This document shows positions 1-64,000 of a stretch of 64,000 bases of DNA, one piece after another. The notes below the pieces were generated by a model, which worked only from the letters and a program-made list of their open reading frames with translations, ran no database searches and had not been told where the DNA came from. Origin of the DNA: Nemertoderma westbladi. Taxonomy: Eukaryota > Animalia > Xenacoelomorpha. Position numbers and translations under genes: made by a program. The stretch is from the NCBI GenBank assembly GCA_032718475.1, contig JAUCBJ010008942.1:29682-93681 (forward strand), written 5' to 3'. Numbering within the stretch: the first letter of the stretch is position 1; each line of letters opens with the position of its first letter.

Positions 1-1704
1 GTTAGGAGCCCGCTTGACAGCGGGATACTTACTGTAAGAATCTCAGGGATACTTTCTGTAAAAATCTCAGGATACATTACACTGACTGACTGACTGACAT
101 ACTGACTGATAATTATCTAGGTTAAGGCACTTCCTGCCTGGCGATTTTGATGAAATTTTGCAAGTACATTGCTTTGGTGGTTCATAATCGCGTTACAAAA
201 TTTCAGATCGATTCTATGTGTGGTATTCGATATATTTAGTTTTTTGACATTGTTTTGTCGCGAAATTAAAAGCAATGGTAAAATAACAGCTGGTGTTCAT
301 GATGAAATATGGCTTAATATGTTATACACAGTCATAGAAAAACGTGTTGGTTGCCAAGTTTTACTAGTAGGCTATAAGGAAAGGCAATGTTTACTCACAC
401 ATAAGCTGTTGGTTTCTAATCTATTACCCCATAAGCTGATTGCTCTCCCAGTGCTTCCTAAGGGTATATCTACAATAAGGTTACTCACTCTGCTATGTTA
501 GGGGGTGGATCAGGAGAATGAATTTTAGTTACACAAAGCAGTGTGTTGTGTCCTATTGCAGTCGATACTCACTGTGGATTGCAAAATGTTTTATAGTTGA
601 CCTACAGTATAATACAGTAGTTGCATGTATTTAAGGAGCCCGCTCTGGCCTACCGCCTAAGGAGTACCTATATTACATATTCACATATAATTCACTGGGA
701 AGAGATATTCCGCTTGACGACGGGGTACGGTAATACCTATAGAAGGAAACTAAATTTGTTATTTGGCTCTATTCGTTGTTATTTATCTGGTTGTGCATCA
801 TGGGCATTTTTTATAAATATTCGGTAATCGCATCTTATATCTTGTAAACGTTCTTGATAATGAAATTATTTGCTTCATATTATATTTTTGTTAGTGGTAG
901 CTAAGTTGCATTTTTTATTATGTGGGGCGAGCCACAAAGTCAGCTAGCCTCACGCCTTGCAGTTTAGACAATTTTAGTTTACTTACTGCTGACTGACATA
1001 GTTCTTTGTAATAGTCTTGGCTAGGATTTTTCCCCCGGGCTCCTTCCAGCCAGCTTGCTGGCTTTCTAGTAATGAAACTGCGTATACACAGAGAAACTAC
1101 AGAGAAGTTTCTCTTATATTAATTGTTAATCTGATATTGTATTATGTTATTAAAATAATCAATCTTGTCAAGCATTAATCTTGTTTCACAAATTATGTTT
1201 CATGTATTATTTGAATGAATGTTTTTTAGAAAGACTTTAGTGTGCCGTAAATTCAATTTGTACTTGCGACCGAAAACCCATCCTGTAATGACCTCAGGAA
1301 CCTCAATTTGATAAATTAATGGGAATATAGCTTCTATGCAACAACTGGCCAACACACAAGTATCACTTTGTTGCCCGCATAATATTGTTCCCCGAGAATG
1401 CCTCTGCCTCTCAGTTAACTTACCACGAGCTGTCAATCAGGAATACCTCAGAGTTTATTTTCTCAAAGAATTAAAAGTGCCGCAAACTACCTCAAAGTGA
1501 CATTTCTCAAAGAATTCAAAGAATTCAAAGTGCCTAAAAGCAGGAAATCACTTTGAGATTCCCAACTAAAAGTGTCTACAAGAATTCAAAGCGGCCGTTG
1601 GGAGTAATGACTTTTAGACACTTTTAGAAAAACTTTGAGAAAATCTCAAAGAACAGATGCACTTTGAGACCCCGACTGTATTTGTGTTGTAACGTGGTTA
1701 ATAG

Positions 1705-2303
1705 TGTGACGGGATCCGAGAATCCCGATTTATCCGGTTGGTTATCTTATTTATGCGTCCCCGCCATTTGTGTGTGAAAAGAGTTCTGATGTTGTTGATT
1801 TACTCTGACTTTTCTTGGTCCGTATGTATAAATATAGAATATAATCGAATAAAGCATAAGCGCAGTTGATTGATAGGTGAATGAGTAAGTACCGGTAAAA
1901 TGGTTGAATAATGATGGCGGCAGTGGACGGTAATAAGAGTTCCCGTTCTGCCCTAACTAAACCGACTAACTAAGTGAATAAGTGAGGAACAGTAACTGGT
2001 AATATATTGCACTGATTTGGCCGTATTACATTACTCAGCGGATGCCTGCCCCCCATTGGCTAATAACCCACTTCTCGCCTCCTATCCCTCTGGGAGTGTT
2101 TTCCCCCCCGCTACTGTCACTCTCTCTCCCTCGGAGGTGTAACCTCTAACCCCCATTGTGTGTGTGTCCCTTTTGGGGTTTGTCGCCCCGTTTATTGGGG
2201 TGATACGAGGTTGATTGGCAATCAACCTCGTACTCCCAATATTGCTTAAAGGCCCTACTTGGCTAACTTTATGGGGTGGTTAGCGGAATTGAATTCGCTA
2301 ACA
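1705..2303 (-). repeat. 3' LTR of A1 (599 bp)
   Basis: TGTGACGGGATC...GCTAACA termini shared with the LTRs at 49807/56504 and, in reverse complement, 35283/42202; PPT adjacent at 2304-2312. Confidence 0.9.
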
Positions 2304-3019
2304 CTCCCCCCCATGCTATCTTCCCGGTGAGAAGATAGCATCCACCTCTAGTGCGCTACAATTCCGCTGGATCCCGATCTACTATCGGGTGTGGGGTGGA
2401 ATTATTTTCTTTGGAGCCGGCTTTCCAGGCCGCTCCCTATGGGTATGATATCGCTACCCCGTATTGGTGCAACTCTATCTATCTTGCACCAAGACATCTG
2501 GCGTCCCGTGTTGGGCCGATTGTGGACTTCTCTCACACAATTTTTGTTTCCCCAACACTCTCGCCACTCTAACTCCACTCTCACCCTGACTTTCCTTTAT
2601 TCCTCTTTTACTTCCGCTCTAATTCTTGGACCCCCTTGTCCCTCATTCTGCCTCTTACTTCTCCCCCCCCCCCCACACTTGAATTGCACCCGCACTCTCT
2701 CCACGCTATTACTCAACCCCTATCTCACCCACTTACTCCTGACGAGTCTCACCCCCCTCCTGTGCCGTCGCACTCAAGAAGTGTGATGTCGTCCAATGTC
2801 TCGTCTGTGATTCACAGTACCATAGTCAAGTGGTCCCCAGTCCCAGTAGCTAATTGAGAAAAGGTTATATGGCTATAGTACTTACTTTGATTATATTTTC
2901 TTGCTAAACTAATGATTACTACATACGTACATATTAATTGCACTTTTAGTTATTTATTATATTTACTTAGGAGTTCGCACTTCTCATGCGGCACCTTCCA
3001 GGCGTCCCACTTCCAACTT

Positions 3020-4453
3020 CTAGTTCGTTCCACCTGACTTCGGGAACCATCTCAACTCCTTCCCTCTGTTGTCCTCCTCCCTTGGTCGTTTCCTGGCCGC
3101 TGCCGCTCCCTTGGTCTTATCTCCCTTCAGGCTCCTGACCCTCGCCGCCACCTCTCTACTGATCCTGGTCATCGACTCCTTGGGCGCTGGTGTTATCAGC
3201 TCCCGGTATCGCTTCGCGGCTGGCCCCTCCGAGTGGCCCTGTTGTCTCCCCCTGGTGGCGTCCAATAGGATCACTTTCATCGCCCGCGGCACATGCTCCG
3301 CCAAGAAATCTCTGAACTCCCCTCTGTTCTGTGGCGTCTACCTGTCCAAATACTTCTGCATATTTATCACCCCGGCATACGACGCCGTCGTCGCTACCTC
3401 CTGGTAGGTAAATGGAAGTCTCCGTTTCAAAATCTCCATGTGGTCTTCCTGATTGATATTAAAGAAGCCCCACCGGAACTCCTGGGCCTTCATACGTTGC
3501 CGAGTCATGGCCCCGATGTCGGCCCACTCCTCGAAGATCCTAAACTTCTCTTCATCGTCCATCCAGTCGCACTGGCGTCCGTAGTGCCCCCGGAAGTTGC
3601 ACTTCGAACGGCGGTTGTGCAACCGTGGACACGCCCCCATCCTGTGGCTCGACTCGCGGCAGTAGAGACAACTAGTCCCTTTCTGGAACCGGTACAAACA
3701 GCTCCTTTCCTGGTGGGTTTGCCTCCCACAGTAATCACAGCCGAGCACCAATGTCTCCAGCCCCACGTCGTCTTTCATCCCAAGTGATCTCCGCGGTCTG
3801 TGGAGTCGCTGGTAAGTGAACTTCTGGACGTTAGCATCCCTGTCCATGTCTATCTCCTCGCCCCTCCTGGGCATCGTCTCCCCGAATACTACCCGTGGTG
3901 CCGTTCCCGGTTGCATGCCCAACCTGATGGTGCTCCCCGCGAAATCCATCGCCGGCTCCTCATGCACCCAGGCCCACTTGCCGGGTCTATCCCAGAAGGC
4001 TCTCGCCCCACTGGCCGTCACCACCCTCCCGCCAACCCAGTCCGTGTCCGAGTGGCCGATCCTCCCGATGGGCGGCATCTCTCCGAACTCGTCGTCATCC
4101 TCGTCCTCCTCTGGGAGTGGCTCCAACCCCGGTATCCCGGTGGACCCACTGTGTCCCTTCCCACCTTGGCTCTTGCCCGTGACTTTCCATCCTTCCAGCT
4201 CCCCTAGCCTCCTTAGCGGGTGATCGCCCTCGGCGCCCGCTGGTATGGGCGTCACCTGCGATCCCGATGTCGACTGTTTCGGTGATCCCACCGTCCACCC
4301 TAATTCTCGCCCTAGAGACTCCCCCGAACTCTCTGATGACGTCCAACGAAGTTCGTCTAAGGCCGCCTGTTCCTCGAAGCCGTAGCTCTGCGCTCTAGCT
4401 TCTTCCTCCCTTTCCTCTGCCTCTCTCCTTTCCTGTCTAGCGATTTCTTCCAA
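3020..4453 (-). pseudogene. A1 accessory ORF in env position: triple Cys/His zinc-knuckle protein with basic C-terminus; 5' truncated, one in-frame stop
   Basis: ORF 3338..4453 contains CDYCGRQTHQERSC, CLYCRESSHRMGAC and CNFRGHYGRQC. It continues in the same frame past a TAG at 3338-3340 into ORF 3020..3304 (ARKRPR). The frame stays open upstream to the ~4490 junction. Confidence 0.75.
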
Positions 4454-5676
4454 TCGCTTCGCTTCGCTTCCGTTAGCTCTCGTTGGCTTCGATAATTAAC
4501 CTCTAGGTATAGGACACTCCGGGTACATAACGTAGTGCTTATAGTTTAAGACTATAAGCCGCCAGATGGTGGCATTTCCTTATCTGGACAACGCAACATA
4601 CTTACTATTACTTTATTGGTTTCAAATACCGTAATTTCCTGTCAGTTTGTAAGAACCAGAAATTCTAACTCCTTGTTAGTCTGGTTCGTAAATTTCTTGT
4701 TAAATTACCCTAAAAAATTGTAAGTGTAACTTGTTTATTGTTTATTTAGAGATTGTGTAATCTCAACCCGATACGTAAGTAATTTGTAGTGATAAGTAAC
4801 TTAGTTAAGTAGAATTATCAGTATTAGTGTCTAACAAGTAGCACTCCACTGAGAGCGTCCAGCCTCTGTATAGTGACTTCTTACACAGAAATAATAACAT
4901 TTATTTCAAATATTGTCAAAACCCATTACGGGTATATATATATATATATATTTATAAATTAATTCAATCAGATTTATAAATTAATAGGCCTGTTATACAT
5001 CAATTAGGTCTTAATATCAGTTGAACTACTGCTTACTATCAGTAATAAAGTAAAGGGAAGTAATCCCTAAAATTGGAAAATCAGTTATTATTAAATAATT
5101 GACATTACCGGTATTTACGGTAAGCTTATTATATTTATATAAATTAGGCTAATACCGGTATTCTGTTACTGATCCGGTCAGGACTATACTGGTCAGGTCA
5201 GGTCCCCAGATCCTGCTACCACTATGGCAGTAATGTGGTACTACCTGTAGCTGTCAGCCCAGTAGGGCAGGCCCGATAAGCATAGCCTATTCATTATTTA
5301 GTTGATCAAGAGTGGGTTGGTTCAGCCCCGTCAACTAAATAAGTCATTGAGGGCTATAGCGCCTAGGGCACCATTGAAGGCAAAGGCTTGATACGCATCT
5401 GCATTAGAGATAATACAAGCCCCGCCCTGTCTATACTGGATGCTCCTCTACCAGTGTTAGGTAATCTAACCCAGGAGGCACACTTGGTTCAGGGTGTAAC
5501 AAATGGACCCCTACAGTCGGCAGCAGGGCTGTAGGCCATGGATAGGCGGAAGGTAATCAACCAACGGCTAGACATGCTGACAAGGTCGGTGGAAGGTAAT
5601 CAACCAACGGCGACCTACTGCGAAGACGCTTGTAGGAGTTGCGACCACAAGCGGTTTACCCCTGCAACTGAAAGAT

Positions 5677-8525
5677 ATGAGTATGAGAACCCTCCAGGAG
5701 AAATACCGGCTCGGTCGTCGCCCGGGTCAACAAGGACCGCGTCCCTCAGTGGTACACCAGGCTGGGGTCGATAAATTGGCTACTGGAACAGAAGACAGAG
5801 AAGAAAGAAGAACCAACCTGTTGAAATGTAAAAAGACACTAAAGATTGCTACAATGAACGCACGCACGTGAAAGCACAGAGCAAACAGGGTGACATGGTC
5901 GCTCTGGCAATGGAATATAACATCGACATCATCTGCATCCAAGAACATCGGATTTGTCATGAAGACACTGCCATGAAGTACAATGACATTGGAAATGGAT
6001 GGACGTTAGTAACAAGCTCAGCAGTAAGAAACTCGGCCAATGCATCAATTGGTGGAGTAGGAATTCTGCTAAGCCCATTTGCACTTAAGACCCTAAACAA
6101 CATCGAATCTATAAATTCCAGGGTTATGATCGCAACATTTGATGGGAATCCCAAGACAACAGTTATATGTTGCTACAGTCCAACCAATGCATCAGAGCCA
6201 GAACATGCAGTCAAGTTTTATGAAGAACTGACTGGACTTATTAAGGACATCCCGAAACACAATGTTAAAGTCATTGCGGGTGACCTGAATGCGCAAATTG
6301 GCCCAGAAGACATCAAGGGTTACACCTATAACACCAGTTCTAACAGAAATGGGTACTTACTCTTAGACCTAATGGAAGAATGTGAATTGATACCAACAAA
6401 CAACACATTCGAAAAGAGTAAGGGGAAGCTATGGACCTTTCAATACCCTAATGGAACCAAAGCACAACTGGATTACATCCTTATAAACAAAAAGTGGAGA
6501 AATAGCATGATCAACTGCGAGGCATACAGCTCGTTCAACCTAATTGGTTCGGACCACAGAATTGTGACTGCAGAGATCAGACTCAGTTTGAGAGCCAGCA
6601 AATCCAGGACAAGCAAGCAAATCAACTATGACTGGGAGAAACTCAGAACTGACAATGCTGTAAAGGATGCTTATACAGTAGATGTTCAAAACCGCTTTGA
6701 AGCACTTCAGTCAATGGATGAAGACCAATCCACCGATTCAATATACCAGAATATAATAACAGCCCACAAGGAATCAGCTAAGAGGCATATCCCCCAGAAA
6801 CCTAAACGAAAACAGTATGTGCCATGGCAAAACTCTGAGGTTACTTGTAAGAGAGAAGATCTTAAGATAGCCTACAGAGTTAAAACCGAACAACCAACAA
6901 CCGAAAACATTAACAAGGTTGAGAAAGCTAAGGACGATCTTAAATTGGCCTACAACATCAGCCAGGAAAAGTACATACAGGATAAAACTGAAGCAATTAC
7001 AACTGCTCACATACAGCAACAATCAAGACTTACCTGGCAAACTGTAAATGAGGTATCTGGTCGGAAAAGTTGTGTAAAGGGGCGCCTCAAAGCCGATAGT
7101 CCTGAAGAACGTGTTGGGAAGTGGAAAAATCACTTCAGCAACTTGCTTGGGCAGCCACCAAACATCGAGGTCAGCCCTACAAGGAAAATATATGACAAGA
7201 CACTACCTATAGAAACAGGGGACTTCACACCTGCCGAACTCCAAAGAAGCATTAAAAGCATGTCCAATAATAAAGCGAGTGGATTAGATGAAATCCCAGC
7301 GGAGGTATGGAAAACCGGAGTGCTAAATAGACCATTATTGAATGTTTGCAACCGGATGTTAAAAGGGGAAAAGCCACCACCAATTTGGACTAAAGGTCAA
7401 CTAAAGCCTCTCCCCAAGAAAGGAGACCTCGGCATACCAACAAACTATCGTGGGATCTGTCTGCTTGTGGTAGCTGCCAAAATATACAATAAAATGATTC
7501 TATATAGGATTAGGCCTCACATAGAGAAACTACTGCGTAAGAGCCAAAACGGATTTCGACCAAGTAGATCAACAATAGCTCAGATACTTGCACTACGGAG
7601 ACTGATTGAAGGAATTAAGTCAAAGAATCTCCCCGCAGTCATGACTTTTGTGGACTTCAAGAAGGCATTCGACTCCATCCATAGAGGTAAAATGCTTGAA
7701 ATCCTAAGAGCTTATGGAATACCAGAAGTAATTGTTGCTGGCATTGGATTGCTATATTGTGACACAGAAGCGCAGGTACTCTCACCAGATGGTGAAACTG
7801 AGTTTTTCTCAATCCTGGCTGGCGTACTGCAAGGTGACACATTAGCACCATTACTATTTGTAATTGTGCTGGATTACGCAATGAGGACGGCCACAAAGGG
7901 TGAAGATCTGGGATTCACACTTCAAGAACGCAGAAGTAGTAGATATCCGGTAACTACAGTCACAGACACCGACTTTGCGGATGACATCGCCCTGCTCTCT
8001 AATACGCTAGAAGATGCACAGCTTCTACTAAATAAAGTGGAGAGGGCTGCTAAGGAGGTTGGATTGCATATAAATGCTACCAAGACCGAATTCATGACCT
8101 TTAATGTTGATGGAAACTTGACAACCATTGATAATAATCAACTAAGGCAGGTCGATGACTTCCAGTACCTTGGATCATGGATAGAGAGTAGCAAAAAGGA
8201 TATAGAAGTTAGGAAAGCAAAGGCTTGGGTAGCTCTATCAAAAATGGATACCATCTGGAAATCAGATCTCTCCAGGCACCTGAAGACCAAGTTCTTTCGA
8301 GCCACAGTGGAAAGTGTATTTTTATACGGGGGTGAGACCTGGACACTGACTAAATCACTTGAACAACGAATTGATGGTTGCTACACAAGACTACTAAGGG
8401 CAGCCCTAAACATCAGCTGGAGACAACACATGACAAACGCCGAGCTTTATGGTACAATACCACCTGTATCAACCACCCTCCGTGAATGCAGATTAAGATT
8501 CAGTGGGCACTGCTGGCGAAGTAAA
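5677..8525 (+). pseudogene. LINE ORF, 5' part: AP endonuclease + reverse transcriptase
   Basis: APE motifs IATMNART, CIQEHR, AGDLNA, LDYIL, SDH; RT motifs NYRGI, QNGFR, FVDFKKAFDSI, GVLQGD, FADD, YLG. One-base frameshift at ~5868. Interrupted by B1 at 8526. Confidence 0.92.
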
Positions 8526-9706
8526 TGTACGCGCTTTTGAAGACCTTTAGCAGTTTAACCTGCCAAAATTTATATGTCTTTTGGTTTATAAATAGACTTT
8601 AGAAAATGACAAATATTTAATACCAATAAACACAACATTAGCCGAAGCCAGCCTAGTGCGCGTCCATTCACCCGCTGGATATACCCGGGAGACTGGATTC
8701 GGAGGGCTTAGATTGTTATTGCAGTGTAAGCTTACTGTATTATTCGATTGATCGTTAATAAATAATTTCTGACCAATATTATTCACTTTCGGGAAATATT
8801 AACAGTTCCTTTAGGACGTGGCGCTCTATCTAGGTAAACAGAGATATGACTTATACTAAACACAACGGTTAGTCGGTAAGGCTTATGATTCACGTATGAG
8901 GCGCATTCTTTAGGAAATGGTTAGTTATCAGCAACAATCATGCACACTACCGGTACCACACAATACTGCACACTAATCTGCCGACCGTCAATGAATTTTA
9001 TCATATATAAAGAGAACAGCAATTGACTCATGTAGTGCCTATCAAATAGCATTAAACTCACTACAAACCACAATAATATAAGTCGCAATCGCTATATGTA
9101 ACCTGTCTCTCTAACCTGTAGTGTATCAAGAAAATTGGGAAATTTGGGTTATTTATCGATGTTCTCCAAGTAATAATATTCAACCAAACAACAGTAAAAA
9201 CCATTAAGACGGTAGGTTAAGATATGATATGACAATGTACTGATAATGTAACAATGATATGATCTGCCGATAACAGTTATACGCTCTATAATCTAAGCCT
9301 ACTAATGTTTCTTCTAAAGTCTGAAACGAATTGACTCCAGAGCCGGTGTTCTTGGCCTAGATAGAAACAACAAAACAGTATCAAGAAAAACAGTAAGACT
9401 GAACACTCCTATCACGATCTGTAGAATATCTCCACATCGACAATAAAAATTGCCCTGATTGGCTGTTAAGCTAAACAAAGAACCATGTGTCCAACGGCCG
9501 TTTCCATGCCAGCAACCAGCTGTTAGATGTCGTAATCTGAATCATCAAGGCTACACTGTGCTAGAGGATTTGACGCATTGCGGGTTTTGTGCCTTGCCAT
9601 GTCCGCCAAAGCACACATATAGAAGAATGACTTTTATGTCCGTTAAAACACCTACAACGGTACTTTGCGGGCAAGGGGACTGATTATATCCGCAAAAGCT
9701 TTTACA
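8526..9706 (-). repeat. 3' LTR of B1
   Basis: TGTACGCG...TTTTACA on +, direct repeat of 23068-24248; short PPT (GGGAGCGG on -) at 9707-9714. Confidence 0.95.
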
Positions 9707-9783
9707 CCGCTCCCAGAAAATGGGATTCAAGTCTATAAATATACAAAATCACAGTTTCTAATATACGTAAATACTCTAAACAG

Positions 9784-11358
9784 TTAGTCTTTCATGCGCG
9801 GACGGCGTTTACGCAGTTTTTTAAAGCTGGCCAGAGTCTTTTTCTCTTTGGGGCGAGCCACTTTACAAGGAGGGCTATAACTCCTAGGTGAAGGGTGCAA
9901 TATGATTGCATCAGAGGGTGTAGGATTATGGTCGGTGTATCCGCCAGTCGAAGTGCCGGGTTGATTGACATCAATGTCGGGGGAGAGGGATCTAACGGCC
10001 TTGAGAGCGCGTTTTAGGACAGCCGCTCTTACGGGTCCTTTACGAGTGGTCTGAACGAGAGCCGTGGGTGGACCATAGGCAGTCAGAAACTTCCTGGGTT
10101 TAATGGTTCTTTCCAACTCGCGTTCGCGGGCTCGGTATTCGTAAGGCCGTCGATATACTTCCTGTAACTCGGGGTGTGAGTTAACAAATAAGTCTCCATA
10201 GTCCGGATCCTGACGGATAAAATTGATTAGGTTATATGAATGAAGGTCGCTAGGATTAACACTCCTGAGAAATTTGCGTACGAACTTGGTTGAAATACAT
10301 TCTCCGACGCGCTTCAGTAGTTCGTAACTCGATATGCGTGATTTCTGTTCGACAGAAGCGAATAGATAAGGATGGAACGCATAAACACCTTCGTAAGCGC
10401 GTCCAGGATAATAACGATGGCGCAAATCACAATGTAAATCAGCGTTCGCTTCCCAAGCTCTGATGTAACGTAGTGTGATCATTTCATCTACGCTTTCCAA
10501 ATCGTGATTGGCGTGTCCCTTTAGTTGACAATGGTGACATTGAGTCATAAATTGAGGGCAAACCGCAAAAATATGCAAATTATTGAGTCTGCAATATGCG
10601 CAATAAATTTCCATCGTCGGTTGTTCTTGGAAATAGGAACAGCGGACGTTTGTGTCCTTCAGTTTGTTGGTTGGGTCTAGGGCATTCGTCACAATAACAC
10701 CAAAGACGTACGTCCTGTAGAGGAAACGCGGGTGATCGTTCTCCAGTTTCGCAATATTCTTCCATTTGTTCAAAACTATCCGGGATAACAGGTAGTGGAC
10801 GATCGGCGGTAAGATACATCATAGTGAAATAGAGCTGTTTGAGTTCTACCATGGGGTCATGATGTATACCTTGAGGATATAGAGTCTCGAGGTTCTGCTG
10901 ACTGGCGATGTTGAGATAGGTTTCTCCCAAAATTCCAGGTAGTCGTTGAAGTCGATGCGTTTATCCGGTTCTTCAACGTTTTCTCTTTCCAGTCTGTTAC
11001 GAATAGAATTTTCGTGTTCTATTCTAGGTTTTTCGTTACGACTCCGCTGGGTATGATATTTAAATAGAACCATTTCCCTTTCGGTGTCTACATCGTCCAT
11101 ATCATGTAAATCGATAGGATGGCCGGTAGTTAAGAAGTCCATATATGTACCATTACGATGCGTATAGCGAGCGGTGAATTTTCGATAGTCCAATTCACGC
11201 GTAAGTTGCTCTTGGGACATCGGCGGTTCGATTTAACGACCATCGTCCTCCGTAATGGTTGGATCGGCTTCACCGCGTATCAAGCTATCCACAAATGCTT
11301 GCAAAGGTAGAGTATATCGCTCCCTGATACCAAGATCATCTTCTATCAACTCCGTCAT
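9784..11358 (-). pseudogene. B1 accessory ORF in env position (~525 codons): zinc-knuckle protein with basic tail
   Basis: Overlapping ORFs 10846..11220, 10580..10930 and 9784..10773 plus an upstream MTELIEDD segment join via one stop and two frameshifts. Motifs: CDEC...H...C, CAYCRLNNLHIFAVC, CHHCQLKGH; tail KKLRKRRPR. Homologous sequence is present in B2. Confidence 0.75.
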
Positions 11359-12984
11359 ATCTGCTATTTGGGTTTATTAATATTATAAGGAGTTTATGTT
11401 TAGGCGAGCGGGCGTCGCTGCCTACCTTTCTTTGCCCCCGGACAGTGGGATTCTCAGCGCCGATGTACCGTCGTCGCGGTGTTTACGCCAACCTGTAGCA
11501 ACAGCACGACAACGATAACCGGCACAAGTCACTCCACTGTCCGTCCCAAAGGCTTGGATCCACTTTAGGTTCTTTCTATAGGAGAGTTGGGTTACTTTCA
11601 CAATTGCGACTAGCTACTGTAAACATACTTTAGCAGTAACATTCACCTATAAACGCATAAATTCCACACAACTGTCACCAATTGTACACATACAGGCCAT
11701 TTGTCCGTTAGTCAGTGCCTTCCAGAATGTCATGTTATTACTGTGTATCCTTGGATACTAACAGTGTGCTATGTATTCTCTATGCTATGCAATGGGACAA
11801 GCTTTCTATTGTTCTTTTAACTTGCTTCTAATTCTAGCGTGGGTGTTGCTATGGTGACATTATGGAAATCTAGCGGTAGAATTAGGATAATTCTCATGCA
11901 TACAGATCTGGAATGCTATTTAATAGTAATTCTTTAATTGTCAATATCCTCTCTATGTATGATTTTATTAATTTTTATCGGCTATTGACTATATGTTGGA
12001 GATTCTCGCACTCTAATACGCTCAATAGGATGAATAATCTCCGCTCCCATGATCTATTAATTAATGGAATTTTGGGAATGTTATAAATTGCACAAAATGA
12101 CAATTTATGAAATTCATTTAAGATATGAATTTAAATTTATTCCCGTGAATTTTATTATTTGATGGTAAAATTGACACAATTTATTCCAGAGCATGTCTGG
12201 GGACCTAGGATCCTTAATTCTATAAAATTATCTTTTAAGAGTATCGGTAAGTGCTGCGATATCTTAATTGACTAGAAATTTTAACGGATCTATATTTTAC
12301 AGATTTTAATAAATATTAAATTAATATTTAAGATGGGCACCGATTTATTCCAGAACTTGTCTGGGGACGTTAACCACTGATTCTAGAATTTGTCTTTCAA
12401 GTATATCGGTGGGTGCCGCGATATCTTAATCGACTAGAATTACAGATGGTCAAAAGGTTTAACAGATTTATTTGCATTTTACGCTACTGTTATAGGGACA
12501 TCACACTACTATATGTATTATTTAATATAAGGTAGAAGAGCAATATCGCACGAAGCAATGTCAGTGTGAAGAGGCAAGTCGTTTTCAAGGTCTACCCAGA
12601 GCTTGGTTTAGCCGAGACACGAGGATCTGAACTTTGCATTCCTAATACTCTGCCTACCAATAATACTTGAATATAGTAGTGGCTTTATTGTACTTTAATA
12701 AGTACGGATATTTCATCTTACTGTAGTCTCGTGTTTATAATATAATACGGACAGTAAGGAAAGAGAAAAAGAATTATTTCTCGCCGTCACACTAAATATA
12801 TATTATATATGTAATTACGTAATAAACACTAATATATTGCACTAATCTACCAAATAATCTAAAATAACATTCTACTAAATAAAATTAAATAAAACGATTG
12901 TAATAAAGTACATAATAACGTTCACATATAAAAATATAATAAAAATAGATAGAATAATATAGTCATGCACCCACTCCAGACGTA

Positions 12985-15900
12985 TCACGTTGGGGAGTCC
13001 CTAGATGTTTGAGGAATTAGGGAGGTGGTCGTGGGAAGAGTGTCTGGCCTTCCATAGTTTCCGGAGAGTTCTCTGTCTCTTTCCAGTAAACATAAACGAC
13101 CAACTGGGCGGTTGAGTTGTTGCATCTCAAAGATTATGCCTGGCTTCTTGAAGTTACGCCGCATGACGACGAGTTCTACCGAGCGTACTAAACCATCATC
13201 CGAGATGTGAGTCTCGATGATACGACCTGTCTGCCACCGTTTACGTGGAAGGTCTGAATCTACAATAAGCACCATATCTCCGGCGCTGACGTTTTCTTGC
13301 TGCGCAAACCACTTAGTTCGAAGTTGTAGCGTGGGCAGATAATGTTTCTCGAAATGGTCAGCGAAACGACGGGATAGCAACTGCATAAGTTGCCAAGTTC
13401 GACGGCAGTATTCGTCTCCGTCGGCAATCTCCGATCGTGGGAGCATGGCTACAGGTTTCTTCAGTAGGAAGTGCGCGGGTGTTAGCGCTTCCAGGGAATC
13501 GGGACTCGATGAGACTGGCATAAGCGGTCTCTCGTTGAGATAGGCAGCTATTTCCTCCATTAACGTCCGCAAAAGTTCGTCGGTGAGATACGCGCGGCAT
13601 GGCACTATAAAGTGAAATGCGGTCTTGACACTCCTAATTAATCTCTCCCAACTTCCTCCCCACCAAGGGGCGTCGGAGGCGTTGAAGGTCCAGCTAGACG
13701 CTGTTATCCTTAGCTGATCGTCCACCTGTCTTTGGTTCCAGTCCTTCACGTAAGCCTGGATTTCGTTGTTGGCACCAATGAAGTTCGTTCCCTTATCCGA
13801 TCTCATGGTATTACTAGTCCCAAAGCGAGCGATCTGTCGGCGTAAACTTAATACGAAGCTGTTGGTAGATAGATCGTTCACCATATCGAGATGGATGGCT
13901 CTACAAGTCATGCATACGAAGATGACACACCATCTCTTGATTATAGTCCTAGCACGATATACTTCAATAGGGCCAAATAAATCTACACCAGTATTAGTAA
14001 AGGGTGGTTCATAGAAGCTTACTCGTTCCCTAGGTAATTCTGCCTCTCGCTGTGTTAAAGGCCTACTGAATGCTTTCCTACAGGGTATGCAGTTCCTAAG
14101 AACTTGGTTCAGAGCTCTACGGGGTTTATCAAAATAATAGCGAGTTCGAATTTCGCTAAGAACTCGTTCTCTACCAGCATGATAAAGTTTACTGTGAACA
14201 TCTACAATCATCTTGATTTGTACTTCAAGATTTCTAATGAGTATGGGGAATTTAGTGTCAAAGGATAATGGCGTATTGGTGAGCCTTCCTCCAACACGTA
14301 TTAACCCATCTATCATTGTGCTAGAGAAGCGATCCCTTAAGCGCATCTGCGGATTCCTTAACAACAGGAAATACTTATCGGAATCCTCATAGCATTGCAG
14401 GAGTCTCAGTATCTGCTTATTGGTTTCTTCATGCTCCTGGTAACTAATTTTCTCCTTTAGAAATCGGTCGGATGTCTTATATTTGGGTAAATTTTTAATA
14501 ACATGAACTTGCGCAGATGTCAATGGAGCGGTATCACTAATGGTCTTTGTCCTGGAGTAGTGATGATGAAAACATCGCCTTAAATATGTGACGGCTTTAC
14601 AGAGCCGATTCCAGGAACTGTAGTGATGCATTGCTCTCTGCAGCATGGGTGAGAATCCTTGCGAGACATCTGGTATTCCAGATTTCCAATCTCTATCTCT
14701 AATTTCCACAACAGACTTATTTGTGGCGAGGGATTGTGGATCCGAAGCATCGTTTCCGGAAGTATGTAATACAGATAGATCGATAGTCGGTTTAAATAAC
14801 TTCGATTTACTCGCCCGGGTTTTAGGTTTGACTTTCTCCGCTCCCTTGGCTTGTCTAATCTCCGCCGTAGTAAGGTGAGGAGGCCATTCATCCTCTTCCT
14901 TACTCAGGAAGTCGGGTCCACCCAACCAGTCTGGAGTATCTATCAGTTCCTGTGGAGTTGCTCCCCTGGAGGCGATATCGGCTGGATTAATCGTACCAGG
15001 GCAATGTCTCCATTGATCTATCTTTGTGCGACTAAGAATAATAGCTACCCTGTTAGTAACAAAAACGCTGAACTGACAGACTTCATTGGTTATATACTCC
15101 AACACGAGTAAAGCGTCGGTCCAATAAACAGTTTTCTCCAGTGGATAGTCGATTTGTTCTGTTACGTTCCGGCCGATGGCTGTAGCGTATAAAGCCGCCT
15201 TTAACTCCACTCGAGGAACCTTTAACTTGTTGTTAATCAATGCCTTAGAGGTAACCAAGGCGACTTTGATTCCATCCGGAGTTTCGACTCGCAGATATGC
15301 TACTATACCTATTCCCATGTCGCTGGCGTCTCCAAACACATGGAGTTGATAGGAATACGTAGGGAGAACATGACCAAAATATGCACGGGAAATTACAAAG
15401 CTCTCGATGGCAGGTAGAGAATCTTCCCATTTCATCCATTTCTTTAACAGTTCTCCCTTAAGCGGATCGTCCCATGAGTGGTTTTCAAGCCACATTTGTT
15501 GTACTAAACTCCGAGCAATCAATATAACTGGGCTAATAAATCCCAATGGGTCGAAATAAGTGCTCAGGATACTTAAACAAATCCGTTTGGTCCGAACTGG
15601 ATTATCTCGCTGTTTTAGCTGAAAAAACAGGATATCTCTTTCGGTGTCCCACTTCAAGCCAAGCGTCTTGGTTTCTGGAAGATCGTCCTTTATTAAGTCT
15701 AGATCTTTCGTTCCTCAGTCTTCTACCGGTATCGCTTCCAGAAACTCACGGGAGTTGCTGGTGAATTTCGTCAGTCGAAATCCACCTCTTTTCAAACACT
15801 CTACCATTCCTTTCGCGACATCAATGGCTTCTTCTACTGATGGAAGGGATCTTAAATTATCGTCCATGTATATATTACGCTTGATGTTGTCTATCACCTC

Positions 15901-17948
15901 TTTTGAGAAGGCGTCTCGGTTGTCATTCGCAGTGGTCCGCACTTCCACTTTGGAAGGGCTTGATATGATCCCAAAAGCCTGGATGGTCATCCAGTACTCT
16001 ACCGGTTTCTGGTTGAGATCCCCTTCAGGCCACCACAGAAATCTCAGGCTGTCTCTATCTCTATCCAGCGCCTTGACTTGTAAGAACATTCCTTCTATAT
16101 CGGAGGCGAACGCGATGGAATATTGTCTTAATCTTAAAAGTATTCCCAACAAAGATTGGAGTAAGTTGGGTCCTGGTAACAACTCGGAATTGAGGGATTG
16201 GCCCATATATAGAGCGGAGCCATCAAATACGACTCGTACTTCATGGGGTTTACCGGGTTTGGGAACGTAATGATGTGTTAAGTAATACGTTCTCTCAGTC
16301 ACTGGTGTTCCTTCCGGTACTCGCTCCGCGTATCCCTTTGTAATAAATTTCTTCAACTGAGTTTGGTACATTTCTTTAGCTGAAGCATTAGCCGTAAGGC
16401 GTCGATGTAATTGAGCGATTCTTTTCTCTGCCAAGGATTTACAAATCTAGGTTCTCGTTTTCGAAATGGTAGGCCGATTTCATATCTACCTTGGTCCTTT
16501 AAAAAACGTGTAGTTGTTTCCTGGATTTGCTTGGCTCTTTCTTCTTCTATCGATAGGGCCTTATCGTATGAATTGGGCTCTACCAATTCTTGAGTAAAGA
16601 ATCGTACGGCGAGTTCGTCCCGAGTTCTAGCGTTGTAGCGCTCTATCTCATCATTTAGTTCGTCATTGTAATCAATGGGTCCCGATGGGCGAATCAGTTG
16701 ACATAGGTTCACCTGGTTTTTCCAAGTTTTGTTTTCTGTAAGTAGGTCGATTGTGTTCTCTTCATCGAAGAGTTGGTAGATGTTGTCATTATCTGAGGAG
16801 TATGGTGTTCCCTCAGTTAGTTCGTCCACCTCACTGCTCTCCACTTCCCAATCGTTTACTTGGTATATTCGTTCTTGTGGCATTCTCTCTTCGAGAGTTC
16901 TGCGGGAAGGGCCAGTAAAGTACCAACCTATTCTAGTTCTTACCGCATAGGTTTGCAGTGGCTGCGGTTGAGCAGGCCGTTTCTCCAATGTCTCGAGCGC
17001 CTCATGCGCGTTTTGGCCGATGAGTATTTGCACTCCAGGATAATCTGTCTGGAATCGAGGTATCTTAAGCTGTTGGATGCTCTCATCCTCGTCCCAATTA
17101 TAAAGGTCTGCTTGGGTAGTAGCGAAGTTCTTTATAGCCACCATTTTTACCGACCTTATACCTTGTGCTCCTAATTTATCCTGGGGGGTGGACAACACAC
17201 CTACATAGTAATCTGCCGTTAGGGTAGATTTCCAAACCTGCATAATTCCTGACATATTCAATTTAGTCCGGAATTTGGGTTGTCCAGCAAAGATATCTTC
17301 GGCTAGTTCTTGATCGATGAATGTTCCTGTGCTGCCGGAGTCAAGGAGGGCGTTCACTATGTAACTTTTGTTAGGACCATGAACACATACCTGCACTACA
17401 GGAAATTCTCTGATTCCTACGTTGGAAGTTGGAGCTTTCCAAGATGGTTGTCTGGCAAAAGTAGTTGGTGGGCGCTCATTGTCGGTGTCCTTTTCATAAG
17501 TAAGTGCTCGATACACCGCGGTATTGATTAGGTAACAGGATTCGTTGGCGTCGGAGAATTCGTCAGTATAGAATCCTTCCATCTCAGACTCTTGATCAGT
17601 GTCATTTACATCACTGAATTGTACATGTAGTTCGGGCTCACTTACCTGACTCAGGTTGTCTCGTTCGAACTCACTGTGTAACAAGATGTGATGTTTCACA
17701 CCACACTTTGCACACTTTACGTCGGAGTAACAGGTTCGCCATTGGTGTCCTGATCTGAGGCAATTATAGCATAACCGCTTATCCCACATGACTTTATGTC
17801 TGTCTACCAGGGATTTCTTTAGGAATTCAGCACATGCACTCAAACGGTGGGGCCCGTCGCACAGCGCACAGTTTGGTTTGATGTTACTCACTTTACCTTG
17901 GGTAACGTTATGCACTCTCGTTCTTTCTTCGGGCTTTCTTCCGTGCAT
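12985..17948 (-). pseudogene. pol: B1 Gag zinc knuckles, protease, RT, RNase H, integrase (frameshifted)
   Basis: CALCDGPH/CYNCLRSGH/CAKCGVKHH knuckles; LLDSGS protease; FASDIEGMF and YMDD RT; LHVFGDAS, RVELKA, YWTD Pao-type RNase H; H-H-CIPC zinc finger and GVDLFGP/SDKGTNF/GGSWERL DDE integrase. Confidence 0.95.
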
Positions 17949-18019
17949 TCTGTTAGGAGACTGAGGAGGAGTCTTGGCAACCTGTTCTCTCCTATCGTTG
18001 GTTCGAGCCTTGTATTTAC

Positions 18020-21000
18020 TTACGCTTTTTGAGGTTTTGTTAACGTAGTAAAATCGGTCAGTGTCTTTCCCGCTGTCCTCTTCTTGAGAAGCTTGCTTTC
18101 GCCTTCGTCAGTGTAACACACTGGTGTTACTCTTCTCCTAGAAACGGGTTTCTCACTTACCTTATTTTCCGATGTTTTCTCTCTGGACTGCTTGATGAGT
18201 TGTAGTTTTACTTCACCATCTAAGAAGGACATGAGATCAGCCATGGTAGGGCTTCGTCGTTGCTGCTCATTCATATACAACACTTTCTTGTCCCAGCGTG
18301 TACATACTCCACCCTTTGGTAAAGTAGAGACTACGGCTCCAATAACCATGGAACTCTGATATTCATGAGACTTACCTAACCAGTCCAATAGTCTACAGAT
18401 CTCCTGAATCTCATCGGAAAACTCTATAATCCCGCTACTAAGGAAGTTTCGGGGGGCTACTAATTTTGCATACAAATACTTAGCTATGTTATCCTTGTTA
18501 CCATACCTGGTGTTTAATGTATCCCAAACTTGTCTTAATCCATCTGGATGTCCAATAAACTTTAACGCCATTAACTTGGGAGGTCCTTCCAAGCACTTGA
18601 TGAGGAATCTAAGTTTCTCTCCGTTAGATAGTACAGAGTTCTGTATGCATCTTTGTAATATTCATTGAAAGGTAACCATTTCATCTCATCTCCATTGAAT
18701 TTGACGATCTCTCCCACTTTGACCGCTTGGCGGGCTTCTGTTCTAGCCATCTGACGCGTAAAGCTTTCTTGGGCCATCGTGTTATTTAATATCGAATTAT
18801 CGGTATATGAATTTCTCGGATTATTATCAGGTCTATAGGGAATATCATTAACAACAGGTTTATAATCACCCTTAATAGGGTTTGCTATAGGAGTTTCTAC
18901 TTCACTAGCAGTATAGATGCGTGTAGGCTCCACACCTTGCGCATGTGATACTTCAGACCTAACAGGTTGACACAATGTTACTGGGGGTATTGGTATACCC
19001 TTTTGTATATTGACTAATTTGTCGCGTTCTAGCGCGATGCTTTGCTGCACTTCTTGCAATTCTAACCTACTTTCCCTTACTGTTCCCTTAAGTTGGTGGA
19101 CAGTCTCCTGCATCTGTCCGAGCAGGAGATTCATCCCCCGCCGTCCCTCCTCTACCCACTCAACCGCCGAAGCGGGAGTCGCCAACATTGTAGCGGGCCG
19201 ACGCAGGACGACGGGAGACAAATCTTTGATTTCTCTCTCAGTGTCCAGGACAGGGATATTCGCATGGACTGTTCTACCGGGTACAGGCAGTGTGGTACTG
19301 TGTAGAGGGAATTTAGAGTTAAGCTCTGGAAGTACAGGGGTCTCTAGCACAGGAGTGGCTTTGGGAACGACAGGCCTAATTATTTCAGGCTCATCAACTA
19401 TCATAGGGAGTCTTAATAATTTGGTCTGTGGGTTCTGTACTACCTAAGTCTGTGCTAGCTAGTTGTCTTCTAACCGCTGGGGGCAAATCAGGCAATTTGT
19501 GACGGTGAGATGTTTTTCTACGCCTGCTTAGACGAGATCTATTTCCTCCGCCTTCAGGATCAGTGGTCTCGCCTTCCTCCGATGATGTGTATCCTTGGCG
19601 TTTGGGAGTAGATCGACTCATCATCTGCATTTGACTAGCAGTTAACTGTTTATTTATGCAGTCTTGCGTCTCTTGCAGATTTTCCAACTCCAGTTGGGTA
19701 GTCTCCTCAGACGCTCTTCGTTCTGCTTCTGCCACTGCCTTTGCCGCCTTTCTTTCCGCTTCTGCTTCTGCCATTGCCGCTGCTGCCTTTCTTTCCGCTG
19801 CCGCTTTTGCCGCTTCCGCTTCTGCCATTGCTGCTGCTACTGCTGCTGCCTTTCGGTCCTCTATCCGTTTTTTCTTTACTTGTTCTTCCTGGACTCTAGC
19901 GAGGCGGAGTTTTTCATCAAATTTAGCTTGGTTTGCAGCTAACCTTTCTGCATCGATTGAGTCCAACACAAGCTTGGCTCCTTCACTATTGGGGCGAAGT
20001 CCAGCCAGTCGTCTCCTCAACTCTTCATCACCTAGGAAACGTTGATAGTCTGACAGATAGATGTCTATGGCGTCTCTCGTTCGCGGTCTCTTTGCGGTCA
20101 CTTCGCTTTCCACTTGAGAAAAGGTGGCATCGGTTGATTCTTCATAGGTTGGTCTCTCAGCCAGCTGGGATTTCCACTGGGCCGTTTCTTGTACTTTGAG
20201 ACCTACCCGCTGGAACCAAGTCTTGACAGCAACTTGCAGCGACGTGTCCTGTCTTCTTTTGGAAGTTTCCTCAAAGGCTGATAGGATTAGTCTAATGCGT
20301 AGGGTTCTTTCGCGTACTTGATATAGCAGCTCTTTCTGCTCTTGAGGTCCTTGGGGTTGTTGAAACAGTTGTTCTTCTAATCGCTCTAAGGAGCCGAAGA
20401 ATCCCTGCACATATCCTGCTGCCGACCTCTTCCAAACAGCTGGATCCATCGTATCTTTAGTCACTCCCATCCTGTGTATGTCTTCCCAAGTAGCTTCGGA
20501 CAAATCTAACGGGAGTCCGGGTCCGGGAAAGTTCCATTGTGACTCGACAATAGACATCAATTCTTCCCTGGCGTATCCCGCATAACTATCTTGGGTCGCT
20601 CGCTTACTTCTCGCCCAATCGCCTTGGTGTTCCACCACCGCAATCAATATAGTAGTTAGTACTGCGGCAGGAAGGGTGAGAAGGGGATCCGAATAGGCTG
20701 TAGCCGCCATCTTCACTCCGCGTTCGGGGGTCAGCTCTACAGTATCCGAACTACTGGAGCTATCGGGTCGCTGGGAACGAGTTTCTTGACTAGGATGTTG
20801 CTGCTGTTGGACAGCTGCCTCTTGGTTCCGTTTGACCTGGGCCCGAGTGCCGATGATAGACCTACGGTGTTGGATTAGCCTAGGGTCTGATACTACTACT
20901 GGAGGGATGACCTTTCTTTCAGTAGGAGGTGAGCTGAACCCCTTTCTTAATCGCTCCACACTCCTGTCTGTGTCACAGATGGTTGTATCGATTAGACTGT

Positions 21001-21028
21001 CTGACAGGTTTTGCTTTGTGTCAGACAT
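18020..21028 (-). pseudogene. gag: B1 gag with long N-terminal extension (frameshifted)
   Basis: ORFs 19394..21028, 18571..19404 and 18020..18592; KFNGDEMKW and WDTLNTRYG resemble BEL/Pao Gag; collinear with the B2 ORFs from 24654. Confidence 0.85.
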
Positions 21029-22149
21029 ACTTAGCTATACAGTTGAATGCTTGCTGCTATAGTTACAGTTAAAGCAAGTCTAGTAATTCAGTATGACCGT
21101 TGGCCTAGTACCGGTAATTTATTACAGTATATTAGAATACCGGTATACACTTATAATATATAGAAGTATTGTAAACTAGGTTTGTCACAGAGTACCGGTA
21201 TATAATTTTTGCACAAATATATATAAATATATAATAGGCCTATCGTGAATACCGGTATACAGCTGACACTTATAGTATATAAGTATAATTCTGGACTAGA
21301 ATAAATTACAGAATACCGGTATAATTTTAGCCTAAATTTATAGAAATAAAGATAATAGGCCTATCGTAAATACCGGTATATCAATTATTTAAATAATTGA
21401 ATTTCTGAATTTTAAAGGTTACTTAGTTACTTTAACTTACTTTATTACCGTTATTTAAGCAGTAGTCCAACTGATATTGAGACCTAGTTGTTGTATGGCA
21501 GGCCTACTATTTATAAATCGTTTGAGTTGATTTATAATATATATATACCCGTTTAAAATGGGTTTTGTCAATATTTGAAATAAATGTTATTATTTCCGGG
21601 GGGAGTCACTACACAGAAGCTGTGCGCTCTCAGTGAAGTGCTACTTAATAGACACTAAAACAGATAATTCTACTTTACCTAAGTTACTTAATACTTCAAA
21701 TTACGTACGATACGGGTGAGATTAATTCTCTAATTAAAACACAACAAAATATTACGTACGAAATTTTAGGGTAATTTTACAGGGAAACTACAAACCAGTC
21801 TAACAAAGGGTTAGAACTTCTGGTTATTACAACGGACAGGATACTACGGTATTTGAGAATAATAAAGCAGTAGTCAATATACTGCGTTGTCCAGATAGGA
21901 AAAATACCACCGTCTGACGACCTATAGCCGTATCGCTATAGGTACTACGTTATGTATCACGGAGTGTCCCTACCTGGAAGTTAATTACCGCAGACTACCA
22001 GATCCAACGTGCCTATTAACCACTTTACAACACAATACACTGCCTACACACTAATTACTTTCGGAAAGCACTGTACACCAAACCCTAAATTAGGTACAAG
22101 TACTTATTAAAACAGATAACTAGCAGTTAAATATACTTGAACAGTTAAA

Positions 22150-22630
22150 AGATTCCAAAATGGTTAGTTAGTATGCGTTCTAACACGGTAGTACGACTTA
22201 TTCTTTAGGAGGGGATTGACCTTACAGCTCTGGCTGCCCCAACTTACTAACTGGAACTTTATCAGACAAACTCTACACACGCAGCAATCTCTTCAGACCT
22301 AATAATAGCTAGACAACAATCCAGCCTACAAAAATATCTGAGTAATAACTATTACGGTACCTGAACAGACCACACAAACAAACACAGACTAAAACGCTGG
22401 CAGACTACTATCAAGCCTAAATTAACTACAGTATGTGCAGATTCCAAAATGGTTAGTTAGTATGCGTTCTAACACGGTAGTACGACTTATTCTTTAAGAG
22501 GGGATTGACCTTACAGCTCTGGCTGCCCCAACTTACTAACTGGCACTTTATCGGACAAACTCCACACACGCCGCAATCTCTCCAGACCCAACAACAGTCA
22601 GACAACAGTCCAGCCTACAATTATCTGAAC
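22150..22630. repeat. ~190-bp direct duplication in the B1 leader (offset ~289 bp)
   Basis: GATTCCAAAATGGTTAGTTAGTATGCG...CCAGCCTACAA at ~22151 and ~22440. Confidence 0.85.
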
Positions 22631-22801
22631 AATCTGAGCAGACTTACACGTCTTCAGCTCAATATTAACTTACATGTAAATAAAACCGACAGAAATAAGT
22701 AAAATCTCAATAAAAACCAGGGCTGCAGTCCCTGATTAAATACTAAGACCTACCGGTATACAATAATCAAAATCGAATAATACTAATGTACTTATACTGG
22801 A

Positions 22802-23004
22802 AGTACCGGTTAGGACAGTTGGGCCTACAGACCTACAGCAGTACCGGTTCAGGCAGTTAGGCCTACGGACCTACAGCAGTACCGGTTCTGGCAGTTGGGC
22901 CTACGGATCTACAGCAGTACCGGTTCTGGCAGTTGGGCCTACGGACCTACAGCAGTACCGGTTCTGGCAGTTGGGCCTACGGACCTACAGCAGTACCGGT
23001 TCAG
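22802..23004. repeat. 38-bp tandem repeat, ~5 copies, in the B1 leader just inside the PBS position
   Basis: Unit GGCAGTTGGGCCTACGGACCTACAGCAGTACCGGTTCT. Confidence 0.92.
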
Positions 23005-23056
23005 GTTTACCGGTCGACCGGTACTTTCAACTTTATTGCTTACTGCAATAAAGACA

Positions 23057-23067
23057 ATAACTGTTAT
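23057..23067 (-). promoter_or_regulatory. Non-tRNA primer-binding site of B1 (ATAACAGTTAT), complementary to its own LTR
   Basis: Directly abuts the 5' LTR, has no TGG, and is the exact 11-nt reverse complement of the LTR sense sequence at 23812-23822 (9270-9280 in the 3' LTR). Confidence 0.7.
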
Positions 23068-24248
23068 TGTACGCGCTTTTGAAGACCTTTAGCAGTTTAA
23101 CCTGCCAAAATTTATATGTCTTTTGGTTTATAAATAGACTTTAGTAAATGACAAATATTTAATACCAATAAACACAACATTAGCCGAAGCCAGCCTAGTG
23201 CGCGTCCATTCACCCGCTGGATATACCCGGGAGACTGGATTCGGAGGGCTTAGATTGTTATTGCAGTGTAAGCTTACTGTATTATTCGATTGATCGTTAA
23301 TAAATAATTTCTGACCAATATTATTCACTTTCGGGAAATATTAACAGTTCCTTTAGGACGTGGCGCTCTATCTAGGTAAACAGAGATATGACTTATGCTA
23401 AACACAACGGTAAGTCGGTAAGGCTTATGATTCACGTATGAGGCGCATTCTTTAGGAAATGCTTAGTTATCAGCCACAATCATGCACACTACCGGTACCA
23501 CACAATACTGCACACTAATCTGCCGACCGTCAATGAATTTTATCATATATAAAGAGAACAGCAATTGACTCATGTAGTGCCTATCAAATAGCATTAAACT
23601 CACTACAAACCACGATAATATAAGTCGCAATCGCTATATGTAACCTGTCTCTCTAACCTGTAGTGTATCAAGAAAATTGGGAAATTTGGGTTATTTATCG
23701 ATGTTCTCCAAGTAATAATATTCAACCAAACAACAGTAAAAACCATTAAGACGGTAGGTTAAGATATGATATGACAATGTACTGATAATGTAACAATGAT
23801 ATGATGTGCCGATAACAGTTATACGCTCTATAATCTAAGCCTACTAATGTTTCTTCTAAAGTCTGAAACGAATTGACTCCAGAGCCGGTGTTCTTGGCCT
23901 AGATAGAAACAACAAAACAGTATCAAGAAAAACAGTAAGACTGAACACTCCTAGCACGATCTGTAGAATATCTCCACATCGACAATAAAAATCGCCCTGA
24001 TTGGCTGTTAAGCTAAACAAAGAACCATGTGTCCAACGGCCGTTTCCATGCCAGCAACCAGCTGTTAGATGTCGTAATCTGAATCATCAAGGCTACACTG
24101 TGCTAGAGGATTTGACGCATTGCGGGTTTTGTGCCTTGCCATGTCCGCCAAAGCACACATATAGAAGAATGACTTTTATGTCCGTTAAAACACCTACAAC
24201 GGTACTTTGCGGGCAAGGGGACTGATTATATCCGCAAAAGCTTTTACA
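23068..24248 (-). repeat. 5' LTR of B1
   Basis: Direct repeat of 8526-9706, followed by TSD GTAAA. Confidence 0.95.
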
Positions 24249-24253
24249 GTAAA

Positions 24254-24445
24254 GACGAGGTCATACCAGATCTACTTCTCTGGCAACCAACTCATGGAAA
24301 GCGTAGTCGTGGACGACCTGCCATAACATATATAGATCAACTTGAAAGGGATACTGAACTTGGGAGAAACGAAATTGCGACAACTATGGAGAATCGGGAA
24401 GCCTGGAAGGATCTCATTTCCACTGTCCGAGTTCGCTCGACCTAG
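24254..24445 (+). pseudogene. LINE ORF, C-terminal part (RGRP motif), stop codon merging into the (TAG)n tail
   Basis: Manual translation DEVIPDLLLWQPTHGKRSRGRPAITYIDQLERDTELGRNEIATTMENREAWKDLISTVRVRST*, in frame with 8525 once the TSD is removed. Confidence 0.9.
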
Positions 24446-24653
24446 TAGTAGTAGTAGTAGTAGTTACTGATCCTAGTCTGTAATAATACTGATATATACT
24501 CTAGGTGTATACCGGTATTCTAATATTAAGATATATACTACATTACATTGAGTAGTGATATAGGTAACTACTAGGCTGACAGTTGATACTGATTTCCCCT
24601 AGACTTGCTTTAACTGTTATTATAGTAGTAGGCATTCAACTGTAAAATAAATT

Positions 24654-27600
24654 ATGTCTGACACAAAACAAACACTGTCAGATAGTCTCTTAGAAAGAAC
24701 GATCTGTGAATCAGATCAAAGTATAGAACATCTCAGACCGAAGTCTAAGTCCCCTCCTACCTTAAGAAAGGTTATCCCTACTGTAGTAGTATCAGACCCT
24801 AGGCTAGTAAAGCATCATAGGTTTATTATAGGCACTAGGGCTCAAGTTAAGCGAGACCAGGAGATGGCTGCCAAACAACAACAGCACCCGAACCGAGAAC
24901 TTATTTCTCAACTGCGTAGTAACTCTAGTTCCGACACCGAAGTGTTAACGCCCGAGATCGGAACAAGGAGGGCAGAAGCGGTTTATCCAGACCCACTTGT
25001 AATTCTTCCTGGAGCAGTGCTCACTAGAGTACTTATAGCTGTAGACGAACATCAAGCGGATTGGATGAGAAATAAGAGATCGACCAGGGACAGTTATGCA
25101 GGATACCCGATGGAAGAACTAAGGTCTATTGTAGAGACACAATGGAACTTCCCCGGACCCGGGCTCCCGTTTAACTTATCGGAAGCTGCCTGGGAAGACT
25201 TATACCAAATGGGGGTAGTGAGGGACACCCAAGATCCCGCTGTATGGAAGAGGTCAGCAGCAGGATATGTCCATGGATTCTTCAATTCCTTGGAAAGAAT
25301 AGAAATACAATTATTTCAACAACCACAAGGACCTCAAGAGCAGGGAGAGCTGCTTTACCAAGTGAGAGAACGTATTTTGAGGATCAGGTTAATCCTTTCA
25401 GCCTTTGAAGAGGCCTCTAAGAGAAGTCAAGACACGTCGTTGCAGGTGGCTGTGAAGACTTGGTTCCAGAGAGTGAATGTTAAAGTCCAGGGAACAACAC
25501 AATGGAGGGTTCAGCTTACTGAACGAGTAACCCACGGAGAATCAACAGATACAACCTTTTCTCATATGGAAGGCGAGGCGGTATCCGAAAAACCTCAGGA
25601 GAAGGATGCTATTGACATCTATCTGTCGGATTATCAACGATTTATAGGTGACAAAGAGCTAAGGAGACGGCTAGCTGGACTTCACCCCAATAGTGAAAGA
25701 GCCAAATTTATTTTGGACTCTTTAGATGCAGAGATATTAGCCGCGGAGCAGGCTAAATTTGATGAAAGCATTCTCATCGCAATGGACAGAGAAGAACAAC
25801 TAAAGAAAAGGCAAATAGAAGACCGAAAGGTAGCAGCAGCAGCGGCAGCAGCAGAGGTTGAAAGAAAAGAGGCAGCGGCAGCTGCGGAAGCTGAAAGAGA
25901 GGCAGCAGAAGCTGAAAGAAAAGAGGCAGCGGCAGCGGCGGAAGTTAAAAGAAAGGCGGCAGAAGCTGAAAGAAAAGCAGCAGCAGCGGCAGTGGCAGAA
26001 GCAGAACGGAGGGCATCTGAAGCGACAGTCCAACTAGAGTTGGAGAACCTCCAGGCGAAACAAGATTACTTAAACAAACAAAGGGCAGCTACTCAGATGC
26101 AACTACTGAGTCGATCTACTCCCAGAAGTCAAGGATTTACCTCCTCGGATGAAGGTGATACAACTGATACCGAGGGTAAAGGTAATAAATCTCATTAAAG
26201 TGGACGTAGAAGAGCGCCCCACCGGCATAAGTTGCCTAACTTACCGCCTGCGGTGAGAAGGGAGCTAGCTAGTGTAGACTTAAGTAATCAAGAACCAACA
26301 GCCCAAATTATTAGAGTAGAAAAACGCCCTACTATAGTAGATGAGCCAGAAATAATTAGGCCTGTTAGCGAAGCCACTCCCTTAATAGAGACACCTTTGC
26401 TCCAAGAACCTAACTCTAAATTCCCTTTGCACAGTACCAAACTATATGTGCCCAGTAGACAACTGCCGGAATCCCAAACAGTCCTGGATGCCGAGCAAGA
26501 CATTATAAACAAATTGTCTCCCGTCGTCCCGATGCGCCATCCAGCTACTACGTTGGCGACTCCCACCTCCGCGGTTGAGTGGATAGACGAGGGACGACGG
26601 GGGATGGAGCAGTTGCTCGGACAGCTCAAGGATAATAAAATTGAGTCTTCCAAACAAGTCCAAGAATTGGAATTGGAGAAGCAAAAGTATTGCTTTAGAG
26701 CGCGATAAATTAGTAAATATACAAATGGGTATACCACCACCCCCTGTAACAATGTGTCAGCCTGTTAGGTCTGAAGTATTTCATGCGCAAGGTGTGGAGC
26801 CTACACGCATCTATACTGCTAGCGAAGTAGAAACTCCGATAGTAAAACCTATTAAGGGTATTTATAAACCTGTTGATAATGATATCCCATACAGATCTGA
26901 TAATAATCCGAGAAATTTATATACCGATAATTCGATATTAAATAATACGATGGCTCAAGAAAGTTTTACATGTCAAATGGCTAGAACTGAAGCCCGTCAA
27001 GCGTTAAAAGTGGGAGAGGTCGTCAAGTTCAATGGAGATGAGATGAACTGGTTACCTTTAAATGAATATTACAAAGATAACATACAGAACTCCTTACTAT
27101 CCAACGGAGAGAAACTACGATTCCTCATCGAGTGCTTGGAAGGACCTCCCAAGTTAATGGCGTTAAAGTTTATTGGACATCCGGACGGATTGAGACAAGT
27201 TTGGGATACATTAAACATCAGGTATGGTAACAGGACTAACATAGCTAGGTATCTGTATGCGAAATTAGTAGCGCCCCAAAAGTTTCTTAGCAGCGGGATT
27301 ATAGAGTTTTCCGACGAGATTCAGGAGATCTGTAGACAGCTAGACTGGTTAGGTAAGTCTCTGGAATACCAGAGTTCTATGGTTGTAGGAGCCGTAGCAT
27401 CAACTTTGCCAAATGGTGTGTAGGTACTCGCTGGGACAAAAGGGTTCTCTATCTGATGGACCAACAACATAGAGACCCTACCATGGCTGATCTCATGTCG
27501 TTCTTAAATGGAGAGGTAAGATTACAGCTCCTAAAACAGTCTAGAGAGAAGACACCAGAAAGTAAGGTAAGTGAAAAACCCGTTACTAGGAGAAAGGTAA

Positions 27601-30600
27601 CACCAGTGTGTTATACAGATGATTGCAAAAGCCAAACGTCATATGACGAGAACAGCGGCAAGGACACCGAAAGATCTTATTATGTCAACAAAGTTAGGAA
27701 AGATGTAAGTAAATCTAAGTCTCGAACCAGTGACAGGAGAGAACAGGTAACAACTCCCCCTACGTCTCCTAAGAGAATTCATGGAAGGTAGCCCGAAGAA
27801 AGAGCTAGCGTACACAACACGACGCAGGTTAAGGTAAGTAACATCAAACCTAAGTGTGTATTGTGCGACGGGCCACATCGCTTGAGTGGGTGTGATGAAT
27901 TCTTAAAGAAAACATTGAAGGATAGACGTGATGTCATGTGGGATAAACGGTTGTGCTATATTTTCCTCAGGCGAGGACATCAACGAAGAACCTGTTACTC
28001 AGAGGCGAGGTGTGCTAAGTGCGGCGCGAAACATGATATCTTGCTGCACACCGAGTTTGATAGGACCCGTACGAGTCAGGTAAGTGAGCCCGAACTACAT
28101 GTCCAATTCAGTGATGTGAACGACACTGACCACAGTTCGGAGATGGAAGGATTCTACACTGATGAATTTTCAGACGAAAATGAATCCTGTTATATGATCA
28201 ACACAACTGTGTATCGAGCACTTACATATGAGACCGAAACGGAGGGAGAAGAACCCCGACTGTCTATTCCAGATCGACAGCTCTCTGGTAAAGCGCCAAC
28301 ATCATCTGTCGGTATCCGAGAGTTTCCCGTAGTGCAACTGTTCCACTATATCCCTAACCAGATGAATAATTACATATCTGATATGTGGAAAAGGAGAATT
28401 TGCGCTAATTACCAGGATGACGTGGATGATATTAGATCGCCACCTCTACAACCAATAAATATGGAGTGCTGGAGAAGCGTTGAATCGTTCATACTTGGTG
28501 TCCTCTTGGGTCAACCAAATACTGCATATATGAAACATTTATATGGTGATATAGACAACAATATGTGCTTATGTGGGGAACCTGAAACTGCAACACACTT
28601 TATATTTGAATGTAACTTACCACATAAGATCACATATATCCAGTCACTCAAAAACAAACTATGGAAAAAGGGTCTATCCGAGACATTAAGTAGCTTACAG
28701 TTCTGCCGAGATACAGAGGTTATTTCTGCACTGATAGCGGTGTGGACGAGAACGTGACGATGATTATTGAAACAAAACAAATATCAAACGAGGAGGCGCT
28801 AAATTCACAAACATGGTCGACTAAATGTTAACGAATAACTGAACTGAATAACTTTTAATTCATTTAAAACACATTTTATCATTCTAATTAATAAATACAT
28901 ACTGTATTTGATTTTAACTAACTATTATTGTGCCTCCATTTGATCTGCATATATGGATATTTTATTAAAGAATTATATATATAACTGAGGGTCCATGGGA
29001 TAGGGAAGTGAACGCCCTCCTTGACTCCGGCAGTACAGGCACTTTTATAGACAAAGACCTAGCCGAAGATATCTTTGCTGGTCAACCTATCTTTGCTGGA
29101 ATTATGCAGGTTTGGAAATCCACAGTATCAACAGATTACTATATGGGTTCGTTGTCCACTCCCCAAGATGAACTCGGAGAAAATAGTGTAAGGTCAGTCA
29201 AGATGGTGCCGATAAAGAACTTTGCAACTAGCCAAGTGGAGCCTTACAACTGGGATGAAGATCATTTTACCCAGCAATAATGTATCCAGGGGTACAGATT
29301 TTGCTCGGCCAAAACGCACACGAGGCGCTTGAGACATTAGAAAAACGGCCTGCTCGACCGCGACCACTCCAGACATACGCGGGAAGAACAAGAGTAGGTT
29401 GGTACTTCACTGGACCTTCCCATAGGACTTTACAAGAAAGACTCCCGAGTGAACAAGTCCACCAGGTAAATAAGTGGGAGGAAGATATAAGTGAAGAAGA
29501 AATTCCAGCTGAGGAAACTCCATACTCCTCAGATAACGACGACATATGTAATTTATATGACGAGGAAAATACCATTGAAATCCTCACTGAGAACCAAACT
29601 TGGTTAAACCAGGTCAACTTATGTAACCTTATCAGTCAACATAGCGAACAATTGACGTATGATGATGAATTAAATGAAGCTGTAGAGCGGTATAATAGTA
29701 AAATATGCGATGAACACGCCATATGATTCTTTACTCAAGAAGCGGTAGAGCCTAATTCCTACGACAAAGCATTATCGGTCGAGGAAGGGAGAGCAAAGCA
29801 GATGCAGGAAACGACCACACGTTATCTGAAAGATGAAGGTTGTTATGAGATTGCTCTGCCGTTCCGATGGAGAGAACCCAGCTTTGTGAATAACCGACCT
29901 TTAGCGGAAAAAAGAATCGCTCAACTTCTTCGGCGTTTGACGGCTAACGATCGAGCCAAAGAAATGTATAAAACCCAATTGAAGAAGTTTATAGACAAAG
30001 GATTCGCGGAGCGAGTTCCGGAAGAAACACCCATAACGGAGAGAACGTATTATTTGACACATCATTACGTTCCCAAGCCCGGTAAACCAAATGAAGTCCG
30101 GATAGTGTTTCATGGCTCCGCCCTTTACATGGGACGATCCCTGAATTCCGAACTGTTGCCGGGACCCAACTTACTCCAATCTTTGTTGGGAATGTTACTA
30201 CGACTGAGGCAATATTCGATCGATTCGGACATCAAAGGCATGTTTCTACAAGTTAAAGTGTTAGCTAGGGATCGAGACAGCCTACGATTTTTGTGGTGGC
30301 CTGAAGGAGACCTCAACCGAAAACCGGTAGAGTATTGGATGACAATCCAGGCTTTCGGGGTCATATCGAGCCCCTCCAACGCTTGTTCAGTAGTGCGTAC
30401 CACTGCCGATGACAACAGAGACGCCTTCTCTAAAGCGGTTATTGACAACATCAAACGGGATATTTACATGGACGACAATTTAAAGTCCCTCCCATCGGTG
30501 GAAGAAGCAATCGATGTTGCCAAGTGAATGGTAGAGTGCTTACAACGAGGTGGATTTCGCCTAACCAAATTCACTAGTAACTCCTGTGAGTTCCTGGAAT

Positions 30601-33362
30601 GATCCCAGTAGAAGACCGAGGTGTAAAAGACCTGGACCTCATTAAGGACGATCTTCCAGAAACCAAAACCCTTGGATTAAAATGGGACACGGAGAGAGAT
30701 ATTATATTCTTTCAATTGAAGCAACGAAACAATCCAGTTAGAACAAAACGGATTTGTCTAAGTATCCTGAGCACCTATTTCGATCCGTTGGGATTCACTA
30801 GCCCAGTCATACTAGTTGCTTGGAGCTTATTGCAACAAATGTGGCTCGAAAACCACTTGTGGGATGATCCACTCAAGGGAGAACTGCTAAAGAAGTGGAT
30901 GAAATGGGAAAATTCTTTACCATCTATCGAGAACTTTAAGATTTCCCGCTCCTATTTCGGTCACATTCTCCCAACGTATTCCTATCAACTCCATGTTTTT
31001 GGAGACGCCAGCGATATAGGAATAGGTATAGTAGCCTACCTGAGGGTTGAAACTCCCGATGGAATTAAGGTTTCATTAGTCTCCTCTAAAGCCCTAATAA
31101 ACAACAAACTACAAGTTCCCAGAGCGGAGTTAAAGGCGGCTCTATACGATACAGCCATCGGCCGGAATGTAACGGAACAGATCGACTATCCACTAGAGAA
31201 AACTGTCTATTGGACCGATGCTTTACTCGTTCTGGAGTATATAACTAATGAAGTCTGTCAGTTCAGCATCTCTGTTACCAAAAGAGTAGCCATTATACTC
31301 AGTCTCTCTAATATAGATCAATGGAGACATTGCCCTGGGACGATTAATCCAGCTGACATCGCTTCCAGAGGTACAACTCCTCAAGAATTGATAGATACTC
31401 CAGACTGGTTAGGTGGACCCGACTTCCTGATTAAAGAAGAGGAGGAATGGCCCCCTCATCTCACTGCAGCAGAGATCAGACAAGCCAAGGGAGTGGAGAA
31501 AGTCGAACCGAAAACCCGTCGAGTAAATCAAAGTTATTTAAGCCAGTGATAGATCTGTCTGTGCTACATGCCTCCGGTGACGACGCTGTGGATCTAAACT
31601 CACCCAAGGATGTTACCCGAAATACAAATAAATCCGTTATAGAAATCACGAAAAGAGACTGGAAATCTGGAACACCAGATGTCTCGCAAGGACTCTCTCC
31701 TCTCCTACAAAGAGCGATAGATCATTATAGCTCCTGGAATCGGCTTTGCAAGGCCATTGTGTATCTGAAAAGATGTTTCCATCATCACTATTCCAGGATG
31801 AAGATCGCTAATGATGCCGCTCCAGTAGTAGCTGAAAAGGTCCATGCTACTAAAGACCTTCCCACTTATAGAGTGTCTGATAGGTTTCTGACTGAGAAGA
31901 TCAGTTACCAAGAACATGATGATACTAACAAGCAGATACTGAGACTCCTGCAATGTTACGAAGATTCCGATAAGTATTTCCTGTTGTTGAGAAATCCACA
32001 GATGCGCTTAAGGGATCGTTTCTCTAGCACAATGATAGATGGGTTAATACGTGTTGGAGGGAGATTAACTAATGCTCCATTGTCCTTTGACACTAAGTTT
32101 CCCATACTCATTAGAAATCTTGAAATACAAATCAAGATGATTGTAAATGTTCACAGTAAGCTTTACCATGCTGGTAGAGAACGAGTTCTTAGCAAAATTC
32201 GAACTCGCTATTATTTCCATAAGCCCCTTGAGCTCTAAATCAAGTTCTTAGGAACTGTATACCCTGTAGGAAAGCATTTAGTAGGCCTTTAACACAGCAA
32301 GAGGCAGAATTACCTAGGGAACGAGTAAGCTGTTATGACCCACCCTTTACTAATACTGGTGTGAATTTATTTGGCCCTATTGAAGTATATCATGCTAGGA
32401 CTATAGTCAAGCGATGGTGCGTCATCTTTGTCTGTATGACTTGTAGAGCGATCCATCTAGATATGGTGAATGATCTATCTACCAACAGCTTCATACTGAG
32501 CTTACACTGACAAATCGCTCGTTTTGGGACTAGCAACACTATGAAATCTGACAAAGGAACTAATTTCATTTGTGCCAATAACGAGATCAAAGCTTACGTA
32601 AAGGATTGGAACCAAAGACAGGTGGACGATCAGCTAAGAGTAACATCATCTAGCTGGACCTTCAACGCCGCCGACGCCCCTTGGTGGGGAGGAAGTTGGG
32701 AGAGACTCATACAAAGCGTGAAGACCGCATTTCACTTCATAGTGCCGTGCTGCAGGTATTTCACCGACGAACTTTTGCGGACGTTAATGGAAGAAATCGC
32801 CGCCTATCTCAACGAGAGACCGCTTATGCCAGTGTCATCTAGTCCCGACTCCCTAGAAGCGCTAACACCCGTGCATTTCCTACTAAAGAAACCTGTAGCC
32901 ATGCTCCCGCAATCGGAAATAACAGACGGAGACGAATACTGCCGACAAACTTGGCAACTTATGCAGTAATTATCCCGTCGTTTCGCTGACCAATTCGAAA
33001 AACATTATCTTCCTATGCTACAACTTCGAACAAAATGGTTTGTGCAGCAAGAAAACGTCAGCGCCGGAGACATGGTCCTTATCGTGGAATCAGATCTTCC
33101 ACATAAGAGGTGGCAGACAGGTCGCATCATCGAGACTCATATATCCGATGATGGTTTAGTGCGATCAGTAGAACTCGTCGTCATGCAACGTAACTTTAAG
33201 AAACCTGGAATTGTGTTCGAAACGCAACAACTTAATCGCCCAGTTGGTCGTTTATGTTTACTGGAAAGAGACTGAGAGTTGTCCGGAAACTATGGAAGGC
33301 GAGAGACTCTTCCCACGACCACCTCCCTAATCCAACAAACATCTAGGGACTCCGCAATGTAA
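24654..33362 (+). pseudogene. gag-pol: B2 gag-pol polyprotein, many stops/frameshifts, interrupted by a LINE fragment
   Basis: ORF fragments collinear with and highly similar to B1 (MSDTKQ..., LLDSGS, YMDD, LHVFGDAS, SDKGTNF, GGSWERL). Confidence 0.92.
28341..28982 (+). mobile_element. 5'-truncated non-LTR retrotransposon fragment (ORF2 C-terminus with CCHC finger, (AT)n tail)
   Basis: TSD AACTG at 28336-28340 and 28983-28987; CLCGEPETATHFIFEC motif; removing it restores B2 VQL|RVHG (B1 has VQVCVHG). Confidence 0.85.
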
Positions 33363-35282
33363 CAGTGTTTGGAGTGGGTGTGTGACTACATTAATTTATT
33401 TTTTATTTTTATATTTATGTATATATTATTATGTAATCTTATTATTATAATCGTTTTCTTTAATTTTATTTAGTAGAATAATAGTTTAATGATTATTCAG
33501 TAGATTAGTACAATATATTCGTGTTTTATTACTTAATTACTTAGTATAATATATTTCGTTTAACGGCGAGAAATAATTCATTTTCTCTTTCCTTACTGTC
33601 CGTATCATACTAGAAATACTTGACTACAGTAAGATGAAATGTCAGTACTTATTAAAGTACAATATACCGCCCCTACTATAATTAAGTATTATTGGTAAGT
33701 AGAGTATTAGGAATGCAAAGTTCAGATCCTCATGTCTCGGCTAAACCAAGCTCTGGGTAGACCTTGGAAACGACTTGCCTCTTCTCACTGACATTGCTTC
33801 TTGCAATATTGCTCTCATACCGTATCTTAAATAATACGTATAGTAGAATGATGTCCATTTAACAGTAGCGATTGAAGCGCAAAATATTTGTTAAACAAAT
33901 CTGTTAATCAATCTTCAAATAAATCTGTTAAACCCTTTGGCAATCTGAAATTCTAGTCGATTAAGATATCGCGGCACCCACCGATATACTTGAAAGACGA
34001 AATTCTAGAATCAGTGGTTAACGTCCCCAGACATGTTCTGGAATAAATCGGTGCCCATCCTAAATATTAAATATTTAATAAATATTTACAACGTTTGATA
34101 TAACAAATGTTAAAATAGAGAAAAGTATAAATTAAATCTGTTAAAATTTTAGATCCTCTAAAATTCTAGTCGATTGAGATATTGTAGTACTTACCGATAC
34201 TCTTAAAAGACAAATTTCTGGAATTAAGGATCCTAGTTCCCAGACATGTTCTAGAATAAAATTGTGTCTATTTTAATATCAAATAATAAAATTCATGGGA
34301 ATAAATTTTAAATTCATATCCTCTCATGAATTTGATAAATTGTCATTTTATACAATTTATAAACATTCCCAAAATTCCATTAATTAATAGATCATGGGAG
34401 CGGAGATTCACCCTATTAAGTATATCAGTGTGAGAGAATCTCCAGTGTACAGTCAATAGCCAATAAAAGCCGAAGCCGTGTATAAGGGGAATATTGACAA
34501 TTAAAGAATCACTATTAAATAGCATCCCATATCTGTATGCATGAGAATTACCCTAATTCTACCACTAGTTTTTCATAATGTCACCATAGTAACAACCACG
34601 TTAGAATTAGAAGCGAGTTATAAGAACAATAGAAAGCTTGCCCCATTGAATAGCATGCGGAATAAATAGCACCTTGCTAGTATCTAGGGATACATAATAA
34701 TAACGTGGCATTCTGGAAGGCATTTGACTAATGGACAAATGGCCCTAATTTGTACAAATTGTGGCAGGAATGTGGAATTTGTGTTTTTATAGGTGAATGT
34801 TACTACTAAAGTGTGTTTACAGTAGCGAGTCGCAGTTGTGAAAGTTACCCTGCCTCTGTAGCAAGTACCTCCAGTATATCCAAGCCCTTGGGACGGACAG
34901 TGGAGTGACTCGCGCTGGTTATTGTTGTCATTGTGTAGCTACTACGTTGGCGAGAGGCACAGCGACGACAGTACATCAGCGCTGCGGATCTCACGCTGTC
35001 CGGGGGCATAGAGGGGGAGGTAGCGACGACCGCTAGCCTTATTATTATTAACTATAATATCGATAAACTCATATAGCAGCTGTGACTGAGTTGATAGAAG
35101 ATGATCTTGGTATCAGGGAGCGATATACCCTACCACTGCAAGCGTTTGTTGATAGTTTGATAAGCAGCGACGCTAGTCAACAAACGACGGAAGACGATGG
35201 CCATTATATCGAACCGCCAATGGCAAAGGAATAGCTCAAGCGTGAATTGGACTATCGGAAATTCACCGCTCGCTATACGCAT

Positions 35283-35868
35283 TGTTAGCGGATTCAATTC
35301 CGCTAACCACCCCATAAAGTTGGGAAACGGCACCTTTAAGCAATATTGGGGAATACGAGATTGATTACCAATCAACCTCGTATCACCCCCAATAAATGTG
35401 GACAACAAACCCCAAAGGGCCGCACACAAAGGGAGGTCAGAGGTTAAACCTCCGGGAGGGGAAAGTAACAGCAGTGGTGGGGGGAAACAATCCCACAGAG
35501 TCGAGGGCGAGAATTAGGTTATTGGCCAATGGGAGCCAAGAAACGCATCCACTGGGTACAATGGCCATAGGTAATGTAGATATATAATATTACCGGTTAG
35601 TGCCCAACATTCAGTTTACGCAGTCATCAGGTGCAGTACGGTGACATTTCGCACCGTCACCGTCACTACAGTACAAACAACATATTGTATTTACCGGTAC
35701 TCAGTTATCTCATTATATCACCATTCAATTATCTATCAACTGTGCTGTGATATCTATGTGTCAACCTATAACAACTCGAACGATAACAACTACCATATTT
35801 TCTTCTTCTCATCAACACGGTGATGCGTAGCGAAACAAAACCGGTCGGGATCCACTGATCCCGTCACA
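35283..35868 (+). repeat. 5' LTR of A2, with TATA-like TATATAA (35581) and Inr-like TCAGT (35611)
   Basis: TGTTAGCG...CCCGTCACA, repeated at 42202-42781; the CATTCAGTTTAC block is conserved in the A3 LTR about 20-30 nt after a TATAA. Confidence 0.9.
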
Positions 35869-35877
35869 GTGCGAAAT
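35869..35877 (+). promoter_or_regulatory. Non-tRNA primer-binding site of A2 (GTGCGAAAT), complementary to its own LTR
   Basis: Abuts the 5' LTR; reverse complement of ATTTCGCAC at 35646-35654. Confidence 0.72.
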
Positions 35878-35899
35878 ACCCAAACTGGAAACTGTGACT

Positions 35900-38800
35900 G
35901 CCAGACTCAAGTAGGACAGAGATAAGATGAGTCAAGAAAGAGAGACGACAAGTAGGACAGAGATAAGATGAGTCAAGAAAGAGAGACGACACCGCCACGG
36001 ACCCCGGACAATACGAACGAAACGATCCGCTAGGCCGCGACACGACGGTATCGACCCGCAACACTGGACTCGCCGGAGAGGAGCGAACCGGTAGCTCAGG
36101 CGGAGGGCGGCCGTCTACCACAATGAGGGACAAGCGAGTGGAGAGAAGGGATAGACGAGTCGACGCACGACGGCACACGAGGTACCGATGTCGCCGGCCA
36201 GCCACAGGTCGAGGGCGGCAGACGGCCCACAGGAACGGCGACGGTGGGGCCTCCGGTACGACGCCGAACACGGAGAGAAAGAGGAGAGGTCGGCGATGAG
36301 GACGTCGGAGTTAGCGACCGGCTCCGGCGGGCCTACAACGCGACGAGGAAGCAGATAAAGGAAGCTAAGGAGGGAGCAAAACTAGATCAGGTGAAGCTAG
36401 AGAAGCGGCTAGGTGAGTCGAATAGACATCTTAACTATCTAGTCCGCTATGGACAAGGAGAGTTGGCGGGTGGAAGAGCGAGAGGGGTTGCCACCGAACT
36501 GTTCGAACTGTGGCAGTCTAGGGGTATTGAGCCTGGTGTAGTGTACATAGGGCCGTACTTAGTGGATGCCAGGGGAAATAAGTTAGTGAGTTGGGCGGGA
36601 CCGCGGGAGGGTGAATCCGAGGTTAACCCCGAGGATTCGGTCTCGCCGGTCGGCGAAAACCTCAGAAAGCAGGGGAAAGTTAGTAGGACGGGGAGGCGAC
36701 GGGAGTCCGTCGCGACCGACAAGTCTGCTAAATCCTCCGCAAAAGTAAGAAGGGTGCTAGAAATAGATCTGGCGTGCCAGTTGGATATCGTGTTGCTAGA
36801 CCAAAAGGAGTTAGAGAGGCAGTTGGAGGAAGGAGCTGCGTTGCTAGAGAGAGAGAGAGAGTTGGCGAGGGAGTGTAAAGAGAGAGCTGAGAGGGTAGCC
36901 AGGAACTGTAGGGAGCAAGAAGAGAGGGAGAAAAAGAAGCGCGAGGAGCGAGAAGGGAGGGAGAAAGAGGAGCGCAAGAGGGAGAAAGGGGAGCGAGAAG
37001 GGAGGGAGAAAGAGGAGCGTGAGAGGGAGAAAGAGGAGCGTGAGAGGGAGAAAGAGGAGCACAAAGAACGAGAAGCAAGAGAGGCAGCGAGGGTGGAGAG
37101 AGAAACAATTGAATGTAGAGAGCGGGTGGCGAGAGAAACAGAGTTAGCGAACCAGAGTTTGCGAGAGGATAGGGAGAGAGAGAGAACGGGGAAGCGTGTG
37201 CGGGATGATATGCACGCCTGGCTGAGGGGGCTTATGCAATATCAGGCCAAACAGAAGCGCCGACTAGAACTGGCACAGTTGGGGCTGTCAGAAAGTGAGG
37301 CTGGCTCGGGTAGTGTTTATGAGGAGCCAGAAGTTATGGAAACGTTTGTTAATACTCCACTTGCAGGGACCGGACGACAGACCCAAGACTGGTGTAACCG
37401 TACGGGCGGGGGGTAATAACAATACTTTAGAGAACGTTAATATTAATAGTACCGTAGTAGATAACCCTAATCAAACTTTCATTGCAGGAAATAATATTTT
37501 GCCCGATAGTAGTAATTTAAATCCGAACGATTTTAATATAAATGTACAAAGTAGTCCAAATAATTTAAATAATAATATATAATTACGCAAAATAATTCAA
37601 ATAATATAATTACGCAAAATAATTCAAATAATAATCTTAATTCGAACGAACAGAATAATCCCGTTTCAAATTCAAATAATTCTAATAATTTAAATAATTT
37701 AGAAAATAGAGTTGGTAATGGTGCTATTAATATAAACGTGGCGGATGCAGGTGGCCCGGCAAATGAGAACCTGGTAGGCCACGTAGTCAGTAGGCAGGGA
37801 GTAACGGGGGTGAGAAACCACAATGAGAGCCTGGTAGGCCACGTAATCAGTAGGCAGGAGGTGGCGGGGGTGAGAAACCCCAGTGAAAGCCTGGTAGGCC
37901 ACGTAGTTAGTGCGCAGGGAGTGGCGGGGTTGAGTCAACCCGACGTGGGCCTGTCAGGCCACACAGTGATAGAGGGAGAGGCGGGGGTGAGTAGACCCAG
38001 TGTAGTTAGTGCGTCGACTTGAGAGGGGTGTAGAGGCGAAGTGACAGATATTGAAGTGATATGTGGCGAGCGGGGGGGGGGGGGGGGGGCTACAGGAGCC
38101 CCACAACGAGAGATTAGCGGCGAGTGGGGGGGGGGGGCTACAGGGGCCCCACAATGAGAGATTAGCGGCGAGAGGGGGGGAGGGCAGAGAGTGTCCCGCA
38201 GGCGTCGGCGGATAATGCGCGGGGCGAATTAGGTGAACCGCAGCACCCGGCGATGGAGAATAGTAGGGGGATTACGAGTATCCCCAGCAGCGTGCGACCG
38301 AGTAGAGAGAGAGAGGTTAACGTCGCGAGAGGGCGAGCGACGAGACGCCGAGCCCAGTCAGAAGAGGGAAGAAGAACAGTGGAGTTTAACCGGGAGGTCG
38401 ACGAGAGATCTCACAAGCGGGGACACTGCACTGCAGAGAGAAGAAGGGAAGAGAGTAGAAGAAGTGTCGTCTCGAACGACAGAAGAGCAAAGACGGATAG
38501 CGAGACAGGGAGTACGGGCACCCGGCCAAGATCATCCGGCAGACCCTGAGAGGTATAACATTGGGTGGCCTGCAGGATAACCCCGTTAGCATAAAGACAT
38601 TGGCAAACAAAGTCGAGAAGGCACTAATCGTGTTGAAGACGTTAGACGCGCCATACAAACTCAACGCATCTAATAATATCACCACGATAGTGCCGGCACT
38701 GCCAATCTGGCTGCGCAGTAAGTGGAGAAAAATCGTTTTCTCCACCCGAGAGAAGAAGGGTGCGGAACCGGGCCTAGAGGAAATGTCGAACTTCCTCAAC

Positions 38801-40593
38801 TACGAAGCTGAGTTGATCACGGACCCAGTCTATAGCAAGGATAGTCTGGGAAAGGCGCCAAGGGCCGAATACAACAGGCCGAAACCAGAGCACAATGCGG
38901 CAAACGCATTACCAAAACTAAGACAATCCCTACCATACACGGCGACACAGGGGACAGCCAGTCCACGGATAGTTGGGAGTGGGGCCAGACCGTGGCATGA
39001 ACAGGGACAAAATAACAACACGAACAAACATAATCCCAAGACGCCCAGTAGGCCAAACCCAAATAACCAAAACACAAAATCGGTAGACGTGAACTTATGC
39101 GCAATATGCGTAGGGCTGTATAAGGAACGTTACAACCCGGGATACGAATGTCAATTGCATAAAGACGGAACCCATAAGACCATGGACTATAAGCATTGAC
39201 AGGCGTTACCCGAACAAGATCGGAAAGCCTATGCGGATAAGATTGCAGTCTGTCACCGATGCGTGGTAGGAGGACACAAGGTTGAAGAGTGTAAGGAGAC
39301 ACCAATTAAGTTCGGTCAAGGCAAAGGGCAGACAATGGCGACAAGCACCATAGGGGCAAAGAAGAGAGGAACAGTACTACTCGGGGTAGTACCAGTGAGG
39401 GTAATCGGGGAAGGCGATCGATCAGTAACCACACTGATGCTGGTCGACAGTGGAGCAGCCTTCACATTGGTCGAGAATTGGGTGGCCGAAGAGATAGGAT
39501 TGAAAACGAGACCAAGTAGAAGGGCGGTAACAACCATCTCCAGCAAAGATGAGGTCCTGGAGATGAGGACTGGACGGTGCGGGATAGCAGCGATAGCACC
39601 GGGATGCGATTATGGGGCGACGATCGACCCCATCCAGGTGATAGAGTCGATAAATATTAACGCCAGGCGACCAACCAACATCGAGGTCGAACAATATAGG
39701 TTCCTGGACAGTATCGACTTCTCGATACCAGAAGTGGACGTTAGGAAGGTATCCATTATAGTAGGAATGGACTGCCCGACCGCCAACGAGAGAATGCAGA
39801 CGGTCTTCGGGAAGACAAATAGCGTGACCCGGAGGCAATCTTAACACCATTCGGGTGGACGCTAAGTGGCCCAATCAAAACCAAGATACCATTTAGGATG
39901 TTGGAGATATCAGGGTGCATGTTCGCGGGAACTATGCGGGAGATGGAAGACGAAGGAGTGGAGGAGCAGCTCAGGAGACTGTTTAGACAGGATTTTGAGG
40001 GATTGAAAGAGAACGGGGTCGGAACCTCGGTAGAAGATAAGCAGGCTTTACAAAGCGTAAAGGAGTTGATGACATGCGACGAGGGGCGGTATACCATAGG
40101 CATGGTATGGAAACAACCAAAACTACCGTTACCCGACAACAAAGGAATGGTACTCACGAGGCTTCGTAAGTTAAAGCAAACGCTAAAACGGAGCCCCGAA
40201 AAGAATGAGTACATTCATAAGACGATTAGGAAGTATGTCGAGAAAGGATGGGCCGTGGAGTTACCGGTCGACGAACCGAACACGGACAGGACCTACTACC
40301 TACCACTTCACGTGGCTCTAGATCCGAAGAAAGGTAAACTACGGATGGTAGTTGACACATCAGCTAAGACCAACAGCAAATGCCTAAACGATTATCTGTT
40401 AGAGGGTCCCAATATCTACAACTCAGGGATCGAGGTCCTACTCAGATTCAGAAATTGGAAGCACGCCTTCACATGCGACATTGAAGGCATGTTCAACCAA
40501 GTCCGTGTTACGGAGGAGGATAGTGATGGCCAGCGCTTCCTATGGTACAACGGCGATGAGGAACCGTCGACAATAACAACACACAAAATATAA
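35900..40593 (+). pseudogene. gag-pol: A2 gag-protease-RT fragments
   Basis: Glu/Arg coiled coil (36244..37416), Asn-rich tract, 20-aa LVGHVVSRQ repeats, LPIWLRSKW Gag segment, CQLHKDGTH knuckle, LVDSGA protease, and YYLPLH / FTCDIEGMFNQV BEL-type RT truncated before YxDD. Confidence 0.85.
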
Positions 40594-40839
40594 AAAAAAA
40601 AAAAAAATTAATAAAATAAATAAAGAGAAAGAAAAAATAATAGTACGTAGTAGGTACGTAGTAAGTAAGTAGGCAGATAGAAGTTAGTAAGAGATAGTCA
40701 GTAAGAGGGTTTGTAGTACCGGTTAGTAAGGGTTAGTAGAAGTTAGTTAGGGTGTAAGTTGTGTAAGTGTAGTAGTTAATAAGAAGTTAGTAGTAGCAAG
40801 AAGTTAGTAAGTAGTAAGAAGTAAGAGGAAGTTAGTTAG

Positions 40840-41115
40840 AGATCAGGGAGTGTGGTATATAGACATACCACGGGAGTAAGAGGGTACATAGTACCGTTAG
40901 AGTAGAAGCACAGGGAGTGTGGTATAGAGACATGCCCAGGGAGTAAGAGGGTACGTAGTACCGTTAGAGTAGAAGCACAGGGAGTGTGGTATAGAGACAT
41001 ACCACGGGAGTAAGAGGGTACGTGGTACCGAGAGAGTTAGAGATTAAAAAAATCAGGGAGTGTGGTATAGAGACATACCACGGGAGTAACAGGGTACATA
41101 GTACCGTTAGAGGTA
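40840..41115 (+). repeat. ~66-76 bp tandem repeat, 4 copies, each with two short stem-loops
   Basis: Unit CAGGGAGTGTGGTATAGAGACATACCACGGGAGTAAGAGGGTACRTAGTACCG. Confidence 0.85.
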
Positions 41116-42201
41116 GAGAGTTAGTTTGAGTTAGTAGAATTAGTGAAGTTAATAGTTAGTAAGAAGTTAGCAAGAGAGTTACGTAGTAAGAAGTAAGTAG
41201 AGAGGTAAGTACAAAATGACAGCACAGAACAGGGGCAAATAGAGATAAAATAAAACAAAATTAAAATAAAATTAAGAATAATCAGGATCACCTCCGAACT
41301 ACAGAAGAGCATTCAAGGTGGCCTTCGAAGGTCTGGTAGACCACCCGGGGCTGAAGGGCGAGTCGGTGTAATACAACAGCCGGCATCTAGTAGACAGGGA
41401 GGTGGATACACATAACAAAGGTGGGAAAGTTGGAAGCGGATAGACTTGATGGGAAGCGACTGGAAGAAGTCACCAGGCGAGAAAGGCGGAGAGAGAGTAG
41501 TGAGTAATAGGAATGAAACGCGTTATGTAAACGAGCACATAATATAATATATATAATGAAAATAATTATAATCTTATAATAATTATATAATAATTTGTAT
41601 ATATATTATACAGTATGTACCCTAGTCAAGTACAGCCTTTCCAATTAGCTACTTACTGGGACTGGGGATTAATTGACTAGGGCAACAGGACGGGACTTGG
41701 ATGGCTCCCACTTACATGAGCGCTCATTTGTGGGGCCCGATAAGCATGCAAGGGATGAAAGCGAGAAGAGGAATCGGGGGGAAGAACAGAGAGCAGGTTT
41801 TTTTGACAGGATGAGGGAACGTGAGAGGAGTGTAATTCAAGTGTGGGGGGGGGGGAGGAGTAAGAGGCAGAGTGAGGGACAAGGGGGTCCGAGAGTTAGA
41901 GTGGAGGGAAAACTAGAATCAGTTAGAACGGAGTTAGAGTGGAGAGAGTGTTGGGAAACAAAAATTGTGTGAGAGAAACCCACAATTGGCCCGACACGGG
42001 ACATCAGATGTCTTGGTGAAAGATAGATAAAGTTGCACCAAGAGAGGGTAGCGATATCATGCCCATAGGGAGCAGCCGGGAAAGCCGGCTCCGAGAAAAA
42101 TAACTCCACCCCACACCCGATAGTAGATCGGATTCCAGCGGAATTGAAGCACACTTGAGGTGGATGCTATCTTCTCACCGGGAAGATAGCATGGGGGGGA
42201 G

Positions 42202-42781
42202 TGTTAGCGGATTCAATTCCGCTAACCACCCCATAAAGTTGGGAAACGGCACCTTTAAGCAATATTGGGGAATACGAGATTGATTACCAATCAACCTCGT
42301 ATCACCCCCAATAAACGGGGACGACAAACCCCAAAGGGCCGCACACAAAGGGAGGTCAGAGGTTAAACCTCCGGGAGGGGAAAGTAACAGCAGTGGGGGG
42401 GGGGGAAACAATCCCACAGAGTCGAGGGCGAGAATTAGGTTATTGGCCAATGGGAGCCAAGAAACGCATCCGCTGGGTACAATGGCCATAGGTAATGTAG
42501 ATATATAATATTACCGGTTAGTGCCCAACATTCAGTTTACTCAGTCATCAGGTGCAGTACGGTGACATTCCGCACCGTCACCGTCACTACAGTACAAACA
42601 ACATATTGTATTTACCGGTACTCAGTTATCTCATTATATCACCATTCAATTATCTATCAACTGTGCTGTGATATTATGTTATAACAACTCGAACGATAAC
42701 AACCACCATCTTTACTTCTTCTCATCAACACGGTGACGCGTAGCGAAACAAAACCAGTCTGGATCCACTGATCCCGTCACA
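42202..42781 (+). repeat. 3' LTR of A2
   Basis: Direct repeat of 35283-35868 with scattered differences. Confidence 0.92.
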
Positions 42782-45182
42782 CGCATCGTAATGGTACGTA
42801 TATGGACTTCTTAACTACTGGTCATTTGTGGTCATCCTATCGATTTACATGATACGGACGATGTAGACACCGAAAGGGAAATGATTCTATTTAAATATCA
42901 TGCTCAGCGGAGTCGGAATGATAAACTGAGAATTGAACATGAAAATTCTATTCGAAACCAACTCTAAAGAGAAGATGTTGAAGAACCGGATAAACGTAAT
43001 GACTTCAACGAATATTTAGAATTCTTGAGAGAAACTTATCTCAATGTGGCTAGTCAACAAAATCTAGAAACTCGATATCCTCAAGGTATACATCATAACC
43101 CTACGGTAGAACTCATACGACTCTATTGTACTATGATGTATCTTACCGCCGATCGACCGCTACCTGTTGTACTGGATAGCTTCGAATAGATGGAGGAATA
43201 TTGAAAAACTGGAGAAAGATCACCAGCGTTTCCCTTACAAGACGTGCGTCTTTGCTATTACTGCGATGAATGCCCTAGACCCAATCAACAAATGGAAAGA
43301 CATAAAAATCCGCGGAGACGTTGCGCTAAACACAGTGTTACTAGCTATACTTATGGGAGTTTTGAGCGAAACTTATTCGATGTATCACCTACGCTCGCTC
43401 GACTCAAACGATCCTTGAATAAACCTATGATCAGAGTTCCGGAATACTCGGTCAGACCTCCTCATTCCCTGGTGCGACCTCAGACTCTTGATCCTAATAG
43501 TGTGATGGATCCTCCTGAATTGTACTCATTGTTCAAAGATCTAGTATTAATAATAACATATTTGAATGTCCTCATCAGAGAAATCGTTAATCGAGTTTCA
43601 TTGCTAACTTTACAAGGTTAGCAATTTATACCCCTGGAGCCGGACCTCCTAAAAAGATCTAGTATTACCCGAACAATTATACGGTGGCACTCCGGTTGTG
43701 GGCTCTCTAGATATTTGCCCATCCTACCTAGCCGGATTGGGACGCGGACATCTAATATCTCGGTTCAACCCATATAATCGTCCCGGTTTAACTCCGATAC
43801 AAACTGTAACTGAGGTGGAGGAAAGCTTTGTACGAAATGCGCTAGACGCTATTCGGCAAAAGATCGGAAAAGGAACCTACGATTATTTAGACAAACGTAA
43901 ATTGCAACAACAAGTCCAAGCGGTAAAAGAATTAGCTTTACCCCAGTTCGATCGTGAAATCCAGAATTTTGAGGAAGATATCGAACTTGGACGAACATAC
44001 TCTCTACAAGAGTTCTTGGACGAACGCTTCCAATGACAAGCGGAGGAGAATCAGCTCGAAGAGAAACATATCAAAATGGATGATGGAGAATAAGCAGCTT
44101 TAGCCCAACCGGAAGCTCAAATCCTTATGACTGATCTCTATTCCAAAACCATCATTCATCCTTCGATGGTTCCCCATTTCGGAGATAAACTCTTCGCCAC
44201 AGCACAACCCCAACTGGTTGATATAAACTCAAGATCTAGAGATCTTATCGCTGATGCTCCTATGCTACAACGTCCACCAATCGAGGCTGCTCGTGTCGAC
44301 GGTATACTCGTTGAACCTCCGGACAATCGAGAGGATCTCGTCCGTCGTCTGGTACACGAGGTCAACCTATGCGCTAGACCTTTACCGAAATCTTTTATGG
44401 GATCAAAGATCATCCATATTATGTCAATTTAACTCACTATTATATGGTGAAACCGGAAGATCCTAGACACAGTTTAAAGTTTCTACCTTTGATAAATCCC
44501 CGCGATCTTGTTGAACTCAAACAACTACAGAAACATTTAGATCAATTGGTTAAAGTAAACTCATTCAGAAAACCTTATAATGTTTCAAGAATAGAAAAGG
44601 ACATAATACCTCCGTATAATCTTGATGGATTCATTAAAACTCGATTAGTCCATTGGAGTTTATATGTATTGTTTGAGGAAGAAAGAATACGGTGACTTGT
44701 TCTTAAACTCGCATCCTGGGTTACAAGAAATTCATAGACGACCATATGAATATAAAGCCAGAGAACGCGAATTAGAGAGAACAATCAAACCGCGGAAATT
44801 TCTCACTACACACGGTCAACCTACCGCTGTCGTACAAACGACCCATCAAGGACCGGTAAGAGCTGCCGTCCTGAAACGAGCTCTAAAGGTTGTTCGCCCT
44901 CATTCCACCGATGTTGATATCGATCAACCGGGTACCTCGACCGGCGGATACACCGACCGTAACCCAAAACCTTCTGATGCAATCGTATTGCACCCTTCCC
45001 CCAGGAGTTATAGCCCTCCTAGTAAAGTGGCTCGCCCCAAAGAGAAAAAGACTCTTACTAGTCTCAAAAAACTTCGTAAACGCCGTTCACAAAAGAAGGA
45101 CTGATAGTTTAGAGTATTTTTGTATTTTAGAAACTGTAATTTTTCATATTTTATAGACTTAAATCCCATTTTCTGGGAGCGA

Positions 45183-46329
45183 TGTAAAATCTTTTGCAGA
45201 CATAACAAGTCATTTTTACGCAATGCGCAGAATACTCTAAAATAGCCCTAAAATTGTTCAACTATGCATCGGAAAGAAATTAGAACCAAGATGACGAAAT
45301 CTGTCAGCTGATTCTTTGTGTACGTGTACGTCTCTTTGTTCAAGCTTATTCAGCCAATCAGAGCAATCTTCCCAGTTATGCCAGTAGAGACCTACCTGAG
45401 GAAACTAGCGCAATGCATTATGGTTATCTTTTTTCTGAGAATTAGATTCATCTCAGAATTCTGTACTAAGTATGGTCGTTTCAGACTTTGGCCCAAGAAC
45501 ATCTGATGGCCTTAGTTATAAGAACGTAAATCTATTAACTGAACATGGACTTAATCACCGCATTTCACTCATCTCATCTCCTCAATACGACGCATTGCAC
45601 CAAACTGAACTTCATGAACACATACTGACTGTTCACCGCACTGTTTTACTGCTGTTTTATATTGTGTTAATTGTTGTTTATATTAATGGATGTTATATTT
45701 GGAGAATACAGATAAATAATCATAAACCCCATCAATCTTCTTGATTACTGAGGTAAGCGGAGAAAGAGTCTACCGGTAGCAACCCTGCTACCTTATAGTG
45801 GTTTTGTGTGAATTAAATGCTATTTCATAATCCCTACGTGTGTCAGTTGCAATCCTCCTTATATATGATCAAAATCAGTGACGGTCGGCAAATTAGTGCA
45901 AATTAGTGTGAAGTAGTGTGAAGTCGTGTGAAGTCGTGTGAAGGTTAATAAAGCATCTCCTAAAGAATGCGCTATTTACGAAACTCTGTGGCCATCTAGT
46001 TGTGATTAGTGTAAGTCATAACTCTGTTTTTATACTTAAAGCGCCGCGTCCCAAAGGAACTGTTAATATTCCCCCGAAAATAAATATAGTTGTCAGAGAT
46101 TATATATAGTAGCGATCAATCGAATAATACAAAGTAGCTTACACCGCAATACTTCCTAAGGAACCCGAATCTAGTCTCCCACACCGTGGGTCATATGCCG
46201 CGCACGGACTGGCTTCGGCAGATGTAACTTAAGTACACCAGGTAATTGGTAAGGGCTAAAGTCGATTCATAATCAAAAGGACATTTAAAATTGGCAGGTT
46301 AAACTGCTAAAGGTCTGAAAGCGCGAACA
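45183..46329 (+). repeat. 3' LTR of B2 (diverged from the B1 LTRs)
   Basis: TGTAAAA...GCGCGAACA; preceded by CCCATTTTCTGGGAGCGA as in B1; blocks such as GGCAGGTTAAACTGCTAAAGGTC match the B1 LTR. Confidence 0.88.
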
Positions 46330-46469
46330 ATTACTAAAAAGAAGAGTATTAAATAGCAAAAAATATTACCATGACAACAGGTTAATTATTGTTCCCCATT
46401 TGGAAAAATCATCTAACATAAATGCAATAATTTTTATTGTTTAAATCCGTTTAAATCCATTTTTTGTCC

Positions 46470-46666
46470 TTTTTTTTACTTTTTATGTCCCCCAGAAATC
46501 TACCGTTAGGTTCCATGCTACCGGTTTCTCTACTGCTATTCTCTCAGGCTATCAGTACCGGTATTAGTTTTTTTTTCACTTTTTATGTCCTCCAGAAATT
46601 TACCGTTAGGTTCCATGCTACCGGTTTCTCTACTGCTGTTCTCTCAGGCTATCAGTACCGGTATTA
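46470..46666. repeat. ~100-bp tandem duplication
   Basis: ACTTTTTATGTCC...GGCTATCAGTACCGGTATTA occurs twice. Confidence 0.85.
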
Positions 46667-46827
46667 ATATATAGAGCACTATTTTGTAGTATATTGCATG
46701 TACAGATGTAGGTATAAAGCAGGTATTTTAGGTATTTTAGTACCGGTACCGGCACCGGTACTGCTGTGTAGGCCTACTGTGTAGCCTACCATTTAAATAC
46801 GGTACTGGTAGGCCTACCGGCTGACCG

Positions 46828-47850
46828 GTTGTTTTGGTTAGAAAATCCTGCCTCTGTAACCTGCTCCTTTCCCTGATTTGGTAAAGTTACCGTTTATTGT
46901 TTTGGTTAGAAAGGCCCGCCTCTGTAACCTGCTCCTTTCCTTCATTTAGTAAAATGACTGTTTATTGTTTTAGTTAGAAAATCCCGCCTCTGTAACCAGC
47001 CCCTTTCCCTCAATTAGTTGAATTATCGTTTATTGTTTTGGTTAGAAAGTCCCGTCTCTGTAACCTGCTCCTTTCCCTGATTTGGTAAAGTGACCGTTTA
47101 TTGTTTTGGTTAGAAAGGCCCGCCTCTGTAACCTGCTCCTTTCCTTCATTTAGTAAAGTGACTGTGTATTGTTTTGGTTACAAAATCCCGCCTCCGTATC
47201 CTGCCCCTTTCCCTCAATTAGTTAAATGATCGTTTATTGTTTTGGTAAGAAAATTCCGCCTCTGTAACCTGCCCCTTTCCTTCAATTAGTTAAGTGATCG
47301 TTTATTGTTTTGGTTAGAAAATCCCGCCTCTGTAACCTGCTCCTTTCCCTCAATTAGTTAAGTGATCGTTTATTGTTTTGGTTAGAAAATCCCGCCTCTG
47401 TAACCTGCTCCTTTCCCTCAATTAGTTAAGTGATCGTTTATTGTTTTGGTTAGAAATTATCGTCTGTGTAACCTGCTCCTTTCCCTGATTTGGTAAAGTG
47501 ACTGTTTATTGTTTTGGTTAGAATAACCCGCCTATGTAACCTGCTCCTTTATCTCAATTGGTAATGTTATCGTTTATTGTTTTGGTTAGAAAATCCCGTC
47601 TCTGTAACCTGCTCTTTTCCCTGATTTGGTAAAGTGACTGCTTATTGTTTTGCTTATTGTTTCGCCTATGTAACCCGCTCCTTTTCCTCAATTAGTTAAA
47701 TGATCGTTTATTGTTTTGGTTAGAAAGGCCCGCCTCTGTAACCTGCTCCTTTCCTTCATTTGGTAAAGTGACTGTTTATTGTTTTGGTTAGAAAATCCGG
47801 CCTTAACCTGCTCCTTTCCATCAATTGGTAATTGTTTTTGGCTATAAAAT
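46828..47850. repeat. 68-bp minisatellite, ~15 copies
   Basis: Unit TTATTGTTTTGGTTAGAAAATCCCGCCTCTGTAACCTGCTCCTTTCCCTCAATTAGTTAAGTGATCGT; period 68 measured at 47341/47409; ~7 further copies at 57836-58320. Confidence 0.92.
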
Positions 47851-50829
47851 GAGTGTTTTGCTACGTCATGTGGTAATCGATTATCGACAACAACCACAAA
47901 CTACAGTATTAAATTTAGAGTCTATTACCACAGGCGCATATGGAAATCTATCTCATAGTCTATAAATCATGGAATCATGGAATGTTTTGGCACAGGCATA
48001 GTGAAACCAACTGTCTGACAGTCCAGAAATTAGCAGTCTGACAGTTTGAAGAAATACATACATAAAAAGTCATTAAAAGGACAACAAAACTCATTAAAGG
48101 GGCAACAAAAGTCATTATGCAGAATTCGTAAAAAAAGCTAGATAAAAAAAGTCAAATAAAAGGACATAAAAAATCACTGCCTAACATAAATAACTAGGCC
48201 CTATACGCATAAATATATTATCTCTTAGACCCTCTTGATCTCTAGTAGTGGACCAATTTAAATGGACCTGTGGTAGTCCTGTAACCATGGTCACAAGTCA
48301 CTAAATATATTCTGCCAAATTTAATAGACGTAATATCTAAAAAAAGTTCCATTCTGGATCTAGTGTCTTACATGTTGCCAAGTACGGATAATTAATTCCG
48401 ACCATTCAAGTTTGCCTCTGTTGCCAAGGCAACCGATAATATTTGGAATGTGGACAACTTGACAACAATATGAACACTGCAGTATATAGAAACATATTAT
48501 GGACAAAAATTTTAAAATTTATTTATGTTTACTTACTATACTTATCATTGTTCTATTTTTGAGTTACCATGACAACCGCTGAAAACAGATGTTTTTATAC
48601 AAAAATAACTCATTTGGACATAGACTTCCCGATAAGATTTTATGAAACTAGTTATGTGTTTTCTGGACCACTAGTTGGAACTTTTAGTGAAACTCAAAGC
48701 ATTCCCGAAATATCTAATTACCATGGTTACTGTAGTTTAATAAAGTCTATATCATTCAATCTATATTCATAACTCTATTTGTTGCAAAACTGCAATATAT
48801 AGAAACTTAGGGTTTTTCAACTCAATGATAAGGGCAATAGTCGAGCCGATTGAGGTTAATTAGAAAATCCAGTTACCAGGGCAACCAGGCTAAACAGACG
48901 TTTAAATTTATAAAATGATTATTTAAACCATAACATTACGACTTGGTACCAACCCGTTCCCCCACTATATCACTTATTCTCCATCTGAATTACATTGTTC
49001 TATTTCTCAGTTTCCATGACAACCACAGCAAACAGACGATTTAAGAAATTCCACGAAGCTAAGGAAAATCAACTACTTTCGCTAAGAAAGATTTTTCTTA
49101 GCTGAGATGGTCTATTCATAGTGGGCTATTTTACTTGTGTGAGGCAGATTTGGGGTTTTTTAACTCCAGAAAAATCTAGCATTTAAGAGTACCATGAAAT
49201 TTAGCATGTATATACTACTCGTCGAGGCGCATCTTTTGAGATGGGTCTCATATCCAGGAAAAATCTAGTTTCCATGGCAACGGACTTAGAATATAGTCTA
49301 TGTATTTAAGTCAATATTTATAACTCTATTTGGAGGAAAACTATAATAGATATAAACTTGGGGTTTCTCAACACAACTATAAGGTCCATAGCAGAGCCCA
49401 TTGAGGTTAAATAGAAAATCCGGTTACCTTGGCAACCGGGATAAACAGATGTTAAAATTGATCAAATGTTAATTTGAAGACAAAGGACAAGGTGTTATGA
49501 CTTGGGACCAACCCCTACCCCCACTATATAACTTATTCTGCGTCCAAATTTCATTGTTCTATTTTGCAGTTACCATGACAACCGCTGAAAACAGATGTTT
49601 TTATACAAAAATTACTCATTTGGACATAGACTTCGCGATAAAATTTTACGAAACTGGGTATGTGTTATCTGGACCACTCGTTGTAACTTTTAGTGAAACT
49701 CAAAACATTCCAGAAATATCTAGTTACCGTGGTGTCTGGAGTTTATTAAAGTCTATATCATACAAGTCTAAATTCATAACTCTATTTGTAGAAAAACCGC
49801 AATAGATGTGACGGGATCTGCGGATCCCGGTTTATCCGTTGGGTTTTCTATCCACGCGTCCCCGCCGTGTGTGAAAGGTAAAAGAGTTCTGATGTTGGGT
49901 AATATGTATAAAGGTATAATAGTCTGATAGTTGATATAGTATAGTATGACACAACAGGTAATATATAATGGCGGTAGCGGACGGTGACAGAAGTCCCCGT
50001 TCCACCCTACTGATCTGACTGAGTAAACTGAATGAATGATTACAGGTTACTGGTTATATTGCACGGTGGCCTTATTGCTACTCAATCGATGCCTTTCCCC
50101 CCTCTGATTGGTTGATACCCTTGTTGGCACCCCGTGGAGTGTTCCCGTTCACTCCTCCTGTTCTCTCTGGGTTAGGGGTTTGGCCCCTGACCCCTATTGT
50201 GTGTGTCTCCTTTGGGGCCTATTGTCCCCGTTTACTGGGCTGACACGAGGTTGATTGGTAATCAACCTCGTGCTCCCAATATTGCTTTATGGCTCACTCT
50301 ATGGGTTTGTGTTAGCGGAATTGGATAAGCTAACACTCCCCCCCATGCTATCTTCCCGGTGAGAAGATAGCATCCAACTCAAGTGCGCTACAATTCCGCT
50401 GGATCCCGATCTAGCATCGGGTGTGGGGTGGGTATATTTTTTCGGAGTCGGCTTTCCAGGCCGCTCCCTATGGCTATGATGTCACTACCCTCTGGCGTCT
50501 CGTGTCGGGCCGATCGTGCGCTTCTCTCACACAATTTTTGTTTCCCCAACACTCTCACCACTCTACTCCAACTCTCGCATACTCCCGGACCTCCTCGTCC
50601 CACACTCTTCCTCTCACTTCTCCTCCCCCACACTTGAATTGCGCCCACGCTCTCTTCGCACTCCGCACTATTACTCCATCCCTCCTTGACTACCTTATCC
50701 CTTCTGACGAATCTCACCCCCCCTCCGTGCCGTCGCACTCAGGAAATGTGAAATCGTCTGGCGTCTTGTCCCTAGTGCCATAGTCACTTAGCCCCCCAGT
50801 CCCAGTAGCTAATTGAGAAAGGTTGTATG

Positions 50830-52700
50830 ACTATAGTACTTACACCACTCTCTCCGCACCCCGCACTATCACCTCTCCACTCTCTTGTCACTCCCTAAGG
50901 CTTTAATCTCTAATGCTACCCCTGTGCTATCATACTATCTACCTACTGCTTACTAACTCTAACTATCTAACTAACTCTACTAACTACTAACTCTACTCTC
51001 CGCTAACTCTCACTACTTCTGGCTCTAACTAAAGCCTCTAACTTTCTACTAACTCTAACTAGAACTACTAAGTCTAGCTAACTCCTACTAACTCTCTACT
51101 TCTACTAACTCTACTTGACTCCTCTGAGTCTACCAACTCTGCTAACTAGCTCTACTAACTCTACTCCACTAGCTCTGCTAATTCTACTCCACTAGCTCTG
51201 CTAACTCTACTCCACTCTTCTAACTACGTGGCGCCTGCGGTGCCCACAACCACTCTACTATATGGCACCCTATGTGCCCTTCTACTACTCAACTACCTCT
51301 CTAGCTCTACTACCTGGCACCCTATGTGCCCTCTCTGCTCTACTCTACTACCTGGTACCCTATGTGCCCTCTCTACTACACTACTACCTCTCTAACTCTA
51401 CTACCTGGCACCCTATGTGCCCTCTCTACTACTCTACTCTATCTCTAACTCTCTAACTCTACTACCTGGCACCCTATGTGCCCTTCTACTATTCTACTCT
51501 CTGGCACCCTATGTGCCCTCTCTGCTACCTCTAACACTCTACTCTACTACCTGGCACCCTATGTGCCCTCTCTACTCTTCTACTACCTGGCACCCAATGT
51601 GCCCGTCTCTACTCCTCTACTCCCCCTTTACGTCTCATCGCCTACACGTGACGCTCTGAGTGCCGGCAGAGTGGGTACGTTAATTATGTGAACTACTACT
51701 GACTCTACTAACTCTCTTCTAACTCTACTAACTCCTTTTGTGCCCGGCACCTCTTGTGCCCGGCACCTCTTGTGCCCGGCACCTTCTAACTCTACTAACT
51801 CTCTACTAACTCAACTAACTCTACTACTAACTCAACTAACTCTACTACTAACTCCTTTTGTGCCCGGCACCTCTTGTGCCCGGCACCCACCCTAATTAAC
51901 ATACCCTGCTCTTACATCAAACACATCATCACGCCCGTGCCCCACTAAGTTCAGCGCATTCCCTACTAACTCTAACTACGTGGCGCTTACGGTGCCCACA
52001 ACCCTCTACTGCTACTACTAACACCCCTAACTAGCGGTACTACGTACCCTCTTACTACTCCTAGCTCTCTCTACTAGCTAGCGGTACAACGTACCCTCTT
52101 ACTACTCTAGCTCTCTCTACTAGCTAGTGGTACTACGTACCCTCTTACTCTTACTAACTCTCTAACGGTACTACGTACCCCTTAACTCCTACTCTCTAGC
52201 GGTACTACGTACCCTCTAACTCTAACTCTAGGTACTACGTACCTACTAACTTTCTAACTCTAGGCACTACGTACCTACTAACTAACTAACTTTAGGTACT
52301 ACGTACCTACTAACTCTCTAACTCTAGGCACTACGTACCTACTAACTAACTAACTCTAGGTACTACGTACCTACTAACTAACTAACTTTAGGTACTACGT
52401 ACCTACTAACTCTCTAACTCTAGGCACTACGTACCTACTAACTAACTAACTCTAGGTACTACGTACCTACTAACTCTCTAACTCTAGGTACTACGTACCT
52501 ACTAACTAACTAACTCTAGGTACTACATACCTACTAACTCTAATTCTAACTAGCGGTACTTACATACCCTCTAACTCTCTTCTACTAACGGTACTACACG
52601 TACCCTCCTACTAACTCTTCTACTAACGGTACTACACGTACCCTCCTTTAACTAACTAACTAACTAACTAACTACCTAACTTCTACCTACTCTATTATTT
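50830..52700 (-). repeat. Low-complexity 3' region of A3 with stem-loop arrays
   Basis: 8x GGCACCCTATGTGCC (51263-51605), 5x GTGCCCGGCAC (51740-51890) and ~18x GGTACTACGTACC (52036-52645, 32-bp period over 52231-52550), all in CTA/CTAA-rich spacers. Confidence 0.88.
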
Positions 52701-52712
52701 AATTATTTTTAA

Positions 52713-55700
52713 TTAAATAATTATTTTATATTTTGTGCGTGGGAAGGGCGTCTCGCCCTCATTCCCACCCCCCTCAGTCCAAAACTTTGGACGACTAAAA
52801 ACTCTCACGTGCCCCTTCTTCCAGTAGGCACTCTCCTGCTGCCCTCCTATACGTCCTCTAACTCTTCGCCACACTCTCTTCGGTGCTACCTTTGCTGGCC
52901 TTCCCCTTCGTATGTGCGCTGGCATTAAGGCCCTCGACGACCCCCGCTCGTCCCTCGGTATACGCGGTGTCTGCCCGTGCAATGCCCCCTCGCACTGTGT
53001 CCGTCCTGCGTGTGTATGCGACACGCCTCCTTCTACTTTCCCGACTCCCTTATGTTTGCTAATGGGCTTCTCTGCCCCTGGTTTAGTCCTTTCATATCCT
53101 TTCCCTTTCCAACACTCTCCGGATCTGTGTCCTTTTACCACACATCGATGACATAGTCCGTTTGCGTCTGTGTAGGCTACACGATCTCGTTTGGGCAACG
53201 CTTGCCAGTACTTGCAACTCCTGGTCTTATGGGTTCCGTCCCGATGTAATTGACATTGGAATCCTGGATTATAGCGCTTCCTGTATAGTCCTTCACGTAT
53301 CGCGCTTAGGTTTATATGTACCGATTTAATGTTTTGGTTGTCTAGACTCGGCCTACTGGGTATATTGGGATTGTTTTTATTTACGGTGTTATTTTCTTTC
53401 TGTCCCTGCCACGGTGTGGCCCTACTACCAGGTAACTGTGGACTGGTAGTCCCCTGTATGGCCGCGTGTGGTGGTGACTGTCCGCATGACCTGCTCTCGT
53501 CCAAGGGGTTCGATGTTCTCGCTCCTATTGGGGTATATTGTCGATATTGTGATGGGGGAATGTCACCCTGTCCCCCCCCGGCCGGTATGTTTGGTACTGG
53601 GGTTGATGTTAATACATTGGGGCCCATACGTCTATCTCCAATAACTCCCCCCTCCCCTGGATATATGTTATGTCCCTGTGTATTATAGTCATGCTGCTGT
53701 ACCAATATAGGCCTACCTACCTCTCGCCTACCTACCGGTATGTACTCCGCGACTTCCGGGTTTAATCCCGTCGTTCGCGCTACCCTATCGCCTACTCTAT
53801 CTCTCCCAGCATGGCCTATAATAGTATGTGCAGTAAGGCCTACAGTATGTCCTGCAGTCTGCATGTGCCCTTCCGAACCGAAGTTTATTCTTCGCGAATC
53901 TCGAATCTCCCCGCGACTACTGCACTCTCGATCGACAGCTATATCCCGTCGGGAAGCTTCTCTCCGATCCCCTCTCCTGTCTCGACTCTGTATTGGTACG
54001 TCTTGTACCCCTCTCTTGGCGTGCGGTGCGTTTCTCCGGGGCGACGGCAATCTCCCGAAGTTCGACCCCACTGGCTCCCTGACTCCATCTCTACTATCGA
54101 CGGTCCGTTATCCGTCCTCGCACTCCTATCGTTCGTGGCGACACCTCTTCTACTATCTTCTCTTCTTCTCTTTTCTGTGTAGTATTCCGGCTCATGAGAT
54201 CTCTCGTCGACCTCCCGGTTGAACTCCACTGTTCTTCTTCTCTCTTCTGATCGGGCTCGACGCTTCATCTGCCCTCTCGCGACGTCAACCTGCCTCTCTC
54301 TGCTCGATCGCACGCCGCCGGGGATACTCGCAATCCCCCTATTACTCTCCGTCGCCGGGTGTTGCGGTTTACCTGATTCGGCCCGCGCATTATCCGCTGA
54401 CGGCTGTGGGACACTCTCTGCCCCCCCTCTCTCGCTACTAATCCCTCGCGGTGGGGTGCCCGTAGCCCCCCCCCCCCCACCCGCCACTTCTAACTTCACT
54501 ATTTCTTACTACACTTCTATACCCCTCTTGTGGGGCATTCTCTGCCCCCCCTCTCTCGCCACTAATCTTATGTGGTGGGGCGCCAGCAGCCCCCCCCCCC
54601 CCCCACTCGCCACATCTAACTTCACTATCTCTCACTTCGTCTCTACACCCCTCTCTAGTCGACGCACTGTCTCTACTACGGCTGGGTCTATTCACCCCCG
54701 CCTCTCTCTCTACTACTGCGTGGCCCATCAGGCCCACCTTGGGTTGGCTCAACCCCGCTACCTCCTGCCTACCAACTACGTGGCCTACCAGGCCGCCGTC
54801 GGGTTGGCTCAACCCTGCCACTTCCTGCCTACTAACTACGTGGCCTACCAGGCCCTCGTCTGCTGAGTTATGTACGTCCGACACGCTCATATTAATAGCA
54901 CCATTCCCAATATTATTTGTTAAATCAATTAAATTATCAGAATTTGAAACGAGATTTAAATTATTTAAATTAGAATTATTTGAATTTTCAAAATTTAAAT
55001 TATTATTCGTACCATCCGAATCATTCTGAATATTTGAACTAATGTTATTATTTGAATTTAAACTTAAATTACTACCACCGGGTAAAATATTATTTCCTGT
55101 AATAAAGGGATTAGGGTTATTTACTACGGTACTATTAATATTATCTACTTCTAACGTACTATTATTACCCCCCCCCGCCCGTACGGCTACACCAGTTCTG
55201 GTTCTCTCGCCCGGTGCCTGTAAGTGGGGGCTCACTCTCTGATATCTCCAACCGCGCCAGTTCTAGTCGGCGCCGTTTAAGTTTGGCCCGATATTGCGCA
55301 AGCAGCGCCAGTCGGACAAGCAAAAGATCTCGCTCACGCTCTTGCTTTAACTCTCTCTCTCTGCACACTCGGAACTCTCTCGCAAGCATCCCAGGCTGCC
55401 TCGCCGGCTCGCTCTCTATTCTCCCCATCATTATCCCGATATGCTCCCGATCTCTATGCTCCTCGGCCCTCTCTCTATCCTCCCTTACCAACTCTAATAA
55501 TGCGGTTTGCTCTCTCAATTGCCCCTCTAACTGTTTCCGCTCTGCCGCCGCCTTTTCTAATTTATACGCCACGCGTTCACTCTCTCGCACCCGTCTTTCT
55601 TTTGCGGAGGATGTAGCAGACTTATCGGTTGCGACGGACTCCCGTCGCCCCTCCGTCCTACTAACTTTCCCCCGCTTCCCGGAACTTCCTCCGACCGACG

Positions 55701-56469
55701 AGACCGAATCCTCGGAATTAACCTCGGATTCGCCCTCCCCAGGTCTCTTCCAACCCACTAACTTAACTTCCCTGGCATCGACTAAGTATGGCCCTATGTA
55801 CACTACACCAGGCCCCATACCCCTACGTTCCCATAGCCCAAACAGTTCGAGGGCAACCCCTATCGCTCTCTCCCTGGCCAGTTCTCCCTGCCCAGAACGC
55901 ACTAGGTGATCAAAGTATCTGTTCGACTCACCTAGTCGTCTCCTCAGTCTCACCTCGTCTATCTTCGCCCCTCCTTTGGCCTCTCTCAGTTGCTCCCGGG
56001 TCGCGAGGTAGGCCCGTCGAAGTCGATCAGAAACCCCGACGTCCTCGTCGCCGACCTCTCTTCCGTCTCTCCGGGTCCGACGTCGTACCGACGGCCCCAC
56101 CGTCGCCGTTCCAGTGGACCGTTCGTCGTCCTCGGCCTGTGGCTGGCCGGTGACATCGGTATGTCGACCCTCGCTCCGCGTCGACTCGTCTTTCTCTTCT
56201 CCTCCCTTCTCGTCTCCTTCCCTCGACTCGCTCTCCGGTTGTAGACGACCCCCCACATCTTGGTTCGCCGGGTTGCTCGTTGTCGACGTGGCGTCAACCT
56301 GCGTCGACGTGGTCGGCGTAGCATCGACCGGCGTCGTGGGTTCGTATCGTCTCGCCGTGGCCTCGCGGATCGTTAGATCGTCGTCCGGGGTCCGCGGCGG
56401 TGTCGTTCCTCTCTCTCGACTCATCGTCGTCTTTGGTGGCTGGCAGCCACGTTGATAACAATCTATCAC
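52713..56469 (-). pseudogene. gag: A3 gag-derived ORF fragments
   Basis: ORFs 55165..56469, 54438..55235, 53939..54499 and 52713..54071 are homologous to A2 gag (PGVVYIGPYLVDAR, LVGHVVSRQ repeats, CQLHRDGTHKTRSC, CHRCVVKGHRSGEC); no PR/RT/IN motifs seen. Confidence 0.85.
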
Positions 56470-56494
56470 TGTCAGGGCAGCTGGGCGGATCTGA

Positions 56495-56503
56495 TTCTGT
56501 CAC
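56495..56503 (-). promoter_or_regulatory. Non-tRNA primer-binding site of A3 (GTGACAGAA), complementary to its own LTR
   Basis: Abuts the 5' LTR (starts at 56504); the LTR sense strand has TTCTGTCAC at 56681-56689. Confidence 0.72.
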
Positions 56504-59500
56504 TGTGACGGGATCTGCGGATCCCGGTTTATCCGTTGGGTTTTCTATCCACGCGTCCCCGCCGTGTGTGAAAGGTAAAAGAGTTCTGATGTTGGGTAAT
56601 ATGTATAAAGGTATAATAGTCTGATAGTTGATATAGTATAGTATGACACAACAGGTAATATATAATGGCGGTAGCGGACGGTGACAGAAGTCCCCGTTCC
56701 ACCCTACTGATCTGACTGAGTAAACTGAATGAATGATTACAGGTTACTGGTTATATTGCACGGTGGCCTTATTGCTACTCAATCGATGCCTTTCCCCCCT
56801 CTGATTGGTTGATACCCTTGTTGGCACCCCGTGGAGTGTTCCCGTTCACTCCTCCTGTTCTCTCTGGGTTAGGGGTTTGGCCCCTGACCCCTATTGTGTG
56901 TGTCTCCTTTGGGGCCTATTGTCCCCGTTTACTGGGCTGACACGAGGTTGATTGGTAATCAACCTCGTGCTCCCAATATTGCTTTATGGCTCACTCTATG
57001 GGTTTGTGTTAGCGGAATTGGATAAGCTAACAATAGATATAAACTTGGGGTTTCTCAACTCAACTATAAGGTCCATATACATTGCTTGTATATTATACAA
57101 GCCGTTCGAGGTTAATTACACAATCCAGTTCCCTGCAAACAATTTAACGTTAATAATGCATTAATATACGTTATTTTCTGACAATGCCAACGTTAATTAT
57201 TAACGTAAAAAATACATATAAATAACGTTAGTTTGGCCGCCCTTTAACAGTGAAATAATCCAACAATTAGATAATAAATTGACTAAGCCTAAAGTAGGAG
57301 CTGTATTGAATGTTAACCAAATTAATATATAAATTACTACAATATTATATAATTCAACAAAATCCTATTAAAAATATTGCAAGTAACCAGGAAATTTAAT
57401 TAATTTATCAATATGTAATGCTGAACACAGAATACAGGTCGACGCATGTCGATTTTACCCTGGAGAGGTATAGTTTTGATTGCTACAATAATATTCATCC
57501 CCATCTGCTACAATTAGAAGTCGACTATTACATAATAATAGTATAATTACAATATAATTAAAACAATTAATTGTTATAATTATATAGTTAATAAAAACAG
57601 TATATCATTCGGGGGAATGAATTTATAGGTCATCTAATTAATTGTTTAAAAATTAGCAAACAATACAATGTAATTACATTGATAAAACCCATAAATAAAA
57701 CTTGGATATAAAATGTAAAATCGGGATGCAAAAGATCACTTTCTGTGCTAAGAAAGGACAATTTTATACAACTTGTCTGGATACAAGCGGTCCGTTTACC
57801 TTACAAAATGAAAAATAAGAATGTGCGAAGTTAAAATCGTTTATTGTTTTGGTTAGAAAATCCCGCCTCTGTAACCTGCTCCTTTCCCTCAATTAGTTAA
57901 GTGATCGTTTATTGTTTTGGTTAGAAATTATCGTCTGTGTAACCTGCTCCTTTCCCTGATTTGGTAAAGTGACTGTTTATTGTTTTGGTTAGAATAACCC
58001 GCCTATGTAACCTGCTCCTTTATCTCAATTGGTAATGTTATCGTTTATTGTTTTGGTTAGAAAATCCCGTCTCTGTAACCTGCTCTTTTCCCTGATTTGG
58101 TAAAGTGACTGCTTATTGTTTTGCTTATTGTTTCGCCTATGTAACCCGCTCCTTTTCCTCAATTAGTTAAATGATCGTTTATTGTTTTGGTTAGAAAGGC
58201 CCGCCTCTGTAACCTGCTCCTTTCCTTCATTTGGTAAAGTGACTGTTTATTGTTTTGGTTAGAAAATCCGGCCTTAACCTGCTCCTTTCCATCAATTGGT
58301 AATTGTTTTTGGCTATAAAATGAGTGTTTTGCTACGTCATGTGGTAATCGATTATCGACAACAACCACAAACTACAGTATTAAATTTAGAGTCTATTACC
58401 ACAGGCGCATATGGAAATCTATCTCATAGTCTATAAATCATGGAATCATGGAATGTTTTGGCACAGGCATAGTGAAACCAACTGTCTGACAGTCCAGAAA
58501 TTAGCAGTCTGACAGTTTGAAGAAATACATACATAAAAGTCATTAAAAGGACAACAAAAGTCATTAAAGGGGCAACAAAAGTCATTATGCAGAATTCGTA
58601 AAAAAAGCTAGATAAAAAAAGTCAAATAAAAGGACATAAAAAATCACTGCCTAACATAAATAACTAGGCCCTATACGCATAAATATATTATCTCTTAGAC
58701 CCTCTTGATCTCTAGTAGTGGACCAATTTAAATGGACCTGTGGTAGTCCTGTAACCATGGTCACAAGTCACTAAATATATTCTGCCAAATTTAATAGACG
58801 TAATATCTAAAAAAAGTTCCATTCTGGATCTAGTGTCTTACATGTTGCCAAGTACGGATAATTAATTCCGACCATTCAAGTTTGCCTCTGTTGCCAAGGC
58901 AACCGATAATATTTGGAATGTGGACAACTTGACAACAATATGAACACTGCAGTATATAGAAACATATTATGGACAAAAATTTTAAAATTTATTTATGTTT
59001 ACTTACTATACTTATCATTGTTCTATTTTTGAGTTACCATGACAACCGCTGAAAACAGATGTTTTTATACAAAAATAACTCATTTGGACATAGACTTCCC
59101 GATAAGATTTTATGAAACTAGTTATGTGTTTTCTGGACCACTAGTTGGAACTTTTAGTGAAACTCAAAGCATTCCCGAAATATCTAATTACCATGGTTAC
59201 TGTAGTTTAATAAAGTCTATATCATTCAATCTATATTCATAACTCTATTTGTAGCAAAACTGCAATATATAGAAACTTAGGGTTTTTCAACTCAATGATA
59301 AGGGCTAATAGTCGAGCCGATTGAGGTTAATTAGAAAATCCAGTTACCAGGGCAACCAGGCTAAACAGACGTTTAAATTTATAAAATGATTATTTAAACC
59401 ATAACATTACGACTTGGTACCAACCCGTTCCCCCACTATATCACTTATTCTCCATCTGAATTACATTGTTCTATTTCTCAGTTTCCATGACAACCACAGC

Positions 59501-61081
59501 AAACAGACGATTTAAGAAATTCCACGAAACTAAGGAAAATCAACTACTTTCGCTAAGAAAGATTTTTCTTAGCTGAGATGGTGTATTCATAGTGGGCTAT
59601 TTTACTTGTGTGAGGCAGATTTGGGGTTTTTTAACTCCAGAAAAATCTAGCATTTAAGAGTACCATGAAATTTAGCATGTATATACTACTCGTCGAGGCG
59701 CATCTTTTGAGATGGGTCTCATATCCAGGAAAAATCTAGTTTCCATGGCAACGGACTTAGAATATAGTCTATGTATTTAAGTCAATATTTATAACTCTAT
59801 TTGGAGGAAAACTATAATAGATATAAACTTGGGGTTTCTCAACACAACTATAAGGTCCATAGCAGAGCCCATTGAGGTTAAATAGAAAATCCGGTTACCT
59901 TGGCAACCGGGATAAACAGATGTTAAAATTGATTAAATGTTAATTTGAAGACAAAGGACAAGGTGTTATGACTTGGGACCAACCCCTACCCCCACTATAT
60001 AACTTATTCTGCGTCCAAATTTCATTGTTCTATTTTGCAGTTACCATGACAACCGCTGAAAACAGATGTTTTTATACAAAAATTACTCATTTGGACATAG
60101 ACTTCGCGATAAAATTTTACGAAACTGGGTATGTGTTATCTGGACCACTCGTTGTAACTTTTAGTGAAACTCAAAACATTCCAGAAATATCTAGTTACCG
60201 TGGTGTCTGGAGTTTATTAAAGTCTATATCATACAAGTCTAAATTCATAACTCTATTTGTAGAAAAACCGCAATAGATATAAACTTGGGGTTTCTCAACT
60301 CAACTATAAGGTCCATATACATTGCTTGTATATTATACAAGCCGTTCGAGGTTAATTACACAATCCAGTTCCCTGCAAACAATTTAACGTTAATAATGCA
60401 TTAATATACGTTATTTTCTGACAATGCCAACGTTAATTATTAACGTAAAAAATACATATAAATAACGTTAGTTTGGCCGCCCTTTAACAGTGAAATAATC
60501 CAACAATTAGATAATAAATTGACTAAGCCTAAAGTAGGAGCTGTATTGAATGTTAACCAAATTAATATATAAATTACTACAATATTATATAATTCAACAA
60601 AATCCTATTAAAAATATTGCAAGTAACCAGGAAATTTAATTAATTTATCAATATGTAATGCTGAACACAGAATACAGGTCGACGCATGTCGATTTTACCC
60701 TGGAGAGGTATAGTTTTGATTGCTACAATAATATTCATCCCCATCTGCTACAATTAGAAGTCGACTATTACATAATAATAGTATAATTACAATATAATTA
60801 AAACAATTAATTGTTATAATTATATAGTTAATAAAAACAGTATATCATTCGGGGGAATGAATTTATAGGTCATCTAATTAATTGTTTAAAAATTAGCAAA
60901 CAATACAATGTAATTACATTGATAAAACCCATAAATAAAACTTGGATATAAAATGTAAAATCGGGATGCAAAAGATCACTTTCTGAGCTACGAAAGGAAA
61001 ATTGGATACAACTTATCTGGATACAAGCGGTCCGTTTACCTTACAAAATGAAAAATAAGAATGTGCGAAGTTAAGAACAGT

Positions 61082-61181
61082 CGGGGGGAAGTGACCGGGG
61101 GGGAAGTGTCTGGGGGAGAAGTGTCCGCGGGGGAAGTGTCCTACTTGAACGGGGGGAACTGTCCGGGGGGGAAGTGTCCGC
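61082..61181 (+). repeat. G-rich short tandem repeat (GGGGGGAAGTGTCC-like, ~6 copies)
   Basis: Six G5-7 runs separated by AAGTGWCY-like linkers. Confidence 0.85.
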
Positions 61182-61399
61182 ACACCCTAAATCAAATGTA
61201 ACACTTGTGAATAGTGTGTGAAGAGTTTACGCACAGCAGACATCCGACTGATATTACCTCGTACATCACGAAGGTCCCACGCAACATTTACCTCATGAGT
61301 AACTTGTGCAATTCTACACATTACTTTACGGTAGTAAGTATTATTCCTACTCCACATTTTTATTATTATTATTATTAATCTCTCTATAATATTTTGCAG

Positions 61400-62900
61400 T
61401 TTGAAACCCATTGGAAACTTAGACCGGGAGAAGTATAGTTCCTACAACCTCATTGTAACTGTTTACGATGGTGGGGATTCACCAAAAAGTGCTACAGCCA
61501 CCCTCACTGTAAAAATAGAAGATGTAAATGATAACAGTCCTGAGTTCGAGAAAAATTATTATGTTTATTCTATATCAGAAGGAAATGAAATTCCTGGACA
61601 AGAACATTGCATTACAGCGACCGATTCGGATGCGGGAGTTAATTCCGAAATTGACTATTCGCTGAAGTTTTCTCAAAATAGGCAGCAAAATATTTTGAAT
61701 ATAAATCAAAGTGGTTGTTTTCGCTTCAATAGAGCTCTAGATCGAGAAGGAGATGAAGGAGACCAGATTTCCTTCACTTTAGTAGCCACGGATCGAGGGA
61801 CACCTCCACTAAGTTCTAACACCACAGTTACCATCGAAATTCTGGATATAAATGACAATGCCCCAGATATTACCGAGGAAATGTATACATTCAATATTAA
61901 AGAAAATCAACGCCCCGGGAAGGATATTGGTTCTATAAGCGCTACTGACGAAGACAAAGGTGAGAACAGCGAACTTAAATTTACTATAGTTGGTGATGTG
62001 GAATCATCTTTCCTTATTGATAGTCATGGAAAAATAACTTCTAACAAAGATTTTGACAGAGAGATGCAGGATTCTTACAACTTTGTAGTAATTGTGAGAG
62101 ATGATGGTGAGTCTAGTAAAAATGACACGACAAATGTGATGGTTAATGTGAGAGACATGAATGACAATGCCCCCATTGTGCACTCAGTTACGACGATTAA
62201 TGGCCAAGAACAATTACAGATTTCCACAGTCTCGCCGCTCGGATTAAAAGTCGCTGAAATCAATGCAACCGATAAAGATATAGGTAATGCCGGTGAATTT
62301 AGTTTTATGGGTTTAAATAATTACAGTGATGTGTTCGTTGTTTCTAAGAAAGGCAAGATCTACATAAGTAGTCGAGTTCATCTCCTAACATTGGCAACAT
62401 TATCTGAGCGAGAGGAACTTACCCTGCAACTAATAATAATGGATCACGGCGAACAACCAATGCTCACTCACTTTAATCTATCTTTCACAGTGATTAAGTC
62501 AGATATTGTCCCGAAAGGAGACATAATTAGTGAAGAAACTCTGTTAAGCTTACTAGGTGAAGGCAACTGGAAAAATCCTGTTATTTTTAAAAAGAAAATA
62601 TCCAAAAGGGAGTTGCCGCCATGGTTTTTGCCGTTAATGATTTCTACGGCCATTTGTTTTGTCGTGGCTGTTGCTGTCTGTCTATTTTACTGGAGGAAGT
62701 TACAACAGGTAATCCACGATCACCACTTTCATTTTCTTCACCACAAACACATCGAGGAGTCGGAAGAAGATGATACTAATGACGATGATGACGGTGATGA
62801 TGACACAGAAGATGAAGAAGAAACAAGTGTGGAAAACGTCAATGAAATCGCCCTCTATGATTTCGGTCGTGGCGGAAGGGGGCCCTCGCCCCAACACTGA
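61400..62900 (+). CDS. Exon of a cadherin-superfamily (protocadherin-like) gene: 3+ EC repeats, TM helix, His/acidic tail
   Basis: Acceptor TTTTGCAG ends at 61399; repeated LDRE/FDRE, DVNDNSP/DINDNAP/DMNDNAP and ATDxD calcium-binding motifs; hydrophobic WFLPLMISTAICFVVAVAVCLFYW followed by RK; open frame of ~500 codons with no true start (upstream exons not identified in the window). Confidence 0.9.
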
Positions 62901-62970
62901 ATCCTATGCTGCCCTCGCCCCAACACTGAATCCTATGCTGCCCTCGCCCCAACACTGAATCCTTTGCTGC
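62883..62970 (+). repeat. 29-bp tandem repeat, 3 copies, overlapping the cadherin stop codon
   Basis: CCCTCGCCCCAACACTGAATCCTATGCTG at 62883, 62912 and 62941. Confidence 0.9.
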
Positions 62971-63172
62971 TCTGTGTGAAACTTCACAGCTGAATAATTA
63001 AAAATTTGTTAATGAATTTAAACTTGAATTCTTTTGAAACCTGTCTTTAATTAAAAATCTAAATTCCACTTCAACTTGATCTAGGTATATAAAATATATT
63101 AGGATTATTTAAAACACATAGTTGTAGTTATGTAGTATAAAGTTGTACAGTACTCGCACGTACATAGCTTAA

Positions 63173-64000
63173 GGGGGGGGTATACCCCCCATGAACCTTT
63201 TTTTAAAATGGCTGTCAATTAGTGTTAAATGATAATATTGCTATTTTGTCATGGTCAACCACTGTATGGAAGGCTAAATAGCCTTTATAGTAAAATTTGA
63301 AAATTTATAGCCTCACCCTAGCGGCTGGTGGCGGAATTAAAGATTTCACTAAAATTGCTACTAGTCCCTCAATTTTGGTCCAAATTTCTTGAAACCAACT
63401 TTTTTGGACTGATCGGCTCTATTGGACGGATTTTGGCGTGATCGACTCTACAAAAGTTATCTTATATAATTTTTAATTAGCCATTTTTATTTTAATTAAT
63501 TAATTAAATTAATTAATTATCATATTTTTAATTCAAATTGGCTAATTAGAAGAAATAGTCATATTTATCAAAATTCCATAACATAACTTTTAAAGAGCTT
63601 CCAAAGCTCATTCGAATGAGCCATAAACGAAGAAAATTGGTCAAAAAATGACGGAGGAGTAGTAATTTGAAAATGAAAAATGTCATTCCGAGGAAATGCC
63701 CTTCAAAGTTTAAACCGTCCCGCCAAAATTGGTTGTCTGTGTTCTGGTTGGTTAATTATTTCTGGCACGAAAGATGCACACCAACGAGCTAAAATGTTCA
63801 TTACTGGGGTTTTCGGGGTCGCTGATTTCATTTCCGATGTCAGTTTTAATAATTTTTGGTGGAATCTAGTCTATCTGTCTGTCTGTCGGTCTTCTGTCTT
63901 TCTTACAATTTGACGGACAGACCGTCATACGGAAAAACAGTGCTAGCTCGAGAACTGAAAGAGGTCTTACTAAGCGGTTTTCAGATTTGTAATCCTTATT
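63173..64000. mobile_element. Possible non-autonomous DNA transposon end (TTAA followed by GGGG terminus, Kolobok-like)
   Basis: TTAA|GGGGGGGGTATACCCCCC at 63169-63190, followed by AT-rich non-coding sequence; the other end is not in the window. Confidence 0.3.

Follow-up and report, generated by a model that had tools for sequence, protein, structure and literature searches.

The window analysed here comprises 64,000 nucleotides of the Nemertoderma westbladi assembly GCA_032718475.1 (contig JAUCBJ010008942.1, positions 29,682–93,681 of the forward strand) and contains copies of two families of LTR retrotransposons, A and B. In agreement with the two lineages with unrelated LTRs of a preliminary description, the LTRs of the families show no similarity and their reverse transcriptases are 40% identical. 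The A1 and B1 regions are both high-copy repeats in the sequencing runs of the organism's DNA. The one run taken to be RNA yielded contigs of low depth only. The region should best be annotated as nested BEL/Pao elements with relics of a third frame (ORF3), in which ZKH (zinc-knuckle + helical) denotes the domain shared by the A1 and B1 frames.

1705..3019, minus strand: 3' untranslated part (3019->2304) and 3' LTR (2303->1705) of A1, colinear with A2 41603-42479 and A3 49807-50843
3020..4495, minus strand: A1 ORF3 relic, open from the junction at ~4471, with the first Met at residue 140
3374..3763, minus strand: A1 ZKH domain, 104 bits on the 36-protein profile
4471..5166, plus strand: B-like leader fragment, inverted relative to A1 and 78% identical to B1 22009->21308
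8526..24248, minus strand: B1 BEL/Pao element, with LTRs at 8526-9706 and 23068-24248 and TG..CA ends
9784..11373, minus strand: B1 ORF3 relic, interrupted by an in-frame TAA (11235-11233) and by breaks in the frame near 10900 and 10650
10300..10674, minus strand: B1 ZKH domain (knuckles 2-3 and a diverged tail), 13 of 20 conserved columns kept
35283..42781, plus strand: A2, an internally deleted A-family element without ZKH, with LTRs 96% identical and target duplication CGCAT
42782..45104, plus strand: B2 ORF3 copy, whose start (~35067-35282) is split off by the A2 insertion

The A1 frame runs from 4495 to 3020 with a single in-frame TAG at 3340-3338. It reads CDYC..H....C / CLYC....H....C / ..KCNFRGH....C followed by FEEWADIGAMTRQR and WGFF, and knuckles 1 and 2 have Cx2Cx4Hx4C spacing. 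The ZKH domain of A1 keeps 19 of the 20 strongly conserved family columns, with the first Cys of knuckle 3 changed to Arg; its helical tail is recognized by a tail-only profile (E 6e-13) and its AF2 model has a pLDDT of 79. The inverted B-like fragment adjoins the frame at ~4471, the point at which A1 is truncated on its 5' side and where loose ends (4469/4471) and a dip in depth are seen in the organism's DNA runs. The length of A1 is therefore not a gene length, and its position behind pol is inferred, as the upstream integrase is missing. The 3' side fits the family layout, with the A-type LTR following about 716 nt after the end of the frame, and the integrase side has been lost by truncation. 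A1 is the sole carrier of the ZKH domain among the three A copies in the window, the domain being absent from A2 and A3. A segment of A2 (41394-41504) considered as a relic of the A1 N-terminus was rejected, its faint match falling short of significance (E 0.008 in blastn over 43 nt, E 0.085 in BLASTP).

B1 has LTRs that are 99.2% identical and a 5-bp target duplication (GTAAA). Its pol gene (18107->12985) ends in a TGA stop codon and is separated from ORF3 by 1.6 kb without long frames, a spacer also found in B2, where it is likewise 1.6 kb. ORF3 ends 78 nt before the 3' LTR (8526-9706), and the ZKH domain sits 2.4 kb behind the integrase C-terminal domain on the same strand. Knuckle 3 has lost its last Cys, and a knuckle-1-like CxxC...H lies at 10652-10699 in a frame other than that of the B1 ZKH domain. 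Because of the frame breaks, CDEC..H and the string CAYC..H....CPQFMTQCHHCQLKGH..WEANADLHCDLRHR..EGVY are in different frames. B2 ORF3 matches B1 at 42781-43313 and 44685-45211 only, an unrelated stretch of 1372 nt (43313-44685) standing in place of its ZKH part, so that one of the two B copies in the window carries the domain (B1) and the other does not. To either side of the domain, and within the LTRs and 5-bp duplications, B1 is colinear with B2, and target-site duplications are present at all three elements.

Several features given in the preliminary description were recovered. Both frames lie in the sense orientation near the 3' end, on the minus strand; both have basic tails, with 13 and 14 Lys/Arg in the last 40 residues; and neither has a signal peptide or transmembrane part, as no hydrophobic segment is present (maximum Kyte–Doolittle mean over 19 residues, 0.96). 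Other features held in part. The motif string of A1 from CDYC to WGFF is as described, whereas in B1 CDEC is out of frame with CAYC..EGVY; the slot behind integrase is occupied in B1, 1.6 kb past the pol stop, but is not visible for the A family in the window; and lengths of ~480-525 residues are obtained only by reading through breaks. The A1 frame is truncated on its 5' side, and stops or frame breaks occur in both frames. As judged from these lesions, the window copies of ORF3 are broken relics that are no longer functional.

The alignment of A1 and B1 by eye had been taken as a sign of homology, and this interpretation is borne out by profile comparison. BLASTP aligns the two frames with 27% identity over 63 residues (E 4e-6), and tblastn against the whole window gives E values of 2.5e-4 and 7e-4 in the two directions. 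A phmmer search with A1 returned 38 proteins at E<=1e-3 from 1.84 billion representatives, 36 of which align to A1 residues ~245-372. On a domain profile built from these 36 database proteins (37 segments, with neither A1 nor B1 included), B1 reaches 36.8 bits across positions 20-122 of the 132 in the profile, with an E value of 1.5e-10 in a set of 1074 six-frame ORFs, compared with at most 9.8 bits for the Gag knuckles of the window elements, from which the shared domain had been described as distinct. B1 is matched by hhalign with a probability of 95.8% (E 8e-9). None of 1000 shuffles with Cys and His fixed reaches the real score (40.2 bits versus a mean of 8.8 and a maximum of 26.5). With a knuckle-only profile, B1 scores 27.2 bits versus at most 9.2 elsewhere, and the whole domain adds ~10 bits; FE..AD and SYELL fall into line in the right sequence. 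The post-knuckle tail of B1 alone scores 4.0 bits, a value reached by 12 of 1000 shuffles, and its motifs are ordered but weak; because this tail alone is not significant, the membership of B1 rests mainly on the knuckle block.

By sequence, ZKH is an unnamed domain of ~110 residues consisting of three CCHC knuckles and a helical tail. Its signatures are CPxLHxxCxxCxxRGH, FExxADxGxxTRxR and WGF, together with TYxxLL in the tail. Two features are peculiar to the family, namely the CPxLH link that joins knuckle 2 to knuckle 3 and the helical tail. The knuckle block matches the zinc finger of Trypanosoma brucei RNase D (E 8e-6), Lin28 (E 5e-5) and HIV nucleocapsid (E 0.1). No Pfam family, zf-CCHC (PF00098) included, matches the A1 and B1 frames at E<=1, and nothing significant was found in Pfam with all ORF3 pieces of A1, B1 and B2; some ZKH relatives give sub-threshold zf-CCHC hits. 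Foldseek against the PDB returned no match at E<=1e-3 and a wide VIA-align search no chain with Z>=2. A word-indexed search of proteins of near length gave no matches for A1 and none for B1; when the domain alignment was used as query and longer proteins were admitted, three matches appeared, none of which has Pfam domains. The protein atlas yielded only generic zf-CCHC clusters, all below 0.9. Outside the domain, A, B and the relatives differ completely, and jackhmmer found no match among 120 loci and 38 proteins for the N- and C-terminal parts of the window ORF3s or for the B2-specific middle.

Further ZKH loci were sought with a degenerate DNA pattern that encodes the 16-residue motif. This pattern matches at least 120 loci in metagenomes, and the ZKH domain is present in 118 of 120; there were no matches in viral contigs. 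Among the 78 metagenome loci with flanking sequence, 43 have an integrase match 1.3–4.6 kb upstream on the same strand and none has pol on the opposite strand only. The four pol frames that were scanned all contain Peptidase_A17, DUF5641 and RVT_1. Many BEL/Pao elements carry the ZKH domain immediately behind the integrase and in the same orientation.

The ZKH gene is under strong purifying selection. The median dN/dS is 0.093 for 121 pairs of metagenome loci and 0.068 for 25 independent pairs, all of them below 0.5; these values are biased downward because the sample was chosen through a conserved motif. Between B1 and B2, the flanking parts of ORF3 have dN/dS values of 0.09, 0.18 and 0.28, compared with 0.05-0.15 for pol and 0.16 for gag, so the constraint on the shared ORF3 parts is similar to that on pol. 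Measured across copies, as the preliminary description had suggested, dN/dS is therefore far below 1. In the window the domain survives in only one of three A copies and one of two B copies, and these are broken.

The ZKH domain is preceded by an EXD2/RNase D-like 3'-5' exonuclease domain of the DEDDy type, N-terminal to it, in 37 of 48 long frames. The profile of the long relatives matches EXD2 (PDB 6k17; E 5e-7), and Pfam PF01612 is detected above its cut-off (26.1 bits) in one ORF3 (locus L070). The exonuclease is not universal in the family, being undetectable in 11 of the 48 long relatives, and only about one relative in two retains its catalytic acidic residues. In the window, the exonuclease profile found nothing among the six-frame ORFs (best E 0.34 for the starting and 0.45 for the iterated profile), and stop-tolerant reading of the B1/B2 spacer, the 3' part of A2 and the region upstream of A1 revealed no exonuclease (best E 3.5). 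ORF3 is normally larger than the preliminary description supposed, with an exonuclease upstream of the knuckles, and the function to be expected of the gene differs accordingly.

We consider A1 and B1 to be decayed copies of one conserved BEL/Pao ORF3, with the element's single-stranded RNA or DNA as the predicted ligand of the shared ~110-residue triple CCHC domain, and we assign this reading a probability of about 0.75. The prediction that the knuckles bind RNA follows from their CCHC type. The roles put forward in the preliminary description, as a chaperone for a self-priming fold, an export factor or an anti-silencing protein, are hypothetical.

That the two frames merely share generic Gag-type CCHC knuckles, with the remaining alignment being noise, is largely refuted and hardly credible. 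Cys-rich sequence inflates pairwise scores, the pairwise match is short and of low identity, the B1 tail scores little by itself and the protein atlas offers only generic clusters; nevertheless, the independent profile separates B1 from the Gag knuckles, the shuffles with fixed Cys and His stay below the real score, the knuckle-only profile singles out B1 from everything else, and the whole domain scores higher than the knuckles with its tail motifs in order. It is also highly improbable that the frames derive from unrelated elements that inserted separately, a possibility that the preliminary description had itself raised, or from a host gene, and merely lie in or beside the LTR elements. The window is heavily nested, the A1 frame abuts an inverted B-like fragment and has lost its upstream part, A2 and A3 are without the frame, and B2 has other sequence at the site of the domain. 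Against this stand the colinearity of B1 and B2 around the domain within LTRs and 5-bp duplications, the target-site duplications on three elements, the low dN/dS of the flanking ORF3 parts (0.09-0.28), the same gene order in 43 of 78 independent loci, the continuity of the A1 frame with A-type 3' sequence and the high copy number of both regions.

Two further explanations concern how the domain is expressed or acquired. The domain could be a C-terminal extension of Pol that is reached by stop read-through or frameshifting and packaged with Gag-Pol: in nine of the 43 loci, pol and ORF3 form one frame with a single stop between them, which is TGA in all nine, the pol and ORF3 frames overlap in other loci, and TGA also ends B1 pol. 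This is unlikely as a general account, given the 1.6 kb spacer in B1 and B2 and the other 34 loci, in which ORF3 is not in one frame behind a single stop and the arrangement ranges from overlaps to gaps of ~2.3 kb in the same or other frames; it also bears on the expression of the domain, leaving its identity untouched, and might apply in only some lineages. Independent capture of a host exonuclease/zinc-knuckle gene by each family, making the likeness convergent and not inherited, seems to us a little-favoured alternative and quite improbable. Repeated acquisition and exchange of DEDDy ORF3s has been inferred among rotifer retroelements in the portion of the published account used here (PMC5408684), the sequence outside the domain is wholly different in A, B and the relatives, and a module has been replaced in B2; however, the same post-integrase position recurs in many diverged BEL/Pao elements, and no host-like, intron-bearing or single-copy relative was seen.

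The knuckles and basic tail may hold a 3' end of nucleic acid, either element RNA or cDNA. Where present, the exonuclease would trim the held end, by analogy with trypanosome RNase D, in which these two modules are likewise combined, and the A and B families here would represent an exonuclease-less form acting by binding only. A broader and distinctly speculative proposal, which we regard as doubtful, is that BEL/Pao elements of many aquatic eukaryotes carry an undescribed, strongly conserved gene that couples an exonuclease to a new triple-knuckle domain and is expressed in some lineages by TGA read-through of pol. Its product would edit the 3' ends of the element's own RNA or cDNA, for example to strip off tails added by the host or to escape silencing by small RNAs, and the families here would have kept a binding-only derivative.

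Extra genes are rare in LTR retrotransposons and hint at steps of the life cycle that need more than Gag and Pol. The extras of BEL/Pao elements described in the literature searched are envelope-like only. A conserved nuclease-knuckle gene behind the integrase, as strongly constrained as pol, would, if confirmed, offer a testable handle on the treatment of RNA or cDNA ends, and a new protein domain would be defined for annotation. For the window itself the result is smaller: both frames are genuine but dead copies.

No BEL/Pao element with an exonuclease or zinc-knuckle third frame was found in the freely accessible full-text papers searched. The slot that ORF3 occupies here, between integrase and the 3' LTR, is filled in other BEL/Pao elements by envelope-like frames (roo, Tas, Cer7 and a mosquito chuvirus-like glycoprotein; PMC3118150, PMC13524379). 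According to the parts of these reports drawn on, those frames are membrane fusion glycoproteins, whereas ORF3 here has zinc knuckles, basic tails and no hydrophobic segment, and the window ORF3 frames have no glycoprotein Pfam matches. Knuckles of Gag nucleocapsid and Lin28 share the Cx2Cx4Hx4C spacing of A1 knuckles 1 and 2 and give weak profile matches. The EXD2/WRN-type exonuclease (6k17; PF01612) matches the N-terminal domain of the long relatives and is absent from the window copies. In T. brucei RNase D (PDB 7c42-7c4c), a DEDDy 3'-5' exonuclease is combined with a CCHC zinc finger. Among solved structures, no sequence matches the knuckle block better than this finger, which also ranks first, though without significance, in the Foldseek output. 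The enzyme is cellular, has a single finger and lacks a helical tail, and the match spans the finger only. Of the published systems, the nearest is an ORF3 with a DEDDy exonuclease in Ty3/gypsy elements of rotifers, described in bdelloid Juno and Vesta (LTR) and in the Athena/Terminon Penelope-like elements (Rodriguez, Kenefick, Arkhipova 2017, PMC5408684), for which 3'-end processing of element RNA has been proposed. Like the ZKH relatives, the rotifer ORF3 is, in the sections of that paper considered, a non-envelope frame behind pol that codes for a 3'-5' exonuclease resembling RNase D and lacks transmembrane and coiled-coil segments. It differs in its hosts, which are Ty3/gypsy and Penelope-like and not BEL/Pao, and in that those sections describe no CCHC knuckle domain, with a Cys-His-Cys motif noted solely in Vesta2/5. 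By comparison with that published description, the copies in the window have the knuckle domain and no exonuclease.

The knuckle-bearing frames of the A1 and B1 copies are, with a probability of about 0.9, copies of ORF3, the third gene of BEL/Pao elements, situated behind integrase and before the 3′ LTR, and of its unnamed zinc-knuckle and helical-tail domain of ∼110 residues (ZKH). The window is animal DNA crowded with nested retroelements, three of which (B1, A2 and A3) are complete insertions.

4471 to 1705, minus strand: A1, the 3′ part only of an A-family element, with its LTR at 2303 to 1705
4495 to 3020, minus strand: ORF3 frame of A1, with one in-frame TAG
8526–24248, minus strand: B1, BEL/Pao; LTRs at 8526–9706 and 23068–24248, 99.2% identical over 1181 bp; TG..CA termini; 5-bp target duplication GTAAA
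11373 to 9784, minus strand: ORF3 frame of B1, interrupted by two frame breaks and a single in-frame TAA
24485–46335, plus strand: B2, 75–83% similar to B1
35283–42781: A2, A family, inserted within and splitting B2; TG..CA ends; 5-bp target duplication CGCAT
49807–57032: A3, A family, without RT; LTRs of 529 bp, 100% identical; TG..CA ends; 5-bp target duplication ATAGA

The B1 pol contains Peptidase_A17, DUF1759, DUF5641 and Integrase_H2C2. The RT of A2 is 40% identical to that of B1, and no similarity was found between the A2 and B LTRs. Because its LTRs are identical yet it has no RT, A3 is a non-autonomous element that inserted very recently; it is flanked by a 2.4-kb segmental duplication (47365–49807 and 57836–60278, 99.7%). 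A LINE ORF2 (endonuclease and RT by Pfam; 5832–8540, plus strand, and 24249–24485) is interrupted by the B1 insertion and appears to sit inside the B2 leader, of which 4471–5166 would be the 5′ piece; B1 within the LINE and the LINE within the leader therefore make three nesting layers. A 68-bp tandem satellite occupies 46753–47800, and a long open frame at 61338–62900 (plus strand), in which cadherin-like repeats and what looks like a transmembrane segment can be made out by eye, is probably a host exon. In both families, long Ala/Glu/Arg-rich, coiled-coil-looking frames precede the Gag knuckles [19394–21034 (minus), 24651–26198 (plus), 36127–37416 (plus) and 55165–56499 (minus)] and have no Pfam match.

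The A1 frame is already open at the junction with an inverted B-like leader fragment at ∼4471 and has its first Met only at residue 140, and it is therefore truncated at the 5′ end. The B1 frame starts 1.6 kb past the pol stop codon and extends to 78 nt ahead of the 3′ LTR, in keeping with the placement downstream of integrase and near the element 3′ end that had been proposed in a preliminary description; the basic C-terminal tails and the lack of a membrane segment proposed there also hold for both frames, neither of which has a hydrophobic segment. The strings aligned by eye in that description are all present, but in B1 the first knuckle-like string is out of frame with the others. Neither frame has a Pfam match or relatives in a word-indexed protein search, and the ORF3 parts outside ZKH matched nothing. 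In contigs from DNA runs of this organism, both regions are covered by thousands of pieces of 85–100% likeness (in run X1, 12454 on 9700–11400 and 3768 on 2900–4700), which places the frames in high-copy repeat families; near one B1 frame break some of the other copies are longer or shorter than the window copy, so this break is not common to all copies. The gene is real, and these two copies of it are dead.

Compared directly, A1 and B1 give a modest signal, with 27% identity over 63 amino acids (E = 4e-6; 2.5e-4 within the window). An exhaustive phmmer search with A1 returned 38 proteins at E ≤ 1e-3, of which two (P0006 and P0007, repeats of a generic knuckle) were left out; all 36 kept match A1 residues ∼245–372, and their alignment delineates three knuckles and a helical tail with the signatures CPxLHxxCxxCxxRGH, FExxADxGxxTRxR, WGF and TYxxLL. 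Against a ZKH profile of 37 segments from these proteins, A1 and B1 excluded, B1 scores 36.8 bits over profile positions 20–122 of 132 (E = 1.5e-10 in a search of 1074 six-frame ORFs), and none of the Gag knuckles in B1, A2 or A3 exceeds 9.8 bits; hhalign gives B1 a probability of 95.8%. Shuffles of B1 with all Cys and His fixed (n = 1000) average 8.8 bits and never exceed 26.5, against 40.2 for the real sequence, so that the similarity exceeds generic Cys spacing. The knuckle-block profile alone gives 27.2 bits on B1 (E = 2e-7) and the tail-only profile just 4.0 bits, equalled by 12 of 1000 shuffles. Strongly conserved columns are retained at 19 of 20 positions in A1 and 13 of 20 in B1, with one Cys of the third knuckle lost in each. 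The homology asserted in the preliminary description is established; for B1, most of the signal comes from the knuckle block.

A degenerate DNA pattern for a 16-residue motif had no match in viral contigs and found at least 120 loci in metagenome contigs, with ZKH at E < 1e-3 in 118 of the 120 listed. Flanks were taken for 80 loci, 78 with ZKH; integrase lies upstream on the same strand in 43 of these, 1.3–4.6 kb from ZKH (2.4 kb in B1), the other 35 being mostly on short contigs or having ZKH close to a contig end, and in none is pol solely on the opposite strand. All four pol frames scanned contain Peptidase_A17, DUF5641 and RVT_1. At nine of the 43 loci (L006, L024, L026, L029, L063, L066, L068, L075 and L077) pol and ORF3 are in phase with one intervening stop, TGA every time, an arrangement that suggests programmed read-through in one BEL/Pao lineage. 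The B1 pol also stops at TGA. Five loci (L005, L008, L028, L044 and L051) have the gag-protease start of another copy 0.2–2 kb past ORF3 on the same strand, reflecting either tandem elements with a shared LTR or circularly permuted repeat assembly.

The N-terminal parts of seven long database proteins are related to one another. An 11-protein profile matches human EXD2 (6k17; E = 5e-7), WRN exonuclease weakly, and two further proteins outside the profile (1e-13 and 3e-19); PF01612 is borderline in the database relative P0029 and over the cut-off in the ORF3 of metagenome locus L070. With an iterated profile, the exonuclease domain was found in 37 of the 48 ZKH frames with at least 350 residues upstream of ZKH. 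Its acidic motif residues are retained in just about half of the sequences, and profile searches found no trace of it in the 64-kb window.

Median dN/dS is 0.093 for 121 locus pairs at 70–98.5% nucleotide identity (100 loci entered) and 0.068 for 25 pairs using each locus once, all below 0.5, estimates biased downward because a conserved motif served to select the loci. Between B1 and B2, the values for the ORF3 flanks of ZKH, B2 having other sequence in its place, are 0.09 for the C-terminal part (138 codons) and, for two N-terminal parts, 0.18 and 0.28, compared with 0.05–0.15 for pol and 0.16 for gag (the coiled-coil-looking frame). Values near 1, which would have counted against the preliminary description, were seen in neither data set. 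In B2 (43313–44685, plus strand), 1372 nt of unrelated sequence, without Pfam match or detected relatives, replace the 440-nt zinc-knuckle part of B1, perhaps through a module swap or through an insertion combined with a deletion; the flanks on either side are conserved and constrained.

ORF3 has a conserved knuckle domain, usually fused to a DEDDy exonuclease domain, sits behind integrase and has evolved under purifying selection. AlphaFold models the A1 domain with fair confidence (pLDDT 79; above 90 in the core), and nothing in the PDB matches the model significantly; the highest-ranked entries, none of them significant, are the T. brucei RNase D zinc finger and Lin28. The knuckles and basic tail would bind single-stranded nucleic acid, and the full protein, by analogy with RNase D-type enzymes joined to a zinc finger, would act on a 3′ end of the element's RNA or cDNA; the form used by the A and B families of the window would be a binding-only one. 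We offer this scheme tentatively, with the odds somewhat against it; the preliminary description is confirmed in its observation and supported in part in its interpretation.

The gene appears to be undescribed in print, as no account of a ZKH-bearing ORF3 in BEL/Pao was found in the literature searched. The portions consulted of a BEL/Pao survey (PMC3118150) mention neither zinc nor any third frame other than env, and the extras given for BEL/Pao in those of a 2026 article on envelope-carrying elements (PMC13524379) are all env-like. The closest known case, from the sections consulted of Rodriguez et al. (2017; PMC5408684), is the DEDDy-exonuclease ORF3 of rotifers, which is carried by Ty3/gypsy and Penelope-like elements, whereas the hosts here are BEL/Pao.

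Follow-up and report, generated by a model that had tools for sequence, protein, structure and literature searches.

The BEL/Pao elements analysed here likely prime reverse transcription with an LTR-derived piece of their own RNA, supplied by fold-back of the transcript, a reading drawn from DNA sequence to which we assign a probability of about 0.6. Three elements (A2, A3 and B1) in the window, i.e. the whole 64,000-nt stretch under study, lack a tRNA PBS and carry next to the 5' LTR an exact reverse complement of a motif in their own LTR. A sequence-only reading had proposed self-priming BEL/Pao lineages on this basis. The proposal gained support from relatives, in which self-complementarity is confined to one side of the BEL/Pao tree and the matches are often complete only across a predicted splice junction.

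Elements of the window and their self-complementarity

The LTR ends of A2, A3 and B1 were fixed independently of the PBS, by paired LTRs and target-site duplications (TSDs). The TSDs were CGCAT for A2 (LTRs 96% identical), TCTAT for A3 (0 differences) and TTTAC for B1 (9 differences in 1181 nt). Only the 3' LTRs of A1 and B2 were present, their 5' LTRs being absent from the window. B1 and B2 were assigned to BEL/Pao by Pfam and tblastn, with DUF1759, a BEL-type RT, a Pao peptidase/RNase H region and DUF5641. In B1, a protease region and an integrase, which follows RT-RH, were also found, and its gag-pol is broken into several ORFs. The protease, gag and RT pieces of A2 match BEL proteins at E values of 1e-17 to 1e-39; this element is defective, as it stops within RT and has neither RNase H nor integrase. 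A3 is also defective, with no pol match by tblastn, and is tied to BEL/Pao only through DNA likeness to A2. An atlas search with an extra A1 ORF gave CCHC-type leads alone, all under 0.9. TG...CA LTRs, a short TSD and a polypurine tract agree with BEL/Pao at the DNA level, whereas the 18-nt PBS for a tRNA 3' end of the ICTV description is missing at the three junctions. The missing tRNA PBS is a departure in the priming trait, not in the protein lineage. No tRNA gene was detected within the 64-kb window.

Table 1. Positions of LTRs, coding regions, PBSs and candidate self-primer motifs in the window
Feature	Position	Strand	Remarks
A1 3' LTR	1705..2303	-	third motif variant at 1938-1930
B1 3' LTR	8526..9706	-	purine tract before LTR
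B1 gag-pol in several ORFs	12985..21034	-	Pfam PF03564, PF05380, PF17921, PF18701 and tblastn
B1 PBS	23057..23067	-	11 nt, near-palindromic, without TGG
B1 5' LTR	23068..24248	-	1181 nt, TG...CA; paired with 9706-8526
Predicted intron in B LTR	23102..23657	-	LTR 592-1147, downstream of motif; from sequence only
B1 candidate self-primer motif	23812..23822	-	LTR 427-437; exact reverse complement of B1 PBS
A2 5' LTR	35283..35868	+	586 nt; predicted +1 at 35613
A2 candidate self-primer motif	35646..35654	+	exact reverse complement of A2 PBS
U5-end hairpin	35847..35862	+	6 bp, 4-nt loop; loops differ among A1, A2 and A3, hairpin kept
A2 PBS and downstream partner	35869..35910	+	PBS 35869-35877; partner is entire predicted 42-nt leader
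A2 protease and truncated BEL-type RT	39200..40593	+	sequence matches
A2 3' LTR	42202..42781	+	one motif base changed, at 42567-42575
B2 3' LTR	45183..46329	+	different motif at homologous place, 45528-45538
A3 3' LTR	49807..50335	-	5' LTR sequence repeated unchanged
A3 PBS and downstream partner	56462..56503	-	PBS 56503-56495; partner is predicted 46-nt leader
A3 5' LTR	56504..57032	-	529 nt; predicted +1 at 56726
A3 candidate self-primer motif	56681..56689	-	exact reverse complement of A3 PBS

All six strings given by the sequence-only reading, i.e. motif and PBS of each element, were correct in coordinates and in exact reverse complementarity, over 9 nt in A2 and A3 and 11 nt in B1. Its claim that a tRNA PBS is absent was likewise borne out: TGG occurs nowhere within 17 nt of the three LTRs, being first met at +18 in A2 and +55 in A3 and not found in the 60 nt after the B1 LTR. 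Chance, which that reading had considered improbable, produced the exact motif in dinucleotide-shuffled versions of the element's own LTR in 7, 1 and 1 of 1500 trials for A2, A3 and B1, respectively. A looser search, with an offset of 0-5 and spliced forms allowed, found the match equalled by 9/612 (A2), 8/612 (A3) and 5/612 (B1) background windows. The 9-nt duplexes fall below the 10-bp rule used by Neumann 2019. A search of A2, A3 and B1 for splice-built matches was negative, the best reaching 4-6 nt.

The claim that each PBS tracks its own LTR held for the 5' LTR motifs of A2 and A3 but not for the A2 3' LTR motif, which mismatches the A2 PBS at one position. In A3-like copies, variants fell at PBS +10 and +11, outside the 9-mer and the motif (among the 40 of 80 differences listed), with PBS variants and motif variants of these contigs not linkable to one another. 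The 11 letters of the B1 PBS recur after B-family LTR ends (runs X1 and X2, among the loose-end matches listed). A B2-type PBS, predicted in advance, was absent among the matches listed, where B2-like LTR ends were mostly followed by the PBS of B1. A second PBS class fits the B2 motif only with a one-base register shift; the shifted motif agrees at 9/11 positions with a low-agreement X2 sequence and at 8/11 with one X6 contig, as compared to 8 and 7 of 11 for the B1 motif.

A start site was predicted in A2 from a TATA-like box at 35581 and an Inr-like TCAGTT. By TATA/Inr spacing the motif is predicted at +34 to +42 in A2 and +38 to +46 in A3, i.e. downstream of the predicted start. The B1 motif, by contrast, shares letters with a TATA-like stretch that is also conserved in B2, and could therefore lie in U3. 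Whole-leader folding did not favour the duplex, which was outside the lowest-energy fold with pairing probabilities of 0.14 (A2), 0.12 (A3) and 0.00 (B1). In A2, a local hairpin with the motif in its loop is a competitor of the long-range duplex. The B1 duplex cost +11.7 kcal, or +6.0 kcal once the predicted intron, whose donor and acceptor are both conserved in B2, was removed. Pairing of the predicted leader with post-PBS sequence reached -34.9 kcal in A2 (2/300 shuffles keeping the PBS) and -40.7 kcal in A3 (1/300 shuffles), and crosswise A2/A3 pairings were far weaker than the elements' own (-24.6 and -22.5). An extended duplex was rejected as a general trait, with 4/15 elements at no more than 8 of 300 shuffles.

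Self-complement and tRNA sites among relatives

A strict test was applied to relatives, leaving out 84/102 loci with an undefined LTR end or near copies. All 16 non-tRNA elements, including the three of the window, carried a self-complement of 9-14 nt, and all five tRNA-PBS elements had just 4-7 nt; 3' flanks gave 4-9 nt. No more than 9/612 background windows equalled any one of the 16 matches, and each match began 0-4 nt from the LTR end. LTR ends were set by homology for L039 and L094; in L087 they read TA...AA, and a TSD is present. One candidate, L032, whose truncated 3' LTR had suggested a non-tRNA element, was rejected because a tRNA-type PBS lies at 1520. The predicted primer ended in AC or AU in all 16 elements of the strict test, a rule that may not cover all of family B. 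In 8/15 elements A(A/T)TAAA follows the motif at a distance of 0-33 nt, and TATA boxes, where clear ones exist, precede it, which places the motif within R; in L035, L068 and L093 it was about 100-200 nt from the predicted start. A scan of viral contigs for relatives found none.

In 8/16 non-tRNA elements (5 families), the best match spanned an LTR intron in a junction search that required just GTR and YAG. In 7/8 cases the first-listed donor agreed with GTAAGT in at least 5 of the 6 bases (background 44/240), and 8/8 acceptors had at least 11 pyrimidines in 15 nt (background 13/132). The L093 donor was tied in this search, and a strong L093 donor was found in a boundary-free scan. The same scan yielded 7 further junction-spanning cases with GTAAG donors and, at 11 nt or more, matches in 10/45 further loci versus 1-3/45 for control anchors and 0/8 in the tRNA group. 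With loose splice criteria, unrelated elements with long LTRs also matched one another over 10-12 nt by chance. The three exon-1 bases are not the same in L093 and L097, and the three facing PBS bases differ too. In L068, the 5' copy contains the intron and the 3' copy lacks it, with an 11-nt match. Junction-spanning matches and compensatory changes across the junction point to pairing at the RNA level. The GT-AG intron assembly is seen in the DNA, and from it we infer splicing. Long contiguous matches in the flanks of L084, L087, L099 and L101 were set aside as inverted repeats of no relevance here.

In trees of 42-row subsets, with 6 short loci left out, a single branch (SH-aLRT 94-96) separates self-complement from tRNA types, such that one change of priming type is needed. 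A2 and B1 are long branches just outside the core self-complementary group (support 100) and inside the branch with support 94. The sequence-only reading was supported as to self-priming, with the refinement that A and B probably belong together on a single self-priming side of the tree rather than representing two inventions. The RT of the core group contains the word VHLFG, a mark of Sinbad families (15/15 checkable; de la Chaux and Wagner 2011); B1 has IQAFG and A2 ends before the word. By its VHLFG word the core group looks like Sinbad/Sailor, with A and B branching just outside it.

Candidate routes to the primer

Under the favoured fold-back reading, the 5' end of the transcript would fold back onto the PBS and the RNA would be cut directly 3' of the motif. 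As in Tf1, the RNase H of RT would probably make this cut. RT would then copy U5 and the remaining R before jumping to the 3' R, and the 3' LTR copy would supply the 5' portion of R together with its intron. Start site, splicing, cut and enzyme are all presumed steps. Plus-strand strong-stop DNA would recopy the last 9-14 nt of the primer into the PBS, which would explain why each PBS stays matched to its own LTR even as the letters change. The defective A2 and A3 would use RT supplied in trans. Two demands count against fold-back: the 5' intron would have to go while the 3' copy keeps its intron, and copying would have to halt after 9-14 nt of a long primer.

It is slightly better than an even bet that the host spliceosome assembles the primer of a widespread BEL/Pao lineage, with an intron in R dividing the primer, only spliced RNA able to prime and A and B as intron-less forms. 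The same proposal would allow for priming in trans by a distinct, short LTR transcript and for the capped 42-46-nt leader of A pairing along its full length.

A primer encoded by the element and acting wholly in trans is a tentative alternative, to which we give perhaps one chance in four. Here a short capped and spliced LTR transcript, ending at the LTR poly(A) signal and trimmed after the motif, would anneal to unspliced genomic RNA, possibly the second RNA of a dimer. Such a primer explains both the retention of the intron in both LTRs over many cycles and the poly(A) signal close behind the motif; the poor fold-back of B1 is no obstacle to it, and all complementarity results fit it equally. 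The short transcript is itself a prediction, and Tf1, the sole tested case in the available text of PMC7175516, acts in cis. Intron loss in L068 fits both cis and trans priming.

A genuine pairing that serves a structural role (in packaging, dimerisation, export or the control of translation), with another primer in use, is improbable. The extended leader duplexes and the hairpins around the site suit a structural role, priming being deduced. Against this, the match starts 0-4 nt from the LTR end in 16/16 elements, which is the place at which minus-strand synthesis has to begin, and it is confined to elements that lack a tRNA PBS, no alternative primer site having been found.

Copia, Osser and Bianca elements are primed by tRNA halves, their PBS matching an internal part of a host tRNA. 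Several of the PBSs studied here begin with GTTC(A/G)A, which we take to resemble a tRNA T-loop and which would favour a host tRNA half or small RNA at the site, with the LTR match secondary. Such priming is known in Ty1/copia lineages according to the portion of PMC6317226 available. We nevertheless consider it very unlikely, as the families do not share their PBS letters, nor do A2 and A3, and the L093/L097 PBS follows exon-1 changes base for base, which together argue against a fixed host RNA. Chance or a local duplication artefact, conceivable mainly for B1 with its AT-rich LTR, poor folding and a near-palindromic PBS that is also a near direct repeat of the motif, is hardly credible given rates of about 0.1-1.5% per element in shuffles and background, repeated in 16/16 elements and absent from 5/5 controls.

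Comparison with known systems

If self-priming is true, BEL/Pao would join Ty3/gypsy (shown, Tf1) and Ty1/copia (predicted, TAR) as a third LTR superfamily whose priming does not depend on tRNA. An internal, often splice-built primer would link retrotransposition to host splicing, and a self-made primer may offer an escape from tRNA-fragment silencing. It would also provide a simple annotation rule for elements left blank by present PBS finders, and the predicted primer ends and junctions are exact enough to be testable by ordinary RNA sequencing.

ICTV describes Belpaoviridae as having an 18-nt PBS for tRNA-Arg or tRNA-Gly and host-tRNA-primed replication, and calls this replication poorly understood (PMC8742986). 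The window elements resemble this family in Gag-PR-RT-RH-IN order, Pao peptidase, DUF5641, TG...CA LTRs, 5-bp TSD and purine tract, while B1, at 15.7 kb, exceeds its range of 4.2-10 kb (PMC8742986). The core self-complementary group shares its RT word with Sinbad s.l./Sailor (Sinbad, Sparrow, Surcouf); the words PBS and tRNA were absent from the Sinbad and Sailor papers searched. In agreement with the sequence-only reading, which knew of no prior description, no report of self-priming BEL/Pao was found in the literature searched. For the plant Ty1/copia elements TAR, Houba and Osr-1, self-priming is predicted from PBS-LTR complementarity of at least 10 bp; these belong to another superfamily and other hosts, and the available part of the source describes no intron-split primer (PMC6317226).

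A close parallel is Tf1/Tf2 of Schizosaccharomyces pombe and the Tf1/sushi/Tcn1 group of Ty3/gypsy chromoviruses, which have no tRNA PBS according to the accessible portions of PMC7175516, PMC10085805 and PMC6317226. In these and in the window elements alike, about 11 nt after the 5' LTR can pair with the element's own LTR RNA, and neighbouring helices are possible. The PBS of A2, A3 and B1 is complementary to the LTR sense strand as in Tf1, but the elements belong to a different superfamily, with BEL/Pao domains and no match in a chromodomain family search. The Tf1 likeness drawn by the sequence-only reading was upheld for the self-complement, while the primer position is predicted to differ: Tf1 uses the first 11 nt of its RNA, as far as these sources go, whereas the A motif is predicted inside R, 34-46 nt from the predicted start. 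The additional helices of A would join leader and post-PBS sequence, a layout different from the Tf1 'pretzel' of the same partial accounts, and in many BEL/Pao relatives the motif, unlike that of Tf1, is split by an intron.

Complementarity between PBS and LTR in the window elements

The window contains BEL/Pao copies of families A (A1–A3) and B (B1 and B2), of which A2, A3 and B1 have both LTRs. For these three, LTR ends were set independently of any internal match, using the paired LTRs and target-site duplications (TSDs; see table). A sequence-only reading had proposed self-priming lineages without the TGG of a tRNA-type primer-binding site (PBS), the 9–11 nt abutting the 5' LTR being complementary to a motif in the same LTR. 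All six strings were found where that reading had placed them, the two strings of every pair are exact reverse complements and TGG was absent within 17 nt of any of the three junctions. The motifs are contiguous in all three elements; after dinucleotide shuffling of each LTR 1500 times, they recurred in 7 (A2), 1 (A3) and 1 (B1) of the shuffles. Three features had been missed: one base of the motif is altered in the A2 3' LTR, the B1 PBS site is nearly palindromic, and a TATA-like stretch, conserved in B2, overlaps the B1 motif. An intron is predicted in the B LTR downstream of the motif. At a loose end in host DNA run X5 (window:56519), a short self-complementary stretch and then the reversed LTR end come after an A-family LTR end; this resembles a fold-back at the B1 junction and may be an assembly artefact.

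Features of the window elements and their surroundings (window coordinates)
Feature	Position	Strand	Details
B1 LTR pair			TSD TTTAC; 9 differences in 1181 nt
A2 LTR pair			TSD CGCAT; 96%
A3 LTR pair			TSD TCTAT; LTRs identical
Predicted +1, A2	35613		motif at +34 to +42
Predicted +1, A3	56726		motif at +38 to +46
B1 junction fold-back	23054-23070
B1 5' UTR direct repeats	22802-23005 and 22150-22628		include a 38-bp unit, ~5 times
Extra ORF, B1	9784-10818	-
Extra ORF, A1	3338-4495	-
Extra ORF pieces, B2	43137-43313 and 44685-45101
Three-level nest	4471-46329
LINE	about 5178-24461		endonuclease and RT; TAG-repeat tail, 11-nt TSD
A1/B2 join	1705-4500		head to head near 4470-4500
Tandem duplication	47365-61074		~3.2-kb unit (99%), 68-bp minisatellite
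Cadherin-repeat ORF	61338-62900	+

Transcription starts were predicted for family A from TATA-like and Inr-like words spaced 29–32 nt. The predicted leader can pair lengthwise with the 42 nt downstream of the LTR (−34.9 kcal for A2 and −40.7 kcal for A3), energies matched by 2/300 and 1/300 PBS-keeping shuffles, respectively, and crossed A2/A3 partners paired more weakly (−24.6 and −22.5). In an alternative local hairpin of family A the motif sits in the loop, and A1, A2 and A3 share a 6-bp hairpin at the U5 end. In full folds the A core duplex was 0.9–2.2 kcal off the best structure, with a probability of only 0.12–0.14, and the B1 core duplex was not favoured at all.

Both families exhibited very high summed depth in host DNA runs. 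Among half of the rows for A3-like copies, the variants nearest the PBS were at +10 and +11, the two positions immediately past the 9-mer. The PBS expected from the B2 motif was predicted in advance of a search of the runs. It was absent among the rows listed, where B2-like ends carry the B1 11-mer next (runs X1 and X2). A second class of B2-like ends fits the B2 motif at 9 and 8 of 11 positions, only one base out of register, as compared to 8 and 7 of 11 for the B1 motif, a small margin. The prediction failed as written, and such support after the fact is at best weak.

Split complements and phylogeny of related elements

Using a B1 RH-IN alignment with the top 20 hits, 102 BEL/Pao loci were fetched from metagenome and genome contigs; 18 entries with usable LTR ends and the three window elements were tested. 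Each element was scored by the longest stretch of its LTR, contiguous or over any GTR...YAG junction, that is exactly complementary to the sequence following the LTR (offset 0–5). The 16 elements lacking TGG all scored 9–14 nt, each a score reached in no more than 9 of 612 background windows, as compared to only 4–7 nt for all five elements with a tRNA-type PBS and 4–9 nt for 3' flanks. Unrelated PBS–LTR pairs reached 10–12 nt in three long LTRs, and single cases are therefore no proof. Loci L081, L083–L091, L093–L097, L099 and L101 lie on contigs filed as bacterial genomes, the L090 record being titled as a Wolbachia chromosome; most likely, these are sequences of the host animals that were binned into MAGs.

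The best match spanned a junction in 8 of the 16 (L009, L094, L027/26, L039, L035, L087, L093 and L097, from five families). The search set no demand for strong splice sites; seven of the eight first-listed donors fit GTAAGT at at least five of six places (background 44/240; a weak and a strong donor tied in L093), and all eight acceptors have pyrimidine tracts (background 13/132). Between L093 and L097 the last three exon-1 bases differ, as do the three facing PBS bases, and in L068 the 5' copy has the intron and the 3' copy lacks it. At L087:6044-6748 the LTR ends are TA...AA, not TG...CA; the TSD is nonetheless 5 bp long, and the self-complement spans a junction and measures 14 nt. A scan independent of the LTR end added L014, L020, L024, L029, L046, L063 and L085 (10–13 nt, all with GTAAG donors); matches of at least 11 nt occurred in 10/45 further loci versus 1–3/45 with control anchors and 0/8 in the tRNA group. 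Complements completed only by intron removal point to an RNA partner, and duplication at the DNA level would hardly explain them.

An LG+G4 tree of 20 self-complementary and 7 tRNA-type rows required one change (SH-aLRT 96), as did a mixture model with named proteins (16 and 7 rows; 94). In both trees all rows are BEL/Pao, and rooting on the tRNA side was an assumption. The proposal of self-priming BEL/Pao lineages is supported by this single change together with the self-complements of all non-TGG elements. Support for the core group was 100; A2 and B1 sit on long branches immediately outside it, A2 covering 23% of tree columns, and their placement is therefore less sure. In de la Chaux and Wagner 2011, 53 family sequences contain VHLFG, the RT word of the core group; among the 21 of these listed, 15/15 checkable ones are Sinbad, and 0 are among the 10 Suzu families. 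Sinbad in that sense is the Sailor lineage of Thomas-Bulle 2018.

Coding capacity and genomic setting

Pao peptidase and DUF1759 domains are present in both B1 and B2, and B1 additionally has DUF5641 and an integrase zinc domain; the closest database relatives of both elements are BEL/Pao proteins (~34% identity). A2 has a BEL-type gag, protease and truncated RT without RNase H or integrase, and A3 gave no pol match; both are therefore non-autonomous. From its identical LTRs, A3 was presumably copied recently in trans. In both families an additional sense ORF lies between integrase and the 3' LTR; its clustered Cys/His motifs resemble zinc knuckles, and the A1 and B1 versions align weakly (27% over 63 aa, E 2e-5). 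The ORF gave no Pfam match, atlas leads were CCHC proteins scoring under 0.9, and no counterpart was present among the matches listed for the 102 loci. The B1 5' UTR is long (~2 kb).

In the nest, the LINE lies in the 5' UTR of B2 (+), B1 within the LINE ORF and A2 in the B2 3' region. Where the 3' part of A1 meets the B2 5' UTR, neither element retains its 5' LTR, pointing to a deletion between divergent neighbours. The tandem repeat carries A3 in its first copy, and empty sites of the repeat are abundant in DNA runs; the single long cadherin-repeat ORF is a host gene piece beside the repeat cluster.

Proposed priming mechanism and comparison with known systems

According to ICTV, Belpaoviridae are tRNA-primed with an 18-nt PBS (PMC8742986). 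In the portions available, self-priming is reported for Tf1, sushi and Tcn1 and predicted for TAR and Houba (PMC6317226, PMC10085805, PMC3601003), the words PBS and tRNA are absent from the Sinbad, BEL/Pao and mollusc papers (PMC554778, PMC3118150, PMC6238403), and PMC8220671 treats the PBS only in general terms. No published self-priming BEL/Pao element or splice-built primer was found; earlier reports may exist in subscription journals, Repbase, primary Tf1 papers or the nucleotide supplement of PMC3118150.

The elements studied here lack a tRNA PBS, have an exact complement to their own LTR directly at the LTR end, include intron-split forms in DNA and cluster on the tree. In Tf1, the PBS anneals to the opening 11 bases of the RNA, and RNase H cleaves between bases 11 and 12 (PMC7175516). 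By analogy, the transcript would fold back onto the PBS and be cut after the motif, and the primer would be extended through U5, with transfer through the rest of R. The PBS would be rewritten from the primer during plus-strand synthesis, as in LTR replication generally. In the main alternative, the element still makes its own primer but supplies it in trans as a short spliced LTR transcript, which would explain intron retention better. Self-priming by cis fold-back or by a trans LTR transcript, taken jointly, has a probability of about 0.85. The evidence supports Tf1-like self-priming in a different superfamily: the mode would be that of Tf1, with a primer predicted to be internal and often splice-built.

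Follow-up and report, generated by a model that had tools for sequence, protein, structure and literature searches.

LTR retrotransposons in the window

The window, by which we mean the whole 64,000-nt stretch of DNA analysed, lies in assembly GCA_032718475.1 of Nemertoderma westbladi (contig JAUCBJ010008942.1, positions 29,682–93,681, forward strand). It contains LTR retrotransposons with their hallmarks of TG...CA LTRs, a 5-bp target duplication and a polypurine tract (PPT). The copies bearing a primer binding site (PBS) are two complete elements of family A, A2 and A3, and one element of family B, B1. A2 occupies 35283–42781 on the forward strand, as defined by its LTR pair and its target site duplication (TSD) CGCAT. 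The 5′ LTR (TG...CA) is at 35283–35868, the partner 3′ LTR is at 42202–42781 and the PPT is GGGGGGAG. The TSDs and the LTR ends fix the junction between primer and DNA at 35868|35869. A3 lies on the reverse strand at 49807–57032 (TSD TCTAT) and its LTRs, 57032–56504 (5′) and 50335–49807 (3′), are 100% identical to each other. B1, a BEL/Pao element, is also on the reverse strand, at 8526–24248 (TSD TTTAC), with LTRs at 24248–23068 (5′) and 9706–8526 (3′). A further copy of family A, A1, is truncated at its 5′ side and nested in a B-like fragment; its 5′ LTR and PBS are absent and its 3′ LTR is found at 1705–2320 on the reverse strand.

The domains of B1 and B2 (Peptidase_A17, DUF5641, Integrase_H2C2 and DUF1759) are those of a Pao-type gag and pol, and B1 has a CCHC motif, the protease motif DSGS and YMDD, with the PR-RT-RH-IN order of the Pao type. 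The coding remains of family A are a CCHC motif, a DSGA protease and an RT fragment only. Pfam identified just Asp_protease_2 in this family, and in ESM Atlas ORF1 had no usable match and the 464-aa ORF had only weak leads to zinc knuckles. The RT fragment of A2 is identical to the RT of B1 at 55 of 139 positions (40%), and a complete pol is absent from A2 and A3. Family A descends from BEL/Pao elements and is non-autonomous. No autonomous partner for it was found within the window. Nor was a chromovirus-type pol, as in the Tf1/sushi clade of Ty3/gypsy, found in B1, B2 or the A2 RT, all of which are of BEL/Pao type. The B1 pol protein had no relatives in viral_contigs or genome_contigs. A run of another organism, guessed to be RNA, matched a conserved 35-nt piece of the LTR and nothing more. 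Metagenome matches to the motif at the U5 end were rejected, both loci being GC-rich bacterial coding DNA.

Complementarity between the LTR and the primer binding site

From its first base onward the leader is a perfect complement of a segment inside the LTR, over 9 nt in A2, 9 nt in A3 and 11 nt in B1; we refer to the LTR segment as the core. The A2 core, ATTTCGCAC, is at 35646–35654 on the forward strand and its PBS, GTGCGAAAT, comprises the first nine bases past the LTR, 35869–35877 on the same strand. On the reverse strand, the A3 core TTCTGTCAC (56689–56681) is the perfect complement of the A3 PBS GTGACAGAA (56503–56495), which adjoins the 5′ LTR. B1 has the core ATAACTGTTAT, then CGG, at 23822–23812 and the PBS ATAACAGTTAT at 23067–23057, again adjoining the 5′ LTR and again on the reverse strand; both are near-palindromes in AT-rich DNA. 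In the 3′ LTR of A1 the R core is TCTTATTAC, then CGTC, at 1938–1930 on the reverse strand. A PBS of 9 nt is short. Each core is an uninterrupted stretch of DNA, so a spliced primer, which had been considered, is unnecessary.

Core lengths as great as those observed were obtained with dinucleotide-shuffled LTRs in 7/5000 cases for A2, 6/5000 for A3 and 9/5000 for B1, and none of the 169 alternative leader offsets reached the core length in any of the three elements. Taking A2, A3 and B1 together, 0/29 core positions are mismatched. The A2 and A3 cores occupy homologous places in the LTR and differ at 4/9 positions, and the PBS compensates for all four. The duplex energies of the cognate core:PBS pairs are −10.8 and −11.9 kcal/mol versus −4.1 and −2.0 kcal/mol when the partners are swapped. 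The AC|CGTC context is conserved in A1, A2 and A3, and from this conservation and the geometry a cut is predicted within it, after 35654 in A2. Logan DNA contigs from the same organism show an 18–21-fold drop in depth at 35870/35871. The main variants there, at PBS positions 3, 4 and 10, are 35871 G>A, 35872 C>A and 35878 A>T, and these letters agree, in unphased data, with the PBS predicted from the A1 and A3 cores.

A TGG of the tRNA type was not found at the LTR edge; TGG first occurs at leader offset 18 in A2 and 55 in A3, and the B1 leader has none within 100 nt. No tRNA gene was found within the 64-kb window and Rfam gave no match for the region. On balance, the complement behind the LTR probably serves self-primed reverse transcription of the Tf1 type, with a primer whose 3′ end would come from an internal cut after ...AC. 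The geometry fits such self-priming.

An imperfect helix beyond the core

The sequence-only reading had set the LTR against the leader beyond the perfect core, and the strings it paired are present in the DNA: A2 LTR 35610–35654 with leader 35869–35910, an A3 pairing with 14/19 matches (counted by eye), and B1 23868–23857 with 23035–23025. In A2 the R arm of the resulting outer helix is at 35613–35645 (+1 to +33, forward strand) and pairs imperfectly with a leader arm at 35878–35915 (forward strand); the leader arm of A3 reaches to ∼56455 on the reverse strand, past the PBS. The extension was evaluated with the core left out, using mononucleotide shuffles and arms of 35, 45 and 60 nt. For A2, shuffles equalled or exceeded the observed alignment in 20, 1 and 14/1000 cases and the observed duplex energy in 2, 2 and 14/1000. 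For A3 the corresponding values were 9, 25 and 28/1000 and 1, 2 and 22/1000. The B1 extension was at chance (alignment 624, 390 and 611/1000; duplex energy 127, 276 and 398/1000). Windows from the body of the same element paired equally well with the R arm in 6/625 cases for A2, 1/608 for A3 and 346/1325 for B1. Thus the claim that an imperfect complement runs from the core back to an Inr-like TCAG, pairing better than shuffled controls, stands for A2 and A3, where it ends at TCAGT, and is not supported for B1. The outer helix comprises 23–25 bp, imperfectly paired, in which the first 33–37 nt after TATA/TCAGT pair with the leader just past the PBS. Both the MFE and the centroid folds of the A2 and A3 5′ regions contain it, although the z-scores of the folds (−2.32 and −1.71, respectively) are only modest.

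One explanation of this extension is that the entire 40–55 nt 5′ fragment primes and is copied through, the leader being rewritten from R and the extension being a decaying record of the rewriting. The leader arms are indeed far more diverged between copies than the R arms (18/43 versus 27/37 identical) with each still pairing with R, and the complement extends just to where the RNA is presumed to begin, as a copy of the full primer would. However, the edge of the perfect pairing is sharp and ungraded, since the core has no mismatches whereas the extension is ∼30% mismatched, and this is so even in A3, where the extension is imperfect and has unequal internal loops despite identical LTRs. In A2 pairing of the extension is best at a distance from the core, with 14/16 positions of its 5′ half paired to the leader versus 6/17 in the core-proximal half. 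Moreover, A2 and A3 arms cross-pair no worse than cognate arms (A2 R with A3 leader −28.0 versus −24.4 kcal/mol), and 5/6 of the transition differences give G-U wobbles (by eye, and the counts are small), which argues for selection at the RNA level. Copying of the full fragment is thus unlikely, and the outer helix looks like a conserved RNA structure rather than a record of rewriting. The earlier proposal that the PBS is rewritten from R retains its value as an explanation of the perfect, co-varying core; its corollary, that the extended complement is a fading trace, is not supported.

Putative promoter and start of the transcript

Motif reading places a putative core promoter of A2 at 35581–35615 (forward strand), with TATATAA at 35581–35587 and the Inr TCAGT at 35611–35615. 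The A at 35613 would then be +1, and the equivalent Inr A of A3, also assigned by motif, would be 56726 on the reverse strand. In all three A LTRs TATA is found at −29 to −32 of TCA(G/C)T (by eye), the spacing being conserved in A1, A2 and A3. The motif-based +1 is 33–37 nt upstream of the core, which would put the core at +34 to +46 of the transcript. Lengthening the arm upstream of the Inr A by 20 nt gave a gain in complement that was matched by 363/500 and 173/500 shuffles; in both A2 and A3, therefore, the complement exceeds chance only as far as the TCAGT motif. In B1 the TCAGA start was not above chance.

The primer of Tf1 is the first 11 nt of the mRNA, its very 5′ end. If the elements described here behaved likewise, transcription would start at core base 1, the whole 9–11 nt would be copied, and the complement upstream would belong to U3 and have another role, e.g. 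in pairing between the 5′ and 3′ parts of genomic RNA. Such a terminal primer would account, with no added assumptions, for the abrupt end of perfect pairing, and alternative start sites in the LTR of Tf2 decide its competence for priming, according to passages of PMC5341516. Against this, neither a TATA nor a conserved Inr-like motif is suitably spaced from the start of the core in A1, A2 or A3, whereas 34–38 nt upstream of the core there is a TATA-TCA(G/C)T pair whose spacing is conserved, and it is at this motif that the non-random complement ends. We therefore regard a terminal primer as improbable.

A third partner in U5

The A2 core has a second potential partner within its LTR. A bulged look-alike of the PBS in U5, the U5 box GTAGCGAAA at 35827–35835 (forward strand), pairs and co-varies with the core. 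Next to it a U5 arm at 35817–35826 is predicted to pair with the R segment that follows the cut, CGTCACCGT at 35655–35663 (both forward strand). The cognate boxes of A3 and A1 are GTGGATAGAA at 56552–56543 and ATAAATAAGA at 1754–1745, both on the reverse strand. A U5 hairpin, GGGATC-CACT-GATCCC at 35847–35862 (forward strand), 6 nt before the LTR end in A2, is common to A1, A2 and A3. When the core plus 10 nt was compared with U5 in four A LTRs, shuffles were as good in 0, 0, 0 and 2/1000 cases, and the boxes are in homologous places, 33–61 nt from the LTR end. In a matrix of cores against boxes the diagonal was best in all three A lineages (A1, A2 and A3). No U5 box was found in B1, where shuffles were as good in 124 and 92/1000 cases.

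The U5 box is predicted to be the partner of the core before cleavage. In a thermodynamic model, and only there, the uncleaved RNA gave a probability of core:box pairing of 0.68 for A2 and 0.86 for A3 versus 0.18 and 0.12 for core:PBS. With the RNA cut at the predicted site the same model gave 0.01 and 0.05 for core:box versus 0.34 and 0.93 for core:PBS. The cleaved A2 RNA thus reaches just 0.34.

These structures could also mean that the 5′ UTR merely has a long-range fold, for packaging, dimerisation or translation control, and that some host RNA is the primer. Neither the outer helix nor the R:U5 helix, both of them conserved structures, requires a role in priming, and core:PBS pairing is not favoured in the uncleaved ensemble, which counts against self-priming as well. 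However, the perfect complement begins exactly after U5 in three elements from two lineages, the 4/9 differences between the A2 and A3 PBS mean that no single host RNA fits both, and TGG is absent at the LTR edge. A purely structural role is therefore quite unlikely.

Discussion

Self-priming from an internal cut, the explanation that we favour, would proceed as follows. The transcript would begin with the A of TCAGT, and its front would fold back onto the leader, held there by the outer helix, a conserved RNA structure that would keep the primer on the template. The core would rest on the U5 box before cleavage and shift to the PBS afterwards. Cleavage after ...AC (35654|35655 in A2), at the junction of the core:PBS and R:U5 helices, would yield the 3′ end that primes the minus strand, and the primer would be a capped fragment of 42 nt in A2 or 46 nt in A3. 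The cut would be made by the RNase H of an RT supplied in trans. Since the base next to U5 is the partner of the last core base, a primer cut at 35654|35655 would give the LTR end that is observed. Plus-strand synthesis would copy back just the 3′ core of the primer into the PBS, so that the perfect match of core and PBS would be kept without selection. Against this scheme, plus-strand copying of a whole 42–46 nt primer would be expected to reach the primer 5′ end, yet only 9 nt are perfect. Strand transfer requires R beyond the cut, and downstream of the predicted cut in A2 no canonical poly(A) signal was found.

The 3′ end of the core could instead be the R/U5 border, i.e. the site of poly(A) cleavage, and the primer would then owe its end to the host cleavage machinery and not to RNase H. 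Cleavage after CA is common, and the predicted cut comes after CA-C. The 42–46 nt before the cut have no hexamer resembling a poly(A) signal and no GU-rich stretch follows it. An R that stopped at the cut would leave strong-stop DNA without any sequence in common with the RNA 3′ end, as strand transfer needs, and a poly(A) tail would block priming, all of which makes this origin of the primer end very unlikely. Chance complementarity, for which the shortness of the cores and the near-palindromic B1 core in AT-rich DNA might speak, is scarcely credible given three independent matches at ∼0.001–0.002 each, the homologous places of the A2 and A3 cores and a third co-varying partner in U5.

Returning to self-priming from the internal cut, a more specific and decidedly tentative proposal is that of a cleavage-triggered RNA switch. 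BEL/Pao-type elements of animals might use a capped 42–46 nt primer from their own RNA. The core of this primer would be parked on a co-varying look-alike in U5; after a cut where two helices meet, it would pass to the true PBS.

Self-primed reverse transcription of Tf1 was reportedly described by Lin and Levin in 1998. Self-priming from the LTR transcript and RT-mediated cleavage are established for Tf1 and Tf2, as passages of PMC5341516 and PMC4600332 recount. In these Ty3/gypsy elements of Schizosaccharomyces pombe, and in Tj1 of S. japonicus, the post-LTR PBS complements the element's own LTR transcript, a cut by RT/RNase H frees the primer and the PBS is regenerated by copying of the primer; the same is proposed for the elements in the window. 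Those accounts also describe a need for additional RNA structure near U5, and a comparable structure is predicted here. Unlike in Tf1, the core would be at +34 to +46 of the transcript and not at the 5′ end of the mRNA, an outer helix of 23–25 bp and a co-varying U5 mimic are additional, and the elements are of BEL/Pao type rather than chromoviruses, family A being non-autonomous. Self-primers have been predicted from sequence only in the vertebrate sushi group, the Tcn1 clade and the plant TAR elements (Ty1/copia), which resemble the present elements in lacking a tRNA PBS and in having a PBS that complements their own LTR (PMC6317226). They belong to other superfamilies, and the relevant part of that paper does not mention an internal primer, a U5 mimic or an extended helix as far as the start site for them.

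With BEL/Pao elements the window elements share LTRs, 5-bp TSDs and a PPT, and B1 and B2 share the Pao-type pol and gag domains. In retroviruses the PBS is copied from the primer during plus-strand synthesis and hence follows the primer, and the HIV-1 primer activation signal, the U5-IR stem and the Ty1 boxes provide extra contacts between primer and template. Here also a U5 sequence would make a second contact with the primer; in contrast to retroviruses, the primer would be the element's own RNA so that both partners can drift together, and the U5 box and the PBS would be competitors for one set of primer bases. The ICTV account of Belpaoviridae names a host tRNA as the primer of replication and describes a PBS of 18 nt that complements the 3′ end of tRNA-Arg or tRNA-Gly (PMC8742986), whereas here that tRNA PBS is absent and the site matches the element's own LTR. 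Self-priming in BEL/Pao elements was not described in the literature searched, and neither PBS, primer nor tRNA is mentioned in de la Chaux and Wagner 2011.

In animals BEL/Pao elements rank among the commonest retroelements, and tRNA priming is the mechanism described for them. If the interpretation given here is correct, a lineage self-primed by an internal primer would extend the known priming mechanisms beyond Tf1/sushi, would explain why PBS annotation based on tRNA fails on such elements, and would provide a natural example of automatic co-evolution between a primer and its binding site. The model is directly testable, as core, PBS and U5 box are three co-varying partners. If the primer is also handed from the U5 box to the PBS on cleavage, primer and PBS would drift together and a very abundant non-autonomous family would be freed of host tRNA.

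Retrotransposons of the window

The window is animal DNA. It carries a cadherin ORF (61338–62900) and, at 5832–8540, a LINE ORF that encodes endonuclease and RT domains. Nested LTR retrotransposons fill it densely. B1 (8526–24248, minus strand) is a BEL/Pao element; it has Peptidase_A17, Integrase_H2C2 and DUF5641 domains, a CCHC knuckle, DSGS protease and YMDD motifs, LTRs of 1181 bp that are 99.2% identical, the TSD TTTAC and the PPT GGGAGCGG. The 5'-truncated B2, on the plus strand with Peptidase_A17 and DUF1759, lies head to head with B1, and its homology begins ∼236 bp past the B1 5' LTR edge (24249–24485). A third B-like fragment, whose flanks 1677–1704 and 4471–5166 are contiguous in B1 coordinates, hosts A1.

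The three family A copies are A2 (35283–42781, plus strand, LTRs 96.1% identical, TSD CGCAT), inserted in B2; A3 (49807–57032, minus strand, LTRs of 529 bp and 100% identical, TSD TCTAT); and A1, a 5'-truncated copy on the minus strand of which only the 3' LTR (1705–2320) was useful. The A1 truncation falls inside a gag-like ORF, within a GAAGCG repeat (1677–5166). A 3.24-kb unit is tandemly duplicated (47365–49806 plus 57032–57835 versus 57836–61074, 99.3–99.7% identical), and its first copy carries the A3 insertion. This unit contains 68-bp tandem arrays (46753–47800, 57768–58271) and two 256-bp direct repeats 1006 bp apart (48545–48800, 49551–49807); this repeat pair could be a small terminal-repeat element.

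Family A is non-autonomous and descends from BEL/Pao. A2 retains a CCHC knuckle, a DSGA protease (Asp_protease_2) and an RT fragment identical to the B1 RT at 55/139 positions (E 1e-26); A3 has the CCHC knuckle, and no protease or RT motif was found in it. DNA runs from this organism contain family A at very high abundance, the summed word depth reaching tens of thousands over conserved LTR blocks. Within the A superfamily, a hairpin with 19-nt arms near the LTR 5' end (35348–35388) is the most abundant and best conserved part in the DNA contigs (summed depth 30,000–54,000); it is also the only A part matched in a run, guessed to be RNA, of another organism. A2 (42180–42201) and A3 (50336–50357) share all 22 bases that precede the 3' LTR, polypurine tract included; their LTRs are only ∼75% alike. 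A 32-bp tandem array occupies part of the A3 3' non-coding region (52126–52603).

The putative PBS is complementary to a segment inside the LTR

All sequences quoted in the sequence-only reading were found where it had placed them, and the complementarity of the core, the LTR-internal segment of R proposed as the 3' end of a self-primer, is stronger than its wording suggested. In A2, A3 and B1 a perfect reverse complement of the core starts directly at the base that follows the 5' LTR: 9 nt in A2 (ATTTCGCAC, 35646–35654, with GTGCGAAAT, 35869–35877), 9 nt in A3 (TTCTGTCAC with GTGACAGAA) and 11 nt in B1 (ATAACTGTTAT with ATAACAGTTAT). When the LTR was dinucleotide-shuffled, 7, 6 and 9 of 5000 shuffles (A2, A3, B1) gave complements this long, and none of the 169 other leader offsets did so in any of the three. 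The A2 and A3 cores differ at 4/9 positions and all four differences are compensated in the PBS; own pairs gave duplex energies of -10.8 and -11.9 kcal/mol and swapped pairs were weak (-4.1 and -2.0 kcal/mol). Each of the three A lineages has a core that ends in AC and is followed by CGTC. The core of the A2 3' LTR has one T>C difference (ATTCCGCAC), possibly a first step of core drift. The B1 PBS (23057–23067) and R core (23812–23822) are each near-palindromes, ATAAC-N-GTTAT, and PBS:PBS pairing between two B1 RNAs is also possible with 10/11 bases matched.

A predicted outer helix reaches the putative start site in A2 and A3

The same reading held that a decayed complement extends from the core back to the putative transcription start. 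This was examined with the core excluded, pairing R upstream of it with the leader downstream of the PBS, and counting controls that reached the observed value. With arms of 35, 45 and 60 nt, shuffles out of 1000 did so by alignment score 20, 1 and 14 times for A2, 9, 25 and 28 for A3 and 624, 390 and 611 for B1, and by duplex energy 2, 2 and 14 times for A2, 1, 2 and 22 for A3 and 127, 276 and 398 for B1. Natural windows from the body of each element were as good in 6/625 (A2), 1/608 (A3) and 346/1325 (B1) cases. The extension thus exceeds controls in A2 and A3, where the observation holds; in B1 it fails the comparison with shuffled controls that the sequence-only reading had itself named as a refutation. 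This outer helix appeared in both MFE and centroid folds of the A2 and A3 5' regions. A 41-bp tandem duplication directly follows its leader arm in A2 (35911–35992).

Adding 20 nt upstream of the A in TCAGT gave no better gain than shuffles (363/500 for A2, 173/500 for A3), so the non-random complement ends at this putative initiator. A TATA-like box lies 29–32 nt upstream of the motif in A1, A2 and A3, counted by eye. This spacing supports the start site indirectly; counted from that site, the core would span +34 to +42 (A2) or +38 to +46 (A3).

The extension had been taken as a fading record of PBS rewriting in each cycle, a view that several features argue against. The edge is sharp, with mismatches at 0/29 core positions and at ∼30% of the extension, which also has bulges and unequal loops and is imperfect in A3 despite identical LTRs. 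No gradient is present, as 14 of the first 16 transcript positions and 6 of the next 17 are paired with the leader in the A2 fold. The arms are not lineage-specific: pairing of the A2 R arm has an energy of -28.0 kcal/mol with the leader of A3 and -24.4 with its own. Of the transitions between R and the reverse-complemented leader, 5/6 give G-U wobbles (small numbers, by eye). The leader may still be rewritten from R on rare occasions: leader arms are far more diverged between A2 and A3 than R arms (18/43 versus 27/37 identical).

A PBS look-alike in U5

In the folds, the core and the following 9–10 nt also paired with a U5 segment 33–61 nt before the LTR end. The pairing was significant in four A LTRs, where shuffles reached it in 0, 0, 0 and 2 of 1000 cases, and lacked significance in B1 (124 and 92 of 1000). 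The stretch facing the core, the U5 box, is a look-alike of the PBS that carries one bulged base (GTAGCGAAA in A2, GTGGATAGAA in A3, ATAAATAAGA in A1). It varies along with the core of the same LTR: own combinations were best in 3/3 lineages (-7.5, -7.8 and -5.2 kcal/mol; others -0.4 to -4.4). In A1, A2 and A3 a conserved 6-bp hairpin, GGGATC...GATCCC, is separated from the LTR end by 6 nt.

In a thermodynamic model of the intact RNA the core was on the U5 box with probability 0.68 in A2 and 0.86 in A3, and on the PBS with 0.18 and 0.12. Splitting the RNA at the predicted cut gave 0.01 and 0.05 for the U5 box and 0.34 and 0.93 for the PBS. When core:PBS pairing was enforced the R strand passed directly from that helix into the post-cut R:U5 helix, which puts the predicted cut at the helix junction. 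The model therefore predicts that the core would move from U5 box to PBS on cleavage.

A model for self-priming

What the sequences themselves show is the three complementarities, with their register and co-variation, and the LTR edge, which sets the start of minus-strand DNA. Transcription would start at TCAGT, the 5' part of the RNA would fold back through the outer helix, and the RNase H activity of a trans-supplied RT would cut after AC, giving a 42–46 nt fragment to prime at 35869. Plus-strand synthesis would then copy the ∼9-nt 3' core of the primer into the PBS, so that a tolerated change in the R core would reach the PBS with no need for selection. Ordinary compensatory change would be the only way for the U5 box to follow, and its imperfect match to the core is consistent with this. 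The interpretation of the sequence-only reading is thus supported in part, leaving aside the fading rewrite.

PBS variants were present in other copies. Depth in Logan DNA contigs falls 18–21-fold from 35843–35870 to 35871–35898, a drop to which solo LTRs contribute. Within the PBS, 35871 G>A accounted for 474.8/1088.7 of depth in DNA run X1 and 1458.3/2204.8 in X2, and 35872 C>A for 454.4/1061.7 and 572.9/2154.8; 35878 A>T was also listed. In these unphased data the listed variants are the letters expected from the A3 PBS and from the PBS predicted by the core of A1 (GTAATAAGA).

For the ∼9-nt copying limit, the simplest alternative has transcription begin at the base that opens the core; we retain it as a rival, although it lacks a supporting promoter motif. 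At this locus there is no need for a spliced primer, and a primer 3' end at the poly(A) site is unlikely.

Passages in published work treat self-priming as established for Tf1/Tf2; for Tj1, the sushi group, Tcn1 and plant TAR elements it is a proposal (PMC5341516, PMC4600332, PMC6317226, PMC5006619, PMC6934838). Passages of the ICTV profile of Belpaoviridae give a host tRNA as primer and a PBS of 18 nt (PMC8742986). Among the papers listed by a literature search of non-subscription sources, no title or abstract dealt with self-priming in BEL/Pao. Several features are particular to this locus: the core lies internally, the outer helix extends to the putative start, the U5 look-alike co-varies with the core, and the self-priming signature is found in a highly abundant non-autonomous family.

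Follow-up and report, generated by a model that had tools for sequence, protein, structure and literature searches.

The window, by which we mean the whole 64,000-nt stretch of DNA that was analysed, is crowded with retroelements, and a LINE ORF at 5832-8540 with RVT_1 and endonuclease matches in Pfam is also found there (Table 1). The LTRs of element B1 (8526-9706 and 23067-24247) are 1181 nt long and 99.24% identical, with termini of the form TGT..ACA (TG..CA type) and a 5-bp target duplication, GTAAA. Pfam searches of ORF 12985-15714 found Peptidase_A17 (1.6e-36), DUF5641 (2.6e-20) and Integrase_H2C2 (2e-07), and the gag family DUF1759 was found on ORF 18020-18661 (1.1e-07). Since Pao-type pol domains and a gag match are accompanied by LTRs and a target site duplication, the family to which B1 belongs, here called family B, is one of BEL/Pao LTR retrotransposons (Belpaoviridae).

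The second family-B element, B2, is 75-83% identical to B1 in blastn. The only LTR found for it is a diverged 3' LTR at 45793-46335, ~72% identical to the B1 LTR, and its leader is interrupted by a LINE and by B1, seeming to resume beyond both at 4471-5166. Element N, which is nested in B2, is 7.5 kb long and has LTRs at 35283-35868 and 42202-42781 (588 nt, 96.1% identity), a 5-bp target duplication, CGCAT, and a BEL/Pao-like RT motif in its ORF 39823-40593; a third retroelement, element C, occupies ~49800-57100. The B2 copy is old and, to judge from the nested LTR element, five in-frame stops in the gene discussed below, an insert of 118 bp and, apart from that insert, two frame switches, it is dead. 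All copies of family B in the window are dead.

Table 1. Positions, strands and basis of the features in the window that are referred to in the text
Feature	Position	Strand	Basis or remark
ORF of a truncated retroelement fragment, other family (385 aa + stop + 105 aa)	3020..4495	-	three Cys/His knuckles
B1, complete BEL/Pao LTR retrotransposon, 15.7 kb	8526..24247	-	LTRs, TSD, Pfam
B1 ORF3, conserved C-terminal part (YGDLF.NSHP to Lys/Arg-rich tail, stop codon)	9784..10203	-	alignment, dN/dS
B1-type centre of ORF3 (438 bp, 146 codons)	10204..10641	-	two further Cys/His knuckles + ~100 residues
B1 ORF3, conserved N-terminal part, to first Cys/His knuckle (CDECPRPNQQ..H)	10642..11385	-	translation, alignment to B2
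B2, decayed sister of B1 with nested insertions	~24485-46335	+	blastn vs B1
B2 ORF3, start of N-terminal part, interrupted by element N	35055..35282	+	tblastn, translation
Element N, nested LTR element, splits B2 ORF3, not part of ORF3	35283..42781	+	LTRs, TSD
B2 ORF3, remaining N-terminal part to first knuckle	42782..43312	+	read in frame 2, interrupted here by three in-frame stops
B2-type centre of ORF3, orphan, coding-like (~418 codons + 118-bp insert)	~43313..44684 (1371 bp)	+	alignment, coding log-odds
Secondary insert, 118 bp (103 bp + one repeat copy)	43535..43667	+	at first frame switch of B2 centre
B2 ORF3, conserved C-terminal part (basic tail, stop codon)	44685..45104	+	alignment, dN/dS
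Cadherin-repeat exon	61338-62900		Pfam

In both B1 and B2 a third gene, ORF3, is found downstream of pol. The pol stop in B1 lies near 12985 and is followed by a spacer of ~1.6 kb that does not look like coding sequence; the substitutions between B1 and B2 have a strong third-position bias in pol, which is absent over the spacer, where there are indels, and is back near 11400, where a shared reading opens as MTELIEDDLG in B1 and VTELIEDDLG in B2. The start of ORF3 is near 11385 in B1 and 35055 in B2, upstream of where an earlier note on this DNA had placed it. From there ~245 codons are conserved up to the first knuckle, and a further ~140 codons are conserved at the C-terminus. The B1 N-terminal part, interrupted in this copy by a single in-frame stop at 11233-11235 and a single frame switch near 10930, matches the beginning of the B2 gene ahead of element N in tblastn, in stretches of 50 aa (76% identity) and 25 aa (84%).

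The earlier note had described the two genes as matching up to the first knuckle and again from YGDLF.NSHP onwards, and both matches are borne out by blastn and MAFFT: on the left, 42781-43313 of B2 is 83.3% identical to 11163-10642 of B1, and on the right 44685-45211 is 79.6% identical to 10203-9678. The peptide pattern of the first knuckle, CDECPRPNQQ, occurs at exactly two sites in the window, 10664-10693 on the reverse and 43262-43291 on the forward strand, and two matches were found in none of 100 shuffles. Between B1 and B2 dN/dS is 0.106 over 160 codons of the left flank (dS 0.73) and 0.090 over 139 codons of the right flank (dS 1.19), which can be set beside 0.093 over 901 of the 909 codons of pol (dS 0.70); when the flanks are read in other frames the ratio is 1.1-3.3. 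Ratios as low as this in the frames that the earlier note had used argue that the flanks belong to a real gene, and they indicate that the ends of ORF3 have been under purifying selection since the split of B1 and B2, constrained in the same manner as pol. This constraint covers the same period as that on pol. The difference between the two middles is a local event in elements that are otherwise sisters.

The difference itself is a large one. The earlier note had estimated unrelated centres of ~450 bp and ~1.35 kb, and measured at the alignment junctions they are 438 bp in B1 and 1371 bp in B2 and cannot be aligned by MAFFT, by blastn (word size 7) or by tblastx at E up to 0.1. At both junctions the identity of ~80% drops to none within a few bases, and when each centre was compared with the whole window by blastn (word size 7) and tblastx nothing similar was found elsewhere in it. 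Near the right edge there is a marginal peptide likeness, KFLRSVNPSDL against KFLPLINPRDL together with YNL..FI, which is reached by 6 of 300 shuffles; it suggests that in B2 the non-homologous part may end ~200 bp to the left of the junction given here, and it leaves space for partial divergence instead of a clean replacement.

The centre of B2 looks like coding sequence on the same strand as its flanks, as had been claimed. The four ORFs listed previously (43244..43621, 43698..44036, 44127..44432 and 44444..44695) are all present, the first of them in frame with the left flank, and a coding log-odds score of codon usage trained on the gag-pol of B1 follows frame 2 to ~43600, frame 0 to ~44350, frame 2 again to ~44650 and then frame 0 until the stop codon at 45104 is reached. 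Summed along this path the centre scores +80.6 bits, a value equalled in none of 1000 shuffles, and the other five frames score -108 or lower. Two in-frame stops, at 44037 and 44112, interrupt the centre in this copy.

The first frame switch falls at the 118-bp insert, at either end of which the same 15 nt stand as an exact direct repeat (43535-43549 and 43653-43667); frame 2 closes at 43621, frame 0 is open from 43653 onwards, and each copy of the repeat is read as KDLVL in the frame used on its own side. One contig from a public DNA run (X2, see below) connects 43542 to 43669 with 7 other letters between them. A fall in contig depth at 43540-43633 is a weak hint that most copies are without the insert, depth here being no measure of copy number. 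The second and third switches are of opposite sign, and other copies differ by one letter where the second falls. With the first switch falling at an insert and the other two opposite in sign, the frames of B2 are consistent with a single ORF3, probably of roughly 800 codons, that has been interrupted in this copy.

At the boundaries of the B2 centre (43313/44685) there is no target site duplication, terminal inverted repeat, LTR or pair of direct or inverted repeats, in agreement with the earlier note, the only bracketed sequence being the 118-bp insert inside it; no tandem repeats are found in the region, and Pfam finds no reverse transcriptase, transposase or integrase domain in the centre. 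A nested transposon was considered as the source of the B2 centre and rejected, there being no termini of its own, no target duplication at its boundaries and no transposition genes.

The much shorter centre of B1 encodes CAYCRLNNLHIFAVC and CHHCQLKGH, in which the Cys/His spacing, judged by eye, is CX2CX5HX4C and CX2CX4H. Its coding log-odds is +14.1, which was matched in none of 1000 shuffles. In this copy its frame is +1 to that of the first knuckle, with an ATG ahead of knuckles 2 and 3, and the frame of the first knuckle ends 20 codons beyond the left junction. Among the indels listed for contigs from other copies there is none of at least 20% of the depth at this junction, and one is listed near 10928, the site of the other frame switch of B1. 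The B1-type gene may therefore be broken throughout its subfamily, may consist of two overlapping ORFs or may depend on frameshifting.

Copies of family B outside the window were sought in four public DNA runs (X1-X4) of one organism from three studies, the contigs of which are 100-700 nt long and were compared by their coordinates. At a likeness of at least 80% the B2 stretch is matched by 11073, 8205, 4073 and 205 contigs per run, which cover the whole of its centre, and at a likeness of at least 85% the B1 stretch is matched by 11119, 7926, 3223 and 261. Among 32 listed pieces the left junction of B2 is bridged by record 10 of X2 (43276-43440) and record 17 of X3 (43160-43403), and the right junction by record 23 of X3 (44641-44796) and record 32 of X4 (44633-45136). 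Each of these bridging contigs has 18-46 differences from the B2 sequence and they must therefore come from other copies, so that the segment is not confined to the copy in the window. The right junction of B1 (10203/10204) is bridged by record 20 of X3 (10105-10458), record 25 of X4 (10139-10404) and record 4 of X1 (10162-10275); for its left junction (10641/10642) there is, among the contigs listed, none that bridges with at least 31 letters on both sides.

As contigs cover both middles and bridge three of the four junctions, each form is a trait of a subfamily, and each type of centre belongs to a multicopy one. What had been described as a replaceable module within a conserved scaffold is thus a fair account of the gene, with flank dN/dS of 0.09-0.11, centres that cannot be aligned and both forms multicopy, and two such modules are documented. 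Only these two types of centre were seen, few of the 895 and 388 loose ends of contigs being among those listed. One 207-nt contig (record 7 of X1, the same as record 16 of X2) tracks the right flank of B2 and departs from it exactly at 44685, leaving 35 letters unplaced, and may represent a B1-type or a third type of centre.

On balance we favour the reading that B2 carries an unrelated middle in an ORF3 whose ends it shares with B1, that this came about by what was likely a single replacement, and that the gene encodes a predicted soluble accessory factor that binds nucleic acid. The replacement would have occurred once, in the ancestor of one of the subfamilies, either by non-homologous template switching or by an insertion-deletion event, and it would be the B2 lineage that lost knuckles 2 and 3 and gained the orphan segment.

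That polarity comes from a distant relative of the B1 centre in a truncated fragment in the window. The fragment is truncated upstream, and its ORF 3338-4495 lies ~700 bp upstream of an LTR-like end, in what resembles a post-pol position. In blastn the LTRs and 3' ends of elements N and C match 1907-2885 and 2032-2689, and because the LTR-like end of the fragment is related to the LTRs of those two elements the fragment is assigned to another retroelement family. By eye the ORF has two canonical CX2CX4HX4C motifs. The B1 centre matches it in tblastn (3e-4) and in BLASTP (4e-6), the 63 aligned positions, which comprise two knuckles and the segment after them, being 27% identical; the Smith-Waterman z is 8.9 and none of 1000 shuffles equals the score. 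There is no nucleotide match between the two. This ORF (3020..4495 in full) is the only detectable relative of the B1 centre; the pieces of the B2 centre have no likeness to ORF 3338-4495, and neither the first knuckle nor the flanks of B match it significantly, 530 and 361 of 1000 shuffles reaching their scores. Duplication from the gag of the element itself was also considered as a source of the knuckles and rejected, the gag knuckles of B1 giving only a z of 1.2 against the B1 centre.

With a distant relative in the ORF of another retroelement family, the knuckle form of B1 is probably the older of the two and the B2 centre derived, a polarity that depends on a single domain-sized match. 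The earlier note had called the exchangeable part cargo, and on this evidence the word is doubtful, since the B1 centre looks like the original core of the gene.

The exchange could have run in the opposite direction, and although we regard this as unlikely it is the first alternative to be weighed. In this case the long B2 centre would be ancestral and B1 would have taken its knuckle module from the family of ORF 3338-4495 by recombination between co-packaged RNAs. It would be expected of a transferred module that the B1 centre alone resembles ORF 3338-4495 and its flanks do not, and the frame offset exactly at the left junction of B1 would fit an imprecise join. However, with so low an identity and no nucleotide match any such transfer must be old, and differential conservation accounts equally well for a likeness restricted to the centre, as Cys/His domains are usually the last detectable part of a diverged protein. 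Furthermore, the first knuckle lies in the flank that is common to both types of B, which fits an ancestral array of knuckles.

It is somewhat less probable still that there was no exchange at all and that a fast-evolving, indel-prone linker diverged in situ and grew in B2 by internal insertions. The residual similarity at the right edge and the presence of at least one secondary insert within the B2 centre, that of 118 bp, are what one would look for under such a history, but identity is lost abruptly at both junctions while the flanks have the same dS as pol, one centre is three times as long as the other and tblastx at E up to 0.1 finds no match between them, and the B1 centre is conserved enough to have a recognisable relative in another family, so that a lack of constraint is not intrinsic to the region. 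It would seem most improbable of all that the B2 centre is merely an unrelated mobile element or captured fragment, lodged in a dead copy that has lost its knuckle region and playing no part in a gene, for although B2 is old and riddled with insertions (the nested LTR element, and the LINE and B1 in its leader) and no database relative of its centre was found, the segment shares the strand of its flanks, continues the frame across the left junction and has the codon usage of the element itself, it has no target duplication, inverted repeat or LTR at its ends and no transposase or reverse transcriptase signature, and the same junctions occur in many other copies, so that it has been transmitted within the element by retrotransposition.

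The favoured reading, a single replacement of the middle in the B2 lineage, leaves the nature of the protein to be considered. Its N-terminal part is acidic, with 35 D+E to 20 K+R, the tail is basic, with 30 K+R to 14 D+E, and the B2 centre is acidic. The highest Kyte-Doolittle mean over 19 residues in any of the ORF3 segments of B1 and B2 is 0.88; nothing in them is sufficiently hydrophobic to act as a signal peptide or to anchor the protein in a membrane, and no Pfam glycoprotein family was found, as might be looked for in an env-like protein. Pfam searches of all the ORF3 pieces gave nothing above threshold, and zf-CCHC, the Pfam name for the nucleocapsid-type CCHC zinc knuckles of Gag, gave no match even at E up to 10. 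Matches of ORF3 pieces to DUF6076 (0.021), EAD2 (0.08) and Phage_integr_3 (0.11) were set aside, being far below the Pfam cut-offs.

No relatives of the B2 centre were found among protein databases, at near and at longer lengths, or in a metagenome scan, and a search of the Atlas with a 127-aa piece gave no usable match; its matches in the PDB have E of 0.4-0.95 and are noise. The B1 ORF (344 aa) has no relative of near length in the protein database and none in the PDB or in viral contigs, and the shared C-terminus has none in the metagenome scan. The sole match to the B1 ORF in 1.84 billion representatives, P0001, is a 2166-aa repeat protein that aligns by way of 8 copies of one repeat, and it was judged to be due to chance. 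Single-sequence AlphaFold models reach a mean pLDDT of 58.2 for the 127-aa piece of B2, which is helical at low confidence, and of 36.1 for the 344 aa of B1, values too low for a search by fold.

Our best guess, for which only Cys/His spacing and charge can be called upon, is that the product of ORF3 would be a soluble accessory factor that binds nucleic acid and not an env. A function common to both subfamilies may reside in the ends that they share, the acidic N-terminus and the tail rich in Lys and Arg, such as the binding of element RNA or of the particle, or nuclear targeting, and the middle of ORF3 would then tune or alter that common function.

The knuckles invite comparison with those of the Gag nucleocapsid, which the B1 centre and ORF 3338-4495 resemble, by eye, in a CX2CX4-5HX4C spacing and in nearby basic regions. 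Unlike Gag knuckles they have no Pfam match; the B1 centre, set against the gag knuckles of B1, has a z of only 1.2, and ORF3 lies after pol. Another parallel is offered by Cer1, an element of the Ty3/gypsy type. This LTR retrotransposon of C. elegans has an accessory protein, CERV, that acts on the genomic RNA of the element, according to the portion of PMC10309623 drawn on here. ORF3 is like CERV, as far as that portion describes it (PMC10309623), in being an accessory protein beyond gag and pol for which a role with RNA is proposed, and the functional parallel is conjecture.

Within BEL/Pao itself, a few elements carry an env, and lengths of 4.2-10 kb are usual, going by the section of PMC3118150 consulted. 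ORF3 resembles such an env, as that section presents it, in being a third gene placed after pol and ahead of the 3' LTR (PMC3118150). It differs from a BEL/Pao env in having no membrane-type segment and in having Cys/His knuckles and a basic tail instead. The length of B1, 15.7 kb, exceeds the usual range given in the same section (PMC3118150).

The closest precedent for the modularity seen here is provided by the LTR retrotransposons of bdelloid rotifers, which the excerpt of PMC5408684 used here describes as modular, with types of ORF3 that are common to different groups. As in the ORF3s of bdelloids, insofar as the excerpt covers them (PMC5408684), a gene placed after pol varies between related lineages and gag-pol is conserved. 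In the bdelloid elements of that excerpt it is whole ORF3s, encoding a GDSL esterase, a DEDDy exonuclease or a fusion glycoprotein, that differ between families (PMC5408684). Family B is unlike the bdelloid case in that the element is BEL/Pao and in that only the middle of an orphan ORF3 differs, between sister subfamilies and with both ends under selection. An exchange of this kind, inside one orphan ORF3 of sister subfamilies with both ends kept, was not found described in the literature in a search that was not exhaustive. The difference between B2 and B1 is a well-delimited replacement of a module in a retrotransposon accessory gene, and as such it amounts to a modest variation on a modularity that is already known for ORF3.

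The earlier note had likened the module to effectors under host conflict, an analogy for which the analysis of this BEL/Pao ORF3 gives no support. A more far-reaching interpretation in the same direction is that ORF3 is a lineage-specific gene that combines a fixed scaffold with a swappable middle that sets its specificity in a contest with the host, B2 having given up two zinc knuckles for a captured orphan domain of 418 codons and then amplified to very high copy number. We consider this improbable; if it were true the middle might, for example, serve to evade a restriction factor, and further types of middle would await in the genome.

To our knowledge little is understood of the accessory genes of LTR retrotransposons, the majority of which have no assigned function. 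The textbook view of these elements is left unchanged by family B, as modularity of ORF3 in retroelements is already documented. What family B adds is an extremely abundant BEL/Pao family of an animal in which the ends of ORF3 are kept as tightly as pol (dN/dS ~0.1) and two successful subfamilies differ by a wholesale exchange of its central third. The two forms constitute a natural experiment, having the same ends and a single block that differs, and a comparison between them could show both what the gene does and which part of it is responsible.

B1 and B2, sister BEL/Pao LTR retrotransposons, are part of what seems to be a Russian-doll nesting of retroelements at 4471-46335. To judge from similarity, the leader of B2 seems to continue at 4471-5166, a stretch which matches B1 22009-21308 (77.8%) in sense orientation, and between it and the remaining B2 stands a LINE (ORF 5832-8540) whose 3' end is the insertion site of B1, with the TSD GTAAA. 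ORF3 of B2, the third gene after pol, holds another LTR element, N, at 35283-42781.

At 15.7 kb B1 (8526-24247) is well over the usual BEL/Pao size, which PMC3118150 puts at 4.2-10 kb. Its gag-pol is split into six ORFs even though its LTRs are 99.2% identical, and therefore B1 is either a copy of a defective master or has quickly decayed.

Features associated with the nested elements and their surroundings
Feature	Positions	Strand	Remarks
Nested array	4471-46335		B2, LINE, B1, LTR element N
Pol-ORF3 spacer, B1	11400-12985	-	about 1.6 kb
Pol-ORF3 spacer, B2	33400-35040	+	about 1.6 kb
103-bp insert	43550-43652		within B2 centre; exact 15-nt direct repeats on both sides
Large near-identical duplication	46753-50106 and 57768-60570		copies ~10.47 kb apart
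32-bp tandem array	52126-52603
520-codon open frame	61338-62900	+	three Cadherin-domain matches (1e-44)
ORF of 385 aa carrying three Cys/His knuckles; after a stop, a further 105 aa that include a basic tail	3020-4495	-	truncated retroelement fragment

The spacer between pol and ORF3 is 75-94% conserved between B1 and B2 except in three gap-rich stretches, the same comparison revealing no codon periodicity, and it could supply ORF3 with a splice acceptor or an internal promoter. The insert within the centre of B2 ORF3, in which there is a 12-nt near-palindrome (43600-43625), has a small retroposed fragment and a duplication slip as its possible origins.

Copies of the large duplication are found on both sides of a third element, C (about 49800-57100), and 68-bp tandem arrays lie within these copies at 46753-47800 and 57768-58271. 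The two LTRs of C, at 49807-50106 and 56504-56803, show 100% identity to each other across 300 nt. The open frame with cadherin matches appears to be a large host exon of the cadherin or protocadherin type.

A 207-nt contig from two public DNA runs of one organism (X1 rec 7 = X2 rec 16), aligned at 44685-44854, is ~87% identical to the B2 right flank and diverges from B2 exactly at the junction, 44685; its 35 letters past this point fit nowhere in the B2 stretch, and the centre that it leads into may be of the B1 type or of a third. Since tblastn found no match to the knuckle ORF at 3020-4495 in the related elements N and C, this accessory ORF seems to be variably present in its own retroelement family too.
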